From Candidatus Woesearchaeota archaeon (GTDB taxonomy: Archaea > Nanobdellota > Nanobdellia > Pacearchaeales > GW2011-AR1): DNA of 44,044 nucleotides. Where the stretch lies: NCBI GenBank assembly GCA_964617015.1, contig CAZTVG010000005.1, positions 1-44,044 of the forward strand, written 5' to 3'. The position numbers and the translations under genes are program-made. This document shows, piece by piece, positions 1 through 44,044 of this stretch. The notes below the pieces were generated by a model. That model made no database searches. It had not been told where the DNA came from and saw only the letters and a list, made by a program, of their open reading frames with translations. Each line of letters begins with the position of its first letter. Position 1 is the stretch's first letter.

Positions 1-67
1 CCGTCGGCTTCAGTCATACCTCGACAACCGGTACAAGATCATCGTGGTCGTGGAGAAAGAACCATGA
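1..67 (+). CDS. 3' part of a small ORF that crosses the end-to-start junction (continues from 43905/43962..44044)
   Basis: Joining 44044 to 1 gives an open frame ending ...VRRLQSYLDNRYKIIVVVEKEP-TGA, whose stop (65-67) overlaps the ATG at 64 (ATGA coupling). Confidence 0.6.
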   Translation, partial: RRLQSYLDNRYKIIVVVEKEP

Positions 68-462
68 AAACGATCAATGTGAAGACCACGGAGGGTCGTG
101 GGAATCATGCAACCAAGAGCGTTGTGTCCGCGATCAGGGTTCCAGAAAACATGGTGGAAGCCGTCAAATCGGACGGGGAAAATGTCGTGTTCCAGTTGTA
201 TCTGGACAGCCGGATCATCCGGTTTCGGTCACAAGTACATGCTGATCTCAACAACGGTGTTCCGTCTGAGAAGATCACAAAACGGGATTATCTCGGTTGG
301 CGTCCGGTGTTGGGGAGGGCGAAAATGACCGGAGCGGAACGGTTAACCAGGGATTTAGCGAAAGCAACACCAGATGATCGAACAACCGCACTGATCGAAA
401 TGGCCGTCAAACAAGGCCATGATCGGAAATGGGCGGAACAAACGTTTAGACCCAAGAAGTAA
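64..462 (+). CDS. Basic hypothetical early protein (132 aa), probable paralog of 4414..4743
   Basis: Open frame followed directly by an intrinsic terminator; C-terminal pattern shared with 4414..4743. Confidence 0.7.
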   Translation: MKTINVKTTEGRGNHATKSVVSAIRVPENMVEAVKSDGENVVFQLYLDSRIIRFRSQVHADLNNGVPSEKITKRDYLGWRPVLGRAKMTGAERLTRDLAKATPDDRTTALIEMAVKQGHDRKWAEQTFRPKK

Positions 463-470
463 GTACAAGA

Positions 471-509
471 TGGGGCGTCGGGTATGAGAGCTTGACGCCC
501 CAGTTTTTT
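471..509 (+). terminator. Rho-independent terminator
   Basis: TGGGGCGTC (471-479) pairs with GACGCCCCA (494-502), followed by GTTTTTT, right after the stop at 462. Confidence 0.8.
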
Positions 510-660
510 ACGTTTCGATTGTTTACACTTAGTATGATGATATGGATGAGTTGAGGGTGATTAAGAGGTTTGTTGGTTACAAGGGATGAGAATACAGTTG
601 TCAAGTTGGTTGATATGTGTATAATGGAGGATACGGGAAAACGATATCGAGGGACGTGGG

Positions 661-861
661 ATGAAATACATAACGGTGAGACAACTCAAGAAAATATTAG
701 ACACATACGACGACACCGCCCCAGTCTCAATAGATGTAACGGGGATAATGGGCAGGAGTGAGGCAACATGGGCCAGATGCGGCCACGTTCTTACTGAGCC
801 CCACTCACCAGAAAGTTGCGTGCTAGAAGCCCTCGAAATCGTGACGGTTGAACTGGAATAG
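661..861 (+). CDS. Hypothetical protein (66 aa)
   Basis: Open frame in a run of co-oriented + ORFs; G-rich SD-like upstream sequence. Confidence 0.5.
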   Translation: MKYITVRQLKKILDTYDDTAPVSIDVTGIMGRSEATWARCGHVLTEPHSPESCVLEALEIVTVELE

Positions 862-878
862 ACATCTGTGAGGGAGAT

Positions 879-1229
879 ATGTACAACAAATTACCTTGGA
901 ACAAAGAACAGGAGTACAGGATACGGTATCTTGAAAAGCACGGGCTCCATGAGAAACGGTGGTTTAGAAATGGCAAACCTCACAGGGCTGTCACCACAAT
1001 ACCGTTGTGGTCATGTGAGATAGTTGATCCTGAGTGGGACGATGAGGAGGGGACTGTTGAGTACGTCAGCACGGCTATCCAGATACAGGGTTCGATAACC
1101 CCTGGGGATTTGTGGGACTCTTGGACTGAGGATAAACTGCCGAGTTTGAAGTTCCAGGTGATCCTGAGAGTGACGCCTGGGACGAGTTCTACGAGTGGAT
1201 CCACGATACCTGTGAGGGCGATCCCATGA
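879..1229 (+). CDS. Hypothetical protein (116 aa)
   Basis: SD GAGGGAG upstream; stop overlaps next ATG (ATGA 1226-1229). Confidence 0.6.
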   Translation: MYNKLPWNKEQEYRIRYLEKHGLHEKRWFRNGKPHRAVTTIPLWSCEIVDPEWDDEEGTVEYVSTAIQIQGSITPGDLWDSWTEDKLPSLKFQVILRVTPGTSSTSGSTIPVRAIP

Positions 1230-1354
1230 AAGGGTATGATCCCATGACCTTGGAGAAAGCGTGTGATATCTGGCTTGTTGGATTACACGCATACCACGAT
1301 CTGGGAATAAGAGCAGTCGACGGAGAGTTTACTAAAGTGGGCGGAGGTGAGTGA
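1226..1354 (+). CDS. Small hypothetical protein (42 aa, MKGYDPMTLEKACDIWL...), below the ORF-track cutoff
   Basis: ATGA-coupled to the upstream ORF and overlapping the start of 1347..1628. Confidence 0.45.
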   Translation: MKGYDPMTLEKACDIWLVGLHAYHDLGIRAVDGEFTKVGGGE

Positions 1355-1628
1355 AATGACAGCGATGGAGAACCTAATCAACGTCCTCAACTTGCGTCCA
1401 ACAGGGGCAGTTGCAATATGTCGGGGGGACTATATGGGACAACTGCTAGGCGATGCAGGGTACAACCTTTTCATAGGTAAACCGTCTCACCACGAGGGGC
1501 CAGGGCGACAGCGCACTAGGGAGGTATGGTCTGGGTTGACAGAGGAAGAGAGGAGAGAGGTAAGAGACCTGGCGGCATCTATGTCAGATGGGTGCAGGAT
1601 ACCGCTTGCTGACTTTGGATTGATTTGA
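1347..1628 (+). CDS. Hypothetical protein (93 aa; may start at ATG 1356)
   Basis: SD GGAGGT upstream; converges tail-to-tail with the minus ORF ending at 1632. Confidence 0.6.
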   Translation: MSEMTAMENLINVLNLRPTGAVAICRGDYMGQLLGDAGYNLFIGKPSHHEGPGRQRTREVWSGLTEEERREVRDLAASMSDGCRIPLADFGLI

Positions 1629-1631
1629 GGG

Positions 1632-2003
1632 TCACTCAGAAACAACCTCACTCTTGGCAGTGAGATCAAGGATATTGACACCCTCTGCCTTGAGTTGTTG
1701 AATTAACTTGATCTGCTCTGCTAGCAGCTCAGAGTCGCTCATCTTTCTTATCCTTACATCTATAGTTCCACCAACTTCGAGTTGATCGTGGTAGCCCGCA
1801 AGGCGAGCGATGGCTGTTAAGGAGTGTGCCCACTTATCTGGGTATGTCTGGGCGAATAACTTGATCGCGGCATAATCAGGACAGCCGGCGAGGAACCTCT
1901 CTAGTACGTCGATGAAGGGGTCTCGATTGTATGCGCGGAGGAGGGCCTTAGTATCCTCAGCAGTCATAACTGGAAGGTTGCTGGTCTTAGGGTTGCGGCC
2001 CAT
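1632..2003 (-). CDS. Putative terminase small subunit-like protein (likely start ATG 2003, MGRNPK...)
   Basis: Helical body and C-terminal DVRIRKMSDSELL pattern seen in small terminases; same strand as and upstream of TerL on the circle. The longer start (2036) lies within/next to a repeat copy. Confidence 0.4.
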   Translation of the reverse strand: MGRNPKTSNLPVMTAEDTKALLRAYNRDPFIDVLERFLAGCPDYAAIKLFAQTYPDKWAHSLTAIARLAGYHDQLEVGGTIDVRIRKMSDSELLAEQIKLIQQLKAEGVNILDLTAKSEVVSE

Positions 2004-2011
2004 TGGACTTT

Positions 2012-2034
2012 GTTTGAACGAAATTAAATCAAGC
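2012..2034. repeat. 23-bp dispersed pseudo-palindrome, copy 1
   Basis: GTTTGAACGAAATTAAATCAAGC. Confidence 0.9.
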
Positions 2035-2053
2035 AAACTTGCGCGGTACGTGC

Positions 2054-2383
2054 CTAATTGGGGTCGTTGCCAGTATCAGCGCTATCTTCCTCAGGCATCT
2101 CTCGTTTGCATACTGGACAGATACCAGTGACGCGGGCGACCTCAAACTTGTGCCCCACAAAGATCCATTGGTCAATTAAGTGTTTTGTCGTGAACCACCT
2201 TCCAGAGGGGAGCTTGGTTGCAGGAAGGCCGTGGTATAAGATGTATCTGCGCGCGGTCCAGTAGTTTCGGCCAATATACTCAGCGATGGATGCAATCCCT
2301 TCGAGCATCTCCTCACTGGGATTTCTCAGCGGTTCTGGGCACCAGGGCCTTCTTCGCTCTGCGACTCTTGTTCCTTGATACAT
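2054..2383 (-). CDS. Winged helix-turn-helix DNA-binding protein (excisionase/MerR/Nu1-like) with C-terminal CPVC
   Basis: LEGIASIAEYIGRNYWTARRYILYHGLP...GRWFTTKHLIDQW fits the wHTH pattern. Confidence 0.55.
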   Translation of the reverse strand: MYQGTRVAERRRPWCPEPLRNPSEEMLEGIASIAEYIGRNYWTARRYILYHGLPATKLPSGRWFTTKHLIDQWIFVGHKFEVARVTGICPVCKREMPEEDSADTGNDPN

Positions 2384-2617
2384 TTGCTGATTACCTTGTT
2401 GATTTGGGTTAACTTAGCGAGAACATCCGGAGAGAGATTGCCGTTCCAGATGTCCTGGGCAGTGAAGGTGAGTTTGTCCTTGGTGGGCATAAGGCATTAT
2501 TGCAGAGATAAAGAGGAGTTGCAAGATCGTTTGAACGAGGGTTGGCATTGGTTATATATGTATGCTTATAGCAGGGGTGGGGTGCCCATATATGGGGGAG
2601 GAAATCAACGCTAGTTC

Positions 2618-2640
2618 GTTTGAACGAATTTTAATCAAAC
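2618..2640. repeat. 23-bp dispersed pseudo-palindrome, copy 2 (divergent control region)
   Basis: GTTTGAACGAATTTTAATCAAAC, preceded by CTAGTTC; 2611-2639 is the exact reverse complement of 32917-32945. Confidence 0.9.
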
Positions 2641-2860
2641 AAAGGGGGAGGAGATACAAGGGGGAATTGTAGGAAGAGAGATGGGGGTTCCAAGGGTGTA
2701 CAATACTGTATAAATAATATTTTTTTTATCTCTTAGAAGGAAGAAGGATAATATCTCTTTCATCTATCTCATATTTTCTCCCTCTACCCTTGATTTCTGT
2801 TTACACACACGCACCCACCCCATATAATAATCATACGTACATACATGGATGGGTGAATAG
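2641..2860. promoter_or_regulatory. Divergent control region / strand switch, partly AT-rich
   Basis: Non-coding gap between - and + arms; TGTATAAATAAT (2707-2718) recurs at 43607-43618, each near a repeat copy. Confidence 0.45.
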
Positions 2861-3224
2861 TATGCGAAACATAGTTGATCTAACAGCAGAGGCTGTCAAG
2901 GGGATAAAGGGGGATCTATGGAATGGGGCCAGACAGAAGGAAGTAGCAGAGAAGTACAGGGTAACACAGGCAACAATCAGCCGTATTATGACTGGCAAGC
3001 TGCACCCGCATATCCCTTGGCCCGACGGCTCACTCGTGCAGATGTCTGGACATCAAAGGACAAGGATATATGAGGCAAGGTATATGGGGAGTGAGTTGAA
3101 GCCGGCAACTAACCTACCTCAGGCTGTTATAGATGACATGAAGACATCTATTGGTAAAGTCAGAGCGGAGAAAGCTGAGGAACGCACTAAGGACTTTAAG
3201 AAGATCTTCCCAGATTGGAAATAA
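2790..3224 (+). CDS. Cro/XRE-like helix-turn-helix protein (true start may be ATG 2862, MRNIVDL)
   Basis: GARQKEVAEKYRVTQATISRIMTG is a typical HTH; first gene of the + arm. Confidence 0.65.
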   Translation: MISVYTHAPTPYNNHTYIHGWVNSMRNIVDLTAEAVKGIKGDLWNGARQKEVAEKYRVTQATISRIMTGKLHPHIPWPDGSLVQMSGHQRTRIYEARYMGSELKPATNLPQAVIDDMKTSIGKVRAEKAEERTKDFKKIFPDWK

Positions 3225-3226
3225 TC

Positions 3227-3256
3227 GTTGACAACTTGCTTTAAATATGTCAATGT
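3227..3256 (+). promoter_or_regulatory. Sigma70-like promoter with TTGACA-N14-TGTCAA palindrome
   Basis: GTTGACAACTTGCTTTAAATATGTCAAT; 25/28 identical to 13896-13923. Confidence 0.65.
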
Positions 3257-3261
3257 ATCAT

Positions 3262-3391
3262 TGGCCTCTGCAGCATGACAGTGCTGGGGTAAGACCACAC
3301 ATGTTAGCGTGGTCCGTCGGACATCCCCCTGCCGGGTGAAATACCTGGAGTGGTAGATCGGTAACTGGGTGGGTAGCCCAGTCAGGGGCCA
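3262..3391 (+). ncRNA. Candidate structured RNA (closing stem plus four hairpins), family not recognised
   Basis: TGGCCTCTG/CAGGGGCCA closing stem; hairpins CAGCA/TGCTG, GACCAC/GTGGTC, CCGGG/CCTGG, ACTGGG/CCCAGT; begins at the predicted +1 of the upstream promoter. Confidence 0.6.
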
Positions 3392-3485
3392 CTTAACATA
3401 AGGAGAAGTGAACATGAAAGATAAGAAACCTCGCTAATACAAGACCATCCCCTACAAAACTGTTGAACCTTTCCTCCTCAACGCA

Positions 3486-3938
3486 ATGGCTGCGGTGGGA
3501 ATGGAGAGTGAAACAGCTCTCCTCTCAGCTCTGGGTTTGACAGGAAGCAGATGGAATGGTTGGAAGAAAAAGGGGGAGGTAAATGTGTACTGCCCCCTCA
3601 CCATCAAGGGTCTCCTCGCCGAGAGGGGGTTTACAGTAGGGCTGAAATATATTATAACGAAAGGGGATACGGTTGCAGCTGGAGGACAGTTGCACAGTCT
3701 ACTAGCCGAAAACCCACTTATTACAAGAAAACAGCAGGAGGTAACAGTTAGGGCCCTTGTTGCCAGTCTTGCAAGTGGCAATGGGATATGTACTGGAGAT
3801 CTTGAGATAGTGGCAGATGTAATCACGTCCCTCCTCGACAACCTCCTCAGGGTGCAACCCACCCCTGCGCCAGTAGGCGCCTCTGACGAGATCTACATAC
3901 CCAGTACAAGGAAAATGATTGAGGATCTCGAGTCGTGA
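3486..3938 (+). CDS. Hypothetical protein (150 aa)
   Basis: Long open frame; stop overlaps next GTG start. Confidence 0.6.
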   Translation: MAAVGMESETALLSALGLTGSRWNGWKKKGEVNVYCPLTIKGLLAERGFTVGLKYIITKGDTVAAGGQLHSLLAENPLITRKQQEVTVRALVASLASGNGICTGDLEIVADVITSLLDNLLRVQPTPAPVGASDEIYIPSTRKMIEDLES

Positions 3939-4135
3939 TTAACCGAGGTGGTTTCTCAACCAAGATCCTCGGTGGTCTTCCAGTTGAAATCTGGTATGAG
4001 ACCGAGCACGACTACTGTGATTTTACCATATACAGTGAGAAAAACGGCTCCCGTCTTAAGTGGGCTGAGAAGATGCTACCTGACAAAGAGGACAGGGAGA
4101 TAGTTGAGAAGTGCTTTAATCCTGAGCTTCAGTGA
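3935..4135 (+). CDS. Hypothetical protein (66 aa)
   Basis: GTGA-coupled to upstream ORF. Confidence 0.55.
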   Translation: MINRGGFSTKILGGLPVEIWYETEHDYCDFTIYSEKNGSRLKWAEKMLPDKEDREIVEKCFNPELQ

Positions 4136-4147
4136 GGAGAACCAGAC

Positions 4148-4312
4148 ATGGGCGAAATCGCAGAAGCAACGTTGTCGGGTCTCTTTTGTGAGTGGTGCGG
4201 TGAGGTGATCGGCGCGCTAGATGATGGACTGGGAGAGGAACCTGGATTTCCTCGCTTGTGCCCAGGATGTGAGCACGAAAAGGAGCTAAAGAGCAAAAGC
4301 AACTTGCCTTGA
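4148..4312 (+). CDS. Small zinc-binding protein (54 aa, MGEIAEATLSGLFCEWCG...CPGC)
   Basis: SD GAGGAG; two CxxC pairs; stop overlaps repeat copy 3. Confidence 0.65.
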   Translation: MGEIAEATLSGLFCEWCGEVIGALDDGLGEEPGFPRLCPGCEHEKELKSKSNLP

Positions 4313-4329
4313 ACGAAATTCGTTCAAAC
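4307..4329. repeat. 23-bp repeat, copy 3 (symmetric form)
   Basis: CCTTGAACGAAATTCGTTCAAAC; perfect 9-bp arms TTGAACGAA/TTCGTTCAA. Confidence 0.9.
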
Positions 4330-4347
4330 CAACTGCCAAACCAACGG

Positions 4348-4376
4348 TTGACAACTTAACACAACCCACATACAAT
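4348..4376 (+). promoter_or_regulatory. Near-consensus sigma70 promoter
   Basis: TTGACA (4348-4353), 17 nt spacer, TACAAT (4371-4376); AACGGTTGACAACTT shared with 13892-13906. Confidence 0.8.
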
Positions 4377-4413
4377 AACCCCCACAAACCGCAGACCAAC
4401 TAAGAGGTAAATC

Positions 4414-4743
4414 ATGGAGAAGGTAACAGCAAAGATCACACAGGGGGATTCCGCAGGTAAGTCCATGACCATCGACGTCGACTTCAACGCCATCCTCAAG
4501 CGGACAACCGAAGAGGTGAGAAAGCAACGCCTGGTCGCAGATCTGCGAATCTCAGTCCAAGATATGATCCGCTCTGCAATCAAGTCGAAGACTGGACCGG
4601 GAGAGGTTCAGAAGAACGTCAACACACAGTGGGTTCCTGGAACCAAGCGTGTCGGAAAGCCAAAGAGCGAGAAGATGCTTAAGGACTTCCTCAAACTCAC
4701 AGATGAACAACGCGCCACATTCCTCAAGGAGGCAAATCAGTAA
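4414..4743 (+). CDS. Basic early protein (109 aa), probable paralog of 64..462
   Basis: Downstream of the strong promoter; SD GAGGT; K/R-rich. Confidence 0.75.
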   Translation: MEKVTAKITQGDSAGKSMTIDVDFNAILKRTTEEVRKQRLVADLRISVQDMIRSAIKSKTGPGEVQKNVNTQWVPGTKRVGKPKSEKMLKDFLKLTDEQRATFLKEANQ

Positions 4744-4810
4744 CAGCTCACCAGCAACACCCTTAAAGCCCTCCGATACACACCTCCCTGTGATCGGTAG
4801 GGCTCAACCT

Positions 4811-4870
4811 GGAGAGGTAGATGGTATATCAATTGGTCCTTGTCCGCCCATCGTCTACCTCTCCCTTTTT
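4811..4870 (+). terminator. Long-loop terminator-like hairpin
   Basis: GGAGAGGTAGA (4811-4821) pairs perfectly with TCTACCTCTCC (4854-4864), followed by CTTTTT. Confidence 0.55.
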
Positions 4871-4895
4871 GGCTGTTTAGGAAGATATGAGCTTA

Positions 4896-5033
4896 TGGCC
4901 CCTGAGGCGTGGAAAGCAGACACGCACGTTCCTAGTGGAGGCCTATACCAGGCCGGGCTATTGAGATTAGGAGCGGTCGTCAAGCTAAGGCCTGCTGCGA
5001 GACGATGCCGGTTTAGCGCCCGGCCAGGGGCCA
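4896..5033 (+). ncRNA. Second candidate structured RNA with the same closing stem
   Basis: TGGCCCCTG (4896-4904)/CAGGGGCCA (5025-5033); internal GCGTG/CACGC, GGCCT/AGGCC, CCGGGC/GCCCGG, TCGTC/GACGA. Confidence 0.55.
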
Positions 5034-5052
5034 CCTGATTAGGAGGATGAGA

Positions 5053-5211
5053 ATGGGACAGGCTGCAGAGGACGAAATGGAGCGTGAGGAGATAGCCGCT
5101 GAAGCGGCGCGCGAGGAGCTGGCGGCGCACAGGGCTGGAACCTGTCGTAAAGACCCTGCGTGGTACGCTTATTGCGCCGCAGAACAAGGATGGTTCGACC
5201 ATGAATACTGA
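5053..5211 (+). CDS. Small acidic hypothetical protein (52 aa, MGQAAEDEMEREE...)
   Basis: Strong SD AGGAGG; overlaps start of 5201..5479. Confidence 0.55.
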   Translation: MGQAAEDEMEREEIAAEAAREELAAHRAGTCRKDPAWYAYCAAEQGWFDHEY

Positions 5212-5479
5212 CCCCACTGACGCCGAGCTTGATGAGTGGGAGCAAGATATCACTGCCCTCATCGCTCAGGGAGAACGGCGATATTCTGTCCACCCCACTG
5301 CTGCGTCTCGCCTCATCAAAGCCCTCCGCGCCTGCCGCCAGCAATCCAAGGCCAAGGACGCGGTGATTGAGGCGGCGAGGCCGGTAGCCGTTGCCTTGCC
5401 CTTAATTGACGATCTGGCCCGCCTTAGCGTGGCCCTCGCGGTGCTCGACAAGGAGGTTGATGATGGCAACACCAGCTGA
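5201..5479 (+). CDS. Hypothetical protein (92 aa)
   Basis: Co-oriented open frame in the early cluster. Confidence 0.55.
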   Translation: MNTDPTDAELDEWEQDITALIAQGERRYSVHPTAASRLIKALRACRQQSKAKDAVIEAARPVAVALPLIDDLARLSVALAVLDKEVDDGNTS

Positions 5480-5536
5480 GAGTTCTGAGATGACCACATA
5501 TCATGGCCCTACAGCGACGATAGGCGGAGGGAATAG

Positions 5537-5893
5537 GTGATGCCGACAGCTAAGGAACGAGCCGTAGCGGCTATAGAGGGGGGGCTGATAGGAGAAGCGC
5601 GCAGCGATGGGACCGTCCTTGCATGGAAAGCAGATTTAGTAGACTTAGTGCAGCGCCTTGCCGACGCCCTTGAGGCGGCACGGGCTAAGTTGGTCGTCCC
5701 TGAGGGCTGGTGGCTGGTGCCGGAGGAGCCGACGAAAGTGGCAAGTAACCTCCTAATCATCGTTTTACTTATTATATCTGGATGGACGCTAATTTACGCG
5801 GTTCTGGATGTAAGAAAGGATTTAGACCAACTAATAGAACTTCACTACACTGTTTGTCCATATGCCGAGGGTTGTGATAAGGGATATGAATAA
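5537..5893 (+). CDS. Hypothetical protein with PEGWWLVPEEPT motif and a hydrophobic segment
   Basis: SD GGAGG; PEGWxLVPxEPT is a recurrent motif in small phage proteins; LLIIVLLIISGWTLIYAVL predicted TM. Confidence 0.6.
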   Translation: MMPTAKERAVAAIEGGLIGEARSDGTVLAWKADLVDLVQRLADALEAARAKLVVPEGWWLVPEEPTKVASNLLIIVLLIISGWTLIYAVLDVRKDLDQLIELHYTVCPYAEGCDKGYE

Positions 5894-6193
5894 CCCCAGA
5901 CGCCCTCTCGTGTTCGTTCCCAATAAATCTGCAGTGCAGAGAGGTATGGTGAGCTGCGGTACGTCACAGTTGGCTGGATAGACAGATGTGGGGTAAATAC
6001 CATTTGTAGGATGTTTGCCGAGGCAATGGCTGATTCGGAACCTGACGACTATATTATCATAAGTGGACTATCGGTGTTGGTTGCGGTTGCAGCAGCAACG
6101 ATGGCTTACAAGCATGGGAAGGTTAATTTTCTCATTTTCCGCAACGGGGAGTACGTGGAGCGAAACGTTGATATCTCTCAACTGTCGGAGTAA
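5886..6193 (+). pseudogene. Probable frameshifted gene (N-part 5886..5981 frame, C-part ending 6193)
   Basis: Good start at 5886 reads MNNPRRPLVFVPNKS, then the coherent continuation AERYGELRYVTVG...MFAE...PDDYIIISG is in another frame; tandem TGCAG TGCAG at 5930-5939 marks the shift. Confidence 0.45.
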
Positions 6194-6208
6194 GAAGAGG
6201 AGTAGGAT

Positions 6209-6403
6209 ATGTCACGTATGAGTTGGGTAGTCATCTTATGGGCGGTGTTTACAGTAGTAGTTCTACTTGTTGGGATCACAATTAAACAAGACTGGCAGGG
6301 AATGGCCATCTTTGTCCCAGCTACCACAGCCCTAATCTCTGTCCTGGTTGTAGCGTTGAGAAAGTATAGCGACATAGAGAGAAATATACTTCCTGGGGAC
6401 TGA
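6209..6403 (+). CDS. Small two-TM membrane protein (64 aa)
   Basis: SD GAGGAG; two hydrophobic helices. Confidence 0.65.
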   Translation: MSRMSWVVILWAVFTVVVLLVGITIKQDWQGMAIFVPATTALISVLVVALRKYSDIERNILPGD

Positions 6404-6418
6404 GAAAGGAGAAGTAAG

Positions 6419-6622
6419 ATGAAAGCGATTGAGTTTCACGAAGACCTTTCCCTAATAGTCCGAAGTCTGGGTCATGCGACAGCTTCAACTGGTCTGCTAA
6501 TGGCGTACGAAGATGTAGTTGTACACGACCAAGATATAACCCGAATACTTGCTGATGTGGACATAGCCAAGGACAAGCTGAATCATATACGCAGACAGAT
6601 AGAGGAGGGAGGGAGTAGATGA
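6419..6622 (+). CDS. Hypothetical protein (67 aa)
   Basis: SD AAGGAG; coupled to next ORF. Confidence 0.6.
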   Translation: MKAIEFHEDLSLIVRSLGHATASTGLLMAYEDVVVHDQDITRILADVDIAKDKLNHIRRQIEEGGSR

Positions 6623-6789
6623 AGCGTATCCTCTATCTAACGGTTATCACTCTCATCCTCCTTCTCCAAACTTGGTCGGCTGCGGCAGCCTGCTCCACAA
6701 TCACCATCTATACGCCAGATGGTAAGCTGATAGTCTGTACACAGTGTTGCAGCGGTGACACTTGTACAATCAACTGCTTAGGTGCGTGA
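6619..6789 (+). CDS. Secreted Cys-rich peptide (56 aa) with signal peptide, not in ORF track
   Basis: MKRILYLTVITLILLLQTWSAAA-ACSTITIYTPDGKLIVCTQCCSGDTCTINCLGA; ATGA-coupled upstream, TGATG-coupled downstream. Confidence 0.7.
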   Translation: MKRILYLTVITLILLLQTWSAAAACSTITIYTPDGKLIVCTQCCSGDTCTINCLGA

Positions 6790-7106
6790 TGGCTGATCTC
6801 AAATCCCTGATTGATGAGTTGGAGCAGGCAAAGGAGGGGAGCCGGGAACTTGATCGGAAAGTTTACTGGCGGCTCGATTTGCCAAGGATCGGGAATATGG
6901 AGGCAACAATTCCTCGCTACACCACCAGCCTCGACGCCGCTCTGACACTGGTGCCGGAGGACATATGGTGGCAGTTGAGACACGAACACGGAGTTTATAG
7001 TGTAGAGGTGGGTAGAACTATAGGCACGCAGCAGAAATCATACCCGGCCCTCGCCCTCTGTATCGCAGCCCTCAAGGTCAGAGATCAGGCAATAGACAAT
7101 GACTGA
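6789..7106 (+). CDS. Conserved-type phage hypothetical protein (MADLKSLIDELEQAKEGSRELD...)
   Basis: EGSRELD and PRYTTSLDAALTLVPE motifs; start overlaps upstream stop. Confidence 0.65.
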   Translation: MADLKSLIDELEQAKEGSRELDRKVYWRLDLPRIGNMEATIPRYTTSLDAALTLVPEDIWWQLRHEHGVYSVEVGRTIGTQQKSYPALALCIAALKVRDQAIDND

Positions 7107-8103
7107 CCGCTTCTATGACAACACTCGCCTCACCGATTATCGCAGGTGCCCACGCTATTTCTACTTCCGTCACGAGCGCGGTTGGGTACGGGAGGAGCCT
7201 GAGGCAGCCCCTGTTTTTGGTATATCCTGGGGCAGCGCAATGGATAGTCTCTGGCACGATATCGCTCTTAGCACGGACCACTACGACAAGGAGAAGATCC
7301 TCTTGAGGGCACTCGGTGCTTTTACAAGTACATGGGTTAAAGAGGGTATGCCAGCTCTGGATGAGATTGGACCTGAGGAGTACCAGCGTCTTGGAGCGCG
7401 CCACCCAGGGACAGCCCTGGAGATGCTCTATGCGTACTTCGAGCAACGAGAGGACTTCATTAAGAACAAGATAACTCTCCTAGCTATTGAAAGGCCGTTC
7501 GCTGTCCCTCTTGACCCCAATGACCCAACTCTCTTCTACGTTGGCAGGATGGATAAAGAGATAGAGATAGAGTGGAACGGGCGCGTATACCCCCTGGACC
7601 ATAAAACCACAGCTTCGTATGCTAAGTCTGGTGGGTTTAGGTCAATGTTCCTGGACAGCTTCTCCCCCAATAGTCAGGTGGAGGGTTATATCTTCTCTGC
7701 AAAGGTTGAGTACAAAGATAAACTGAAGGGAGTTCTTATAGACGCCGCACTTGTCCACAAAACAGAACAGGCCTTTAGGTTTATCCCTATTGAGAAGGAG
7801 TTTGAACAGATCGACGCCTGGCTCTGGGAGACGCATGATTGGATTAGGAAGATTGAGGCGGACAAAGCTGCCCTGTTTAGGGGGGAGGAAAAACATAAAA
7901 GGGGAGGCTCTCCTCCTTACCTAAGCGCCTTCCCAAAGAACACAAACTCCTGCCACGCTTACAACAGGCCATGCCCCTATCTCGACCCATGCAGGATGTG
8001 GCCGAACCCAATTGGTAAAGATCTCCCACCTGGGTTTAAGGAGAGCAGATGGTCTCCGTTTGAGAAATTGGGCTTGAGTGAGTTGGGATTGTCAGAGGGG
8101 TGA
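7099..8103 (+). CDS. PD-(D/E)XK exonuclease, RecB/Cas4-like with Fe-S cysteines
   Basis: N-terminal RRCPRYFY, core GRMD...LDHKT, C-terminal C-x6-C-x5-C. Confidence 0.85.
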   Translation: MTDRFYDNTRLTDYRRCPRYFYFRHERGWVREEPEAAPVFGISWGSAMDSLWHDIALSTDHYDKEKILLRALGAFTSTWVKEGMPALDEIGPEEYQRLGARHPGTALEMLYAYFEQREDFIKNKITLLAIERPFAVPLDPNDPTLFYVGRMDKEIEIEWNGRVYPLDHKTTASYAKSGGFRSMFLDSFSPNSQVEGYIFSAKVEYKDKLKGVLIDAALVHKTEQAFRFIPIEKEFEQIDAWLWETHDWIRKIEADKAALFRGEEKHKRGGSPPYLSAFPKNTNSCHAYNRPCPYLDPCRMWPNPIGKDLPPGFKESRWSPFEKLGLSELGLSEG

Positions 8104-8198
8104 CCTACTCTGATCTTGGGATAGCATTTATCGTGCTGCTAATCCTTGGTCTGACGCTGCTAAACGTCATACTAACAATATGGAGTATATCACAGTGA
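8100..8198 (+). CDS. Single-TM micro-protein (32 aa)
   Basis: GTGA-coupled to the nuclease; hydrophobic LGIAFIVLLILGLTLLNVILTIW; stop overlaps a GTG start of neuC. Confidence 0.5.
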   Translation: MTYSDLGIAFIVLLILGLTLLNVILTIWSISQ

Positions 8199-9328
8199 GA
8201 AGAATAATGGGGTTGACCGGGAAGAGGGGAGGTTACGGAGCTATGCGACCCATGCTGCGTCTAATGAGGGACGACCCTGAACTGGAATTGCAACTAGTTA
8301 CAACTGACATGCACCTAAAGGAGGAATTCGGGTTCACCTTGAACGAGGTAGAGGAGGACTTTGGAGATTCTATTGAGAAGATATTTATGAATATACAAGG
8401 GAGAGAAAGTAGGGCTGAGCAGCTGGCTGAACTCCACTTATGCCTCGCCACGATGTTTGGCCGAAGTGTACCGGATATCTTGGTTCTTATGGGTGATAGA
8501 GCAGAGAGCCTGATCGCAGCCGTTGTTGCAACTCAGTTCAACGTCCCCATCGCCCATATACAAGGGGGCGACACAACAGGAGGTATCGACAATCCCCAGA
8601 GAAACGCGATATCGAAGCTGGCACATGTTCACTTCACTTCGTGCCAGAGGAGTACACACGAACTGTGTATTTTGAACGAACTCCCTTGGCGCATCCACGA
8701 AGTTGGGGATCTCCACATTGATCCTATTGTACAGGGGGACTTTCTTCCGCAAGTCGAGGTGCGTGATAGGCTCGACCTTGGTAAACTAAGCCCTAGTGTT
8801 CCTATTATAACTGTGCTCCAGCACCCAGATACATACAATCCCACTGTATCGGGTGAACAGATGCAAATCACGCTCCAAGGAGTTGCCAGGGCTGTTAGTG
8901 ACAGAAATGTCGTGTGTATCTACCCCTGCTCAGATCAAGGGTACAAAGGGATAATTGACGAGCTAGAAGAATTTAGAGTCTATTCGGGACTGGCCCAAGT
9001 TCACAAGAACCTCCCGTCCCCCCTATTTCTTGGTCTATTAAACGTAACAGACGTGATCGTCGGCAACTCCTCTTCCGGGGTCATAGAGGCTCCATACTTC
9101 GGCCTCCGAGCGGTTGATATAGGCTATAGACAGAAGGGTAGATTGAGTTGCGATCTCACAAAGTGGGTTCCGCATGATTCTAACTTGATAGCCAAGGCCA
9201 TAAAGGAGAGTATAGAGACCGGACCTGGTAAGGTCAACAACACCCTGTATGGTGACGGCCACGCAGGGGAGAGGGTTGTTAAGGTACTCAAGGAACTGGA
9301 GATCAACAACAGGTTACTAAGAAAATGA
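8180..9328 (+). CDS. neuC: UDP-N-acetylglucosamine 2-epimerase, hydrolysing (NeuC family); likely start GTG 8195
   Basis: TGKRGGYG, GDRAE, HIQGGD, DNPQRNAISKLAHVHF, VGNSSSGVIEAP, IGYRQKGR motifs. Confidence 0.9.
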   Translation: MEYITVRRIMGLTGKRGGYGAMRPMLRLMRDDPELELQLVTTDMHLKEEFGFTLNEVEEDFGDSIEKIFMNIQGRESRAEQLAELHLCLATMFGRSVPDILVLMGDRAESLIAAVVATQFNVPIAHIQGGDTTGGIDNPQRNAISKLAHVHFTSCQRSTHELCILNELPWRIHEVGDLHIDPIVQGDFLPQVEVRDRLDLGKLSPSVPIITVLQHPDTYNPTVSGEQMQITLQGVARAVSDRNVVCIYPCSDQGYKGIIDELEEFRVYSGLAQVHKNLPSPLFLGLLNVTDVIVGNSSSGVIEAPYFGLRAVDIGYRQKGRLSCDLTKWVPHDSNLIAKAIKESIETGPGKVNNTLYGDGHAGERVVKVLKELEINNRLLRK

Positions 9329-9408
9329 ACGGAGATCTATTTCGTGTTGTGGCGTTTGTAGTTGTAGTGTGGCTTCTCGTGATCTCCCTCGCTATAAACT
9401 TGCTTTGA
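9325..9408 (+). CDS. Single-TM micro-protein (27 aa)
   Basis: ATGA-coupled to neuC; VVAFVVVVWLLVISLAINLL; stop overlaps repeat copy 4. Confidence 0.5.
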   Translation: MNGDLFRVVAFVVVVWLLVISLAINLL

Positions 9409-9425
9409 TTTAATTTCGTTCAAAC
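9403..9425. repeat. 23-bp repeat, copy 4 (reverse orientation)
   Basis: CTTTGATTTAATTTCGTTCAAAC followed by GAACT. Confidence 0.9.
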
Positions 9426-9437
9426 GAACTTGATATT

Positions 9438-10388
9438 ATGAAAAAGCCTGTTCTCCTTATTCAACCTGATTTAGTGTATCAGGAGAGCACTCTTCAGTAT
9501 ATGTCCGAAGAGTTCTCTCTGATGGGCTACGACGAGCTGGATAGTGAGAACTCCAACTTAGTGACAGTCATCTTCGCACCAAGACCATTCCCACTTGGTC
9601 TCTTCGTTAGAGACTTCCCAAATCTCAAGGTGATCGTATCCAACACAACATCCGTTGACCATCTCCCTATTAAAGAGGCAGAAGAAAGGGGAATAAAGAT
9701 AATCTCTCTCACTGACGACCGTGAGTTTCTTGAACAGATAACATGCACGGCTGAACACACGCTGGGTCTTATTATGGCAGCACACAGGAGGATACCAGCA
9801 GCTCATGCTGATGTGTGCGAGGGGAACTGGGATCGGACGAAGTGGAGGGCACCAAGGATGCTCTCTAAGATGAACCTTGGTGTGGTAGGAGCGGGCAGAG
9901 TAGGAGCCCACGTTGCCGGTATATGCAGTGGTATCTTCGAGTTAGTAAGGTGGTACGATCCCTATTACGACCCTAATTGGCTGGCCCCCTTATTCTACAA
10001 AGGCAAGGAGAGGGCCCACTCCCTGAACGGACTTGCCATCGATACGGATGTCCTCTGTATCTGTGCTGGACCGAGACAGGGGAGTATGGAGGTCATAGAT
10101 AGAGAGGTTCTCCGCCACCTTCGTCCAGGCGCAATAGTCGTCAACACAGCTCGCGCCGGACTTCTAGATGAGGATGCCCTGATTGACCTCCTTATAAGTG
10201 GTCATGTCCGTGCAGCTGCCCTCGATACTGCAAAGGGAGAGCCCCAAATATCCCCTAAGCTCGTGGCCTACGCGCAAGCTAGCAACAACCTCATCCTCAC
10301 CCCTCACATAGCTGGCTCAACAGAGGACGCCCTTGCCACGACTGAGAGGAGGGTGCTGGAGAAGGCACTGGAGACCCTAAATGGATAG
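9438..10388 (+). CDS. D-isomer-specific 2-hydroxyacid dehydrogenase (SerA-like fold)
   Basis: NTTSVDH, TAEHTLGLI, GVVGAGRVG Rossmann motif, VVNTARAG, ALDTAKGEP, LILTPHIAG. Confidence 0.9.
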   Translation: MKKPVLLIQPDLVYQESTLQYMSEEFSLMGYDELDSENSNLVTVIFAPRPFPLGLFVRDFPNLKVIVSNTTSVDHLPIKEAEERGIKIISLTDDREFLEQITCTAEHTLGLIMAAHRRIPAAHADVCEGNWDRTKWRAPRMLSKMNLGVVGAGRVGAHVAGICSGIFELVRWYDPYYDPNWLAPLFYKGKERAHSLNGLAIDTDVLCICAGPRQGSMEVIDREVLRHLRPGAIVVNTARAGLLDEDALIDLLISGHVRAAALDTAKGEPQISPKLVAYAQASNNLILTPHIAGSTEDALATTERRVLEKALETLNG

Positions 10389-10662
10389 GCAGAAAGTAAG
10401 TAAAGCAACATTAGAAAGGTTCGGAGGTGAAGTGACGAGGATAGCTGAAACTCTGGGACTGGACAATGAAAACTTCCTGAAATGTCTGCTAATAGTAGCT
10501 GCTTGGGTGTTCGTCCATGATAATCCAGAGCAATCGGATGAAGCTATTATAAGTAAGTTGTCCGATAGAAAGTTGTTAGGGCTATCCATATCTGTAGCAA
10601 GGGGTGTAGAGGGAGATTCCCACAGTGCAATGGATACCCCCTCTTGGGAGACGATACATTGA
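10381..10662 (+). CDS. Hypothetical protein (93 aa)
   Basis: Overlaps both neighbours, same strand. Confidence 0.5.
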   Translation: MDRQKVSKATLERFGGEVTRIAETLGLDNENFLKCLLIVAAWVFVHDNPEQSDEAIISKLSDRKLLGLSISVARGVEGDSHSAMDTPSWETIH

Positions 10663-11432
10663 AATTAACAATCTTAGTCCCCGCACGAGGAGAATCTAAA
10701 AACGTAATGCCTGTGAACGGCATCCCACTGGTTAAATACGCCCTTGCTGTCGCAGACAGGATCACCTCAGCAGGGGAGGTAAGCTACGGGACGATACACG
10801 GGATCGAAGGAGAAGCAGCAACTGCTACAACCACAGAGAGTAACATAAAGGCCTTCTGTTCAACGAACGACCTAACTATAATCCCGATGATTAAGAAATA
10901 CTCGTATGTCGCCCTGGACCACAGGCCACCCATGTACTGTCAAGGGGACCGGGGTGTTCACAACTGGGTTGCCGATTACTTTCTCCCTCGCTATGGCACT
11001 CCAGACTACCTAGCTCTAATTCAGCCAACCAATCCGTTTGTATCAGTCGGTGTGTTTGAGAAGGCTCTCCTGGCAATCTCGTCTGGGAGGAGGGACGTAG
11101 CATCTGTTCAGACAGTACATCAAGTTCCCCACATATATCACGCCTGGAATCAACGGCGCCGCCTTGGTGGTAGAGCCAACAGGACAGTGGAGTGGGTGTT
11201 CCCAAAAGTGGGAAAAACAAGCTGGGGTAAGGAAGGGAAACCGGAGTATTATGCATTTAGCAATCTTGTTATCGTCAAACCAGATGCCCTGATAGAACAG
11301 AAGACATTCTTCGCAGAGCCATCTATACCGTTGGTGGTGTCGAGGGCAGAGTCACTCGACATCGACACCCTTGAAGATGTTGCTGTTGCTGAGACGTATA
11401 TCAGGGAAAAGTTGGTGGAGGTCTATATATGA
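10644..11432 (+). CDS. neuA: Acylneuraminate cytidylyltransferase (NeuA/CMP-nonulosonate synthetase family), divergent P-loop
   Basis: LVPARGESK, NGIPLVKY, LIQPTNPF, LDIDTLED motifs. Confidence 0.8.
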   Translation: MGDDTLKLTILVPARGESKNVMPVNGIPLVKYALAVADRITSAGEVSYGTIHGIEGEAATATTTESNIKAFCSTNDLTIIPMIKKYSYVALDHRPPMYCQGDRGVHNWVADYFLPRYGTPDYLALIQPTNPFVSVGVFEKALLAISSGRRDVASVQTVHQVPHIYHAWNQRRRLGGRANRTVEWVFPKVGKTSWGKEGKPEYYAFSNLVIVKPDALIEQKTFFAEPSIPLVVSRAESLDIDTLEDVAVAETYIREKLVEVYI

Positions 11433-12586
11433 AAATCTTGATTCTGGGTGGAGCTGGGTATTTAGGCTGGCCGAGCGCGTTGTACCTCGCAGCAAGGGAC
11501 CATGAAGTGGGGATAGTAGATAACATCGTGAAGGAGAAGTGGGAGAAGATAGCTGGTGTCAAGCCTCTAGAACCCTATGTTCTCATGGTCAATCGTATGA
11601 AGGCGTGGGATGAGCGGGAACGCTGGCTCCAAGGCATGAGTCATATAGGTATAGATATCAGCGCCGAGCCCGGTCTGCTAAGTAAGAATCTGCGCCTTCT
11701 CAAACCCGAAGTGATAATCCACTACGCAGAACAACCGTCTGCTCCTTACTCCATGATGAACGACTCTGCCTGTTATGAGACCCAAAGGAACAATATACTC
11801 GGTACACTGAATCTCATACTGGCTGTTAGGGAGTGTTGTCCAGACGCACATATTGTTAAACTGGGTACAATGGGTGAGTACGGAGTGCCTAATATAGATA
11901 TAGAGGAAGGCTGGTTGGATGTTGAATATAAAGGGAGAAAGGACAACGTACTATTTCCCAAGAGGCCAGGATCTTTCTATCACTTGTCCAAAGTGCATGA
12001 CAGCCATAACCTTGAGTTTGCGTGTAGGACATGGGGACTTAGGGTCACTGATCTCAACCAAGGTATCGTTTACGGAACAGGGACGGTGGAGACAGACTTA
12101 CATCCAAATCTCCGAACCAGTTTCCACTACGACCACATCTTCGGGACTGTCCTAAACCGCTTTGTGACAGAAGCCGCTCTGGAACTCCCCTTGACAGTGT
12201 ACGGAAGTGGGAACCAGAGGAGGTGCTTCATCAGTATACTCGACGTAATGAAGTGTATTGAGCTAGTCTGCCTCAACCCACCCGCACCTGGGGAGTTCAG
12301 GGTATTTAATCAGTTCACAGAGGTAATTTCCCTCAAGAGGCTTGCTGTTCTGGTATCTGGAGTTGCCAAGTGTATGGGTCTGACGGGGAGTGTGGCAAAT
12401 CTAGAGAACCCAAGAGTTGAGAGTGAGGACCACTATTATAACCCCTCCAACAGCTCCCTTCTAGGAATGGGACTTGAACCCCACGAGTTGTCGAGTGATA
12501 GGATTGAACAGATGATACACTTTGTATACAAGAGGCGGGAGCTGGTTAACACCTCAACCCTCAATCCAAGGGTGGGATGGAGGTGA
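11429..12586 (+). CDS. sqdB: UDP-sulfoquinovose synthase (SqdB/SQD1/Agl3 family)
   Basis: GGAGYLGW, HYAEQPSAPYSM, KLGTMGEYG, PGSFYHLSKVHDSHN, TDLNQGIVYG, FGTVLNRF are diagnostic of the family. Confidence 0.92.
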   Translation: MKILILGGAGYLGWPSALYLAARDHEVGIVDNIVKEKWEKIAGVKPLEPYVLMVNRMKAWDERERWLQGMSHIGIDISAEPGLLSKNLRLLKPEVIIHYAEQPSAPYSMMNDSACYETQRNNILGTLNLILAVRECCPDAHIVKLGTMGEYGVPNIDIEEGWLDVEYKGRKDNVLFPKRPGSFYHLSKVHDSHNLEFACRTWGLRVTDLNQGIVYGTGTVETDLHPNLRTSFHYDHIFGTVLNRFVTEAALELPLTVYGSGNQRRCFISILDVMKCIELVCLNPPAPGEFRVFNQFTEVISLKRLAVLVSGVAKCMGLTGSVANLENPRVESEDHYYNPSNSSLLGMGLEPHELSSDRIEQMIHFVYKRRELVNTSTLNPRVGWR

Positions 12587-12690
12587 TAGGACCGAATTTC
12601 AAGTTCTGGAAATATGACGGAACAGACTGGCTCTTTGCAATCGTTATACTTCTGCTACTTGGACTCGGCACATTGGAGTGGATGCAATAA
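12583..12690 (+). CDS. Single-TM micro-protein (35 aa)
   Basis: GTGA-coupled to sqdB; WLFAIVILLLLGLGTLEW. Confidence 0.5.
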   Translation: MIGPNFKFWKYDGTDWLFAIVILLLLGLGTLEWMQ

Positions 12691-13454
12691 GTCACATCAA
12701 GATAGGGAAAAGAAAGATCGGTCCAGGAGAGCCCTGCTATATCGTAGCAGAGGCTGGACTCACGCACCTTGGGAGTTTGGACCTCGCACTTAGTATACTT
12801 GAGGATGTGAGGATATCAGGGGCAGAGGCGTTTAAGACGCAAGTGTTCGCCGTTGAGAGTAAGACACACCGTATCGAGAGGGCCCTATCATACAAGTCAC
12901 TTGTGCAGATTAAGGAAGCCATAGGTAGCGACCTGCACTTTATATTGACCCCTCACGACCTCTACGGAGTTGGCGCGATACGGGATATCGGAGTGGATGC
13001 TGTCAAGCTGGGATCTGGCGCGAAGGGGAACCTTGAACTTGTCAGAGCTGTGGCCGCATTGGGGAAGCCGGTCATAGCTTCCCTTGGGGGATATAAAGAA
13101 GACGATCTGTCTCTTCTCCTTGACAACCTGGAGGGGTGCAACGTAGCTCTTCTGCACTGCGTCAGTAGGTATCCTGTACCTGTGGAAGAAGCCGATCTGG
13201 GGAAAATAGCCTATATCAGAACGTACGGTCGTCTAGTAGGCTACTCAGACCACTGTAAAGACGAGATGGCCTCCTGCATCGCAGTTGCACTTGGGGCGTG
13301 TATAATAGAGAGGCATGTGATGCCATCCTTCTGCGTCGGCGTAAAGACCTCAATGGATCAGAAGGTTAGCATCAGGGCAAACGAGTTTCGCAACTTCGTA
13401 TTAGAAATCCGAGCGACTGAAAGGATGATTGATGGACCGCTGGGATCAGATTAG
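12678..13454 (+). CDS. neuB: N-acylneuraminate/nonulosonate synthase (NeuB family), lacking the C-terminal SAF/antifreeze-like domain
   Basis: IVAEAGLTH, AFKTQ, VKLGSG, LLHCVSRYP, GYSDH, GACIIERH; only 258 aa. Confidence 0.88.
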   Translation: MDAISHIKIGKRKIGPGEPCYIVAEAGLTHLGSLDLALSILEDVRISGAEAFKTQVFAVESKTHRIERALSYKSLVQIKEAIGSDLHFILTPHDLYGVGAIRDIGVDAVKLGSGAKGNLELVRAVAALGKPVIASLGGYKEDDLSLLLDNLEGCNVALLHCVSRYPVPVEEADLGKIAYIRTYGRLVGYSDHCKDEMASCIAVALGACIIERHVMPSFCVGVKTSMDQKVSIRANEFRNFVLEIRATERMIDGPLGSD

Positions 13455-13893
13455 TGAACTCTGGGACCACCGGTTCCTAGACATGGCTGCCTTCGTTGCG
13501 AACTGGTCTAAGGACCCTTCGACAAAGTGCGGCGCTGTAATCGTGGACTGGTATAGGCGCATTGTCTCTATTGGATACAACGGCTTCCCACGAGGAGTGG
13601 TAGACAGTGATGAGCGCCTCCACGACAGAGAGACGAAGTACAAACTTGTTGTTCACGCCGAGAGAAACGCTCTCCTGTTTGCAAGGGGCCCCCTGATGGG
13701 ATATACCTTGTACACACACCCCTTCCTCTCCTGCTCCCAGTGTGCAGCTATGGTTATTCAGGTTGGCATATCAAGGGTAGTCGCACCATCTCTCAAGCAC
13801 GGGACTGAGACCTGGGAGAGGTGGAGAGAAGATGTTGAGTTAGCAAAGAGCATGTATCTAGAGGCTGGTGTCAAGGTCAAGTTGATTTATTAA
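13429..13893 (+). CDS. dCMP deaminase
   Basis: SKDPSTKCGAVI, GYNGFPRG, HAERNA, CSQC zinc ligands. Confidence 0.92.
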   Translation: MMDRWDQISELWDHRFLDMAAFVANWSKDPSTKCGAVIVDWYRRIVSIGYNGFPRGVVDSDERLHDRETKYKLVVHAERNALLFARGPLMGYTLYTHPFLSCSQCAAMVIQVGISRVVAPSLKHGTETWERWREDVELAKSMYLEAGVKVKLIY

Positions 13894-13895
13894 CG

Positions 13896-13925
13896 GTTGA
13901 CAACTTGGGATAAATATGTCAATAT
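13896..13925 (+). promoter_or_regulatory. Sigma70-like promoter with TTGACA-N14-TGTCAA palindrome, second copy
   Basis: GTTGACAACTTGGGATAAATATGTCAAT immediately after the deaminase stop. Confidence 0.65.
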
Positions 13926-13953
13926 ACGTGAACATACAGAACACAGGTGAGAA

Positions 13954-14196
13954 ATGTATGAGCTAACTGGCCGCAAGGTCTATCGTAAGTTGACGTTCGC
14001 ACGGGCAGGAAATCCCTGTGCGGTTTCCCAAGTAGTCTCTGTGAGTGGAGAGGAGACAAGTCGGACTATAAAGACGAACACTGGTCCCATTGTACTCGAG
14101 GAAGGGATGTGGGTTGTTGAGTACCTAACATCCCCTCACTTGTTTGTCTGGCTCAACAGTGTGTTTCAGCGGCATTTTGAGGCCGTAAGTGCCTAA
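13954..14196 (+). CDS. Hypothetical protein (80 aa)
   Basis: SD AGGTGA; directly downstream of the promoter. Confidence 0.6.
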   Translation: MYELTGRKVYRKLTFARAGNPCAVSQVVSVSGEETSRTIKTNTGPIVLEEGMWVVEYLTSPHLFVWLNSVFQRHFEAVSA

Positions 14197-15022
14197 CACC
14201 AAGGATATAGACCCCTCAACCCCCTGGACGATCTTCGTTGCTGGACCGGGAGGGTCAGGGAAGACGACTCAGATATGGACGCTCCCTGGTAAGAAGTTCG
14301 CGTACCTTTTTGATCCAAACGCTAAGAAGTCGCTTGAAGGTTTGGACCTGGACTACGAGATGTTCCTTCCGGACATGTTCGAGCTTGACTTCACCATCAA
14401 AGGCTTTAGTAAACAGGCCAGACAGGACGACAAACCTATCAGGGCGAACATAGAACCAACTATGTACATGCGCTGGGTTGACGATCTGAATAAGAGAGAG
14501 AAGTCTGGATTCTTTGATCTCTTTGACTGGGTGTGTATAGACAGTGTGACCTTTCTGGGAAGGGGGTTGATGGATAGGAACTTGTTTATCAACAACAGAT
14601 TAGGGAAGGAAGAGGAGATTGCTGATTATAAGATAGTTGGGGGGAAGTTATCTAGTATATTCCGCACAATAACTGGGGGGTTGGGCAAGAACCTCTATTG
14701 CACCGGACACCTACAGACCTACCAAGATGATAAGACGAAGCGGATAGAAACACAGCTGTTCCTTCCAGGTTCAGCGAGGGTTCTTCTCCCTCTTCTGTTC
14801 GACAATGTACTCCTAGCTGGGACAACACAGCCTGAGGACAAGGACGAGGTACTTTACGATATAAGGACAACCCCTGACAACAGAGGACTAAAGAATATAA
14901 GGTGTTCCATCCCCGACCTTAATACCTTTGAGGATGTCACTATTAAGGATTTCAACCGCCCTGAGGAGTATGGTATTGGGGCAATTCTGGAACGCGCTAA
15001 GGAGCGCAGAAAGGCAGCTTGA
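14189..15022 (+). CDS. AAA/RecA-like ATPase (Sak4/AAA_24-type recombination protein)
   Basis: Walker A GPGGSGKT, Walker B WVCIDS, YCTGH, FDNV. Confidence 0.8.
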   Translation: MPNTKDIDPSTPWTIFVAGPGGSGKTTQIWTLPGKKFAYLFDPNAKKSLEGLDLDYEMFLPDMFELDFTIKGFSKQARQDDKPIRANIEPTMYMRWVDDLNKREKSGFFDLFDWVCIDSVTFLGRGLMDRNLFINNRLGKEEEIADYKIVGGKLSSIFRTITGGLGKNLYCTGHLQTYQDDKTKRIETQLFLPGSARVLLPLLFDNVLLAGTTQPEDKDEVLYDIRTTPDNRGLKNIRCSIPDLNTFEDVTIKDFNRPEEYGIGAILERAKERRKAA

Positions 15023-15035
15023 AAGGAATACAGAG

Positions 15036-15464
15036 ATGCCATTCGTTGAGGCCGCACTTGATGTACAGGAGAGAGAAGTAGTAGCAGAGGGGGAATATGA
15101 CCTCCGCTGTGGGAACGTGGACCACACTCGCCAAGAGGACGAGAACAACCCACGTATAGTTGTTATTGTCAACATCGAAGGGAACCCAGATGCAGCGCCA
15201 ATCTGGCACACCCTATGGCTATCCAACAAGAACTCAGACCCAGAGCGTAGAGCAGACAACGACCGTGCTAACAGGCGGTTTATGGAGGTGTTCAATATCC
15301 CATACGAGGCCACTGGATTCAACAGTGACGACATTCCTGGGTCAGTTGGGAAGTGCTTGGTTGTTCAGCAGGAAGGGGACGACAAGGTGATACGCAACAA
15401 GTTGAGGCTCCCCTACCTCTCGGCAACCCCTCAGACAGAAACTGGTAAGAGGAGAAGGGCATGA
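15036..15464 (+). CDS. Putative single-stranded DNA-binding protein (DUF669-like); start at 15036
   Basis: SD GAAAGGA; VAEGEYDLRC motif; position after the ATPase typical of phage recombination modules. Confidence 0.6.
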   Translation: MPFVEAALDVQEREVVAEGEYDLRCGNVDHTRQEDENNPRIVVIVNIEGNPDAAPIWHTLWLSNKNSDPERRADNDRANRRFMEVFNIPYEATGFNSDDIPGSVGKCLVVQQEGDDKVIRNKLRLPYLSATPQTETGKRRRA

Positions 15465-15637
15465 TGAAGGGATATAAGACGGTCGTTCTAGCAGGCTTCG
15501 GACTTGTGTTCGCTATGCTCCAAACTCTGGGTGTCATAGTGCCACAGGATGAGCAGGCTGCTATCCAGACCGGCGGGGTAAGCCTCTTAATGCTCATTAT
15601 GAGACTTGTTACCAGTACCCCGGTGGGGGAGAAGTGA
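15461..15637 (+). CDS. Two-TM holin-like protein (58 aa), not in ORF track
   Basis: MMKGYKTVVLAGFGLVFAMLQTLGV...LLMLIMRLVTSTPVGEK; ATGA/GTGA-coupled on both sides. Confidence 0.55.
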   Translation: MMKGYKTVVLAGFGLVFAMLQTLGVIVPQDEQAAIQTGGVSLLMLIMRLVTSTPVGEK

Positions 15638-15855
15638 ACAGAAAAATCACGTTCAACGTGTCAGAGGAGTTGTATCTGCGGTCCAAGGGGATGCCGTGGG
15701 GAGCGAGGAGTCACGTCCTACGCGCTCTCCTTGACCGGGCTCTCACCAGGGGGGAACAGCATGGAAGTCTCTACTATGGTGCTCTTATAGATGGAGATTT
15801 TGACATCACTTTTTTTGAACGAAATTCGTTCAAACTAAGTGGTGAACAAGAATGA
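15634..15855 (+). CDS. Ribbon-helix-helix (CopG/Arc-like) DNA-binding protein
   Basis: KITFNVSEELY...RSHVLRALL fits the RHH pattern; contains repeat copy 5. Confidence 0.55.
   Translation: MNRKITFNVSEELYLRSKGMPWGARSHVLRALLDRALTRGEQHGSLYYGALIDGDFDITFFERNSFKLSGEQE
15813..15835. repeat. 23-bp repeat, copy 5 (symmetric form, inside CDS)
   Basis: TTTTGAACGAAATTCGTTCAAAC; perfect 10-bp arms. Confidence 0.9.
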
Positions 15856-16034
15856 GGCGAGAGTTGTGCGTGATGATTTCAGAGGTGAAAAACGGGTACA
15901 CTGTCTACCTCACTTGGTATGAGTATAAGGACTGTATAGGGGGAAGCCACAGGGAAGAAGAGTGGATTGAGAGCTCTTTAGATGGTGCGATCGGGAGGGC
16001 CTGCACGTTTCTTGGTCCACCAGACACTCCATGA
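15852..16034 (+). CDS. Hypothetical protein (60 aa)
   Basis: ATGA-coupled at both ends. Confidence 0.55.
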   Translation: MRRELCVMISEVKNGYTVYLTWYEYKDCIGGSHREEEWIESSLDGAIGRACTFLGPPDTP

Positions 16035-16204
16035 ACTCCCTCTCTGTAAAGATCGAACTCACCGACGGTGCTTGGTTCTTAGTGTGGAGTGGAGATCCAG
16101 ACGTACTGGTCTCTGGAGGGGAATACTGTGTACAGCAGTTTGATACATTTGACCTTACTGTAGAGAAAGCTAAACAACTGCTATTAGGTAAGAAAGATGG
16201 ATAG
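16031..16204 (+). CDS. Small hypothetical protein (57 aa), not in ORF track
   Basis: ATGA-coupled; fills the gap before 16197. Confidence 0.5.
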   Translation: MNSLSVKIELTDGAWFLVWSGDPDVLVSGGEYCVQQFDTFDLTVEKAKQLLLGKKDG

Positions 16205-16415
16205 CAGGATAGGGGCTCTCAGGAAACTTGTGGATCAGGTCAAAGCCGTAATAGACAACGATGAACTTGCCAGCATCTTTATACTGGCTGCTGTCCATGG
16301 GAACCCCTATAATGGACCTGTTATAGACAGGGTAGTTCTAAAGAGCGCTGAGGAGGCTGTCACCAGTCTTGAAGAAGATAACCCCCTGAGTGTAGATAGA
16401 AATGCCCCGTCTTGA
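16197..16415 (+). CDS. Hypothetical protein (72 aa)
   Basis: Overlapping chain of + ORFs. Confidence 0.55.
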   Translation: MDSRIGALRKLVDQVKAVIDNDELASIFILAAVHGNPYNGPVIDRVVLKSAEEAVTSLEEDNPLSVDRNAPS

Positions 16416-16647
16416 CGATCTTGTTAAAGCACTTGAGAAGAAAACCCAGGAGGAGTTGTACGAGCATATCCGAGGGATAAGAACAGACCGCAAACTGACA
16501 AAAGTCCCAGTAAGAGTCGCAAGGGCTAAGAGGACAGCCCCCTTAAAACTCGTAGTTCGCTTTGGAAATATGACAGAGGAGGAACAAGCCGCCTTCCTCA
16601 AGTCAGTGGAGAAACTTAATGAAGGCAAAGCTGGTAAAGGTAAATGA
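16402..16647 (+). CDS. Basic hypothetical protein (81 aa)
   Basis: Overlapping chain of + ORFs. Confidence 0.55.
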   Translation: MPRLDDLVKALEKKTQEELYEHIRGIRTDRKLTKVPVRVARAKRTAPLKLVVRFGNMTEEEQAAFLKSVEKLNEGKAGKGK

Positions 16648-17887
16648 AGTAAGGGTTGGAAAAAGATTTCGAGAAGAGTTTGGAGAAATGGAGGCTCTAG
16701 CTGCCTCTATCAAGGAGAAAGGAGTTGTCCAGCCAATAGCGGTTGATGGCTCTCTAAACCTGTTAGCCGGAGGTAGACGGCTGAGGGCGTGTGAAATGGC
16801 TGGGTTGGAGACAATCCCAGCTATTATATTGGATATAGATGAAGGGGAACTATCGCAACGTGAGATCGAGTTGATTGAGAACACACTGAGAAAGGATTTA
16901 AAATGGCAAGAGCTAGCCGCACTTGAGGAGAGGATATTTGAGTTGCGGAAGAAGGAGAACCCGAAGTGGACTGAGCGGGACCACGCCGAACTCATGGGAC
17001 ACTCTCAGTCAACAACACACAGGCGTTTGCAACTAGCATCAGTGTCAAGGGCAATTCCAGAACTCGCTGCGTGTGAGACTGAAGATAAGGCGTGGAAGAC
17101 GTTTAGTAGAATACAAGAGGACATGGCCCTTAGACAGCTCGAAAAGACTATAGATCGGGTTGATGATCCGTCAAAGTGGGCGACTGAAAATTACAAGTTG
17201 GGGGATGCTGTAGAGGGACTAACAAAGGTATCAGCGGGCGTCATGCACCTTGCAGAGGTTGATCCCCCATATGGTATAGGATTAGACGAGAGGAAGAGTA
17301 GGAACATAGATACATCCCCTATGGCCCGATACAACGAGTTAAGTGGGGAGGACTATGTAGGTCTTATTGAGAGGGCATCTGCCCAGGTGTTCAGGATCCT
17401 CCGAAGTAATGCCTTCTGCATCTGGTGGTTTGGTATGACTTGGTATCAGGTCACAATTGATGTACTAAGGGATGCCGGCTTCAAGGTCAACGACACCCCA
17501 GCTATATGGTACAAAGGGAAGGCAGGGCAGACAGCGACCCCTGACACGATGCTTGGATCCTGTTACGAACCATTCTTCATCGCCAGGAAGGGGAAACCTA
17601 AAATGAGGAGGTCTGGAAGAGGAAACGTATTTGACTACCCTGCTCTGCCTCCTACAAGGAAGATACATCCTACCGAGAAGCCACTGGAGTTGATGGTTGA
17701 TATATTAGATACCTTTTCGTATCCGGGGTTTGTTATCGTGTCTCCGTTTCTCGGAAGTGGAGTGACATTGAGAGCGGCGTATAGATTGAGTTTAACTGGG
17801 TTCGGGTTTGACCTTGATGAGGTAACGAGGCTTAGGTTCATTGGGAGGGTTAAGGAGGATAGAGAAGGTGAACTCCCCCTCAACTAG
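16619..17887 (+). CDS. ParB/Spo0J N-domain + HTH fused to an N6-adenine/N4-cytosine DNA methyltransferase
   Basis: GVVQPIAV, LLAGGRRLRA, ELIENTLRKDL (ParB); WTERDHAELMGHSQSTTHRRL (HTH); DPPY, HPTEKP, PFLGSG (beta-class MTase). Confidence 0.88.
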   Translation: MKAKLVKVNEVRVGKRFREEFGEMEALAASIKEKGVVQPIAVDGSLNLLAGGRRLRACEMAGLETIPAIILDIDEGELSQREIELIENTLRKDLKWQELAALEERIFELRKKENPKWTERDHAELMGHSQSTTHRRLQLASVSRAIPELAACETEDKAWKTFSRIQEDMALRQLEKTIDRVDDPSKWATENYKLGDAVEGLTKVSAGVMHLAEVDPPYGIGLDERKSRNIDTSPMARYNELSGEDYVGLIERASAQVFRILRSNAFCIWWFGMTWYQVTIDVLRDAGFKVNDTPAIWYKGKAGQTATPDTMLGSCYEPFFIARKGKPKMRRSGRGNVFDYPALPPTRKIHPTEKPLELMVDILDTFSYPGFVIVSPFLGSGVTLRAAYRLSLTGFGFDLDEVTRLRFIGRVKEDREGELPLN

Positions 17888-19955
17888 TCCGTGGGACTTT
17901 AAAAGCCCCTCGACCCAGTGGGTCAGTGCGCGGGAGAGGTTTGAGAGGCTATACATACCCGAGCCTAACACGGGCTGCTGGATCTGGATAGGTGTATGTG
18001 AAAAGAAGGGTTACGGACACTTCAAGTTTGCCGGTAGAACCCTTAAGGCCCACAGGGTTTCATATGAGATATACAAGGGCCCTATACCTCATGGCCTTCA
18101 GATAGATCACTTATGTAGAGTCCGGTGCTGTGTAAACCCAGATCACTTGGAAGCAGTCACCTGTTGGGAGAACATCCGCAGGGGGGACACTGGAAAGGCA
18201 ACAGCGGAGGTGAGAAAGGCGCTGACCCACTGCAAACGCGGCCACGAGTATACTGAGGCTAACACGTATAGGAATAAAAGGGGAAATAGGCATTGTAAGG
18301 CGTGTGTCAGGGAGAGAGGAAGGGGGGGAGAGTTGTGCGTGATGATTTCCCCCTGGTGCGAGGGCGATCCTAGCTCGAAAATAGCCCTAGTCCCTGAGGC
18401 TCCTGGACGCACAGAGATGCGCGGGGGGAGACCCCTTATCGGGCCAGCAGGCAAGGTGCTAGATGAGTGCCTTCACCAGGCAGGGATTGCTAGACGCGCT
18501 TGTTACATAATAAATGTGTTCCCTGTTTGTGTTGATAAGGAGGGGGACGGTATCTATCTCAACGGTGATCTCCTTTGGAGCGGAAGAAAGAGCTTCACTG
18601 AGGAGGGGATGAAACTAGCTAATGAGACCCTGACAAAACTTCGGGAGTGTGGGGCGAATGTAGTTGTTCCACTAGGCGGTGTAGCGGCAGATCTCCTGTG
18701 CAACAAGAAGAAGATAATGAAGTGGCGTGGTTCTATCCTATGGTCTGAGGCAGTTGATAAGAAGTCTGTCTTGGCTTGCCACCCTGCTGCATGTCTCAGG
18801 GGCCAGTACACTCTCCGCTATATCATCATCGCTGACTTGAAGCGCGCACGGAAGGAGAGTGAGTCACCTGTATATAGTCCCCCTGACCGAAACCTGATGA
18901 TCGATCCCACATTCAGCGAGGCTATAGACTTTATGCGTGAGATGGGGGACTCTAAGAGAATAGCAACGGATATTGAGGTTTTAAACCACCAGGTCTCCTG
19001 CTTTTCTCTCACAAACAGCCCCGACTACGCTATGTGTATACCCTTTATAGATGAGGAGGGGGACCATAGATGGTCTGAGGATCAGGAGGCTGAGGTATGG
19101 CTTACTTATGCAGGCCTTCTCAGCGATCCAGGCATAATGAAGATAAACCAGAACATCGTCTTCGATATGGCGGTCCTCTATCAGAAGAACCATATCATCT
19201 TCCGTGGTCCCATAGGGGACACAATGGTCGCTCAGCACCTCATGTACCCTGACTTCCCTAAGGGGTTGGATTTCATTGCATCTATCCATACACGCGAACC
19301 ATACTATAAGGACGAGGGGAAGATATGGCTCAAACCCCACCCAGATATGCGAGAGTTCTGGGGTTATAGTTGCAAGGATAGTGCGGTCGCCCTAGACGCC
19401 TGGGGGCCACTGGAGATTGAGATGGAGGAGGGTGAGTACCGGGTCACGCACGACTTCACTGTTGCTATGTACCCCTCCCTTGTATACATGATGTCAAAGG
19501 GGATGAAGGTTGATAGAGAGAGATTGGACAAGACAAAGGTAAGTATTAGTAACAAGATTAAGGAAACTGGAGAGGCACTGGAACAGGCGGCAGAAAGACC
19601 ATTTAATCCTTTATCGCCTAAACAATGTCAGGAGTACTTCTATGTTACAAAGGGGATTAAACCATACATCAGTAGATCAACCGGAAACGTCACCACAGAC
19701 GACAAGGCAATGGCAAGAATCTACCGACGGTACAGCTTACCGGAAGCTAAGTTGGTTCAAGAGATCAGGGCGCTCAAGAAACTTTATGGGACTTATCTCG
19801 ATGTTAGGATGGATAATGATAATCGTCTTCGTTGTTCCTATAACCCTCGTGGTACTTGGACGGGTCGTCTTAGCTCTAGTGCGACTGTCTTTGGAACTGG
19901 TCTAAACCTACAGAATCTCCATCCCCAGTTCAAAAGTTTTCTGGTGGCAGGGTGA
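17841..19955 (+). CDS. polA: HNH endonuclease fused in frame to family-4 UDG-like domain, 3'-5' exonuclease and N-terminal half of family A DNA polymerase
   Basis: GCWIW...AHRVSY...IDHLCRVRCCVNPDHL (HNH); EAPG, GPAG, HPAACLR (UDG); DIE, NIVFD, YSCKD (exo); TWTGRLSS, NLQN (PolA). Confidence 0.9.
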   Translation: MGGLRRIEKVNSPSTSPWDFKSPSTQWVSARERFERLYIPEPNTGCWIWIGVCEKKGYGHFKFAGRTLKAHRVSYEIYKGPIPHGLQIDHLCRVRCCVNPDHLEAVTCWENIRRGDTGKATAEVRKALTHCKRGHEYTEANTYRNKRGNRHCKACVRERGRGGELCVMISPWCEGDPSSKIALVPEAPGRTEMRGGRPLIGPAGKVLDECLHQAGIARRACYIINVFPVCVDKEGDGIYLNGDLLWSGRKSFTEEGMKLANETLTKLRECGANVVVPLGGVAADLLCNKKKIMKWRGSILWSEAVDKKSVLACHPAACLRGQYTLRYIIIADLKRARKESESPVYSPPDRNLMIDPTFSEAIDFMREMGDSKRIATDIEVLNHQVSCFSLTNSPDYAMCIPFIDEEGDHRWSEDQEAEVWLTYAGLLSDPGIMKINQNIVFDMAVLYQKNHIIFRGPIGDTMVAQHLMYPDFPKGLDFIASIHTREPYYKDEGKIWLKPHPDMREFWGYSCKDSAVALDAWGPLEIEMEEGEYRVTHDFTVAMYPSLVYMMSKGMKVDRERLDKTKVSISNKIKETGEALEQAAERPFNPLSPKQCQEYFYVTKGIKPYISRSTGNVTTDDKAMARIYRRYSLPEAKLVQEIRALKKLYGTYLDVRMDNDNRLRCSYNPRGTWTGRLSSSATVFGTGLNLQNLHPQFKSFLVAG

Positions 19956-20857
19956 CTGACCACATCCTCATTGAGTTTGATAAGGTCAGCGCTGAATGGA
20001 TATGTGTAGCTTATCTCAGCAACGATGCCAGGATGCTTGACGTTGTTAAACAGGGGAAAGATCCACATTTGATAACAGGCTCCCTTCTTTCAGGCGCACC
20101 TGAGGAGCTGGTAGCAAAGGAGGATAGACTTGTTAGAAAAGCAACAGACCCCATCGAAATTGAACATCTCCGCTCGCGTCTCCCAGAACTCAACGATTAT
20201 TTCCTTCCCCGCGTGTACTCAATTCGCCAGATGGCGAAGAGATGTAACCACGCTCTCAATTACGGAATGGGTTATAGAAGGTTCGCGCTCGAAACTGAGG
20301 TTGATGAAACCGAAGCGAAGCGGATAGTCAACACGTACTTCAACCAGGCGTATCCTGGGATTAAAATCTGGTGGGGCGCGATTGAGGAGCAACTCCGCCG
20401 AAATGATAGGACACTTGTGAACTGTTTTGGGAGGAAGTGTCGCCTTCTGGACGCTTGGGGCGTGGAGCTATTTGAGAAAGCCAGATCGTTTCTCCCTCAA
20501 TCAACTGTTACTGATATGGTACACGAGGGGATGATTAAGTGCTTTGACGATCAGTCCAGGCCATTCAGACCACTAGAACTCCTAGAGGATGGACATGACT
20601 CCCTCCTTTACCAATATCCTGTTGGGAGATGGAGGAGTATGGCATTTGCGGTTGCCAAGATGGCCTTCGACTATATGAGTCCAGTGGCTATATATAGCAT
20701 AAAGGAGTTCAAAATCGACACTGAAGTTACTATCGGTCTAGACTGGGGACACATGGAGAAGGTCAAGATAAGTCCAAGATACGAAGATATAAATAAGAAC
20801 GCGGAGAACATAAGGAAAACGTGGGAGAGGCTCCGTGGCGAAGCGAAAGCTGCATGA
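19952..20857 (+). CDS. polA: C-terminal catalytic half of family A DNA polymerase
   Basis: Motif A EFDKVSAEW, motif B RQMAKRCNHALNYG, motif C GHDS. Confidence 0.88.
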   Translation: MTDHILIEFDKVSAEWICVAYLSNDARMLDVVKQGKDPHLITGSLLSGAPEELVAKEDRLVRKATDPIEIEHLRSRLPELNDYFLPRVYSIRQMAKRCNHALNYGMGYRRFALETEVDETEAKRIVNTYFNQAYPGIKIWWGAIEEQLRRNDRTLVNCFGRKCRLLDAWGVELFEKARSFLPQSTVTDMVHEGMIKCFDDQSRPFRPLELLEDGHDSLLYQYPVGRWRSMAFAVAKMAFDYMSPVAIYSIKEFKIDTEVTIGLDWGHMEKVKISPRYEDINKNAENIRKTWERLRGEAKAA

Positions 20858-22034
20858 CTGGCTTACGTCTTATCTCAAGTATACAGAGAACTCAGAGGCC
20901 CCAACTTCCTACCATGCATGGGTAGGGATTTCTTGTATAGCTGCTACCCTCCAGCGGCACGTCTATATGGTTAGAGGGCACTCGAAGATATACCCTAATC
21001 AGTACATTGTGTTAGTAGGCCCCTCAGGGGAGGCGCGCAAAGGTGAAGCTATAAGTATAGGGCGGAGTGTTGTCGAGGCTATTGGTATACCCATCGTTGG
21101 TGAGGACAACTCACAAGAGGCCATCATAAGAGATATGAGGAACAGTATAGTAACGTTCACGGATAAGTCAACTGGCAAGATAAAAACTCAATGCGCTGTG
21201 TCCTGCTTCGCTGAGGAACTTGCAGTATTCACTGGTTATCAGAACAGCACCCTCTTGGCGTACATGACGAACTGGTATGACAGTAGAGATCTCTGGACGC
21301 GCCGCACGAAACATCAAGGGGTTGACGAGATAAGGGGGATGTGCTTCAACCTGATTGGTGGAACCGCACCAGACTGGATACCCCACATATTCACTCGTGA
21401 GAATATAGGGGGCGGGTTGACATCGAGGATAATGTTCGTTGTAGAGGAAGAACGGGGTAAGATAGTCGAAGACCCCAACGAGTTTCCTCCCGACAAGCAA
21501 CTTCAGGACGACTTAACCTACGATCTTGAGAACATCCACATGATAACTGGCGCATACAAGTTTACGGACGATGCACTCGACTTCTACAAATCCGTCTACA
21601 GAGATCAGGAGGAGGAGAAGCGTGCCGGAAGACCAGCGGTTCCGGGTACACAGTTTGGCGGTTATATGGCTCGCCGCGCGGTCCACCTGATAAAAACTGC
21701 AATGGCTCTGTCTGCCGCTGTTGGAGACGACATGTTTGTTAAGAAGGAGACTGTTGAAAGGGCTTTATGCTTGATACTGGACGCCGAGAAGCACATGAGT
21801 AAGGTATTCAGGGGTATAGGTAAGGCGAGGTACTCTGAGGAAGCTGAGGCCGTACTTGACTTCGTTCGTCGGCATAAGGTGGTTAAGCGTTCCGATCTGC
21901 TGAGGTACTTCGAGCGTCAACTGGACATGACGAGTCTTGAGGCTGTTGAGAGGGTTCTGGAAGGGATGAAGTTGGTTGAGATAAAGGTGGATAGGGACGC
22001 TGGGGAGAGGATATATCGGTATATAGGAGACTGA
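20835..22034 (+). CDS. DUF3987-type AAA+ helicase/replication protein
   Basis: PNQYIVLVGPSGEARKG Walker A variant, FAEE Walker B, GGGLTSRIMFV. Confidence 0.75.
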   Translation: MAKRKLHDWLTSYLKYTENSEAPTSYHAWVGISCIAATLQRHVYMVRGHSKIYPNQYIVLVGPSGEARKGEAISIGRSVVEAIGIPIVGEDNSQEAIIRDMRNSIVTFTDKSTGKIKTQCAVSCFAEELAVFTGYQNSTLLAYMTNWYDSRDLWTRRTKHQGVDEIRGMCFNLIGGTAPDWIPHIFTRENIGGGLTSRIMFVVEEERGKIVEDPNEFPPDKQLQDDLTYDLENIHMITGAYKFTDDALDFYKSVYRDQEEEKRAGRPAVPGTQFGGYMARRAVHLIKTAMALSAAVGDDMFVKKETVERALCLILDAEKHMSKVFRGIGKARYSEEAEAVLDFVRRHKVVKRSDLLRYFERQLDMTSLEAVERVLEGMKLVEIKVDRDAGERIYRYIGD

Positions 22035-22255
22035 TGGTGTTAGAAGTGATTCTTTTAGGCCTGTTCTTCTTAGTGCTCGGTATCTGTCTTTGGGCTGACC
22101 GGGATAGACGTCCTCTGGCGCGATGTCCGTACTGTGACGGTACTATAAGATACCACAAAGCTGAGTGGCTACCCAGAGGTGGAGTTGTATTTCCTGGAAG
22201 GATCTGTGATAGATGTGATAAGTCATTCAGCGAGTGGAAAGTTACTCAGTTGTAA
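22034..22255 (+). CDS. TM-anchored zinc-finger hypothetical protein
   Basis: N-terminal TM, CPYC and CDRC; TGATG-coupled. Confidence 0.55.
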   Translation: MVLEVILLGLFFLVLGICLWADRDRRPLARCPYCDGTIRYHKAEWLPRGGVVFPGRICDRCDKSFSEWKVTQL

Positions 22256-22511
22256 ACAACCTTGTCGCCGCAGGGCACTGAAGCTTCCATCCCTTTAACC
22301 AGTCTGATCCCCTGTCGTCTGTGAGACGCATGATTACATCAACTGGGAGTGAGCAGCGTCTATCCTCAATCTGTCCAGCAACTGCATCTACCTCTGTCTC
22401 CAGGAGAGCATCCAACTTGTTCAGGCGGTCTATGGCCTGTGCTGCACAACCTCCAAGGAGAAGTGCAACTATTATAGCTACTATCTTCATTCGTATGCTC
22501 TGTTCAGCCAA
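22242..22511 (-). CDS. Lipoprotein, probable spanin
   Basis: MKIVAIIVALLLGGC lipobox, overlapping the 3' end of the endolysin. Confidence 0.6.
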   Translation of the reverse strand: MAEQSIRMKIVAIIVALLLGGCAAQAIDRLNKLDALLETEVDAVAGQIEDRRCSLPVDVIMRLTDDRGSDWLKGWKLQCPAATRLFTTE

Positions 22512-23044
22512 CCCCTAAGATACAACTCTTTGTTTAAGCCTCTGTAAAACCCTGCTGCCTCGGATCGGAGGGCCGCCATAAATGGCCGTGGGTCAACACC
22601 GTTCACCGCTGCGGTGGTACGGGGGCCAAATATCCCGTCGTCAACCACGCGCGAACCACAGGCCCTGAGGGCACGTTGTACACACAAATGTGCCTGGTAC
22701 GGTCCCATGTTCACGCTCAGATCCATCACCTTAGAGGCAACCTGGATAGATTTAATGTTATAATACTTGTATCGTTCCCACCACTGTTCCCTATATATCC
22801 TAACAGCGTCCTCCCGCTTCATTACTATGATGTCCCCCAGGTCAATGTCCCCATCCTTGTCAAGGTCTCCGGGTGCGTAGCCTGTCTCGTCTATCCTGTT
22901 GAGGAATCTCAGAAATCTGAGGGATATACCCCAGTTGGTTGGACCTCCAGGGTCACTGGGGTCGTCTGAGAACCCTCCCTCATGTGAGAGAACAAACTCC
23001 ACTGCCCTATCGAATGAGAAGTCAGTCACTCTGCTGCTCTCCAA
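22487..23044 (-). CDS. Endolysin, glycoside hydrolase family 108 with peptidoglycan-binding domain
   Basis: EGGFSDDPSDPGGPTNWGIS; DGIFGPRT; YLRGWLNRA. Confidence 0.92.
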   Translation of the reverse strand: MESSRVTDFSFDRAVEFVLSHEGGFSDDPSDPGGPTNWGISLRFLRFLNRIDETGYAPGDLDKDGDIDLGDIIVMKREDAVRIYREQWWERYKYYNIKSIQVASKVMDLSVNMGPYQAHLCVQRALRACGSRVVDDGIFGPRTTAAVNGVDPRPFMAALRSEAAGFYRGLNKELYLRGWLNRAYE

Positions 23045-23255
23045 GGTGGGATGTCAACCACTTTATGTCAGTTCTTAACTTAGCTACATCAGTTCTGATC
23101 CCTGAGAGACACCTCTCAACTTTCTCATTTGACCTCTTCAAGTGGTCAACATCATTCTTGAGGATCCCCTGCTGCCTCCACATCACTAGGCCAGTGGTTA
23201 TCAGACCTAAGGCAGCTGCTGCTGCCACACCTACGACGACTATCAAGAGGGTCAT
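23022..23255 (-). CDS. Membrane protein with coiled coil (holin/i-spanin-like)
   Basis: N-terminal TM then heptad repeat; directly upstream of endolysin. Confidence 0.5.
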   Translation of the reverse strand: MTLLIVVVGVAAAAALGLITTGLVMWRQQGILKNDVDHLKRSNEKVERCLSGIRTDVAKLRTDIKWLTSHLGEQQSD

Positions 23256-23305
23256 ACCGCTGCACCCTCAACCCTATGGATGTGGACAGCGAGAATGACA
23301 ACTAT

Positions 23306-23328
23306 GTTTGAACGAATTTTAATCAAAC
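23306..23328. repeat. 23-bp repeat, copy 6
   Basis: GTTTGAACGAATTTTAATCAAAC, between the 892-aa gene stop and the lysis genes. Confidence 0.9.
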
Positions 23329-23336
23329 CAACTACC

Positions 23337-26015
23337 TCACCGTGTCAGGATGATAACCCCACGTTCGACTTGGTTAACGAGATCATCGAGCCTCTGTCCC
23401 ACATTCTGGTTCTTCAGCAGGTCATTCCTGGCAGCAGCCACGGCGACTGTCAACATCCTAACGCGCCTCGCGCTTCCCGGCTTCATTCTAAGGGCCCTTT
23501 TAAGAACCTCTGTTGTGGCTGGTTTAGACAGAATGGCTGAAGCCACCCAGGCGCTGAACAATCTTATATTCGCGCTGATAAACCCCGCAGGTCTGATGGG
23601 CTGAGAGAGGCTAGAGGCCACTTGCCCCCTAACCATAAGTCCACCAACGTCGGGCCTTGTCCCAGCGATGATAGTTGTATATAGGTCAAGATCCTTGAAC
23701 GTCGCCCAGTCGCTAGGTCTGAATATGTGCTCTAACTTCTTCCTCATGCCCCCAGTTAGCATTGTTGTTATCAACCCCTCCAGGCTACTTCGGTCAACAA
23801 TACTCTCGCCAGTCCCGCTGATCCGGGTCGCCCCGACCTGTAACTTGTTGTAAATCGTTCTCCTCAACAACTCCGCAACTGGCGAATCTTTCCCCCCGGA
23901 CAACGCGATCAGCTGCTGAACATCTGCCTCACTGGCTTTCTCAACAAACGCGAGGCCTCTCTCTCCACTAGTAAGGTGCTTATCGGCTATAAGTTTCATA
24001 AATGATGTATCGTATCTGGCGAGGGCGCTACCGTAAGCCTCAAACGCAGCCCTCTCGTTCTGGGTCATTAGAAGACCCAGAGACCTCTCATCACTCCTGA
24101 AAGCCTTGAGTCGGCCTACTATCTCCTCTGGCTTTGCCAGGAGGTCGAGTTTGAAAGCATCCTTGAGGGCAGTGAACCTCTCTGCACCGACAAGTCTCCC
24201 CATAGTTTGGAGTTCTGTAAAGTTTCCAGGCTTGAAGAACCTCCTGGCTATATCCTCAGGTGTGCTCTCGCGGAGGAACTTTCTTATGAAGTCCTTTCTC
24301 AGGATGTTCTCCCTGAACCTGTTGGCAAGCGATGCGGCTTTGTACGCTTGAACAAAGGGCTTCGTCGCTCCCAGTGGCTGATCCATACTCTTCGACAGGG
24401 ACTGCCACAGCCTCGTGGCCTCTCTTCTCATAAACTCGTCAGAGGAGCCCATGAGATCAAACAGCCTCCGTCTGAGATCCTTCATAATCTCGAAGGCGGT
24501 GAATGTTCCCTCTTTTGACTTGAACTCAGCAACCCTCGGATTCATCTTTCGGAGAGTTAGAATGACGCCAGCGAGTTCACCCCTGGGGGTCTGGCTGACA
24601 CGGACAGGTGGGACTGTCAGCGTAGCCCCAGTTACCCCCTTACCCACTAATTTGTTCGGGACCGTGAGTTTGTGTATTCCCTCTTTACCTAGAAGAGAAA
24701 TATCCACACTATCTGCCAGAAACCTAATCTCTTCTGCGGTCGCTGCCCTGGCGGGACCATCAGCAAGTGTGACCTTAAACATCCCCTCGCCCGCCGCCAG
24801 TGTACCGACATCTATCTCCCTGGCCAGTCTCTGAGGAGCATGAACATCATACACAAGTTTGCCAGTACGTCTTAGAGCATTCCCATACTTCCTGTCTACC
24901 CACACCCTAGACGTGTTCTTGAAATCCTCTAGGAGTCCGACTTGGACACCTCTTCCGGCTGCCTCAGGAGAGACGGGGGCCACCTGGGGACGAACAGCCT
25001 CGACCGACCTGGCCTGTACCCGCACGAGCGACTCAATCTCCACGTCACTGAGGGCCTCAAGACCTTCAGTCCTTCCCTTCTCAGTTAGAGTGGTCAACAG
25101 GGACTGCTCCTGTTTCGTTACCTCCCTGGCGGGCTTAGAAACCATGCCGCCAGACTGGGTAAATACAGCACCTATAGTTGGATTTTCAACAAGTTGACCA
25201 AACAGGGGAGGCTCAACACCAAGTCTCTCAGCTGCACCTGCCACTTCAGGAGCCTTTGGGAACGGTCTGAAAGCAGGCGCGATGGAGCGAGACCTACCTA
25301 TATCGGCAAGCACGGGAGCAACTCTCTTAGCAAGCCCGGCCGCCAGTGGAACTGCCTCAATCCCAGCGAATATTGCACCTCCAACTGCCCCCCTTCCGAC
25401 CACAGCGCCAAAACTTTCTTGTTCGAGGGGAACCCCAGTTATCAGCTCCTCAACTTGCTGCTGTGCAGACTGAACCTGTGTTCCAGCGAAGAAACCAACA
25501 GCTGTCCCAATTATCGGCATCGCCGCTGATCCCATAACTGCGCCAACAACGGGTTCACTAACAACAGATCCCAGGATGTTTCCTATATCCCCCGTTGTCC
25601 ATTTAAACTGGGGACTTACCTCACGGTATGGCTGGCTTGGGTCCGTCTTGAAGACGAGAGAGAACTCATCATCTGGGAGGAGGACAAGGCCCAAGGTTCC
25701 CTCTGGAAACGACGACTTAAACTTGGCTGCCTTCTCCCCAACGGTCTGCACTCTTGCCAGACCCATCCTGAACCATATATCATCCAGCCCTTCATCCGGT
25801 ACGAAGTCCCCCTTAAGAGCCTTGGATATAGCCTGATTGTAGGTTGACTCCCTTACCTCCTTCTCCCTCCTAAGACGTTCCTCCTCCTCAGGGTCGAGAG
25901 TGGGGAAGAGTGAGAACGTCCCCCTGGGCACCGGTCGGCCTCCAGGGTCTACTCTAGTAGAAGGTGGTCTAGCAACAGGACGCCTTCCCTCCGTTATTGT
26001 GAGGGTCCTAGGCAT
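23337..26015 (-). CDS. Large internal virion / DNA ejection protein (892 aa)
   Basis: Size, helical composition and position after two smaller ejection-like proteins, as in podoviruses. Confidence 0.6.
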   Translation of the reverse strand: MPRTLTITEGRRPVARPPSTRVDPGGRPVPRGTFSLFPTLDPEEEERLRREKEVRESTYNQAISKALKGDFVPDEGLDDIWFRMGLARVQTVGEKAAKFKSSFPEGTLGLVLLPDDEFSLVFKTDPSQPYREVSPQFKWTTGDIGNILGSVVSEPVVGAVMGSAAMPIIGTAVGFFAGTQVQSAQQQVEELITGVPLEQESFGAVVGRGAVGGAIFAGIEAVPLAAGLAKRVAPVLADIGRSRSIAPAFRPFPKAPEVAGAAERLGVEPPLFGQLVENPTIGAVFTQSGGMVSKPAREVTKQEQSLLTTLTEKGRTEGLEALSDVEIESLVRVQARSVEAVRPQVAPVSPEAAGRGVQVGLLEDFKNTSRVWVDRKYGNALRRTGKLVYDVHAPQRLAREIDVGTLAAGEGMFKVTLADGPARAATAEEIRFLADSVDISLLGKEGIHKLTVPNKLVGKGVTGATLTVPPVRVSQTPRGELAGVILTLRKMNPRVAEFKSKEGTFTAFEIMKDLRRRLFDLMGSSDEFMRREATRLWQSLSKSMDQPLGATKPFVQAYKAASLANRFRENILRKDFIRKFLRESTPEDIARRFFKPGNFTELQTMGRLVGAERFTALKDAFKLDLLAKPEEIVGRLKAFRSDERSLGLLMTQNERAAFEAYGSALARYDTSFMKLIADKHLTSGERGLAFVEKASEADVQQLIALSGGKDSPVAELLRRTIYNKLQVGATRISGTGESIVDRSSLEGLITTMLTGGMRKKLEHIFRPSDWATFKDLDLYTTIIAGTRPDVGGLMVRGQVASSLSQPIRPAGFISANIRLFSAWVASAILSKPATTEVLKRALRMKPGSARRVRMLTVAVAAARNDLLKNQNVGQRLDDLVNQVERGVIILTR

Positions 26016-27635
26016 CTACTGAGTTTCCTGTACAAGAACACCAAACGTTTCCATCGTTCCTGGAATATGGAAGATAAACTCGTCCCCTTCCCGTCTCAAG
26101 AATACAGCGTTCGGGTTGTGTTCCTTCGCCTTTGTGAGCACATCAGACGGAGGTGGCTGCCCACCTCTTCCCGCCGATCTTGCAGTTGAAGACAGTTTAT
26201 TAGCGAAGGCCTCGTCTACAAGAGGATTCTTCTCAAGCCACTTTTCAAACTCACTCTCCGCTGTACTTACATCGGCCCCGTGTTTCTTGTATAGTTGAGC
26301 CCTCTTTATTGCCTGCGCGTTCGTCCTTCGCATTAACTCGGTTATCAGGAGGACACCCTCTGGGGTAGTTGTCAGATTAGGAACAGCGTCTTGGATGAAT
26401 GTAAGCATCCTGTTTGTTATTCCTCTTGCAGCGGGAATGTTCTTAGCTACATCCAAAGCCAGAAGATTCCCGATTGACCTGATGGCCTCACCTGAGCCTG
26501 GCGCACCTAGTGGGATATCTCCAGGATCAACTCCAAGGAACCTTGCCACCTGTGCAGCCAATAGTCGTGTGTTACCCACAGCGCCAGGTTCAAACCCCTC
26601 TATTGCTTTCTCCATAGCTACCAACTGACCCTGCTGGAGTCTGGCAGCTGTCCCAGCTTCCTGAATTTCCACAGATGTCTTGGCCTCTGCTGTTCCCCTC
26701 GCCTTTTCAAATGCTCCCCTGCGTATCTGCTCAGGGTCTGTGACAACCTGAGTTATATCACGCTTAGATATAACTGAGTCTGGGATAGTTACCTTGACCG
26801 CTTCTCCGGTTTTAGGGTCGAGAGTTGTAACCAAGGACATCCCCTGCCCCTCCATAGAGGTAACATCGAAGGTGTCACCCTGCTTGAACGTTATCCCAGT
26901 CCCCGGCACAGAGAAGTCCCTCTGGAACACGACAGATCTAGGGGCTCCAAAGAGGGCAGGGTCGAACTCGTCTGGGGTTATTGAGGCTGCTCTCAACTCT
27001 ATATCCTTGGCTAACGCCTTGTACTGTGGACTGTCTGGGGGGAGCCTAGCTAGAACCTGATCGCGGACACGGAGTTCCAGGATTTGCCTCTCCCGTCTTT
27101 GTGGTGTCACTTCCTCCCCAGGGAAAATTCTTGGCTCTGGGAGTCTTGCCTCCTCAACTTCTGCTTTACCCCCGGCTGATATAACTCTCCCCTTCTGCCC
27201 TGTCACCTCAGCGAATGTTTGAGTTGCAAGTGTCTCAGCCTGCTGCCCCTGAATTGCCTTCTGCATTGTAAAGAATGCATTTACATCTCCTCCTGCACCA
27301 GATATTACAAGTCTCGCTGTTCCAACAGGATCATCTATCTTGCCTCTCTCCAGCAGAGATGTTATAGCTGTGAGTTGTTCATCCTTAGCAGCCTGAAGGA
27401 ACTTAGTAACATCCTTGAACGTGGCTGAATCTGGATCAACTCCAACTGCTCTCGCTCCAATCCTGAAGGCTGGACCGCGCTGTGATGGATCGAGCTTAAG
27501 GATGTCACTGAAAAGGTCAAGGAATTGTCCAGCCTTCTGACGCTGTGCCTGTTGTGCAGCTTCTCTGGACCCTGTGAATCCTTGGGCAAAGCCCTTGGCA
27601 AATCCCGCACCAGCTCCAAGGGCACCGTTACTCAT
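26016..27635 (-). CDS. Internal virion / DNA transfer protein (539 aa)
   Basis: G/A/Q-rich N-terminus; VPNLTTTPEG motif; ATGA-coupled. Confidence 0.6.
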   Translation of the reverse strand: MSNGALGAGAGFAKGFAQGFTGSREAAQQAQRQKAGQFLDLFSDILKLDPSQRGPAFRIGARAVGVDPDSATFKDVTKFLQAAKDEQLTAITSLLERGKIDDPVGTARLVISGAGGDVNAFFTMQKAIQGQQAETLATQTFAEVTGQKGRVISAGGKAEVEEARLPEPRIFPGEEVTPQRRERQILELRVRDQVLARLPPDSPQYKALAKDIELRAASITPDEFDPALFGAPRSVVFQRDFSVPGTGITFKQGDTFDVTSMEGQGMSLVTTLDPKTGEAVKVTIPDSVISKRDITQVVTDPEQIRRGAFEKARGTAEAKTSVEIQEAGTAARLQQGQLVAMEKAIEGFEPGAVGNTRLLAAQVARFLGVDPGDIPLGAPGSGEAIRSIGNLLALDVAKNIPAARGITNRMLTFIQDAVPNLTTTPEGVLLITELMRRTNAQAIKRAQLYKKHGADVSTAESEFEKWLEKNPLVDEAFANKLSSTARSAGRGGQPPPSDVLTKAKEHNPNAVFLRREGDEFIFHIPGTMETFGVLVQETQ

Positions 27636-28378
27636 TGGGGCCTACCGAAAAAGGAGCCACCAACCTGGCCGATCGCCTGGAAGATATCACCGAATAGGGA
27701 AGATCGGGTTGCCTGAGATTGAAGGTTAGCAGCTGTTTGGAATTGTCTCTGTTGTATCAGAGGGGAGACTGCAGAACCAAATCCCCCAGCGAGACTTCCA
27801 AAGCCTGACGCTATTGGCTGATCAGCCCCAGATATACCAAGGAGCCTGTTTATAAAGTCAGTTGTAAGTTGTTCATTTGAAGACTGCCTAGATATTCCAA
27901 GTTGCTCTGCTAATGTAAGATCCCCTCTGGAGGCAGATGAGAGGAGACCAGCTCTCCTCTCTCCAAACTCTCCCAGAGCCTCTATACCTGGTGAGGACGT
28001 TTCGAAACCAGGGCCAAGTTGCTTCCTGAGTCTCTCATTGAGGGTCAACTCCTGTTTTCCAAGTTCCCGGAGGAGAACTGGATCTATGGGCAACTCTCCT
28101 CTTTGAGCAGCCAAAGTACGCTGAAGGAAGCCCTCTTCTATCTCTGCTCTGAGAGCCTGAGTCGGGTCGTCAACCCTCTCGAACCCTGTGATATTACCTT
28201 CCTCATCGAGGATGGGTTGAATCCCTGCCTCCTCAAACAAGAACGGACTGAGGAGTTCCCTCTCTCTCTGCATTTCCTCAAGGACTGACCTTTGGAAACG
28301 GAGAGATTCAACCTGCTCCCGCTGGAGGGCCCGCTCCTCAGAGGATGGACCAGGAACAGTTACATCATCACCGCCCAT
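27632..28378 (-). CDS. Internal virion / pilot (ejection) protein (248 aa)
   Basis: MGG start, Gly-rich C-terminus, position after GNAT-like gene. Confidence 0.55.
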   Translation of the reverse strand: MGGDDVTVPGPSSEERALQREQVESLRFQRSVLEEMQRERELLSPFLFEEAGIQPILDEEGNITGFERVDDPTQALRAEIEEGFLQRTLAAQRGELPIDPVLLRELGKQELTLNERLRKQLGPGFETSSPGIEALGEFGERRAGLLSSASRGDLTLAEQLGISRQSSNEQLTTDFINRLLGISGADQPIASGFGSLAGGFGSAVSPLIQQRQFQTAANLQSQATRSSLFGDIFQAIGQVGGSFFGRPQ

Positions 28379-28813
28379 TTAGAACAACCTCCTATTGTAC
28401 CAGTACGCATCGTCTGTTATCGTATATGGTTTTATCTCAAATGCTCGTTCCACTAAATTCTTCCACTTCCTAGATCCAATGTGAATAAAAAACGTGTAAG
28501 AGTTAATCCCTGCAAGTTTTAGTATATTCTCATATGACTCAACAAGTCTTATCACTGTCATACCAGGGTTCTTCATGTCCTCAACTACTAAGGGATTGGC
28601 GAGGACCATCTTCTTAGTGGGACTTGTTGACAGAACCCCCACAACTGATCCGTTTCTCCTTGCCATAACAGTGGGGAAGCTGAGTTGGTCCACGTTTACG
28701 CCCCTGGAGCGGAGAAATGTGTGGCAGGTCCGGTAGTCCGCTGACGTAGTGGCGAGCCTGAAACTTGTCCCTTGTAGTATCATTATTCTCTTGTAGGTAG
28801 CCCGACTGGCCAT
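28379..28813 (-). CDS. GNAT-like acetyltransferase-fold virion assembly protein
   Basis: MARRNGSVVGVLS strand pattern and conserved position upstream of ejection genes. Confidence 0.4.
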   Translation of the reverse strand: MASRATYKRIMILQGTSFRLATTSADYRTCHTFLRSRGVNVDQLSFPTVMARRNGSVVGVLSTSPTKKMVLANPLVVEDMKNPGMTVIRLVESYENILKLAGINSYTFFIHIGSRKWKNLVERAFEIKPYTITDDAYWYNRRLF

Positions 28814-29280
28814 ACAGCCTTGAGGGCAGTCGGATTGGCGGCGCCGGCGATACTGGCCGCCACGGCCGAAAGATTCATGGTCTCCAGAGCCGCACGGTCA
28901 GCGGCGTGCTGGTCGGCGTCCGTGATCCGGCCGTCTAATCGCGCCCTATCTTCTTTACCTTGCAGAACGTTGAGTTTGAGTTCGCGTGCTCTTTGGATTT
29001 TCGCGGTGTGGATTTCCCGAGCCTTTTGCATGTCTACTTCTACCGATCCGCCACCAACAGGCCAGCGCCAGGCGTCGCGGAACCAACGGTCGGACGGAAG
29101 GACAGACCTCTCTACGATTTCCGCATTCACTGCACCGGGGTCTTGTACGGGCACCAACTCAGCGAGAATATATTGTAGTGCTGCAACCTCATTTCCGTCA
29201 AAGCGCGAGAGCATCTCTGGGCCGAGCTTACCGCGAATTTCAATCGAGCTGTTGGGGTATTCTAGGATAATACACTTCAT
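28783..29280 (-). CDS. Tail fibre assembly/chaperone-like protein (165 aa)
   Basis: FRDAWRW, VDMQKAREIH, ALKAVWP pattern; follows fibre-like gene. Confidence 0.55.
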   Translation of the reverse strand: MKCIILEYPNSSIEIRGKLGPEMLSRFDGNEVAALQYILAELVPVQDPGAVNAEIVERSVLPSDRWFRDAWRWPVGGGSVEVDMQKAREIHTAKIQRARELKLNVLQGKEDRARLDGRITDADQHAADRAALETMNLSAVAASIAGAANPTALKAVWPVGLPTRE

Positions 29281-29729
29281 TACTGGTCTCCAAATGCAGC
29301 GACAAACACGGGACCATCTGGATCAACCTTAGCTGGAGTGGCCTGGTCGTCAACTGTTCTGACTGTGGTGCTCGCAGCTGACTCGGCTATAATAACGGGA
29401 TGGACCTTGGGGGCGCTTGTGTGATGAACGCTGAAAAGGGGGTAATAACTAGAAGAGAAGTCTGTTGCCCAATTAACCCTCCACTCCCCCACAGAAACGT
29501 CTGTTACATCAGTCACGTTCTTGCTGGTGTTAACTACTGCCGCAATGGTGAAGTTGGCCAACCCCTTAGCTACACCTGGACTATGTTGGATAAGGTCGGG
29601 CGGCGCGTAAGTGTCCTCATTCGTCTCTGCCTCAAGGGCGGCCTGTGTCGCCTGTAAAATATTTCGTACTCCTGCAAGATTGAGGAGCCTCTTAAAATCT
29701 GCAAGTGTAAACCTGTTAAGTATCCCCAT
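29280..29729 (-). CDS. Short tail fibre-like protein (149 aa)
   Basis: HSPGVAKG...VTDVSVGEWRVNW...VFVAAFGDQ beta-rich C-terminal domain. Confidence 0.5.
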   Translation of the reverse strand: MGILNRFTLADFKRLLNLAGVRNILQATQAALEAETNEDTYAPPDLIQHSPGVAKGLANFTIAAVVNTSKNVTDVTDVSVGEWRVNWATDFSSSYYPLFSVHHTSAPKVHPVIIAESAASTTVRTVDDQATPAKVDPDGPVFVAAFGDQ

Positions 29730-30097
29730 CAGGTTGTATACCTATTCACATACCCGAAGATGTTAACTGCACCTACCACAGTCACATACGCCTTAATAAC
29801 CTTGGCGTTTCTGAGTACCAGTCCAGGTATTACGAGCTGAAGACCTATTAAAGGCCCACTGGGGAGCGTCTCTGTATATCGACTTCCAGTTGCAGTAGTT
29901 GGACCGATGGCAAATGAGATATCCCTTGGCGCCCCAGATGCGCTATTCCACGCCCTAATGTATACTTCGTCTATACTGTCGGCCGCACCAGTGACAGCGG
30001 TGTGGATAACCGTTCCAGTGGAGGGAGTGAGTCCTGTAACTGGTATCCCTTCTCCATCTGTACTACCAGACAGAATTATTTTAGCCCAGACCCCCAT
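29729..30097 (-). CDS. Small Thr/Gly-rich virion protein (122 aa)
   Basis: LSGSTDG...GTVIHTA...DEVYIRAWN; TGATG-coupled. Confidence 0.55.
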   Translation of the reverse strand: MGVWAKIILSGSTDGEGIPVTGLTPSTGTVIHTAVTGAADSIDEVYIRAWNSASGAPRDISFAIGPTTATGSRYTETLPSGPLIGLQLVIPGLVLRNAKVIKAYVTVVGAVNIFGYVNRYTT

Positions 30098-30102
30098 TTG
30101 TT

Positions 30103-30546
30103 TTACCCTCTAGAACTAGCGAGTCTCAACCGAAAGCCCTCTCTCGACTCTAACTCGCTATCAGTAAGGACACCTCTCCAACGGCGCACGTGCTCGACAT
30201 CGTAAAGGCTGGCCGTATACTCAAGAGCGATTTGCGCCTGAAGCCTCTTGATGCACAGATAGGGGAAGACAGAAAGAAGGAAGTTGGCTGCTTTTAGACT
30301 TGCCACTTTCCACCCATAACACAGTTTGTTTCCAAGACGACCTTTGGGCGACATCTTGTGAACACTTCCTCCGAACTTCATCTCCAATGCCTCTAGGATC
30401 GGTAAGTGAGTGTTAGTAACACCAACCTGCAAGGTGTATATAGGGGACTTCCACGGTCCATGAGGTTTTGTCTTCGTTATACTAATATGCCCCTCACCAT
30501 CGAACAATCCGGCAAAGTAAGACAAAGTTAGGGCGTCGTTGTCCAT
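30103..30546 (-). mobile_element. Free-standing single-motif LAGLIDADG homing endonuclease
   Basis: YFAGLFDGEGHI motif, VGVTNT, KFGGSV, VFPYLCIKRLQA. Confidence 0.85.
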
Positions 30547-30863
30547 TACGAAAACGCCTCCATTGCAACCTTATTACTCTGTTCCGCCATCACAGGGGAT
30601 GTCACATACCACTGAGCTGTCCCCTTCATCTCCTTGAGGATCGCGCGCAGGCGCTCAAACTCCCCTGACTGGGCCGTGGCAAGACTCTCACTTCCAACCT
30701 CCCCAGGGTCAACAGTCGACTGCATCTCTGTAACGTTCTTAGAGAAGTCGTCCTGCTGAGTTGGAATGCCGTTATCTATGTGATTTTGGTGGTCACTATT
30801 GTAAATGGACGCCGTTAGGGTCGTTCCCGTCGCACGAGTTGTATGGGAGTAGAGAGCAACCAT
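30546..30863 (-). CDS. Tail fibre anchor-like virion protein (105 aa)
   Basis: YSHTTRATGTTLTASIYNSDHQNHI; position downstream of the nozzle gene. Confidence 0.5.
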   Translation of the reverse strand: MVALYSHTTRATGTTLTASIYNSDHQNHIDNGIPTQQDDFSKNVTEMQSTVDPGEVGSESLATAQSGEFERLRAILKEMKGTAQWYVTSPVMAEQSNKVAMEAFS

Positions 30864-30864
30864 C

Positions 30865-31323
30865 TCAGATCACCTGGTTTCCAATTTCCACTACCTTCAC
30901 TGGCTTCCTGCCACCTACAACGTCCCACCGAGTCGCGCCGCGACCACTCTTCTCATCATCCCACCACTGGTCGAGGTCGGAGACATACACGTCGTTAGCT
31001 TCCTCTAGTGTCAGCCTCTCCGCACACCTCCTGCACAGACTGGTGACATGAAAGCTACCATCATCAAGTTCAAATTTCACCTCAACATACCTCGGGAAGC
31101 TCGCCAGAATCAAGGCTTTATACACCACGGTTCTACCTCCTAGAACCTCAGTTCTAATAGGCTCTTCATCCTCTACCCTCCCTCTGATTTGACCTCTGCA
31201 CAGGAAGCAAAAGGTTCCCTCCTCAAACCCCCGTTTGTTCCAGACAACATAGGTGAGATCCTTACGACCCTTCCTCTTACGTGCCTCCATTATCCTTGAT
31301 ACAACCTTACCTGGTATCGACAT
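30865..31323 (-). CDS. Hypothetical protein with two CxxC pairs (152 aa)
   Basis: CFLC and CRRC; TGATG-coupled to upstream gene. Confidence 0.55.
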   Translation of the reverse strand: MSIPGKVVSRIMEARKRKGRKDLTYVVWNKRGFEEGTFCFLCRGQIRGRVEDEEPIRTEVLGGRTVVYKALILASFPRYVEVKFELDDGSFHVTSLCRRCAERLTLEEANDVYVSDLDQWWDDEKSGRGATRWDVVGGRKPVKVVEIGNQVI

Positions 31324-32906
31324 CAGAGCCTCTCGTCCATAGGAGTGAAGTGGAGATAGAAACGGGAAACCGAGAAGTCCTGTGCAGCTCCGTTGTTCTT
31401 CCCAATTATGGAGAACCTCCGTCCGCTACCAGTTATCCTACGCTTCTTGTTGAGAATCTGGTCCCCACCAAGTTTGTCAGTTCCGAGGACGAAACTCCCC
31501 AGATCCGCACCAGTTGAACCCATGTTAAACGTGATTGTCTCTGCGTCCTCACCATCCCAGACGGTTGTGACATTCAGATTCCAGTTCCCCTTCGGCTCAA
31601 CAACGAGTTCCAGGAAGTGCCCCTTCTTTCTCACTGTCCCAAGCACAGGATCGAGGTCAGAGAAGTCCAAGTGCGGAGACTGAAACTGCCCCACGTATCC
31701 AGCTCCATCCTTTGAGGCAGTCTCCTCATCCATTGTTCTAACAAAGCCCGCGTCATCTCCAGACACAGGGCGCTCGACGTTATCCCCATCCTGACGGAGC
31801 CAGAGCGACTCAGTTGTATCCCGTGTGTCGAAGTGGAACCTGGGAAGGTCAAGGCGGTTAAAATCAACGACCAACATGCGAGTGTTAGTTGTACTTCCAG
31901 CTCCCGCCACCGCGAACATCGCTTGCCGCTTGGCAACATAGTATACAGCCTGACACTTCTCCAACTGATCCAGTGCAACATTCTCCCTGACGAACGGCCC
32001 CATATCTCCACGTTGGGAGAGATTTATACTTCCAAGGTTCCCGAACTCAGTGACAGTTGATATGAGGTGGAGGTTTCCCCCTATATCTATAAATAGAAGA
32101 TCATTGTCTATCGCAATCGCCCCACGAGGACTAACACCACCAATCCGTCTGTTCAAGCGGCGAACCTTCCAGTTTGCTATAGTTGGATCGGTTGTGTCAA
32201 CGTAATACACACCAACAGGGAACTTCCAGCAGACAATAAGACCCTTAAACGAGATCGCGCCAATAAGGCGTTCACCCTCCCCAGGGAATATGGCAATTGT
32301 ACCTGATCCAGAGCCGGCGAAGTCCTCATGGTCGGCTACGATAGAGTAGTAGAGTCTATGAGGGTCGTTTGCATTTCCCCCTCCCCAAATTCTATCTTCG
32401 TGGTTCAGACCGAAGATTGGTTGGTTTGCACCTGACCAGTCGGCAGGAGGAGTTGTTATATCTGATGTGGTTGCTCCATCTTCTGATAGAACCTGGACGA
32501 CATTCTTCTCAGTGAAGATAAACAACTTTCTGTTGTTCGCGGCTACCTCTGCACCACCTTCAACGAAGATCGGCACAACACTTGATACAGTCAGTCCGGT
32601 CTTGAGAGTGGTAGCAAAGTCCTTGCCACCGCTGTCCTTATAGATCTTCCCATCAGAGGTGACAATAACCATCCTCTGTGTGCCAGCGGTTGGGAACCAG
32701 TCATGCCCGGCAATAACCGAGGGCGCGCCGGTCAGGGCAGTTGAATTGTATTTAGACGCCCCCCCGATCTTCCTTAATGTTCCATCCTCAAAGGTGATAC
32801 TGTCAGCAACCAAGAGCTGAGAGGGTCTAACCTGGGTCATGTTTTTAGTCCCGGTTAGACCGTCTACACCGAGGGGGAGTTGTGCAATTCGTCCAGTGAA
32901 CGCCAT
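31323..32906 (-). CDS. Tail tube/nozzle (DNA stabilisation, P22 gp10/T7 gp12-like) protein (527 aa)
   Basis: Beta-propeller-like composition, HRLYYS, position after adaptor. Confidence 0.65.
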   Translation of the reverse strand: MAFTGRIAQLPLGVDGLTGTKNMTQVRPSQLLVADSITFEDGTLRKIGGASKYNSTALTGAPSVIAGHDWFPTAGTQRMVIVTSDGKIYKDSGGKDFATTLKTGLTVSSVVPIFVEGGAEVAANNRKLFIFTEKNVVQVLSEDGATTSDITTPPADWSGANQPIFGLNHEDRIWGGGNANDPHRLYYSIVADHEDFAGSGSGTIAIFPGEGERLIGAISFKGLIVCWKFPVGVYYVDTTDPTIANWKVRRLNRRIGGVSPRGAIAIDNDLLFIDIGGNLHLISTVTEFGNLGSINLSQRGDMGPFVRENVALDQLEKCQAVYYVAKRQAMFAVAGAGSTTNTRMLVVDFNRLDLPRFHFDTRDTTESLWLRQDGDNVERPVSGDDAGFVRTMDEETASKDGAGYVGQFQSPHLDFSDLDPVLGTVRKKGHFLELVVEPKGNWNLNVTTVWDGEDAETITFNMGSTGADLGSFVLGTDKLGGDQILNKKRRITGSGRRFSIIGKNNGAAQDFSVSRFYLHFTPMDERL

Positions 32907-32915
32907 TTCAACTGC

Positions 32916-32938
32916 CTTTGATTAAAATTCGTTCAAAC
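32916..32938. repeat. 23-bp repeat, copy 7 (reverse orientation)
   Basis: CTTTGATTAAAATTCGTTCAAAC followed by GAACTAG; between adaptor stop and nozzle start. Confidence 0.9.
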
Positions 32939-32941
32939 GAA

Positions 32942-33925
32942 CTAGCCGATTATCAAGCCGGAAGAGGTTCTGAGTGGCTCCCTAGACATAGCCAACTCAT
33001 CCTGTCTGGGAATGATCTTCCCTATATCCCTTCCCATAACCGCCAGGCGATAGCGGTTTTCAGTTGCCATTGCACGGACACCTCTCACAGCGTTTGCCAG
33101 GAATGTACCCGCCCTCGAATCAGACATATCCAAAGAGAGAAAGTACAACCCAATGTCAGCCAACACTCGCCTATACTGCTTAGGTACAACTGGCGTCTCG
33201 GACGCACTATCAGTCAAGTCGGTTGGGAGAAAGTCGTAGTCGTACTCAACGTGGATAAAGTTCCCCGCCTGGTCCGAGTCACCATAGTGACTGAACCGGA
33301 CCTTCGTCTCCGTCACCATCCCGAACGCCTCGGGAACGCCGGGGAGGATGTTTCTAAGAGGGTATAGATTCTCCAGAGAGTCGATATCCATCCCCTCTAT
33401 CTCAGATCTAGTCTGAAACACACTCATAGGGGAGACCACCCTTATAAGATCACTCGCGAGATCATACTCTAAGTTGAACAGTTTATAGTTGGCTGCTGTA
33501 TCTGTATCTCCGGTATACTTATCTCCTAAAGTTACACCAGTGTTTCCAGACGTGTGTGCTGAAACACGAAAGATGTCCTCGTGGCCATCTACCTTAAAGA
33601 ACCACTTATTTACACTCACATTGTTCTTAGCTGCGTCAGTAGGAGCAGCTGACATTGTAACCGAGGTACTATCCTCTGTGACGTTTGCAGTTCCTCCGTC
33701 AACAACAGCTTCAAGTTTCAGGGTGCCAGGTGGATCTTTTCTGAGCCACCACCACTTCTCATTGATCTCAGGATCAATCTCAGCACCTCCGGTTACAAGG
33801 GCCTGCTGAGCACGGTTTAGATACTGGAGTGCCTGGGCGTCAAAGTCGCTTGTTCCGTCAGTTGGCTCACCAGCGCGGAATAGGATATCGTCCACAAGGT
33901 CTTTTGAGTTGGTATAGTTGGCCAT
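32942..33925 (-). CDS. Head-tail adaptor protein (327 aa)
   Basis: ALQYLNRAQ, YDLASD, PEAF, YDYDFLP, VPKQYRRVL pattern of podoviral adaptors; SD AGGAGA. Confidence 0.65.
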   Translation of the reverse strand: MANYTNSKDLVDDILFRAGEPTDGTSDFDAQALQYLNRAQQALVTGGAEIDPEINEKWWWLRKDPPGTLKLEAVVDGGTANVTEDSTSVTMSAAPTDAAKNNVSVNKWFFKVDGHEDIFRVSAHTSGNTGVTLGDKYTGDTDTAANYKLFNLEYDLASDLIRVVSPMSVFQTRSEIEGMDIDSLENLYPLRNILPGVPEAFGMVTETKVRFSHYGDSDQAGNFIHVEYDYDFLPTDLTDSASETPVVPKQYRRVLADIGLYFLSLDMSDSRAGTFLANAVRGVRAMATENRYRLAVMGRDIGKIIPRQDELAMSREPLRTSSGLIIG

Positions 33926-33936
33926 TTTCTCCTACA

Positions 33937-34083
33937 CTACATAACAACCACAGGTATCTCGAAGCTTCCCTGAGTTTGAGACAGAGTTACCTTCTTGGTT
34001 ATCCCCGCTTGGACACACGGAATTTCGATTGATCCCTCCGGAGTTGCAACCGCTGTTAACTCTGATATTCTCTTACTAGCCAT
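33937..34083 (-). CDS. Small virion-type protein (48 aa, MASKRISELTAV...), not in ORF track
   Basis: KISEL...PCVQAGITKKVT resembles N-termini of phage fibre/structural proteins. Confidence 0.6.
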   Translation of the reverse strand: MASKRISELTAVATPEGSIEIPCVQAGITKKVTLSQTQGSFEIPVVVM

Positions 34084-34096
34084 AGTCTACCCCACA

Positions 34097-34234
34097 TCAG
34101 ATTCTAACTCTATTCCCATCCTCTCTGAGAAGGCGACTTCCATCCTCATTTAGAAGAGCGGGGAAGACGGTCTCAAGTTGATGTCGTAGTCTCCTTCTAC
34201 GTAGCCTAGTCGAACTTCTAGTACGGTGTCCCAT
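34097..34234 (-). CDS. Arg-rich micro-protein (45 aa) with LLxEDG repeats, not in ORF track
   Basis: MGHRTRSSTRLRRRRLRHQLETVFPALLNEDGSRLLREDGNRVRI; starts 2 nt after the upstream stop. Confidence 0.55.
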   Translation of the reverse strand: MGHRTRSSTRLRRRRLRHQLETVFPALLNEDGSRLLREDGNRVRI

Positions 34235-34236
34235 TG

Positions 34237-34623
34237 TCACGCCTTACTGACAATCATGACGGTCAGGTTCGCACCAGTGGTCACAGTGGAAGCCCGGCAT
34301 CTGATGTGTACAGGGTTTTCCCTAATTACCTTCACCAGGTCGCCTGTGACAAGCAGGTCTCCGTCTGTTGGGGTCGTCAACGTGATGTACGTCGGGGGGG
34401 TAGCATCATCTGGCCTCCCAGACGGAGGGTCATTCGATCCCTCGATTACAACCCTAGACGACACTGTTGATACGGTGGCAAATCCTCTTACGTGAACGAC
34501 CTTTTCAGGGAGTCCTGGGGCGACTAGACTATTGCTGAAACCTGTTGCTGTTACAGTCCACTGGATACGGTGGACACCCGGTGCGATCCACACACCTCCA
34601 GAAATAAAAGCAGCAGTTGCCAT
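34237..34623 (-). CDS. Thr-rich beta-sandwich virion protein (128 aa)
   Basis: VVIEGSND...YITL pattern; SD GAGGAGG; TAATG-coupled. Confidence 0.6.
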   Translation of the reverse strand: MATAAFISGGVWIAPGVHRIQWTVTATGFSNSLVAPGLPEKVVHVRGFATVSTVSSRVVIEGSNDPPSGRPDDATPPTYITLTTPTDGDLLVTGDLVKVIRENPVHIRCRASTVTTGANLTVMIVSKA

Positions 34624-35006
34624 TACCTATGTTCCTCCTCGGATCCGGCGGCAGTTTGTTTGATTAAATTTCGTTCAACCGAACTTGCGGATTTCTTTGA
34701 CTTGGGCTTACGTTCCTCAGGTAGAACCAACCCAGTGTTGGCCCTTGCCTCTTTGGGGATCTTCCTCGCCTCCTCCCAGAACCACTCTTGCACATCGTCA
34801 GGCTTGATCCTATCACCCCCATCCGAGTAAAACACACCAGCCTGGCATATCACAGGAGGCTTACCCGGCTCAAGAATAACCTTCCCATCAGGTGAGTATA
34901 CATTCCCCTTGACAATGCGCACGTAAGGGGTCTTCTTTACCAGACGAACCTCACTGGTTCCAGGAACACGCTGATAATCATGCACCTTTTCGAGATTTAA
35001 TCCCAC
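34623..35006 (-). CDS. Hypothetical head-module protein (127 aa)
   Basis: SD AGGAGA; contains repeat copy 8 near 3' end. Confidence 0.6.
   Translation of the reverse strand: MGLNLEKVHDYQRVPGTSEVRLVKKTPYVRIVKGNVYSPDGKVILEPGKPPVICQAGVFYSDGGDRIKPDDVQEWFWEEARKIPKEARANTGLVLPEERKPKSKKSASSVERNLIKQTAAGSEEEHR
34658..34680. repeat. 23-bp repeat, copy 8 (reverse orientation, inside CDS)
   Basis: GTTTGATTAAATTTCGTTCAACC followed by GAACT. Confidence 0.85.
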
Positions 35007-35655
35007 GTTGCTTCTCCTTCCTCATCTGATCCTTGCGGTGGTATCCATAGTGAACACGAGTTAACTCACTCCCGGCCATTTTAACAGTGTTTGCGTACAA
35101 CATGGTGGTTTCAGCAGGGAGACGGAACTTGATCCCCTTCTCCTGGCACATCCCGAGGAGATAGGCGACTGCCATTCCACCCTTCTCCGCGAAATTCCCA
35201 TTTGGGTACACGAAGTCAGCTCCATAAACACTGAGTCTCTCAACCTCGATGTACATGGCGTAGGCGATCATATAAGAAACAGTGTTCTGAGTGAAGATGT
35301 CGTCCTTTATATACTCCATGACCTCGTGGAGGGGATATGCCACAGCGTTTGGATAGTCGTGATAGACGGTGCTGACCATAGTGGGCTTGTTGTGCTTCCT
35401 AACCCACCTAGCGTACGTCTTATCATGCTTCTCCAACCACCTCAGATCGTCCATGAGGAAGAGTTTATCGTGCATAAACCCCCTCAGGCCTCGATTGAGG
35501 GTCCACACCTCATCAAATGGGTTCTTCATCCCAGGGGTGGACATAGATTCAGCTATAACCGCCTTACAACTAGGACCAAGAGCAACCACCGCGACGTGCT
35601 TGGGACGGGTTAATAGGGGGTCAACCCAGAGACCCTCTTTGTTGGCGGCTTCCAT
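34978..35655 (-). CDS. Putative sialyltransferase-fold glycosyltransferase (CstII GT42 / GT29 / Maf-like)
   Basis: VAVVALGPS, FDEVWTLN, NTVSYMIAYAMYIEVERLSVYGADF parallel the CstII segments VIIAGNGPS, FDVFRCN, TSGVYMCAVAIALGYKEIYLSGIDF (recalled). Confidence 0.65.
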   Translation of the reverse strand: MEAANKEGLWVDPLLTRPKHVAVVALGPSCKAVIAESMSTPGMKNPFDEVWTLNRGLRGFMHDKLFLMDDLRWLEKHDKTYARWVRKHNKPTMVSTVYHDYPNAVAYPLHEVMEYIKDDIFTQNTVSYMIAYAMYIEVERLSVYGADFVYPNGNFAEKGGMAVAYLLGMCQEKGIKFRLPAETTMLYANTVKMAGSELTRVHYGYHRKDQMRKEKQRGIKSRKGA

Positions 35656-35667
35656 GCGGGTATCCCC

Positions 35668-36153
35668 CTACCATCCGACTGCTTCAAAGTAGAAGGACAG
35701 TGTGTTGGGGAGAACTGTGACCTTCCAGGTTGTCGGGAGTTCCTTCAGTTCCGTTGCCCCACCAGGACCAGCGGTTGTGTACTGACCCATGAAACCACGG
35801 ATTGCGTGACCAGAGGGCTCGTACTTCCACAACACCTCGTTTGCATGAACCGTGTTGTTGAAGCCTTCACCTCTCATGATTATGTAGGTGAGATTGCGGT
35901 GCATACCGTAGCTGGTATCGCCCTTCGCTGTTGAGACCGCCCATGTTGGGAGGGGGATGCCACCAACAGAAGGGTATACCAAGTCTGTCCCGGCTTGGTC
36001 TAGGTCAAGACGCACATCTGTACGCCTTACTTTACCTACAACATAGCCGTACCTTCTCGGATCTGGACTAGCGTGACCAGCGCCAGTCATAGAACCAGTC
36101 ACAATAGTCGGAAGGACATTAACTGTCCAGCATGTTGCTGTTAAGTTTGCCAT
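35668..36153 (-). CDS. Thr-rich head-associated protein (161 aa)
   Basis: SD AGGAGG; second gene after the capsid. Confidence 0.6.
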   Translation of the reverse strand: MANLTATCWTVNVLPTIVTGSMTGAGHASPDPRRYGYVVGKVRRTDVRLDLDQAGTDLVYPSVGGIPLPTWAVSTAKGDTSYGMHRNLTYIIMRGEGFNNTVHANEVLWKYEPSGHAIRGFMGQYTTAGPGGATELKELPTTWKVTVLPNTLSFYFEAVGW

Positions 36154-36238
36154 GTTAGTTCCTCCTTTGACCCCTCCTGTTAGCCCTCCCCCTTTCGGGA
36201 TACCAGGGGCTACTGAACGTCAGAGAGGTAGAGTTGCG

Positions 36239-36694
36239 TTAGGTTGTTGCCTGCATAGACGTAACGTTGCTAGGATCTTCCCACCTGGGCTCAACATACA
36301 GCATAACTTTCGCCAACACACCAGCAGTTGCAGCCGTGGTACAACGGAAGTCAACAATCTGTCCAGGCTTGATCTCAATGATACGAGTCGGAGTGAAGTA
36401 TACTGACTTGTGGATCGCGCCAGCGCTAGGTAACCCGATACCGAACAGCTTCGTGGGGGTGCCGGCAACACTGATGTCTGACTCAAACGAACACTCGACA
36501 GCACCACCAGTTAGAGCGGTTGTGACAAGCGGGATGATTGCTGCACCTCTGATGATATGAGGCACCATACCTGGTCCCCATCTAGCAGCAGGCGTGGTAA
36601 CTGCCAAGTTGACCCCGTTCGCCTTTCCCGTCACTAGGACGGTCGGGTTGTAAGGGATCATTTCGACCTCATACTTAGAGTGTGTGTATGCCAC
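36239..36694 (-). CDS. Probable capsid decoration/cement protein (151 aa)
   Basis: SD AAAGGAG; immediately downstream of major capsid; beta-rich. Confidence 0.6.
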   Translation of the reverse strand: MAYTHSKYEVEMIPYNPTVLVTGKANGVNLAVTTPAARWGPGMVPHIIRGAAIIPLVTTALTGGAVECSFESDISVAGTPTKLFGIGLPSAGAIHKSVYFTPTRIIEIKPGQIVDFRCTTAATAGVLAKVMLYVEPRWEDPSNVTSMQATT

Positions 36695-36746
36695 TTGTTA
36701 GTCTCCTTTCCTCTCGGTTAGGTCACCCACCCAAGGGTGCCAGCTA

Positions 36747-37691
36747 TTAGCTGGAGGTTACGTGTACGACTCTCGCCTCGCCAGCATTACTTGTGTCCCA
36801 TATAAGGCCAAACCCGAGGATCGCATACCAAGCCACCGCGCGGCCACGTCCAAAGTCAGCGGGAATGGCTGCTCTCAGTTCAGGAGACTGAACCTCAGCC
36901 AGGGCAACAGAGTCCTCACCGAAGATGACACCCTCACCAAGAACGGAGTTTGTACCTTTTTTACCGAGAGCGTTGTTGTGGTTAGTTCCAATGAACCGAA
37001 TTCTCTCAATCCTCCCGATCTCATCATTGAACTTCGCCTGAGGATCGGTGTACTTGTGCCACTCCTCCCACGCTGGGTCGCGCTTTAGACCACGGAGGCC
37101 CAAGGTACGGAAAATCCCAACGTAGTCGTTGTTGGCGAGTCTAGGAGCTTGGAGAGTGTCCCAGAGGTAATCAGCAACCTCCTCAACATGGAAGAGGTTG
37201 AGATTCTCAGTTGCGGAGGTCGACGCAGTTCCATCTGTGTCGAATATGCCAGTTGCGATACCAGTTGGGATGTACTTGACCTGGGCTGTTTTATAGGCAG
37301 CCGCAGCCTTGGTGTCCATCACCAGTGTCATCTGGTCCTTCAAGCGCCGCTGGACTGGGTTCTCCAGATCGTGCCACGAAAGATCTTGAGCGAGACTGGT
37401 GAAGGGGACCGCCCGACCAATCTCAACCACCTTGATCGACGTGGTGTTGATTGTCAGAGTGTCCTCAGAGATACGCTGGGTTTCAGTCAGCGTTGCGCTA
37501 GTTGGTTCGGTGATTGACAGGATTCTGGTGAGAGTGACATTCTCACCCATCTTCTTCCCAAATCCCTCAACCGGCCTAACATGGTCCATGAAGACGCTAT
37601 CCTCAAGGGCAGCCCAGTAGATTTTCTGTGAGAGAGCGTGTTGTTTATAGGTGCCCGTGGGGGCGTCGAATATCCAGGTATACTGGGCCAT
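36747..37691 (-). CDS. Major capsid protein (314 aa)
   Basis: Follows scaffold; EIGRAVPFT, EIGRIERIRF, DFGRGRAVAWYAILG pattern of HK97-fold capsids; SD GAGGAA. Confidence 0.85.
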   Translation of the reverse strand: MAQYTWIFDAPTGTYKQHALSQKIYWAALEDSVFMDHVRPVEGFGKKMGENVTLTRILSITEPTSATLTETQRISEDTLTINTTSIKVVEIGRAVPFTSLAQDLSWHDLENPVQRRLKDQMTLVMDTKAAAAYKTAQVKYIPTGIATGIFDTDGTASTSATENLNLFHVEEVADYLWDTLQAPRLANNDYVGIFRTLGLRGLKRDPAWEEWHKYTDPQAKFNDEIGRIERIRFIGTNHNNALGKKGTNSVLGEGVIFGEDSVALAEVQSPELRAAIPADFGRGRAVAWYAILGFGLIWDTSNAGEARVVHVTSS

Positions 37692-37701
37692 TAGGTTCCT
37701 C

Positions 37702-38478
37702 CTACTCTGCTAGTTTGAGTGTTGATGCCTTACGCCTGACGGCTGCCCTCGCTTTTATAGTGGCGGAGAGGGATTGAGGGCCTTTGTGCTCTTCAGGTGC
37801 GGCTGGTGCGCTCAAAGCGCGAGTACCCTCAAGGCTAGTACTCCTATCACTTCCCGAGTTACCCCCTTTTGACTTATTTACCATGCGGAGAATCTCTTTG
37901 CGGGTTAGATCGGCAAGTTCATTCCCTGCCGCCGACGCCTTCATAGGACCAAGGGTTGAGAAGTTCTTGCCAGCTATGGCTCTCACCATCAGATCACTGT
38001 CTTCGAGATCAGGGTGGTCCTTGTAGAAGTCTGTCCAGAAGCCCTTCCTGCTCTCCTCAGCAGTATACATACCAGCTACCTCTCGAACGATCTCCTGTTT
38101 GATAGCAGCAACCGCCTTGGCTGGATCTGTGAAGAGAAGGGTGCCAATGTCCTCTGGTTTGTCTCCCTCAACAATAGGCGTTACGGGTTGAGGTGTTCCT
38201 GCTCTGAGTTCAGTCAGTGCGCGCTCACTTTCCACGAGCCTGTCGCTGGTTGTCTTAAACAACTCCGATACGTCACCAACTTGCTCTTTCAGAACCCTAA
38301 ACTTCTTGCCACCAATCTCTACTTCTTCTAACTCAGGTACTGCCCCAGTCTCCTGAGGTCCACCTACCATCAGCGCAGCGTCAGGGTTCACTGCCGGCTC
38401 TGGAGTTGCCTCTCCTCCACCCTCGCCAGGGGCAGGGATCGTCTCAGCAACGGCGTCTTTCATCGACCTCTTAGCCAC
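37702..38478 (-). CDS. Capsid scaffolding protein (258 aa)
   Basis: Acidic/Pro-rich N-terminus, coiled coil, basic C-terminal helix; directly upstream of capsid. Confidence 0.75.
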   Translation of the reverse strand: MAKRSMKDAVAETIPAPGEGGGEATPEPAVNPDAALMVGGPQETGAVPELEEVEIGGKKFRVLKEQVGDVSELFKTTSDRLVESERALTELRAGTPQPVTPIVEGDKPEDIGTLLFTDPAKAVAAIKQEIVREVAGMYTAEESRKGFWTDFYKDHPDLEDSDLMVRAIAGKNFSTLGPMKASAAGNELADLTRKEILRMVNKSKGGNSGSDRSTSLEGTRALSAPAAPEEHKGPQSLSATIKARAAVRRKASTLKLAE

Positions 38479-38734
38479 TGGATTTCTCCTCTTCCTCTGC
38501 CATTATTCCTAATTTCACGTCCGTCTTCATTTTACTCAGTAGATCGTGGAGACCTGCGATTTCACCAATTTTCCCACGCAACTCAAAATCTGTCAATGTA
38601 CCGGCCCGGTAAGATGAGACAAGAGAGCGGATTATTCGCTTTTCCTGATCCTCAACACGGTCTTTTATATCGGCTCGATATACCTGAGCGAACCTGGCCT
38701 TCTTTACTGCTGTTAGGCGGCGTTCTTGCTCCAT
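38471..38734 (-). CDS. Hypothetical protein (87 aa)
   Basis: Coupled to neighbours; typical small gene before scaffold. Confidence 0.6.
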   Translation of the reverse strand: MEQERRLTAVKKARFAQVYRADIKDRVEDQEKRIIRSLVSSYRAGTLTDFELRGKIGEIAGLHDLLSKMKTDVKLGIMAEEEEKSSG

Positions 38735-38988
38735 CAGTGGGGCAACCAGAGACCAGAACCCGGTCTATCCTCTGCCTCGTGGAGGCGTCTGAGAGTGAGA
38801 GCGTACACCTCCAAGATTATATCAAACGACTTTTCAAGGAAGTCAAGCCGTTTAGCGAGGTTCTCACGGGGGATACGATCTTTGTTCTTGTGGAACCAGA
38901 CGGCGGTATCGATCAGACGCTTTTCGAGCGGGAGCTTTGTGTTTTTGGAGATTTCCTCTAACTCCCTTATGAGAGTGTCAGCACTCAT
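38734..38988 (-). CDS. Hypothetical protein (84 aa)
   Basis: Coupled at both ends. Confidence 0.6.
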   Translation of the reverse strand: MSADTLIRELEEISKNTKLPLEKRLIDTAVWFHKNKDRIPRENLAKRLDFLEKSFDIILEVYALTLRRLHEAEDRPGSGLWLPH

Positions 38989-39236
38989 AGAACCTTATAT
39001 CCCCGTTCCATGTCCGCCTTACTGAAAACACCCGATCCATGCGGTTTCTCAGGGATGTCAGCCCCAGCCGCTCGAGCCTTACTCAGGGCGATCGCAACTT
39101 TCTGCTTTTCAGCAGCAGCCTCCCCCTCCTTAGCTCTCGTCTCTGCGACTATATCTGGTTCGTTATGCTTGACCTCATGGAAGGCCTGTTCAACCTTGTC
39201 ATCGTGCCCGCTCCTATGTTTCCCGTGTTTAGCCAC
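38985..39236 (-). CDS. Hypothetical protein (83 aa) with QKVAIALSKAR motif
   Basis: Abuts upstream gene; ATGA-coupled downstream. Confidence 0.6.
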   Translation of the reverse strand: MAKHGKHRSGHDDKVEQAFHEVKHNEPDIVAETRAKEGEAAAEKQKVAIALSKARAAGADIPEKPHGSGVFSKADMERGYKVL

Positions 39237-39659
39237 CTATGCTATCTCCCTACCTAGAAGGTACACACCCAAGTCAGGTTGCCACTGAGGGGATGGGAGA
39301 ATAGACGTATCCCAAGTCCTCTCCCTATCCATCGCTGGGTGTCTGTACCATGCAGCCCCGCACTCCCTACCGAAGTTGGAAGGGAGACACATTCTCCTTT
39401 CATAGCGTGTTCCAGGAGGTAGAACAGACTCCGCATCACTGACTAAGTGTCTGGACACACGGGCCATAAAGTCAGATTTTGTTTTTACATCTAGCCCTCC
39501 TAGATCACTGGTATACCAGCCAACAGCGTTACTATACTCCCCAGACACATTGAACGCCTTAACCTTCACTGAGTGGAATAGGACAGGTACAGACAGGATA
39601 GTAGCAGTTGCCACCACCCCGAAACTCAGGAAGTCACGTCTTGTCACATGTTTAGCCAT
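39237..39659 (-). CDS. Protein with twin-arginine (Tat) signal peptide (140 aa)
   Basis: MAKHVTRRDFLSFGVVATATILSVPV...VKVKA matches S/T-R-R-x-F-L plus hydrophobic h-region. Confidence 0.65.
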   Translation of the reverse strand: MAKHVTRRDFLSFGVVATATILSVPVLFHSVKVKAFNVSGEYSNAVGWYTSDLGGLDVKTKSDFMARVSRHLVSDAESVLPPGTRYERRMCLPSNFGRECGAAWYRHPAMDRERTWDTSILPSPQWQPDLGVYLLGREIA

Positions 39660-39660
39660 T

Positions 39661-41613
39661 TCAACCCACCATACCAGTCATTGGATTAGCCGCTTGGTTA
39701 ATTTCAGCAGGTAGAGCAGGCTCACCAGTCTGCTCCGCACTCGGGCCTGCGCCGCCAGTCCTACTTCCAGGTCCAGCAAGTCCAGAGAAGACCGTAGCCA
39801 TTTCCCGCATGTCCTGGCCTAGACGAGCCAGCTCCTCAGGTGATTTCTCCATACTCTCAGGGTCAATATTGAGGGACTTCATCAACCACTTGAGGGTCTT
39901 CTCAGCGCTGAACTTCTTAGCGAACACCTGCATCAGCATGGGGTTGACCATCACCGCTTGCATGAGGGCCATGTACTTCTGGAAGTCCCTAACCCTTCCG
40001 AGGGTTGAAGAGAGACCACTTACCTTAAACTGACAGCGGGTGGCGAATAGGGCAAAGCGTTCAGGGGGAGAGAGGCGAAGGAGTGCCATAGCGGCTCTTG
40101 GACCTATAGCCCCTACAACCTGTTCGCTTGAGAGATCATCTGCGTTCTGAAGAATTGTGAGCCAGGACTTCCTGATAACCTTCTTCATCAGACCGCTCTC
40201 AAGATCAGAAGCCAGAGCGTCGAGTGTGATCGCTTGGCTCTGTTGAGCCTCGACAATCTCTGTGGCGAGGACTTGCTTAGGGGGGAGTTGACCCAGACTA
40301 ATCTCGTTGGCAAGCACAGCTGCGTTAAACTCCCTAACCAACATCTCAAACACAGCCATTGTGTCTGGAGGAACCTCCCCCTCAGTTACAGTCTCCAAGA
40401 CCTTCACACCCGCTGGTGTATCACTGTCTATGATGAGGGTTTCCCCTTGAGGTATACCACCTGACACCTGAGATGGTTCAATCAGTTTGTCCAACCTCAA
40501 CTGTTTCACCCCCCACACACCCGCTATCCCCCCATCGAGCATGAGGTTGAACAGTTGGTTGAGAGCGAGATTGAGGGGAGATCCGTGATCGTATAGGGCC
40601 TTGTGCCACACTGATAGGGGAACGCGCAAGAGGGGTTCTGCAATAAAAGGGCTCTCTTGGTGCCAGAACGGGTTGGGCTCAGGGGGACGGATTAGATACC
40701 TCTCATTTGCTACAGCAGCGAGGACGTTTTTGGTTACAACTCTTCCATCTGGGCCAAGAATTGTTCCCCAGAACTCATCTATGACGACACGCTTCCTGAA
40801 ACCGGGCGCGAGCGGACTATCAGGGGCGACCTCCGGCTTTTTGCGCTTTTCGTCCTCAGTTCGTGCGAAGTCGACCTCTATACTGTTGACCGCAGCAAGA
40901 TCATATATACCATCCTCTGCAGCCTCAACAACGTCGTAGAGGTCACGTTCCGAACGGTGGATCTCGTACAACCTTCTCCCAGTTGGATCAGGATAATAGT
41001 CCTCCGCAGCTATATTGTCTATCCTCAACCTCCAGGAAGATACCTCGTCCGACTTGAGTTCAGGGGTGCCCTGTGTAACTTGACCACTCTGTGCATCTAC
41101 AAGAGGTATACCAGGTTCAACAAAGAACTTCCTCTCTTTTACGTTCCTCCCGTACACCTTGAGGATGATAAGGGACTCAAGGAGCCCCATCTTAACCCCG
41201 TCGGATACAACCAAGGGGAACGATGTGCTATCTTGAGGGCCCACAGGGAGGTTGTTTAGATAACAGAGGATTAACTTTCTAATCTGTTCCGGAGTTATTA
41301 ACTGCTCAACCCCCTCCACAATCTCAACAGAGAACCAGTCTCCGAACTGGATCAGGGCGCGCTTTATGAAAGCTGAAAACTGCTCAACTGCAACGGGTGT
41401 TTTAGGGAGAAACTCCTTACTCTGCCCCTTGGTCTTCTTTGACCAGTCCTGGATACCAAGATAGGCATCCCGGTTCACCTTGTTTAGCCTGACACGCTCC
41501 TTACGCGCCTGATCCGCCTCATGGCGGTACTGGTTTATCGCATCTATAACTGTGAGATCAACCCCCTGGGCAACAGGGCGGTCATCTCCTGCTCTACGTC
41601 GTGGAGCTGCCAT
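39661..41613 (-). CDS. Portal protein (650 aa)
   Basis: Size, position between TerL and scaffold; EFWGTI, PFIAEP, ATEIVEAQQ patterns. Confidence 0.85.
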   Translation of the reverse strand: MAAPRRRAGDDRPVAQGVDLTVIDAINQYRHEADQARKERVRLNKVNRDAYLGIQDWSKKTKGQSKEFLPKTPVAVEQFSAFIKRALIQFGDWFSVEIVEGVEQLITPEQIRKLILCYLNNLPVGPQDSTSFPLVVSDGVKMGLLESLIILKVYGRNVKERKFFVEPGIPLVDAQSGQVTQGTPELKSDEVSSWRLRIDNIAAEDYYPDPTGRRLYEIHRSERDLYDVVEAAEDGIYDLAAVNSIEVDFARTEDEKRKKPEVAPDSPLAPGFRKRVVIDEFWGTILGPDGRVVTKNVLAAVANERYLIRPPEPNPFWHQESPFIAEPLLRVPLSVWHKALYDHGSPLNLALNQLFNLMLDGGIAGVWGVKQLRLDKLIEPSQVSGGIPQGETLIIDSDTPAGVKVLETVTEGEVPPDTMAVFEMLVREFNAAVLANEISLGQLPPKQVLATEIVEAQQSQAITLDALASDLESGLMKKVIRKSWLTILQNADDLSSEQVVGAIGPRAAMALLRLSPPERFALFATRCQFKVSGLSSTLGRVRDFQKYMALMQAVMVNPMLMQVFAKKFSAEKTLKWLMKSLNIDPESMEKSPEELARLGQDMREMATVFSGLAGPGSRTGGAGPSAEQTGEPALPAEINQAANPMTGMVG

Positions 41614-41755
41614 AATGGGGCTTAGGGATCTCTATAACCTGAAACTCGTTTTTGGCAAGACACCAAGGACAAACTCCAATCGCCCTGTGGCCTCCCGGTT
41701 CAAGAGGGACGCCACAGCAACGGCAGGGGATGAAGTCCTGTTCATCAGGGGGCAC
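41594..41755 (-). CDS. Small zinc-finger protein (53 aa), not in ORF track
   Basis: GTG start; PCRCCG...CPWC; overlaps the portal start. Confidence 0.4.
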   Translation of the reverse strand: MPPDEQDFIPCRCCGVPLEPGGHRAIGVCPWCLAKNEFQVIEIPKPHYGSSTT

Positions 41756-41803
41756 CTTCTGATATTATCCTGTGACTTTCCCGCTGTCCATACATTCACC
41801 TAT

Positions 41804-41826
41804 GTTTGAACGAAATTAAATCAAAC
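41804..41826. repeat. 23-bp repeat, copy 9
   Basis: GTTTGAACGAAATTAAATCAAAC, 3 nt from the TerL stop. Confidence 0.9.
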
Positions 41827-41829
41827 GAC

Positions 41830-43302
41830 CTAACCTGAGCCATATGAGGGAAGGGGAATGGTCTTGGGTTGGTGGCGCGTCCAGAGGCGAGTGGGTCTAA
41901 CTGGGGCTTCGTATGAAATCCAATACCCCAGAGCGTCAGATGTATGCGTTCTCCTGAAGTAAGGGTCACGCCTGTTGGTTGTCTTTTTTATCTTGTTCCT
42001 GACATCCCTCTGGACGATTTCGAGATCCTCTATCAACTCCTTACACGATGGATCAATCTCCAGCCTGATCTCCCCCATCTCATCCTTACATAGGAGATTA
42101 ACTGCGTTTACACGGTCTGATATAGATGGGTTTACCTCTGGAACCTTTATCTTTACAGGAACGGGATAGGTCTTCATTTCGTTTCTGATTATCGTGTAAC
42201 TGCTCTCTTGTGTCTGAGCCGTGCGGTGGCGACCAGTTGCATCCCCATACACCCAGACCTCAGCAAGATGTTGAGGATGTACCTCGCGGAACCACTCTAC
42301 CATACCAGGTATACTGCCCTCGTCTGTGACAAGCTCTCTAAATACCCTGAACACTTGCCTTCCGTGACTGGTATCCTGTTGTCCTATAAGGGAAACCATT
42401 GGTTCCACGTTGAAGTCCCAGATCCAGCAAAGAGGTCTGCGTGGGTTGAAGTAGGAGGCCTGTTTCCTGACATTCAAGAGGCGATTGAATCCAGTGTATG
42501 CCCTCGCGCCAGCCATTCCAGGGAGCCACTCCCCATTCAACCTGATCCTCCTTTCAACAGAGTCCTCTGGATACTTGGCCTCAAGACGCCTGATCTCATC
42601 AGGAGGGAGATGGGGATTGTCGTATATAGAGGCGCTGAACAGCTTTAACCTGGGGCGCTCTCCATCCTGCCAGGGCTTGATTATCTTGGGATACATCCAG
42701 GATACGCCACCAACAGTCCCCTCGGGCGGCAATAAGGTTACACTTCCGAATATATGTAGTTTCCCCGCACCAACTCGTATAGTTGCTTCATCGTACACAT
42801 CATAGGGGTGCTCTTCGTCAAAGTGGAGCCAGTCCTTCTCAGCTCCCTGGTATTTCAATCTTCCACTATCTGCGCTCTTAAAACCTATAATAGATCCGTT
42901 CTTCAACTTCAAGATCCTATCTGTAACTCTCCACTCCTCAATCTCCCTATTGGGGATGAATGGAGGATGGATAGCACCAGGGGACACAAACCCATTATCA
43001 AAGTACTTAGGTTCAATCACATCCCTGCTAGTGGGGAAGTCGAGGGAGGAAACCCAACCAGAGGTTGGCCTCCCACCCAGACCGAATCGCGCAAATGTCC
43101 CACCGATATACGCACCTGCATCTGACTTTCCAGATCGGTTAGCCGCAAACATCCATACCTCATCCCATTCCCCAGATAGTACTGCATCTATGAACATCCT
43201 CTGCTTGGGGTGGGGTTCGAAGTTATGGATGGGATCTGACCTCCTGCGCTCAAGCAGAGCCTCAGATACTGCAACTAGACTATCTTGTATATCACGAGTC
43301 AC
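41830..43302 (-). CDS. terL: Terminase large subunit
   Basis: AANRSGKS Walker A, LHFDEEH Walker B, IYDNPHL, WDFNVEP, VYGDATG, HTSDALGY nuclease motifs. Confidence 0.93.
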   Translation of the reverse strand: MTRDIQDSLVAVSEALLERRRSDPIHNFEPHPKQRMFIDAVLSGEWDEVWMFAANRSGKSDAGAYIGGTFARFGLGGRPTSGWVSSLDFPTSRDVIEPKYFDNGFVSPGAIHPPFIPNREIEEWRVTDRILKLKNGSIIGFKSADSGRLKYQGAEKDWLHFDEEHPYDVYDEATIRVGAGKLHIFGSVTLLPPEGTVGGVSWMYPKIIKPWQDGERPRLKLFSASIYDNPHLPPDEIRRLEAKYPEDSVERRIRLNGEWLPGMAGARAYTGFNRLLNVRKQASYFNPRRPLCWIWDFNVEPMVSLIGQQDTSHGRQVFRVFRELVTDEGSIPGMVEWFREVHPQHLAEVWVYGDATGRHRTAQTQESSYTIIRNEMKTYPVPVKIKVPEVNPSISDRVNAVNLLCKDEMGEIRLEIDPSCKELIEDLEIVQRDVRNKIKKTTNRRDPYFRRTHTSDALGYWISYEAPVRPTRLWTRHQPKTIPLPSYGSG

Positions 43303-43534
43303 GCCAGCCTCTTAGCAATAAGTTCATCCCAACTTTCCGTAGAAACGGCAACCTGACTCTGATCTGTGCCCACCTTCCCTGAGGGTTGCGTGCCAGGAAA
43401 AGGAATGGTGTGTCTATGTAGAGTGTCCTCTTTGTCACCGCCCAATCAAGTTCAAGTCCTGGAACCCGAAGGTGTCTATCCCCATATTCCCCTCTCCACG
43501 AGGAGAACCTCCGTCTGTGTGGATTACGAGTCAC
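43292..43534 (-). CDS. Hypothetical protein (80 aa)
   Basis: Overlaps TerL start on the same strand. Confidence 0.45.
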   Translation of the reverse strand: MTRNPHRRRFSSWRGEYGDRHLRVPGLELDWAVTKRTLYIDTPFLFLARNPQGRWAQIRVRLPFLRKVGMNLLLRGWRDS

Positions 43535-43567
43535 TTCTCGCCTCCCTTGAACAACAGCCCCCAGTTC

Positions 43568-43590
43568 GTTTGATTAAAATTCGTTCAAAC
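43568..43590. repeat. 23-bp repeat, copy 10 (reverse orientation)
   Basis: GTTTGATTAAAATTCGTTCAAAC preceded by CCAGTTC; at the -/+ strand switch. Confidence 0.9.
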
Positions 43591-43812
43591 ATAGTGGGGA
43601 CAAAGGTGTATAAATAATGCCATGTGGTGTTGTGTTAGATAGGTGAGAGTCATTATACACAACACAACCCTCCCATCAACCGGCCCCACCCCCTCTCCGG
43701 CACCCAACTCGGACACGGTTGTACTCGGTGGGTGTGTGTTCAACTTTGACGGGTGGCACGTCTGGGTTGTTGATCACCGGGTTGTGCGCGGAACATACCT
43801 GGAACAAATGGT

Positions 43813-43841
43813 CACAATTTCGCCACAATTTCGCCACAATT
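43813..43841 (+). repeat. 11-bp tandem repeat, 2.6 copies
   Basis: CACAATTTCGC CACAATTTCGC CACAATT. Confidence 0.8.
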
Positions 43842-43904
43842 GTATGATCTCGTGAGCACATCAAAAAACGTGAACGCGGCGGTGTACTGGATTAACGCGC
43901 CCAC

Positions 43905-44044
43905 ATGCTGTTTGACATCGTGAATATGGTGAATACGCCCGTGTTGCACGGGGCGGGTGAGATGTGTCACCCATGCGAGGATCAGCAAATGGTAATCTTG
44001 CTGATCTATGACCACGATGGGAATATGGCGGATCGTTTCGAGGT
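43905..44044 (+). CDS. 5' part of junction-spanning ORF (start ATG 43905 or 43962; ends at 67)
   Basis: GGGCGGGTGAG-ATG at 43962 gives MCHPCEDQQMVILLIYDHDGNMADRFE, continuing without stop through position 1. Confidence 0.55.
   Translation, partial: MLFDIVNMVNTPVLHGAGEMCHPCEDQQMVILLIYDHDGNMADRFE

Follow-up and report, generated by a model that had tools for sequence, protein, structure and literature searches.

The window, a stretch of 44,044 nucleotides that represents the 44-kb genome of an uncultured phage, contains exactly ten palindrome-like 23-bp sites that are real, dispersed and selected at the DNA level. The explanation that we favour, with about even confidence and from sequence, is that, on double-stranded DNA, they act in the manner of parS as places where a candidate reader encoded by the phage itself would bind or load; this reader is a fusion of a ParB N-terminal domain, a helix-turn-helix (HTH) and a DNA methyltransferase (ParB-MTase). 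If so, ten sites at spacings of 0.6-9.6 kb would cover the 44-kb genome.

Ten dispersed sites in the window

All ten sites lie where the original prediction had placed them (Table 1). With a weight matrix built from the ten, each site scores at least 42, against 6 for the runner-up position in the window; none would be expected by chance. The 23-mer consensus with at most one mismatch matches eight of them, against zero matches in 100 shuffles. Common to all ten is a 17-bp dyad core, TGAAC-N7-RWTCA, within a conserved stretch of about 35 bp (AST-W-N on the left, N-AAST on the right). Two (sites 3 and 5) are perfectly symmetric, as had been noted, and the exact reverse complementarity of 2611-2639 and 32917-32945 was likewise borne out. 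Assembly artefact, raised beforehand as a possible origin of the repeats, is rejected because an independent IMG/VR contig (L007) has sites 9 and 10 identically.

Table 1. Sites in the window, the proposed reader, and dyads of related phages
Feature	Coordinates or source	Strand	Context
Site 1, GTTTGAACGAAATTAAATCAAGC	2012..2034	+	Between minus-strand genes 2054-2383 and 1632-2036
Additional half-site-like element, GATCGTTTGAACGAGGG	2527..2543	+	Adjoins leftward promoter-like site
Site 2, GTTTGAACGAATTTTAATCAAAC	2618..2640	+	Divergent non-coding region 2384-2861
Site 3, symmetric TTGAACGAAATTCGTTCAA	4307..4329	none	18 bp upstream of the -35 of promoter-like TTGACA-17-TACAAT, 4348-4376
Site 4	9403..9425	-	Between NeuC-like epimerase gene 8180-9328 and dehydrogenase gene 9438-10388; 12 nt before ATG
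Site 5, symmetric TTGAACGAAATTCGTTCAA	15813..15835	none	3′ end of ORF 15634-15855; 806 bp upstream of the ParB-MTase gene, a position kept in relatives' gene order
Proposed reader, ParB-MTase	16619..17887	+	ParB N-terminal domain, HTH, methyltransferase
Site 6	23306..23328	+	Between 892-aa tail gene 23337-26015 and lysis genes 23022-23255 and 22487-23044, all minus strand
Site 7	32916..32938	-	Between 32942-33925 (SU10-adaptor-like) and 31323-32906; 9 nt before ATG
Site 8	34658..34680	-	3′ end of ORF 34623-35006; 34 nt before next ATG
Site 9	41804..41826	+	Right after the large terminase (TerL) stop codon, before ORF 41632-41799 and portal gene; position also occupied by a site in relatives L049 and L253
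Site 10	43568..43590	-	In terminase operon leader, between promoter-like 43679-43652 and the operon's first gene (43534)
Dyad TGTTCAAAWWTTGAACA	L093/L143, L152/L298, L363/L364, L253, L280, L341, L346, L371		
Dyad TGCCCAAN3TTGGGCA	L367, L144, L147		
Dyad TGTCCCAANTTGGGACA	Desulfofustis phage OP947158		Eight copies
Dyad TGAAACAAWTTGTTTCA	L366, L374		
Dyad TGAACCAAATTGGTTCA	L376		
Dyad TGTACCAAWTTGGTACA	L375		
Dyad TGATCGKAATCYGATCA	L049		

Eight sites include at most six coding bases each, in a window that is 6.9% non-coding (binomial P = 9e-9). Sites 5 and 8 fall within ORFs, at their 3′ ends, in agreement with the earlier statement that two copies are inside coding sequence. This intergenic enrichment and the retention of two sites in coding sequence argue for selection on the DNA. 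Orientation relative to transcription is mixed, the seven asymmetric sites with a clear local direction being split into four with it and three against. Sites had also been claimed at both divergent strand switches, which holds for site 2 and for neither of the other two concerned: site 10 is in the terminase operon leader, and site 6 is not at a strand switch because the GH108 endolysin gene (22487-23044) is on the minus strand, placing the convergent switch near 22.25 kb.

We consider a role of the sites in RNA, be it as terminators, in RNase processing or as translational operators, to be improbable, and likewise a role as promoters for a phage-modified RNA polymerase. Their intergenic location would suit such roles, four of them end 9-16 nt before a start codon, and the two symmetric sites form stable hairpins (-11 and -16 kcal/mol, z about -6). 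The eight asymmetric sites, however, have weak and dissimilar folds (-3.5 to -8.9 kcal/mol, z -0.7 to -2.5), there is neither a GC-rich stem nor a U-tract, and the mixed orientation means that the transcribed sequence differs between sites. As to promoters, no -35/-10 arrangement occurs in or around the motif, the phage has sigma-70-like TTGACA promoters of its own elsewhere, and no RNA polymerase or sigma gene was found in it.

Three specific kinds of element were tried and rejected: intrinsic terminators (the sites are AT-rich, eight of ten fold weakly and none is listed by a terminator scan), sigma-70 promoters (no pair of hexamers spaced by 16-18 bp within the motif or at a fixed distance from it) and a shared RNA hairpin (asymmetric sites fold differently).

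The candidate reader and competing phage proteins

ParB-MTase turned out to be the best of the binders named in the original prediction, on the basis of its domains, recognised by sequence and predicted fold, and of a recognition helix that co-varies with the dyad. A ParB-type nucleotide-binding domain and a ParB/Noc-type HTH are present. The former (Pfam ParB_N, aa 4-88) has the GGRRLRA box and an ENTLRKDL box of the ENxxR type; the HTH has helices at aa 119-126 and 130-143 (SQSTTHRRLQLA). In place of the canonical ParB C-terminal dimerisation domain there is a CcrM-like beta-class N6/N4 DNA methyltransferase domain (aa about 200-420). With phmmer, aa 8-182 align to Spo0J/ParB/Noc, GGRRLRA box included, and KorB is a weak PDB match. 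Residues E87, N88 and R91 are invariant among 57 homologues, as are R53 and R54. An AlphaFold2 model has a mean pLDDT of 87; in Foldseek searches its N-terminal 190 aa matched Noc/ParB (N-terminal domain plus HTH) and its C-terminus matched CcrM, M.BceJIV and RsrI. No ParA/CbiA-type match was found among the scanned window ORFs or in the gene tables of 12 related loci. ParB-methyltransferase fusions are classed as uncharacterised in the portions of a 2025 PNAS survey drawn on here, which report no nucleotide binding for N6/N4-MTase fusions (PMC12704722).

In the mechanism that we propose, each half of the 17-bp dyad, TGAAC-N7-GTTCA (variant AATCA), would be recognised by one of two HTH domains, with further contacts to the conserved flank of 23-35 bp. 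After binding, the protein would undergo nucleotide-gated clamp closure and spread from each site, as ParB and KorB do. Spreading may place the methyltransferase part on phage DNA in cis, or dampen transcription at operon junctions, that of the ParB-MTase operon included, or both.

An unlikely alternative is an operator network of another dimeric transcription factor of the phage, which would repress or block transcription and so set early and late timing. This role might be filled by the HTH protein 2862-3224, by the excisionase-like HTH_17 protein 2054-2383 or by a small ORF such as 15634-15855. Sites are found at operon junctions and six of the ten surround the early control region, from 41.8 kb to 4.3 kb across the junction; site 10 is downstream of a promoter-like element and site 3 just upstream of one. 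Among relatives, the HTH homologue has a dyad 24 nt ahead of its ATG in L143 and L363, and dyads adjoin the operon of the 2054-2383 homologues, which are annotated HTH_17, in L093 and L363. The HTH gene, listed earlier as 'Cro-like 2790' and probably starting at ATG 2862, makes a poor candidate because its family keeps the same recognition helix, [VI][ST]Q[AP]T[IV]SRI, across phages with TGAAC, TGTTC and TGATC dyads. In addition, L049 and L144 have no dyad upstream of this gene, BLAST gave no homologue in the Desulfofustis phage with eight dyads, and site 2 is about 185 bp upstream of the gene's own promoter-like element. ORF 15634-15855, proposed as a ribbon-helix-helix (RHH) protein, has no Pfam match. 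HTH_17/excisionase-type proteins usually bind direct repeats as monomers, which counts against 2054-2383.

Dyads in relatives and co-variation with the recognition helix

The window's own motif was found in no related phage or metagenome contig, and a search of 185,579 species genomes with the 19-mer core gave only single, chance-level matches. Absence from related phages had been named in advance as evidence against a network; it is literally what we see, but it is misleading, since relatives have lineage-specific 17-bp versions at the same syntenic positions. Many of them have dispersed TG-N13-CA dyads of their own, of the TGTTC.., TGCCC.., TGTCC.., TGAAA.., TGTAC.. and TGATC.. types, often at matching places in the gene order. 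In many phages encoding ParB-MTase, the 17-bp architecture is present in a sequence particular to the lineage. The ParB-MTase gene is preceded by a site, at a distance of 0.3-1.3 kb, in 11 lineages; a site also occurs directly 3′ of the primase gene in seven lineages, after TerL in three and before the small terminase gene (TerS) in two. The dyad-rich contigs L253, L308, L249, L271 and L049 consist of sequence without the early region, where ParB-MTase would be sought. In nine ParB-MTase-encoding loci or genomes of 10-44 kb each (L369, L370, L365, L368, L146, L142, L149, L150 and Microcystis phage Mel-JY34) no multi-copy dyad was seen; having many sites is thus not obligatory, or else the sites are too degenerate to detect.

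An ordinary transcription factor would account just as well for the positions kept at operon junctions.

The relatives also bear on whether the repeats are small selfish or recombinogenic palindromes (MITE- or REP-like, or at module boundaries) that spread between intergenic gaps, a reading to which we give very little credence. Target-site-duplication-like flanks occur at four or five sites, among them CAACTA..CAACTA (23306), CAAGTT..CAAGTT (9403) and ACCTA..ACCTA (41804), and the 29-nt identity between two sites and the positions at gene boundaries point the same way. Flanks of the direct-repeat kind outnumber those of the inverted kind by seven to two, however, which is not significant, and relatives lack such flanks, theirs being palindromic rather than duplicated. 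Moreover, known mobile elements are far larger than 23 bp, and a look for a transposase or RAYT-like gene among the scanned window ORFs gave none. Diverged phages have different dyads at the same syntenic positions, which indicates co-evolution in place.

For ParB-MTase as the reader, one line of comparative evidence is that the start of its recognition helix co-varies with dyad bases 3-5 in about 16 phages: S-[VLP]-[GP] is found with TGTTC, S-K-G/S with TGCCC or TGTCC, S-Q with TGAAC or TGAAA, and A-T with TGTAC. From the window and L366 we predicted that an S-Q helix goes with a TGAA dyad, and picked three further contigs by helix sequence alone. Both S-Q contigs fit (L374 with TGAAA, L376 with TGAAC), and the third, L375, with an A-T helix, has a new dyad type, TGTAC. 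When the HTH segment is left out of the tree, the window falls among the TGCCC and TGTCC phages and apart from the other S-Q/TGAA clade, so the S-Q/TGAA association occurs twice independently; the roughly 16 entries share ancestry, and this is the one clear independent repeat among them. Helices of TGTTC-type phages are fairly varied (SVGAVN, SKGSLS, SPPAVS), and the recognition segment is variable, yet not the most variable part of the protein.

The co-variation also weighs against the dyads being sites of a host factor (a global regulator or nucleoid protein, for example) that the phage exploits, in which case dyad types would reflect different hosts. This is only a slim prospect. TGTTC-N7-GAACA is common to phages with ParB proteins 36-50% identical and with different structural modules (L253 versus L143), and TGTTC/GAACA half-sites presumably resemble the LexA-type boxes of some phyla. 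On the other hand, the dyad type tracks the helix of a phage protein, close relatives by gene content (the window, L367 and L369) differ in dyad type or have no dyads, and the 19-mer core is at chance level in species genomes.

Comparison with known systems

The most likely role of the dispersed sites is docking of ParB-MTase, a combination for which no function had been described. Localized nick sites as in LUZ24-like phages (tf: TACT/RTGMC, on one strand) were considered and rejected, the window sites being palindromic and in both orientations; likeness to the tf consensus is confined to an ACT-ATG flank at three sites.

Cluster A stoperators, offered as an analogy in the original prediction, are also short sites in many dispersed copies near gene ends, and putative phage-protein targets likewise. 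They are 13-14 bp long, asymmetric and aligned along transcription, and their binder is a temperate phage's immunity repressor. The analogy fails, because the window sites are dyad-symmetric with the four-to-three split in orientation, and no integrase, repressor or ParA was found among the scanned window ORFs (small ORFs were partly scanned). A genome-wide network of protein-binding or loading sites acting on the DNA stays the favoured reading, less this analogy and some of the binders.

The N15 prophage has dispersed inverted repeats, including some in late-gene regions, that serve as centromere sites for the ParB-family protein SopB. In N15, a plasmid prophage, there are four such sites and a SopAB partition system, whereas neither a partition ATPase nor any sign of lysogeny was found in the window. 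Chromosomal parS/ParB and NBS/Noc also use palindromic sites of 14-17 bp, several per replicon, and the GxxRxxA and ENxxR boxes of ParB/Noc are conserved in the candidate reader. Half-sites begin with TGTT in parS and in TGTTC-type relatives; that of the window is TGAAC, not TGTTTCAC, and its 17-bp dyad has an odd central base, against lengths of 16 or 14 bp in the chromosomal systems. The window protein has a methyltransferase instead of the chromosomal C-terminal dimerisation domain, no ParA was found, and a segregation role is not expected in a lytic phage.

The KorB operators (OB) of RK2 are, like the window sites, short palindromes scattered round a mobile replicon, and KorB belongs to the ParB family and combines an N-terminal nucleotide-binding domain with an HTH, as does the proposed reader. 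KorB is a CTP-dependent sliding clamp and long-range repressor. OB is 13 bp (TTTAGCSGCTAAA) and KorB works with KorA and IncC/ParA, neither of which was found here; unlike KorB, the candidate reader joins its ParB part to a methyltransferase.

The closest known analogue is in Cluster O mycobacteriophages (Corndog), with more than 30 (34) copies of a 17-bp dyad, TGTTCGGNNNCCGAACA (PMC4351075). Both sets are 17-bp dyads of the TGTTC-N7-GAACA or TG-N13-CA form, dispersed in an apparently lytic phage, mostly intergenic with some coding copies, oriented independently of transcription and unconnected with promoters; each phage has an orphan ParB_N-domain protein (gp90 in Corndog) and no ParA. The sequences do not match (TGAACGAAWTTCGTTCA in the window, with inner GAAWTTC against GG-NNN-CC), copy numbers are 10 and 34, and the relatives' TGTTCAAAWTTTGAACA has only the outer TGTTC/GAACA in common with Cluster O. 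Host phylum and phage lineage are unrelated, and gp90 has no recognisable methyltransferase domain, unlike the ParB protein of the window. The Cluster O repeats are themselves unexplained, and so provide a parallel to the window sites rather than an explanation of them.

Ten sites and their place in the gene map

Allowing one mismatch, the GTTTGAACGAAWTTWAATCAAAC consensus occurs at eight places in the window; 100 dinucleotide-preserving shuffles gave no match. A weight matrix made from the ten copies listed in the original prediction recovers all of them (see table of window features), each scoring at least 42 in one orientation; the next best window position scores only 6, and the number of sites in the 44-kb window is therefore exactly ten. 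The two copies described as symmetric, 4307 and 15813, both read TTGAACGAAATTCGTTCAA, and the exact reverse complementarity of 2611-2639 and 32917-32945 is likewise confirmed. Common to 10/10 sites is a 17-bp core, TGAAC-N7-RWTCA, flanked by less strongly conserved bases (AST-W-N to the left, N-AAST to the right) that bring the total to about 35 bp. Eight sites have a fixed asymmetry, TGAAC being paired with TGATT, and some of the ten have direct-repeat-like flanks.

L007, an independent IMG/VR contig of 4.5 kb, is identical to window 39667-44044 and continues into window 1-93. Sites 41804 and 43568 are both present in it, which rules out an assembly artefact, a concern raised in the original prediction, as the source of the repeats. 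Because the contig runs from the window end into the window start, the genome is circular or circularly permuted. The contig has 42 extra bases between window end and start; the window may lack about 42 bp.

Features of the window, laid out from Pfam and PHROGs scans
Feature	Position	Strand	Remark
Dispersed sites	2012, 2618, 4307, 9403, 15813, 23306, 32916, 34658, 41804, 43568		named by start coordinate
Gene	1632-2036	-	real, kept in relatives
Excisionase-like HTH_17 protein	2054-2383	-	real, kept in relatives
Small HTH protein	2862-3224	+	early/replication block; true start probably ATG 2862
PD-(D/E)XK nuclease	7099	+	
Nonulosonic-acid-type sugar cluster	8180-13454	+	
dCMP deaminase		+	
AAA_24 ATPase		+	
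ParB_N + N6_N4 methyltransferase	16619-17887	+	
HNH-UDG-PolA	17841-19955	+	then PolA C-terminal part
DUF3987 primase	20835	+	
Minus-strand gene block	~22.25 kb to 43.5 kb	-	
GH108 endolysin	22487-23044	-	
Tail genes		-	
Major capsid protein	36747	-	
Portal	39661	-	
TerL	41830	-	

The plus-strand genes of the table, from the small HTH protein to the primase, make up the early and replication block. Non-coding DNA accounts for only 6.9% of the window on this gene map, yet eight sites fall essentially between genes (binomial P = 9e-9); the remaining two, correctly placed inside coding sequence by the original prediction, lie within the last codons of ORFs. Its claim that both strand switches carry sites stands only in part, since the endolysin and other genes on the minus strand put 23306 inside a minus-strand operon, between tail and lysis genes, and not at a switch. 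Seven asymmetric sites have a clear local transcription direction, four lying with it and three against. The ten-site feature is real and under selection.

Some further sequences were noted in passing. At 2527-2543, 90 bp from the second site, the half-site-like TCGTTTGAACGA lies against a promoter-like site pointing left (2524-2496), from which gene 2054-2383 would be transcribed. At 8854-8870, within the NeuC-like gene, TGAACAGATGCAAATCA matches the outer TGAAC-N7-RWTCA frame and not the inner motif, and is probably a chance match. A strong terminator-like hairpin (471-502; 13 pairs, 8 GC, then a T-run) follows ORF 64-462.

The sugar cluster encodes a NeuC-like UDP-GlcNAc 2-epimerase, a 2-hydroxyacid dehydrogenase, an NAD epimerase/dehydratase and NeuB; it is also present in the related loci L367, L369 and L370, there with CTP_transf_3 (CMP-sugar transferase) and ribonucleotide reductase. 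The family A DNA polymerase (17841-20857) is split into two ORFs, the first with the exonuclease and N-terminal part, the second with the C-terminal part; a uracil-DNA-glycosylase-family domain is fused ahead, and relatives share this layout. The HNH_3 endonuclease module before UDG-PolA (17841-18300, the N-terminus of the first ORF) looks like a mobile insertion, because relatives' polymerases align only from about residues 156-170 and other loci match only the HNH part.

Several readings of the sites were rejected. Sigma-70 promoters would need a -35/-10 pair within or at a fixed distance from the sites; there is none, and scans gave background counts. A TTGACA-type promoter-like block, TTGACAACTTG, stands away from the sites at 3228-3257, 4348-4376 and 13897-13926, with further matches at 13120, 23149 (minus strand), five against 0.84 expected; two copies run on into TAAATATGTCAAT and one into a TACAAT -10 element, and these blocks probably serve the phage as early or middle promoters of host type. 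Nor are the sites intrinsic terminators, as promoter and terminator scans tied nothing to them. A common RNA hairpin is excluded by the eight asymmetric sites, whose folds are weak and differ from one another (-3.5 to -8.9 kcal/mol, z -0.7 to -2.5), good folding being limited to the two symmetric ones. The nick sites of the related LUZ24-like phage tf are strand-specific 9-mers, unlike these. We dropped solitary CRISPR-repeat-like units, lox/hix-like recombinase sites, and IHF, FNR, CRP and sigma-E boxes, whose spacing or symmetry we take to be unfit. Conservation of sequence and not structure, together with mixed orientation, points to recognition as double-stranded DNA by a dimeric protein.

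Relatives and their dyads

Megablast of both window halves against 50,697 phage records (INPHARED) found no close relative. In its replication module the phage shows distant similarity to Desulfofustis phage LS06-2018-MD01, Microcystis phage Mel-JY34 and LUZ24/119X-type Pseudomonas phages. Identity to the nearest cultured phages is only 25-32%; the capsid protein has 87 IMG/VR relatives at 53-75% identity. The closest relatives come from marine mesopelagic samples, and the window has no tRNAs that might serve as host clues.

Presence of the motif in related phages, a check named in the original prediction, was not borne out: the weight matrix found the window motif in none of the 87 capsid relatives. 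The motif was also sought in IMG/VR, in 185,579 genomes and in JGI metagenomes, with L007 (the same phage) and chance single matches as the only results, and 241 million metagenome records gave nothing but chance single matches; a loose all-vs-all repeat search (17/20 matches) was too noisy for use. Many relatives have dispersed palindromes of their own, each different from the window motif, and every dyad listed below, like the window core, is a 17-mer TG-N13-CA with dyad symmetry and an A/T-rich centre. On these comparisons, the ten sites are one lineage-specific instance of a family-wide dispersed 17-bp dyad system. As the centres vary among lineages (AAWTT, AANNNTT, CAANTTG), a methyltransferase target inside the dyad is unlikely.

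Dyads of related contigs and loci (L-numbers)
Dyad	Found in
TGTTCAAAWWTTGAACA	two ~47-kb contigs, L093/L143 with at least 6 copies and L152/L244/L298 with at least 7; L253 (6 copies in 14 kb), L363/L364, L280, L308, L341, L346, L371
TGCCCAA-N3-TTGGGCA	L367, L144, L147
TGTCCCAANTTGGGACA	Desulfofustis phage (8 copies)
TGATCGKAATCYGATCA	L049
TGAAACAAWTTGTTTCA	L366, L374
TGAACCAAATTGGTTCA	L376
TGTACCAAWTTGGTACA	L375

The published genome of the Desulfofustis phage (L360, OP947158) has eight copies of a 23-25-bp palindrome, GCTATGTCCCAAnTTGGGACATAGC, at 249, 2251, 7684, 15474, 23059, 29966, 37109 and 41281; they lie at operon junctions, including those upstream of an annotated 'transcriptional regulator', the portal gene and TerS. 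In L049, the non-coding stretch 9461-9800 upstream of the terminase genes is packed with CAGTTTACAAG (three copies) and TGACAGAATCGGTCA (two), and may be a packaging or origin region.

The same gene-order places are occupied by different dyads in different relatives. A dyad lies 0.3-1.3 kb upstream of the gene for ParB-MTase (the ParB_N, HTH and N6_N4 methyltransferase protein), ahead of a few small ORFs, in the window (site 15813, 806 bp) and in ten relatives (L143, L364, L346, L371, L338, L152, L341, L375, L280 and L313). One directly follows the primase gene in L152, L359, L274, L360, L374, L375 and L376, a place where the window has no site; one directly follows TerL in the window (41804), L049 and L253; and one lies upstream of TerS in the window (43568) and L360. 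This is expected of co-evolution in place between site and reader. That the sites are a mobile element is argued against by the same observation, syntenic places being held by lineage-specific dyads.

Candidate readers of the sites

The small HTH protein, the 'Cro-like 2790' of the original prediction, has a dyad 24 nt upstream of its homologue's ATG in L143 and L363, but its case is weakened: the recognition helix, [VI][ST]Q[AP]T[IV]SRI, stays the same whether the phage has TGAAC, TGTTC or TGATC dyads, no dyad lies upstream of the homologue in L049 or L144, and the Desulfofustis phage has no detectable homologue, its 'transcriptional regulator' not being homologous. The HTH_17 protein is possible, with no specific support. 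Pfam found no DNA-binding domains in small ORFs near the sites. An ordinary transcription factor would fit the operon-junction preference of the sites equally well.

ParB-MTase, also among the binders originally proposed, comes out best, on its ParB-type domains and on co-variation between helix and dyad. Over residues 8-182 it aligns to Spo0J/ParB/Noc, the GGRRLRA arginine box included, and the ENxxR-box residues E87, N88 and R91 do not vary among 57 homologues. The protein has roughly 1,250 homologues. The HTH consists of helix 119-126 followed by helix 130-143 (SQSTTHRRLQLA). An AlphaFold2 model has mean pLDDT 87, and Foldseek matches the N-terminal 190 residues to the N-terminal domain plus HTH of Noc and ParB, and the C-terminus to CcrM, M.BceJIV and RsrI.

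The start of the recognition helix varies across the ParB-MTase family and tracks the outer bases of the dyad: S-[VLP]-[GP] goes with TGTTC, S-K-[GS] with TGCCC or TGTCC, S-Q with TGAAC or TGAAA, and A-T with TGTAC, in a table of about 16 entries that are not independent of one another. The helices that go with TGTTC are themselves rather varied. After S-Q/TGAA had been seen in the window and L366, three contigs were picked by helix sequence alone; both S-Q contigs proved to have TGAA dyads (TGAAA in L374, TGAAC in L376), and the A-T contig, L375, had a new type, TGTAC. A neighbour-joining tree with the HTH segment left out places the window with the TGCCC/TGTCC phages, apart from the other S-Q/TGAA clade, so the association appears twice independently. 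No multi-copy dyad was found in 10-44 kb at nine ParB-MTase loci or genomes (L369, L370, L365, L368, L146, L142, L149, L150 and Mel-JY34), and for several dyad-rich contigs (L253, L308, L249, L271 and L049) the available sequence lacks the early region. Recognition of the dyads by the ParB-type HTH of the phage's ParB-MTase is the best-supported mechanism, and we rate its chances as about even.

Proposed working and known systems

Once bound, ParB-MTase might load as a clamp and spread from the dyads, deliver methylation in cis, or bring about silencing of a KorB-like kind. Tentatively, and with the balance tilted against it, we suggest that phage ParB-HTH-MTase fusions act as nucleotide-gated sliding clamps, loading at phage-specific 17-bp dyads and nowhere else and carrying the methyltransferase along the phage chromosome. 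The result would be an epigenetic protection or marking system that the phage addresses to itself, with host DNA left unmodified. Fast helix/dyad co-evolution would keep each lineage's system private, and the Cluster O repeats would be loading sites of this kind too, for a ParB-like protein with a different effector. Should the dyads be loading sites, they would give ParB-MTase fusions a directly testable DNA target, provide natural matched helix/site pairs for decoding how ParB-family HTHs read DNA, and might account for the 17-bp repeats of Cluster O, unexplained since 2015. This would be the first ParB-type site network addressing a DNA-modifying enzyme to one replicon, relevant to phage restriction escape and to tools for marking chosen DNA molecules.

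ParB-fold/N6N4-methyltransferase fusions are described as a phage-enriched architecture, among the commonest phage ParB types and without an assigned function (PMC12704722), and ParB-like activators of phage thymidine dioxygenases have been described (PMC13229309); the excerpts of these two papers draw no link from such proteins to DNA sites.

Dispersed ParB-family or operator-like site networks are of an already known kind. The mycobacteriophage stoperators, offered as an analogy in the original prediction, fail on symmetry, orientation and lifestyle. KorB/OB of plasmid RK2, parS/ParB, NBS/Noc and the N15 SopB repeats are similar in working, but site, partners and biology differ. Among DNA features already described, the closest is the Cluster O mycobacteriophage dyad TGTTCGGNNNCCGAACA, 17 bp long, with 34 copies in Corndog, dispersed, in orientations independent of transcription, without a promoter tie or an assigned function (PMC4351075). 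It has the TGTTC-N7-GAACA frame of the commonest dyad among the relatives here; Corndog also encodes an orphan ParB_N protein, gp90.

What the first reader, a model, noticed from the sequence alone, without database searches (positions are those of the whole stretch)
3262..3391. Unrecognised 130-nt multi-hairpin RNA starting at a predicted +1
A 9-bp closing stem (TGGCCTCTG/CAGGGGCCA, one GU) encloses four hairpins with almost no unpaired filler. The 5' end coincides with the +1 expected from the upstream TTGACA promoter. I could not match it to tRNA, hammerhead or riboswitch consensus. It may be a new phage ncRNA, ribozyme or cis-regulator.
Basis: partly seen in the sequence, partly recalled or inferred. 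Interest (0 to 1): 0.65.

Follow-up and report, generated by a model that had tools for sequence, protein, structure and literature searches.

The report
tRNA-derived structured RNA in phage leader
The 130-nt element is a real folded RNA at the start of a phage early operon, built on a borrowed tRNA acceptor stem, and it changes far faster between near-identical phage strains than the DNA around it, though its function is still unknown.

Summary
The described fold is present: a 9-bp closing stem with one G.U and four inner hairpins. Folding energy alone is unremarkable (z -1.7), so the case rests on other evidence.

1. A second element at 4896-5033 has the same closing stem, an unrelated interior and the same position 8-10 nt before a strong ribosome-binding site.
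2. Near-identical strains differ by 10 bases in 1558. Eight of these lie inside the element. They include a G:C to U:A compensatory pair in the closing stem, and none breaks a helix.
3. The 7-bp core of the closing stem equals the acceptor stem of tRNA-Arg.
4. A member in a related phage (L093/L103) keeps a tRNA-Arg-like D-stem start and a canonical T-arm.

No Rfam family, tRNA finder or ribozyme model matches the element.

My best reading is a tRNA-derived scaffold carrying variable cargo. It would be cut out of the operon transcript by tRNA-processing enzymes, leaving a stable small RNA and an mRNA with a short leader. The structure, the fast change and the tRNA ancestry are shown. The processing and any trans function are inferred. 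I class it as a new variant of a known kind (tRNA-like RNAs).

The parts
3228..3256 (+). Promoter-like site: TTGACA, 17 nt, CAATGT with TGT just upstream. It overlaps the palindrome TTGACA-N14-TGTCAA.
   Evidence: Read from the sequence. A near-copy lies at 13897-13926. The consensus scan does not list it because the -10 is weak.
3262..3391 (+). Element 1 (E1), the 130-nt tRNA-derived multi-hairpin RNA.
   Evidence: Fold. Three haplotypes are known. Eight of 10 strain differences fall here.
3262..3270 (+). 5' arm of the closing stem: UG plus GCCUCUG, which is the acceptor 5' strand.
3271..3286 (+). Hairpin 1, in the position of a tRNA D-arm.
   Evidence: The strain change A3278G lies in its loop.
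3293..3314 (+). Hairpin 2.
   Evidence: The strain change T3304C lies in its loop.
3327..3353 (+). Hairpin 3. An alternative longer pairing, 3324-3327/3360-3363 plus 3329-3333/3352-3356, is favoured in haplotype C.
3364..3382 (+). Hairpin 4, flush against the 3' arm of the closing stem, in the position of a tRNA T-arm.
   Evidence: G3376A turns a U.G pair into U-A, and T3374C lies in the loop.
3383..3391 (+). 3' arm of the closing stem: CAGGGGC, which is the acceptor 3' strand, plus CA.
3400..3437 (+). Ribosome-binding site AAGGAG (3400-3405) and a 7-codon ORF, MKDKKPR (3414-3437).
   Evidence: Read from the sequence. It is invariant in all strains.
4811..4870 (+). Terminator-like hairpin with a T-run, just upstream of element 2.
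   Evidence: Read from the sequence.
4896..5033 (+). Element 2 (E2), 138 nt. It has the same closing stem (TGGCCCCTG/CAGGGGCCA) and an unrelated interior.
   Evidence: The model built from E1 matches it only through the closing stem.
5041..5211 (+). Ribosome-binding site AGGAGG (5041-5046) and a 52-aa ORF (5053-5211). One strain carries a different gene here.

Best explanation
E1 is a functional folded RNA on the + strand. It belongs to a small family of tRNA-derived scaffold RNAs in uncultured tailed phages. The known members are E1, E2, and one element each in metagenome contigs L093/L103 and L115.

All members share the same build:
- a 7-bp tRNA-Arg-type acceptor stem, lengthened by two leader-trailer pairs (U:A and G:C);
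- a first hairpin 0-2 nt after the 5' arm;
- a last hairpin with at least a 5-bp stem, flush against the 3' arm like a T-arm;
- a freely variable middle (the cargo);
- a strong ribosome-binding site 8-10 nt downstream.

The most likely mechanism is inferred. The acceptor/T-type stacked helix would make the element a substrate for tRNA-maturation enzymes, RNase P at the 5' side and RNase Z or a similar enzyme at the 3' side. These would cut it out of the operon transcript. The products would be a nuclease-resistant tRNA-shaped small RNA and a downstream mRNA with a short, defined leader.

The cargo of E1 is under diversifying pressure, or is exchanged as a unit. This suggests that it meets a fast-changing partner, either a host defence factor or a specificity target.
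For: Shown:
1. Two copies of the closing stem lie on the + strand of the window, against none expected. The same RBS spacing is seen in four members.
2. Strain contigs L025/L026 differ from the window at 10 of 1558 aligned bases, and 8 of these lie in the 130 nt of E1 (binomial p = 9e-8). The neighbouring 379-nt non-coding stretch has 0 differences (Fisher p = 1.5e-5). Strains L028/L030 have 2 differences in 6635 nt, both in E1.
3. G3263T and C3390A together turn G:C into U:A in the closing stem. G3376A turns U.G into U-A. The remaining changes fall in loops or linkers of the fold that was predicted from the window sequence alone.
4. The closing-stem core equals the acceptor stem of Patescibacteria tRNA-Arg(TCG). 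It also equals that of tRNA-Arg(TCT) and tRNA-Glu(CTC) in the co-binned genome.
5. L093e shares GCCCCTG-N-GGTG at its 5' end and GGTTCAAATCCTGACAGGGGC at its 3' end with that tRNA-Arg. ARAGORN with its intron option calls L093e tRNA-like at the default threshold.
6. L103 shares ParB and DNA-polymerase homologues in the same order with the window.
7. Five G.U pairs, the promoter and RBS context, and the T-arm polarity of L093e all set the + strand.

Precedents:
- The phage P1/P7 C4 RNA is cut from a longer operon transcript by RNase P, and 4 nt of loop change alter its specificity (PMC5320573).
- Papers listed, known to me but not read here, describe leader-trailer pairing in the MALAT1 tRNA-like element (PMC8457004) and the engineered tRNA scaffold (PMC3753655).
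Against: - E1 itself lacks a T-loop, a D-loop GG and an anticodon arm. Neither ARAGORN nor Rfam sees it.
- Its tRNA ancestry rests on the 7-bp stem plus inference from relatives, and those relatives were found with a pattern that demanded the same stem.
- Fold energy is not significant.
- 14% of random 8-substitution variants fold as well as haplotype C.
- No RNA data exist to show a discrete processed species.
- E2 shows no excess variation in the strains available.
- Only three or four distinct members are known. None was found in IMG/VR. Among 401 Patescibacteria genomes there was one match, which looks like a chance hit.
Confidence: 0.45

Rival explanations
1. E1 is a purely cis-acting 5' leader module. 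The compact fold stays attached to the mRNA. It protects the mRNA from 5'-end-dependent decay or presents the adjacent ribosome-binding site. It is not excised and has no trans role.
For: - All four members sit 8-10 nt before a strong RBS.
- E1 begins at the predicted +1.
- No terminator follows the element.
Against: - It does not explain why the stem sequence matches a tRNA acceptor stem across different phages.
- It does not explain why loops change more than 10 times faster than the flanking non-coding DNA.
- E2 and L115e lie inside transcripts, after hairpins, and not at a 5' end.
Confidence: 0.2
2. E1 is a C4-like or CI-like regulatory RNA. It would be cut from the operon transcript and would pair through its loops with target sites, setting immunity or exclusion specificity. 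The strain variants would then be specificity alleles.
For: - The layout is the same as for P1 c4: promoter, structured RNA, RBS, short ORF, gene.
- Variation is concentrated in loops.
- Hairpin 2's loop has 7-8-nt matches to 3393-3399 and 3431-3438 (my reading of the sequence).
Against: - There is no match to the Rfam C4 model.
- Complementarity between E1 and its leader is no better than for shuffled sequence.
- The loop change T3304C has no compensating change in the identical leader of haplotype C.
- No integrase or lysogeny module was found in the ORFs I annotated.
Confidence: 0.12
3. E1 is a degenerate or insert-bearing tRNA-Arg gene. It could be a decaying relic. Alternatively it could be a true tRNA whose roughly 55-60-nt insert is removed.
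For: - ARAGORN with its intron option reads L093e as a tRNA. At a lowered threshold it reads E2 as tRNA-Arg(CCU), with UUCCUAG as the anticodon loop.
- The acceptor stem is identical to that of tRNA-Arg.
Against: - E1 and L115e give no tRNA call at any setting.
- In E2 the proposed 5' splice site lies inside a continuous 10-bp helix, not in a bulge-helix-bulge (and my reading of it).
- No splicing route for such inserts is known in bacteria.
- A relic would not keep a compensatory pair or avoid breaking helices.
Confidence: 0.08
4. E1 is a DNA-level element. The 9-bp inverted repeats would be sites for inversion or cassette exchange, or a single-strand DNA structure such as an origin.
For: - The repeats are perfect in E2.
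- A paired change in both arms is also what a DNA inverted repeat would show.
- Variation is bounded exactly by the arms.
- A gene swap begins right after E2's RBS in strain L031.
Against: - All six independent records carry E1 in one orientation.
- The arms of E1 have a T/C mismatch that is a G.U pair only in + strand RNA, and four more G.U pairs lie inside the element.
- No recombinase was found near the element.
- The inner hairpins and the T-arm of L093e have no role in an inverton.
Confidence: 0.05
5. E1 is a chance fold of a GC-rich spacer and has no function.
For: z = -1.68 only, and the random-substitution test gives p = 0.14.
Against: - A second copy of the stem exists.
- The closing stem shows a compensatory change.
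- The excess of variation is extreme.
- Related phages carry tRNA-like relatives.
Confidence: 0.04

Closest known systems
tRNA, specifically tRNA-Arg of Patescibacteria and of the co-binned archaeon
   Same: The 7-bp acceptor stem GCCCCUG/CAGGGGC is identical in E2 and differs by one U.G in E1. The overall shape is a class-II-like five-helix cloverleaf. The relative L093e keeps the start of the D-stem and a canonical T-arm.
   Different: E1 is 130 nt long. It has no T-loop, no D-loop GG, no anticodon arm and no CCA. Two extra pairs lengthen the stem. No tRNA finder detects it.
C4 antisense RNA of phages P1/P7 (Rfam C4 family) and P4 CI RNA
   Same: A phage RNA at the head of an operon, cut from a longer transcript by RNase P. 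Changes of a few nucleotides in its loops distinguish strains (PMC5320573).
   Different: C4 is about 77 nt with three stem-loops. There is no model match and no significant target in E1's own leader. No lysogeny genes were seen.
tRNA-like processing signals: plant mitochondrial t-elements and the MALAT1 mascRNA
   Same: An acceptor/T-type stacked helix embedded in a longer transcript. The leader and trailer pair with each other. The proposed cutting is by RNase P and RNase Z (PMC8457004 listed; the rest is from my own knowledge).
   Different: Those are eukaryotic or organellar and of tRNA size. No bacteriophage example that sits before a ribosome-binding site is known to me.
Engineered tRNA scaffold for RNA expression (Ponchon and Dardel)
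   Same: Cargo RNA replaces the anticodon arm, while the acceptor, D and T arms are kept. L093e has exactly this layout (PMC3753655 listed).
   Different: That is a laboratory design, not a natural element. E1, E2 and L115e lack the D-loop and T-loop elbow.
Bacterial Y RNA (YrlA) and phage T4 species 1 and 2 stable RNAs
   Same: They are 100-140 nt, have paired ends, carry tRNA-like parts, and some are phage-encoded (PMC4201824 listed; the T4 RNAs are from memory).
   Different: There is no Rfam match. I did not look for a Ro/Rsr partner. E1 has no T-loop.

Membership tests
tRNA (Rfam RF00005 / ARAGORN) | A 7-bp acceptor stem that closes the molecule. | tested here: met
   The core of the closing stem is GCCUCUG/CAGGGGC. 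The E2 version is identical to tRNA-Arg and tRNA-Glu acceptor stems.
tRNA (Rfam RF00005 / ARAGORN) | A T-arm with a 5-bp stem and a 7-nt GTTCRANYC-type loop, next to the acceptor 3' strand. | tested here: not met
   E1's hairpin 4 has 7 bp and the loop GGGUA. The feature is met only in the relative L093e, TCAGG-TTCAAAT-CCTGA.
tRNA (Rfam RF00005 / ARAGORN) | A D-loop with G18 G19, an anticodon arm with U33, and a size of 70-95 nt. | tested here: not met
   Hairpin 1's loop is GACA. No 5-bp stem with a 7-nt anticodon-type loop is present. The element is 130 nt.
tRNA (Rfam RF00005 / ARAGORN) | Detection by tRNA models. | tested here: not met
   ARAGORN finds nothing with default settings, the intron option or a lowered threshold. 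Rfam finds nothing at E<=10.
C4 antisense RNA (P1/P7) | A match to the family's covariance model. | tested here: not met
   cmscan at E<=10 on 3100-3550 lists no C4 hit.
C4 antisense RNA (P1/P7) | Loops complementary to sites around the downstream RBS. | tested here: not met
   Duplex energy with the leader is no better than with shuffles. The loop change in haplotype C is not compensated.
C4 antisense RNA (P1/P7) | 5' end made by RNase P. | not testable with these tools
   This needs an enzyme assay or RNA end mapping. The run-finding tool (look-up of sequencing runs) was closed, so read laying could not be used.
tRNA-like processing signal (t-element / mascRNA type) | A coaxial acceptor/T-type helix of at least 12 bp, with the last hairpin flush to the 3' strand. 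| tested here: met
   The stack is 9+7 bp in E1 and 9+5 bp in E2, L093e and L115e, with no spacer nucleotide in any of them.
tRNA-like processing signal (t-element / mascRNA type) | Cleavage by RNase P and RNase Z in the cell. | not testable with these tools
   No RNA data were available.
Self-cleaving ribozymes in Rfam (hammerhead, twister, hatchet, pistol, HDV-like) | A match to a family model with the conserved catalytic core. | tested here: not met
Riboswitch | An invariant ligand-binding junction core. | tested here: not met
   Junction bases 3291, 3325 and 3354 differ between strains that are otherwise 99.9% identical. There is no Rfam hit.
Invertible DNA segment | Both orientations present in the population, and a recombinase gene nearby. 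| tested here: not met
   Six records all show one orientation. No recombinase was found among the neighbouring genes. Read-level data were not available.
Bacterial Y RNA (YrlA) | A Ro-binding stem, a tRNA-like T/D domain, and a linked rsr gene. | tested here: inconclusive
   There is no Rfam match. I did not search the phage for an rsr gene.

The most novel reading that the evidence does not exclude
Phages use a natural tRNA scaffold. A borrowed host tRNA acceptor/T frame would get arbitrary cargo RNAs cut out and stabilised by the host's own tRNA-processing enzymes. The cargo of E1 would be an arms-race molecule: a decoy for, or a target of, a host factor that recognises tRNA or RNA. That would explain why it diversifies as a unit while the rest of the genome stays fixed.
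Probability: 0.2. Interest if true: 0.8.

Novelty: new variant of a known kind. Interest (0 to 1): 0.6.

Why it matters
If confirmed, this would be a natural phage counterpart of the tRNA scaffold. It would also be a bacterial-virus example of tRNA-like punctuation of operon transcripts.

The element is the most variable spot in an otherwise nearly clonal phage population. Such a spot marks a molecule under direct selective pressure, so it is a good place to look for an RNA-level contest between phage and host.

The idea is cheap to test with RNase P and RNase Z assays on a 250-nt transcript, or with small-RNA sequencing.

Tried and rejected
1. Rfam at gathering and permissive thresholds, and ARAGORN, gave nothing for E1.
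2. Homologues through the flanking proteins: the two flanking proteins searched found no relatives in IMG/VR, and the 150-aa downstream protein has only a 99%-identical variant in the large protein set.
3. Related phages found through terminase and exonuclease genes (L004-L015, L039, L040) hold no look-alike, by regex, stem-plus-RBS scan or covariance model.
4. Patterns anchored on the flanks, meant to collect more E1 alleles, found nothing.
5. The nine IMG/VR hits to the stem pattern were chance hits in GC-rich DNA that looks coding; I confirmed an ORF only for L016.
6. A sliding energy scan did not single out E1.
7. A shared interior motif among the four members is not significant.
8. A loop-loop pair A17:U43 to G17:C43 looks compensatory. 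It was found after the fact, and my rough estimate of its chance probability is about 0.3, so I make no claim.
9. A DGR-type mechanism is rejected. I found no reverse transcriptase in the ORFs annotated, no second copy of E1, and changes are not specific to adenines.
10. An archaeal virus of the co-binned DPANN genome is rejected. The contig is 50.6% GC against 34% for the rest of the bin, it has 11/12 sigma-70 promoter matches, and it has a GH108 peptidoglycan lysin.

Full report
**What is there.** Window 3262-3391 (+) reads TGGCCTCTG...CAGGGGCCA. Its best fold is -56.6 kcal/mol. It has a 9-bp closing stem with one U.G pair and four hairpins, at 3271-3286, 3293-3314, 3327-3353 and 3364-3382. 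About 40% of bases are unpaired, so 'almost no filler' is too strong.

The energy is not special. The z-score is -1.68, and 14 of 200 shuffles fold as well. The opposite strand folds with z = -3.1. ARAGORN finds no tRNA in the window. Rfam 15 finds nothing at gathering scores, and nothing relevant at E<=10.

**Setting.** The window is a complete 44-kb contig (C5) with tailed-phage genes. These include an HTH regulator just upstream, Sak4, DNA polymerase, primase and a lysin. The lysin has GH108 and a peptidoglycan-binding domain.

C5 is 50.6% GC inside a bin whose other contigs are about 34%. Two promoter matches score 11 of 12 against the sigma-70 consensus. Together with the lysin, this points to a bacterial host and a mis-binned contig.

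The element follows TTGACA (3228-3233), 17 nt, then CAATGT with TGT upstream. That places +1 at about 3262-3264. The -10 is too weak for the scanner. A near-copy of the promoter lies at 13897-13926.

After the element come 8 nt, AAGGAG, and a 7-codon ORF at 3414-3437. A 150-aa ORF of unknown function follows.

**A second copy of the frame.** I confirmed it. It has the closing stem TGGCCCCTG/CAGGGGCCA, four inner hairpins, -65.5 kcal/mol and z = -2.9. It lies after a terminator-like hairpin (4811-4870) and 7 nt before AGGAGG and a 52-aa ORF.

The stem pattern is expected zero times in shuffles of the window. A covariance model built from E1 matches E2 only through the closing stem, at 13 bits with the interior skipped. 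The frame is shared and the interior is not.

**Strain variation.** Contigs that encode identical or 99%-identical flanking proteins give three E1 haplotypes.

| Comparison with the window | Aligned bases | Differences | Differences inside E1 |
|---|---|---|---|
| L025/L026 (haplotype C) | 1558 | 10 | 8 |
| L028/L030 | 6635 (L028) | 2 in L028; 3 in L030 | 2 (3374 and 3376) |

- For L025/L026 the binomial p is 9e-8. The adjoining 379-nt non-coding stretch has no change (Fisher p = 1.5e-5).
- For L028/L030, two of two differences falling in E1 gives p = 4e-4.
- The outermost changes in haplotype C are at positions 2 and 129 of the 130-nt element. The variable unit is therefore the element itself.
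- Those two changes (G3263T, C3390A) convert G:C to U:A in the closing stem. G3376A converts U.G to U-A in hairpin 4.
- The remaining changes lie in loops or linkers of the fold predicted from the window alone.
- My rough estimates are about 0.05 for a chance compensatory pair and about 0.01-0.02 for six further changes all sparing helices.
- A cruder test is weaker: 14% of random 8-substitution variants fold as well.

E2 is invariant in the strains available. In strain L031, however, the gene after E2 is replaced, starting right after the ribosome-binding site.

**Relatives and the tRNA link.** A metagenome scan for the stem plus GGAG within 5-15 nt gave 78 hits, about the number I estimated chance would give. 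I then filtered for four features: forced closing stem, first hairpin within 2 nt, last hairpin flush, and at least three branches with an RBS and start codon. Four hits passed. Two lie in GC-rich DNA under long open frames. The other two are L093e and L115e.

- L093e is identical in L103. L103 shares ParB, methyltransferase and DNA-polymerase homologues in the same order with window 16.6-19.8 kb. It is followed by AGGAGG and a 62-aa ORF; a ParB gene lies further downstream.
- L093e's last hairpin is TCAGG-TTCAAAT-CCTGA, a canonical T-arm, directly followed by CAGGGGC. Its first hairpin has GG in a 7-nt loop.
- ARAGORN with its intron option calls L093e tRNA-like at the default threshold. It calls E2 only at a lowered threshold, as tRNA-Arg(CCU) with a 55-nt insert. 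It never calls E1 or L115e.
- L115e comes from a groundwater contig that carries a RecT gene. It is followed by AGGAG and an HNH endonuclease gene.

I scanned species genomes for GGTTCRAATCCTGACAGGGGC and found five hits. Four are in Patescibacteria. Four of the five lie in genes ARAGORN calls tRNA-Arg(TCG); the fifth, in L123, lies in no called tRNA. The three with a fully matching stem read GCCCCTGTGGTG...GGTTCAAATCCTGACAGGGGCA.

The core of the closing stem is therefore a tRNA-Arg acceptor stem. The co-binned genome's tRNA-Arg(TCT) and tRNA-Glu(CTC) have the same stem. In the elements, the base after the stem is C, not the tRNA's A73, and it pairs with the G before the stem. The next A pairs with U. 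This is a 2-bp leader-trailer extension, and it is exactly the pair that covaries in haplotype C.

In all four members the ribosome-binding site GGAG starts 8-10 nt after the stem.

**What it most likely does.** Four things are shown:
- a selected RNA structure on the + strand;
- a tRNA-derived frame shared by different phages;
- a variable interior;
- in E1, change far above the local background.

The following is inferred. The acceptor/T-type stack makes the element a substrate for RNase P and a 3' tRNA-processing nuclease. These cut it from the operon transcript. The result is a stable tRNA-shaped RNA carrying the cargo and an mRNA with a short leader.

E2 and L115e lie inside transcripts, after hairpins. 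This fits a punctuation role better than a pure 5'-cap role.

P1/P7 C4 RNA is a precedent. It is a phage RNA cut from an operon transcript by RNase P, and loop changes of a few nucleotides alter its specificity (PMC5320573). The excess change in E1 suggests that the cargo meets a fast-changing partner. I cannot say which.

**Rivals.**
- A cis-only leader stabiliser explains the RBS coupling. It does not explain the tRNA stem or the variation.
- A C4-like regulator fits the layout. But there is no model match, no significant complementarity to its own leader and no compensating change.
- A true or decaying tRNA gene fails for E1.
- A DNA inverted-repeat element is disfavoured. The arms contain a G.U pair that works only in RNA. 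All six records have the same orientation. No recombinase is nearby.
- Chance is excluded by the second copy, the covariation and the relatives.

**Limits.**
- The family was found with a pattern that fixed the stem sequence, so its conservation cannot be measured.
- Only three or four distinct members exist. IMG/VR gave none. Of 401 Patescibacteria genomes, one gave a match, which looks like a chance hit.
- The host is unknown.

Noticed in passing
window 5051-5207 versus L031:644-873: In one strain the 52-aa gene after E2 is replaced by an unrelated 74-aa gene. The swap starts right after the ribosome-binding site and ends at the next gene's start. E2 plus its RBS may therefore act as a conserved junction for gene exchange.
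   Followed up: partly
window 17841-20857: The DNA polymerase is split over two ORFs. The first ORF begins with an HNH endonuclease domain (residues 29-161) before the polymerase part. This could be an intron, an intein or a homing-endonuclease insertion.
   Followed up: no
window 4310-4328, 15817-15836, and a related copy at 2612-2630: The palindrome TTGAACGAAATTCGTTCAA recurs at operon boundaries. It could be an operator or a terminator without a T-run.
   Followed up: no
whole contig (G000:C5) versus the rest of the bin: The window is 50.6% GC and the other 23 contigs are about 32-44%. It has sigma-70-type promoters and a GH108 peptidoglycan lysin. This phage of a bacterium was probably mis-binned with a DPANN archaeon.
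   Followed up: partly
window 1425: The strain in ERZ23500256 carries a 9-nt insertion (ACGGTTGAA) here. It is the only difference across 10 kb.
   Followed up: no
window 3319-3348: The 44,107-nt Logan contig of SRR12068623 has both of its ends inside E1, with a 30-nt overlap. Either the assembler opened the circle there, or the graph broke at the polymorphic element.
   Followed up: no
L025:1559-1979: The last 420 nt of this variant contig are AT-rich and unrelated to the phage. This is probably a chimeric join, so haplotype C is known only for window 2483-4050.
   Followed up: partly
window 12451-12544, minus strand: A T-arm-like string (GGGGTTCAAGTCCC) lies within an 8-bp-closed, 94-nt fold opposite the SqdB-like gene. 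The fold is weak (-22 kcal/mol) and it is probably chance.
   Followed up: no
L105, L110 and L116 (metagenome contigs): An identical 133-nt, very stable hairpin element (-74 kcal/mol) has the same TGGCCCCTG/CAGGGGCCA ends. It is embedded among repeated GGTACC- and TAGGCCATT-type motifs and has no RBS after it. It may be a different repeat family that uses the same termini.
   Followed up: no

Follow-up and report, generated by a model that had tools for sequence, protein, structure and literature searches.

A conserved acidic-sugar module in an uncultured phage and a co-occurring Cst-II/Maf-fold gene in its head module suggest glycosylation of the virion

Introduction

Can a phage make its own activated acidic sugar, and if so, where is this sugar placed? 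The question is raised by a cluster of sugar genes in the window, the whole stretch of 44,044 nucleotides analysed here, which is close to the whole phage contig of 44,132 bp. The phage is uncultured and known here from its genes alone. In nonulosonate pathways, NeuC frees a mannosamine-type sugar from a UDP-sugar, NeuB condenses it with PEP and NeuA yields the CMP-donor. A first-pass annotation had proposed that the phage carries an apparently complete pathway of this kind and that the sugar is attached to virion proteins by a sialyltransferase-fold protein.

Results

Six intact, co-oriented open reading frames occupy 5275 nt at positions 8180-13454, which is 12% of the window (Table 1). The ORF coordinates give overlaps of 8, 19, 4 and 26 nt and gaps of 109 and 91 nt. 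This agrees with the tightly coupled operon of neuC, 2-hydroxyacid dehydrogenase, neuA, sqdB and neuB that had been described as about 12% of a 44-kb genome. The cluster shares its location with the + strand replication genes; it overlaps a dCMP deaminase, and a ParB-methyltransferase is near. The 93-aa ORF was absent from the gene list of the first-pass annotation. It has a weak match to HTH_8 (E 0.004) and is found only in copies of the same phage (L001, L002), with no counterpart in the relatives compared.

Table 1. Features of the sugar cluster and of the head-module cassette in the window.
Feature	Length (aa)	Position	Strand	Basis
NeuC-type hydrolysing UDP-sugar 2-epimerase	382	8180..9328	+	TIGR03568, PF02350
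D-isomer 2-hydroxyacid dehydrogenase	316	9438..10388	+	PF02826
ORF overlapping both neighbours	93	10381..10662	+	weak HTH_8 match only
Divergent NeuA/PseF-type cytidylyltransferase	262	10644..11432	+	weak PseF match, motifs, L147 similarity
SqdB/SQD1-type UDP-sulfoquinovose synthase	385	11429..12586	+	1QRR full-length match
NeuB-family nonulosonate synthase, TIM barrel only	258	12678..13454	+	PF03102
Putative Cst-II/Maf-fold CMP-sugar transferase, head module	225	34978..35655	-	AF2 model, Foldseek
p161, partner in two-gene accessory cassette, candidate acceptor or helper		35668..36153	-	co-presence with transferase

The NeuC-type protein scores 291.5 bits with TIGR03568 (NeuC_NnaA), for which the NCBIfam equivalog cut-off is 235.9, and matches PF02350 with E 1.6e-56. 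Both phage relatives and bacteria have its orthologs in this module. The dehydrogenase matches PF02826 (E 3e-34), with PGDH as best NCBIfam model. It is 43% identical to its counterpart in the bacterial NeuB-NeuC-2HADH-NeuA-SqdB locus L147, and its catalytic Arg and His are invariant (alignment A5). The cytidylyltransferase has no match in the Pfam scan and matches the PseF model below cut-off (E 3.8e-10). With the Pfam-positive CTP_transf_3 protein of the syntenic L147 cluster it shares 32% full-length identity (E 1e-33), and its motifs PARGxSK (N-terminal) and DIDTxED (C-terminal) can be aligned with the CMP-NeuAc synthetase 6IFD. The metagenome gene call for this protein starts at 10707 and gives 241 aa.

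SqdB belongs to the SDR enzymes and adds sulfite to a UDP-hexose at C6. The full-length alignment of the phage protein with Arabidopsis SQD1 (1QRR) scores 395 bits, and the protein keeps the T/Y-H-x-x-K catalytic motif and conserves KLGTMGEYG and SFYHLSKVHDSHN. With NF041015 it scores 408.7 bits, under the NCBIfam cut-off of 575, and it is 51% identical to the SqdB of the bacterial module. NeuB matches PF03102 (E 2.6e-36), scores under the equivalog cut-offs and lacks the C-terminal SAF domain. Its best PDB match is 6NCS, which is also SAF-less, and it retains the EAG..H, K.Q and KLGSG motifs as well as SDH and ERH, which bind metal. Identity to its nearest cellular counterparts (NeuB, LegI and PseI) does not exceed 38%.

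The complete NeuC-2HADH-NeuA-SqdB-NeuB set is present in at least nine related phage contigs with replication proteins about 50% identical (L065/L078, L066, L067/L070, L068, L069, L071, L084, L123, L144, L484). It recurs with other gene orders in further phage lineages (L072, L081, L139), and the five genes are also found in three bacterial loci, L147, L148 (Alphaproteobacteria MAG) and L186 (Ca. Proximibacter). This recurrence leads us to treat the five genes as one conserved module. In L147 and L148 the neighbours are ABC-transporter, glycosyltransferase and Capsule_synth genes; these bacterial versions serve cell-surface glycans, which counts against a role at the virion. The earlier claim of a nonulosonate pathway stands for a real pathway of NeuC/NeuB/NeuA type. 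Its sialic acid part is narrowed, because the module has SqdB and the dehydrogenase as conserved members in phages and bacteria alike, and the product is therefore probably something other than plain Neu5Ac. Our literature search returned no paper that ties sulfoquinovose to nonulosonic acids or this dehydrogenase to neuBCA.

The candidate consumer of the activated sugar is encoded far from the cluster, between the major capsid protein and the head-tail adaptor, and its placement inside the head module is borne out. The sequence has no Pfam, PHROG or PDB match. An AlphaFold model built from 110 homologs reaches a pLDDT of 92, and the top 14 PDB matches of this model in Foldseek are Cst-II/Cst-I (E 9e-6 to 1e-3), followed by MptE. 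The predicted sialyltransferase fold is supported by model and matches, with a TM of only about 0.5, which counts against virion glycosylation. The best PDB sequence matches of the family profile are Cst-II as well, at the NTVxYAxAYA..G.KE..LYG.DF motif. Some of the viral matches bear the name MptE-like or DUF115, and 4 of 50 homologs match PF01973. The family has an invariant Asp and Glu, and some members are fused to a SAM methyltransferase. It has no invariant histidine matching the catalytic base of Cst-II, another point against transfer to the virion. With 1051 representative proteins the family is far wider than the cluster. Distant homologs have virion structural genes as neighbours, and most members lie in head modules without sugar genes nearby, which also counts against the proposal. 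In the Pfam scan of every window ORF of at least 200 aa no further glycosyltransferase was detected, and the protein is the sole recognisable candidate consumer, as had been proposed.

The transferase gene and p161, which has no PDB, Pfam or PHROG match, form a cassette; 41 related head modules have it and 29 lack it. Relatives with the cassette read MCP-orf151-p161-GT-p127, and those without it MCP-orf151-p127. All three cassette genomes that are informative on both sides have the sugar cluster (the window, IMG/VR 3300009414_001661 and IMG/VR 3300038315_000822). In eight genomes without the cassette, no cluster lies within 10 kb upstream of TerL, where relatives carry one, and none of 14 near-complete contigs without it appears in the collection-wide SqdB scan. 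Absence of the cluster is defined here as none within 10 kb of TerL together with absence from the pattern-based SqdB scan; the comparison of three with eight genomes is a small sample, and the counts ignore shared ancestry. Among close relatives, no genome has the cluster without the transferase. Relatives that routinely carry one part alone would speak against the original idea; with three genomes carrying both and eight showing neither within the range searched, it is not refuted.

Linkage of the two parts is also seen in other arrangements. In L068 a transferase paralog lies inside the operon, between NeuA and SqdB. Two unrelated phages read portal-protease-NeuA-x-NeuB-transferase-MCP (L048) and NeuA-NeuB-methyltransferase-x-transferase-TerL (L063), and in L040 NeuA adjoins TerL and the transferase is also carried. 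Counted against the linkage are L278, L290 and L293, long contigs from a subgroup more distantly related, which have the transferase and are not among the SqdB-carrying contigs.

Discussion

Transferase and pathway are gained and lost together in related phages, and therefore an acidic sugar of the phage's own making probably coats a virion protein. We hold glycosylation of the virion to be the best reading, with moderate confidence; attachment to virion proteins is what the position of the transferase gene suggests. The order of reactions and the identities of sugar, donor and acceptor that we infer would be as follows. Early in infection, the phage would express the module of five enzymes, taken over from surface-polysaccharide loci of bacteria. 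NeuC would convert a UDP-sugar to a 2-acetamido (mannosamine-type) hexose, the SAF-less NeuB would condense it with PEP to a nine-carbon 2-keto-3-deoxy acid, and the NeuA-like enzyme would activate this acid with CTP. SqdB and the dehydrogenase may tailor precursor or product. SqdB would fill the spot of the 4,6-dehydratase in legionaminic and pseudaminic acid pathways, and for this reason the end product is probably a modified nonulosonate, sialic-acid-like and sulfonated, possibly at position 9, or otherwise altered. Late in infection, the soluble transferase from the cassette between capsid and adaptor genes would move the CMP-sugar onto a virion protein, with p161 and the capsid protein as candidates.

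Bacterial Neu, Leg and Pse pathways cluster the same three families, a hydrolysing 2-epimerase, a PEP-condensing synthase and a CMP-activating enzyme. The phage module differs from them in that its SDR is a UDP-sulfoquinovose synthase, the 2-hydroxyacid dehydrogenase is obligatory, aminotransferase and acetyltransferase are missing, NeuB has lost its SAF domain and NeuA is very divergent. The best structural match of the transferase, Campylobacter Cst-II/Cst-I (CAZy GT42), shares with it the N-terminal G-x-S nucleotide loop and the central ...YA.A.A..G.KE..L.G.DF motif. In contrast to Cst-II/Cst-I, to which it has no significant sequence match, the phage family is encoded in head modules and its invariant Asp and Glu stand in place of a conserved histidine. 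The closest functional analogy is to Maf flagellin glycosyltransferases. The Maf/DUF115/MptE-like proteins (PF01973) belong to the same fold superfamily; Maf enzymes are cytoplasmic and transfer CMP-activated Pse, Leg, Neu5Ac or Kdo to Ser/Thr of a self-assembling structural protein, with attachment of Neu5Ac and Kdo described in bioRxiv 10.1101/2020.06.03.131540. The phage protein is a minimal single domain without Maf accessory domains, and its predicted activity would be directed at a virion protein instead of flagellin.

It is also conceivable, though unlikely, that module and transferase remodel the LPS, capsule or flagellin of the infected cell and leave virions unmodified. This would block superinfection or keep progeny from sticking to debris. 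Cst-II, the fold match, sialylates lipooligosaccharide, and the bacterial counterparts belong to the surface-polysaccharide loci described above, among ABC transporters and Capsule_synth transferases. Prophage genes that retailor capsule nonulosonates are a precedent, namely EpaA/EpaB (PMC12053666) and O-acetyltransferases (PMC6586298). However, the transferase is always embedded in virion morphogenesis modules of several unrelated phage types and travels with p161 between capsid and connector genes. It is short, and no hydrophobic segment was found in it by eye. The phage looks virulent, since the window encodes a DNA polymerase of its own and contains no ORF of integrase size that has a recombinase domain.

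A quite improbable alternative is that the module supplies two separate donors. SqdB would make ordinary UDP-sulfoquinovose and the Neu enzymes ordinary CMP-nonulosonate, and the Cst-II-fold enzyme, or some members of its family, would transfer sulfoquinovose or a host-made sugar. SqdB looks canonical in its score to SQD1 and its catalytic residues. It is equally close to plant SQD1 and to module-linked relatives and may make just UDP-sulfoquinovose, which is counted against virion glycosylation. More than 100 viral contigs carry SqdB, and of 79 loci 65 lack any Neu gene within 10 kb. SqdB lies beside TerL and two transferase copies in L047/L080 and accompanies the transferase in L062; no Neu genes were seen in these loci, which likewise weighs against modification of the virion. 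The two-donor reading is opposed by three bacterial loci and several independent arrangements in phages that have SqdB within the NeuBCA block. In addition, the transferase is most often linked to NeuA with or without NeuB, not to SqdB (L048, L063, L040, L068), its fold relatives bind CMP-sugars, and no ORF of the window was identified as a sulfoquinovosyltransferase of SqdX/SQD2 type. The window SqdB is a full-length ortholog of SQD1/SqdB and of archaeal Agl3 with catalytic residues kept; it differs from these in having no sulfolipid synthase partner and in its embedding in a NeuBCA block. Agl3 is an example of a UDP-sulfoquinovose synthase whose product can enter protein glycans (PMC4388408), and a viral SqdB copy was noted previously only as an isolated auxiliary gene (PMC7785012).

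Some phages put Kdo or other glycans on 5-hydroxymethylcytosine. Placement of the acidic sugar on phage DNA bases for evasion of restriction would fit the position of the cluster in the replication module, the location of SqdB between dCMP deaminase and polymerase in many phages without Neu genes and a precedent for sugar-acid DNA modification (bioRxiv 10.1101/2023.12.21.572611), but is highly improbable, as no window ORF fits TET/5mYOX, a pyrimidine hydroxymethylase or a known DNA glycosyltransferase in size and similarity, and the candidate transferase lies with p161 in the head module and is not of the GT-A or GT-B type of DNA glycosyltransferases.

Virion glycosylation by phage enzymes has a precedent in mycobacteriophages. 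As reported by Freeman et al. 2023 (cited in PMC12801897), their virions are glycosylated, with phage-encoded glycosyltransferases decorating capsid and tail proteins, as proposed here; host nucleotide sugars are used by ordinary glycosyltransferases encoded away from the structural genes. The window phage differs in bringing a whole donor pathway, and the predicted sugar is an acidic C9 keto-acid. In Acinetobacter prophages, phage genes including a cytidylyltransferase domain and oxidoreductases (EpaA/EpaB) and O-acetyltransferases act on nonulosonic acids. These phages are temperate and their enzymes do no more than modify a sugar that the host makes and carries on its capsule, whereas the window phage brings the entire pathway itself, linked to a gene of the head module. 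A tailoring role for the dehydrogenase has a precedent in the EpaA/EpaB oxidoreductases.

The sugar cluster and its enzymes

The window covers nearly all of a phage contig of 44,132 bp from a metagenome (ENA ERZ23500256, scaffold_54), and a megablast search of GenBank phages gives no DNA-level match to the sugar cluster. The first-pass annotation had proposed a nonulosonic acid pathway here, and the ORF calls bear this out: six intact ORFs fill the cluster. The junctions comprise four overlaps and two gaps of about 100 nt, and consensus scans for a promoter and a terminator of the cluster give nothing above chance.

NeuC scores 291.5 bits against TIGR03568, above the NCBIfam equivalog cut-off of 235.9 for the hydrolysing UDP-GlcNAc 2-epimerase. 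In NeuB the TIM barrel and the two histidine motifs for metal binding are kept, and its TIGR03569 score of 133 bits is below the equivalog cut-off of 399.65. It ends at 258 residues and is thus devoid of the SAF domain; its closest solved structure, 6NCS, is a SAF-less NeuB. The cytidylyltransferase is strongly divergent, with 39.8 bits to the PseF model versus a cut-off of 205.7 and no Pfam match. Its full-length identity is 32% to the protein that takes its place in a bacterial cluster (L147), which Pfam recognises as CTP_transf_3. SqdB aligns end to end (residues 2-385, 395 bits) to the Arabidopsis SQD1 crystal structure 1QRR and retains the catalytic Thr and Tyr-His-x-x-Lys in this alignment, its NF041015 score of 408.7 bits lying below the NCBIfam equivalog cut-off of 575. 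The 2-hydroxyacid dehydrogenase (2HADH) is a normal D-2-hydroxyacid dehydrogenase with catalytic Arg and His present. The 93-aa ORF overlaps both the 2HADH and the cytidylyltransferase gene, shows a marginal match to a Fis-type HTH and has no counterpart in relatives.

Features of the window and of loci fetched for comparison (L-numbers; phage or IMG/VR contigs or bacterial contigs and genomes). MCP, major capsid protein; TerL, large terminase.
Feature or locus	Position	Strand	Content
Window, first half	1-22 kb	+	small early ORFs, PD-(D/E)XK nuclease, sugar cluster, dCMP deaminase, AAA_24 ATPase, ParB-methyltransferase, split family-A polymerase, DUF3987 primase/helicase
Window, second half	22.4-43.3 kb	-	GH108 lysin, tail proteins, SU10-type adaptor, MCP, scaffold, portal, TerL
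Sugar cluster	8180-13454	+	NeuC, 2HADH, 93-aa ORF, NeuA-type cytidylyltransferase, SqdB, NeuB
93-aa ORF	10381-10662	+	
Polymerase, first ORF	17841-19955	+	
Polymerase, second ORF	19952-20857	+	
Transferase	34978-35655	-	225 aa, head module
p161	35668-36153	-	
orf151	36239-36694	-	between capsid gene and p161
L065/L078			NeuC-2HADH-NeuA-SqdB-(dCMP deaminase)-NeuB
L069, L084, L144, L484			NeuC-2HADH-NeuA-SqdB-NeuB
L066, L067, L071, L123			same order in partial view
L072, other phage lineage			SqdB-NeuB-NeuC adjoining terminase
L081, other phage lineage			NeuA-NeuB-SqdB
L139, other phage lineage			NeuB-SqdB-NeuC-NeuA
L147, bacterial-type contig	391-13867		NeuB-NeuC-2HADH-NeuA-SqdB
L148, Alphaproteobacteria MAG	232-15971		same five-gene block
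L186, Candidatus Proximibacter danicus			block in the window's own gene order
L149, Burkholderiales MAG			another SDR instead of SqdB
L048, unrelated HK97-type phage	2728-9426		portal - prohead protease - CTP_transf_3 - orf - NeuB(+SAF) - transferase - MCP
L063, unrelated phage			CTP_transf_3 - NeuB(+cupin) - methyltransferase - orf - transferase - TerL
L004, Microcystis phage Mvi-Yong1342-1	19647-20450		SAM-methyltransferase-transferase fusion
L376	4741-8600		two NeuB-family ORFs and NeuA upstream of terminase

Conservation of the module in phages and bacteria

The five enzymes are one module rather than a chance assortment. The same five-gene set occurs in phages with replication proteins about 50% identical to those of the window, and the within-module enzyme identities of 26-60% show that this set has been retained over long divergence. 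Other phage lineages have these genes in different orders (Table). These relatives were recovered with alignment queries; single-protein scans of IMG/VR and GTDB, with either NeuB or the transferase as query, were insufficient and gave no close relatives. The position of the cluster varies: relative to the PD-(D/E)XK nuclease it is upstream in contig 3300009414_001661 (L069/L315) and downstream in the window, and the dCMP deaminase is found inside, beside or far from the cluster depending on the relative.

The same block is found in bacteria. L147 was reached via the nearest SAF-containing NeuB homologs and is 51% (SqdB) and 43% (2HADH) identical to the window; the three other loci come from a GTDB scan with 2HADH. 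Genes for ABC transporters, glycosyltransferases, Capsule_synth proteins, aminotransferases and methyltransferases surround the blocks of L147 and L148, which are cell-surface polysaccharide loci. The proteobacterial blocks appear to represent an uncharacterised surface-glycan pathway. Across the four bacterial loci, the flanks include a sulfatase-family protein, a PhyH dioxygenase, methyltransferases, ABC transporters and a Capsule_synth (KpsC/KpsS-like) protein.

Isolated NeuB genes in viruses and prophage tailoring of host nonulosonates are each already known separately, and an isolated SqdB gene in a virus has been noted (PMC7785012). The literature searched contains no phage-borne complete nonulosonate pathway with SqdB and the dehydrogenase as fixed members and no report of the same module in bacteria.

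Predicted fold and family of the putative head-module transferase

The putative transferase, the candidate consumer of the sugar, has no sequence match in Pfam, PHROG or PDB. It belongs to a family with 1051 representatives at E < 1e-3 in an exhaustive HMMER search. AlphaFold prediction from an alignment of 110 homologs gives a confident model (pLDDT 92, pTM 0.87), against a pLDDT of 39 from the single sequence. In Foldseek, Campylobacter Cst-II and Cst-I structures take the first 14 PDB places for this confident model (E 9e-6 to 1e-3, probability 1.0, TM about 0.5), followed by archaeal MptE (MptE HPPK 8SD5, E 1.2e-3). The sialyltransferase fold assigned earlier to this ORF is therefore right at the level of the predicted fold. 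The family profile searched against PDB again matches Cst-II and Cst-I best, at the nucleotide-sugar-binding motif and with non-significant E values of 0.2-1.1. Matches among viral structures are to phage proteins that have not been characterised, a few of which are named MptE-like or DUF115.

According to the model, the transferase shares a Cst-II-type single Rossmann-like fold with the GT42 enzymes Cst-I and Cst-II, but it is not a sequence member of GT42, as it gives no significant match and its family is without the conserved histidine. The catalytic histidine of Cst-II is His188. The 50- and 110-sequence alignments of the transferase family contain no invariant or near-invariant His, as judged by conservation in the alignment; the residues that are invariant are G27, N54, D70, G145, D147 and E157. 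The predicted fold is also common to the Maf/DUF115/MptE-like proteins (PF01973), a Pfam family of which MptE is the founding member and to which the Maf flagellin glycosyltransferases also belong. PF01973 does not match the window protein and matches four of the 50 aligned homologs (best E 5.4e-5).

An N-terminal SAM methyltransferase domain is present in 13 of these 50 homologs. One such fusion, in the Microcystis phage of L004, immediately precedes the small terminase and is annotated as a 'type 11 methyltransferase', and in L063 a separate methyltransferase stands between NeuB and the transferase.

Linkage of the transferase to the sugar cluster

Four lines of evidence link the transferase to the sugar cluster. 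One relative, L068, carries a transferase paralog within the operon (2HADH-NeuA-transferase-SqdB-orf-NeuB) and a further copy in its head module. In two unrelated phages, L048 and L063, the transferase follows NeuA- and NeuB-type genes (Table); L048 has the NeuA-orf-NeuB(+SAF)-transferase cassette inserted between prohead protease and MCP.

A capsid-protein search independent of the transferase yields 80 related head modules. The order MCP-orf151-p161-transferase-p127 is found in 41. In 29 the order is MCP-orf151-p127, which leaves no space for p161 and the transferase, and 10 are too short to call. From the 41 modules with and the 29 without both genes we conclude that p161 and the transferase form a two-gene accessory cassette. 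Loci centred on TerL allow the head side and the early side to be read together. Cassette and cluster are both present in the window and in contigs 3300009414_001661 and 3300038315_000822; the cluster is absent from the 10 kb usual in relatives in eight genomes without the cassette, and a pattern-based SqdB scan of the whole collection lists none of 14 near-complete cassette-less contigs. These counts are small, the genomes compared are mutually related, and absence refers to the 10-kb window and the pattern-based scan. A close relative with the cluster and without the transferase, which would speak against the earlier proposal, is not seen among the TerL-centred loci.

In a more distant subgroup, three long contigs (L278, L290, L293) contain the cassette and are missing from the SqdB list. 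In L040, L376/L381, L428, L480 and L504 of this subgroup, the terminase has a NeuA-like gene right next to it, in some cases together with NeuB, and L040 has the cassette as well. These phages may use a form of the pathway that does without SqdB. In L376, L381 and L428, with TerL about 58-62% identical, two NeuB-family ORFs and NeuA immediately precede the terminase and SqdB is absent; the sugar module may thus exist in a second form. L047/L080 have SqdB adjoining the terminase and two transferase copies, with no Neu gene in 22 kb, and L062 is similar in SqdB and transferase. Most of the distant family members have only structural neighbours (SU10 adaptor, portal, capsid, protease, connectors, tail tube) and presumably use host-made donors.

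The partner p161, which comes and goes with the transferase, matches no known family in Pfam, PHROGs or PDB profiles; conserved in it are YPSSGGIPLP, GMVRN.DY, ELPTTW and, at the C terminus, EAVGW. Of the 80 related head modules, 51 have a detectable orf151, the gene next to p161, and these include modules with and without the cassette.

The probable product of the module

Enzymes of the NeuC, NeuB and NeuA families are established to lead from a UDP-2-acetamido sugar to a nine-carbon keto-acid activated with CMP. The SDR SqdB acts by oxidation at C4, elimination across C5-C6 and addition of sulfite at C6. Legionaminic and pseudaminic acid routes begin with an SDR 4,6-dehydratase and their products are 9-deoxy. 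Conservation of SqdB and 2HADH in the module disfavours plain Neu5Ac as product. By analogy with the 4,6-dehydratase, for which SqdB would substitute, and given the different SDR at the SqdB place in L149, SqdB may supply a 6-sulfo hexose to the pathway, which would result in a 9-sulfonated acid. As SqdB is equally similar to plant SQD1 and to other module-linked SqdB copies, it may also simply yield UDP-sulfoquinovose as a second donor. The literature searched contains no link between sulfoquinovose and nonulosonic acids, nor between a 2-hydroxyacid dehydrogenase and neuBCA. A precedent for 2HADH is given by prophage EpaA/EpaB, which epimerise pseudaminic acid at C8 by oxidation and reduction (PMC12053666), so that phage oxidoreductases are able to tailor nonulosonates.

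That NeuC-2HADH-NeuA-SqdB-NeuB recurs in phages as well as bacteria suggests a nonulosonic-acid derivative not yet described, which would connect sulfoquinovose chemistry with that of the sialic acids. In its full form, the proposal is that the module of phages and some Proteobacteria makes an undescribed C-sulfonated nonulosonate, for example a 9-deoxy-9-sulfo sialic-acid analogue, and that this acid is set on the dedicated capsid-associated p161 by protein glycosyltransferases of a new Cst-II-fold family, specific to phages and common in their head modules, giving strongly anionic, sialidase-resistant virions; we regard this combination as rather unlikely.

SqdB as a sulfolipid auxiliary gene was dropped, since the gene is embedded in the Neu block and no partner sulfoquinovosyltransferase (SqdX/SQD2/SqdD) is seen, Pfam detecting no glycosyltransferase domain in any window ORF of at least 200 aa. 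More than 100 viral contigs have SqdB-type genes (IMG/VR loci L068-L146). Neu genes are absent within 10 kb in 65 of 79 viral SqdB loci; in many loci SqdB is part of the replication module, in the order PD-(D/E)XK nuclease - AAA_24 - dCMP deaminase - SqdB - ParB-methyltransferase - PolA, and in others SqdB adjoins a tail tube gene.

The probable target of the sugar

Modification of a virion protein is the best reading, with the phage-made CMP-sugar being set on that protein by the head-module transferase. This reading is based on the constant placement of the transferase family in morphogenesis modules across several phage architectures, on the pairing with small, conserved p161, which appears and disappears with it, on its small size without obvious membrane segment and on the Maf precedent. 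Maf enzymes O-glycosylate Ser/Thr of a self-assembling structural protein in the cytoplasm with a CMP-nonulosonate; the phage transferase would be tied to such a donor through its genomic association with NeuA and NeuB.

Conversion of the host surface is a serious rival, because the bacterial homes of the module are surface-glycan loci and prophages retailor capsule nonulosonates (PMC12053666, PMC6586298). DNA modification is unlikely and was dropped, as a scan of all window ORFs of at least 200 aa detects no base-hydroxymethylating enzyme (TET/5mYOX or dNMP hydroxymethylase) and no DNA glycosyltransferase.

Glycosylation of virions has reportedly been described in mycobacteriophages, and modification of a virion protein here would extend it beyond these phages. 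A large uncharacterised family of about 1000 representative clusters, which many environmental phages encode in their head modules, would then be capsid-modifying sugar transferases, and some phages with a full donor pathway would be free of the host glycome. This would bear on virion charge, stability, aggregation, recognition by grazers or the immune system, and phage engineering. The literature searched describes no widespread Cst-II-fold family in phage head modules that co-varies with the module.

Further features of the contig and its relatives

A cyanophage host was suggested by the closeness of SqdB to plant SQD1 and a weak match to the Microcystis phage 'type 11 methyltransferase'. 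It was dropped, as MAGs of Alpha- and Betaproteobacteria have the module too and the lysin belongs to the GH108/PG_binding_3 type. The family-A DNA polymerase is encoded by two ORFs, the first of which also contains HNH endonuclease and uracil-DNA-glycosylase-superfamily domains ahead of the exonuclease. One metagenome contig of 91,698 bp (Ga0193738_1000036, L447/L448) carries a related phage genome, about 46 kb long, twice over and is probably an assembled concatemer.
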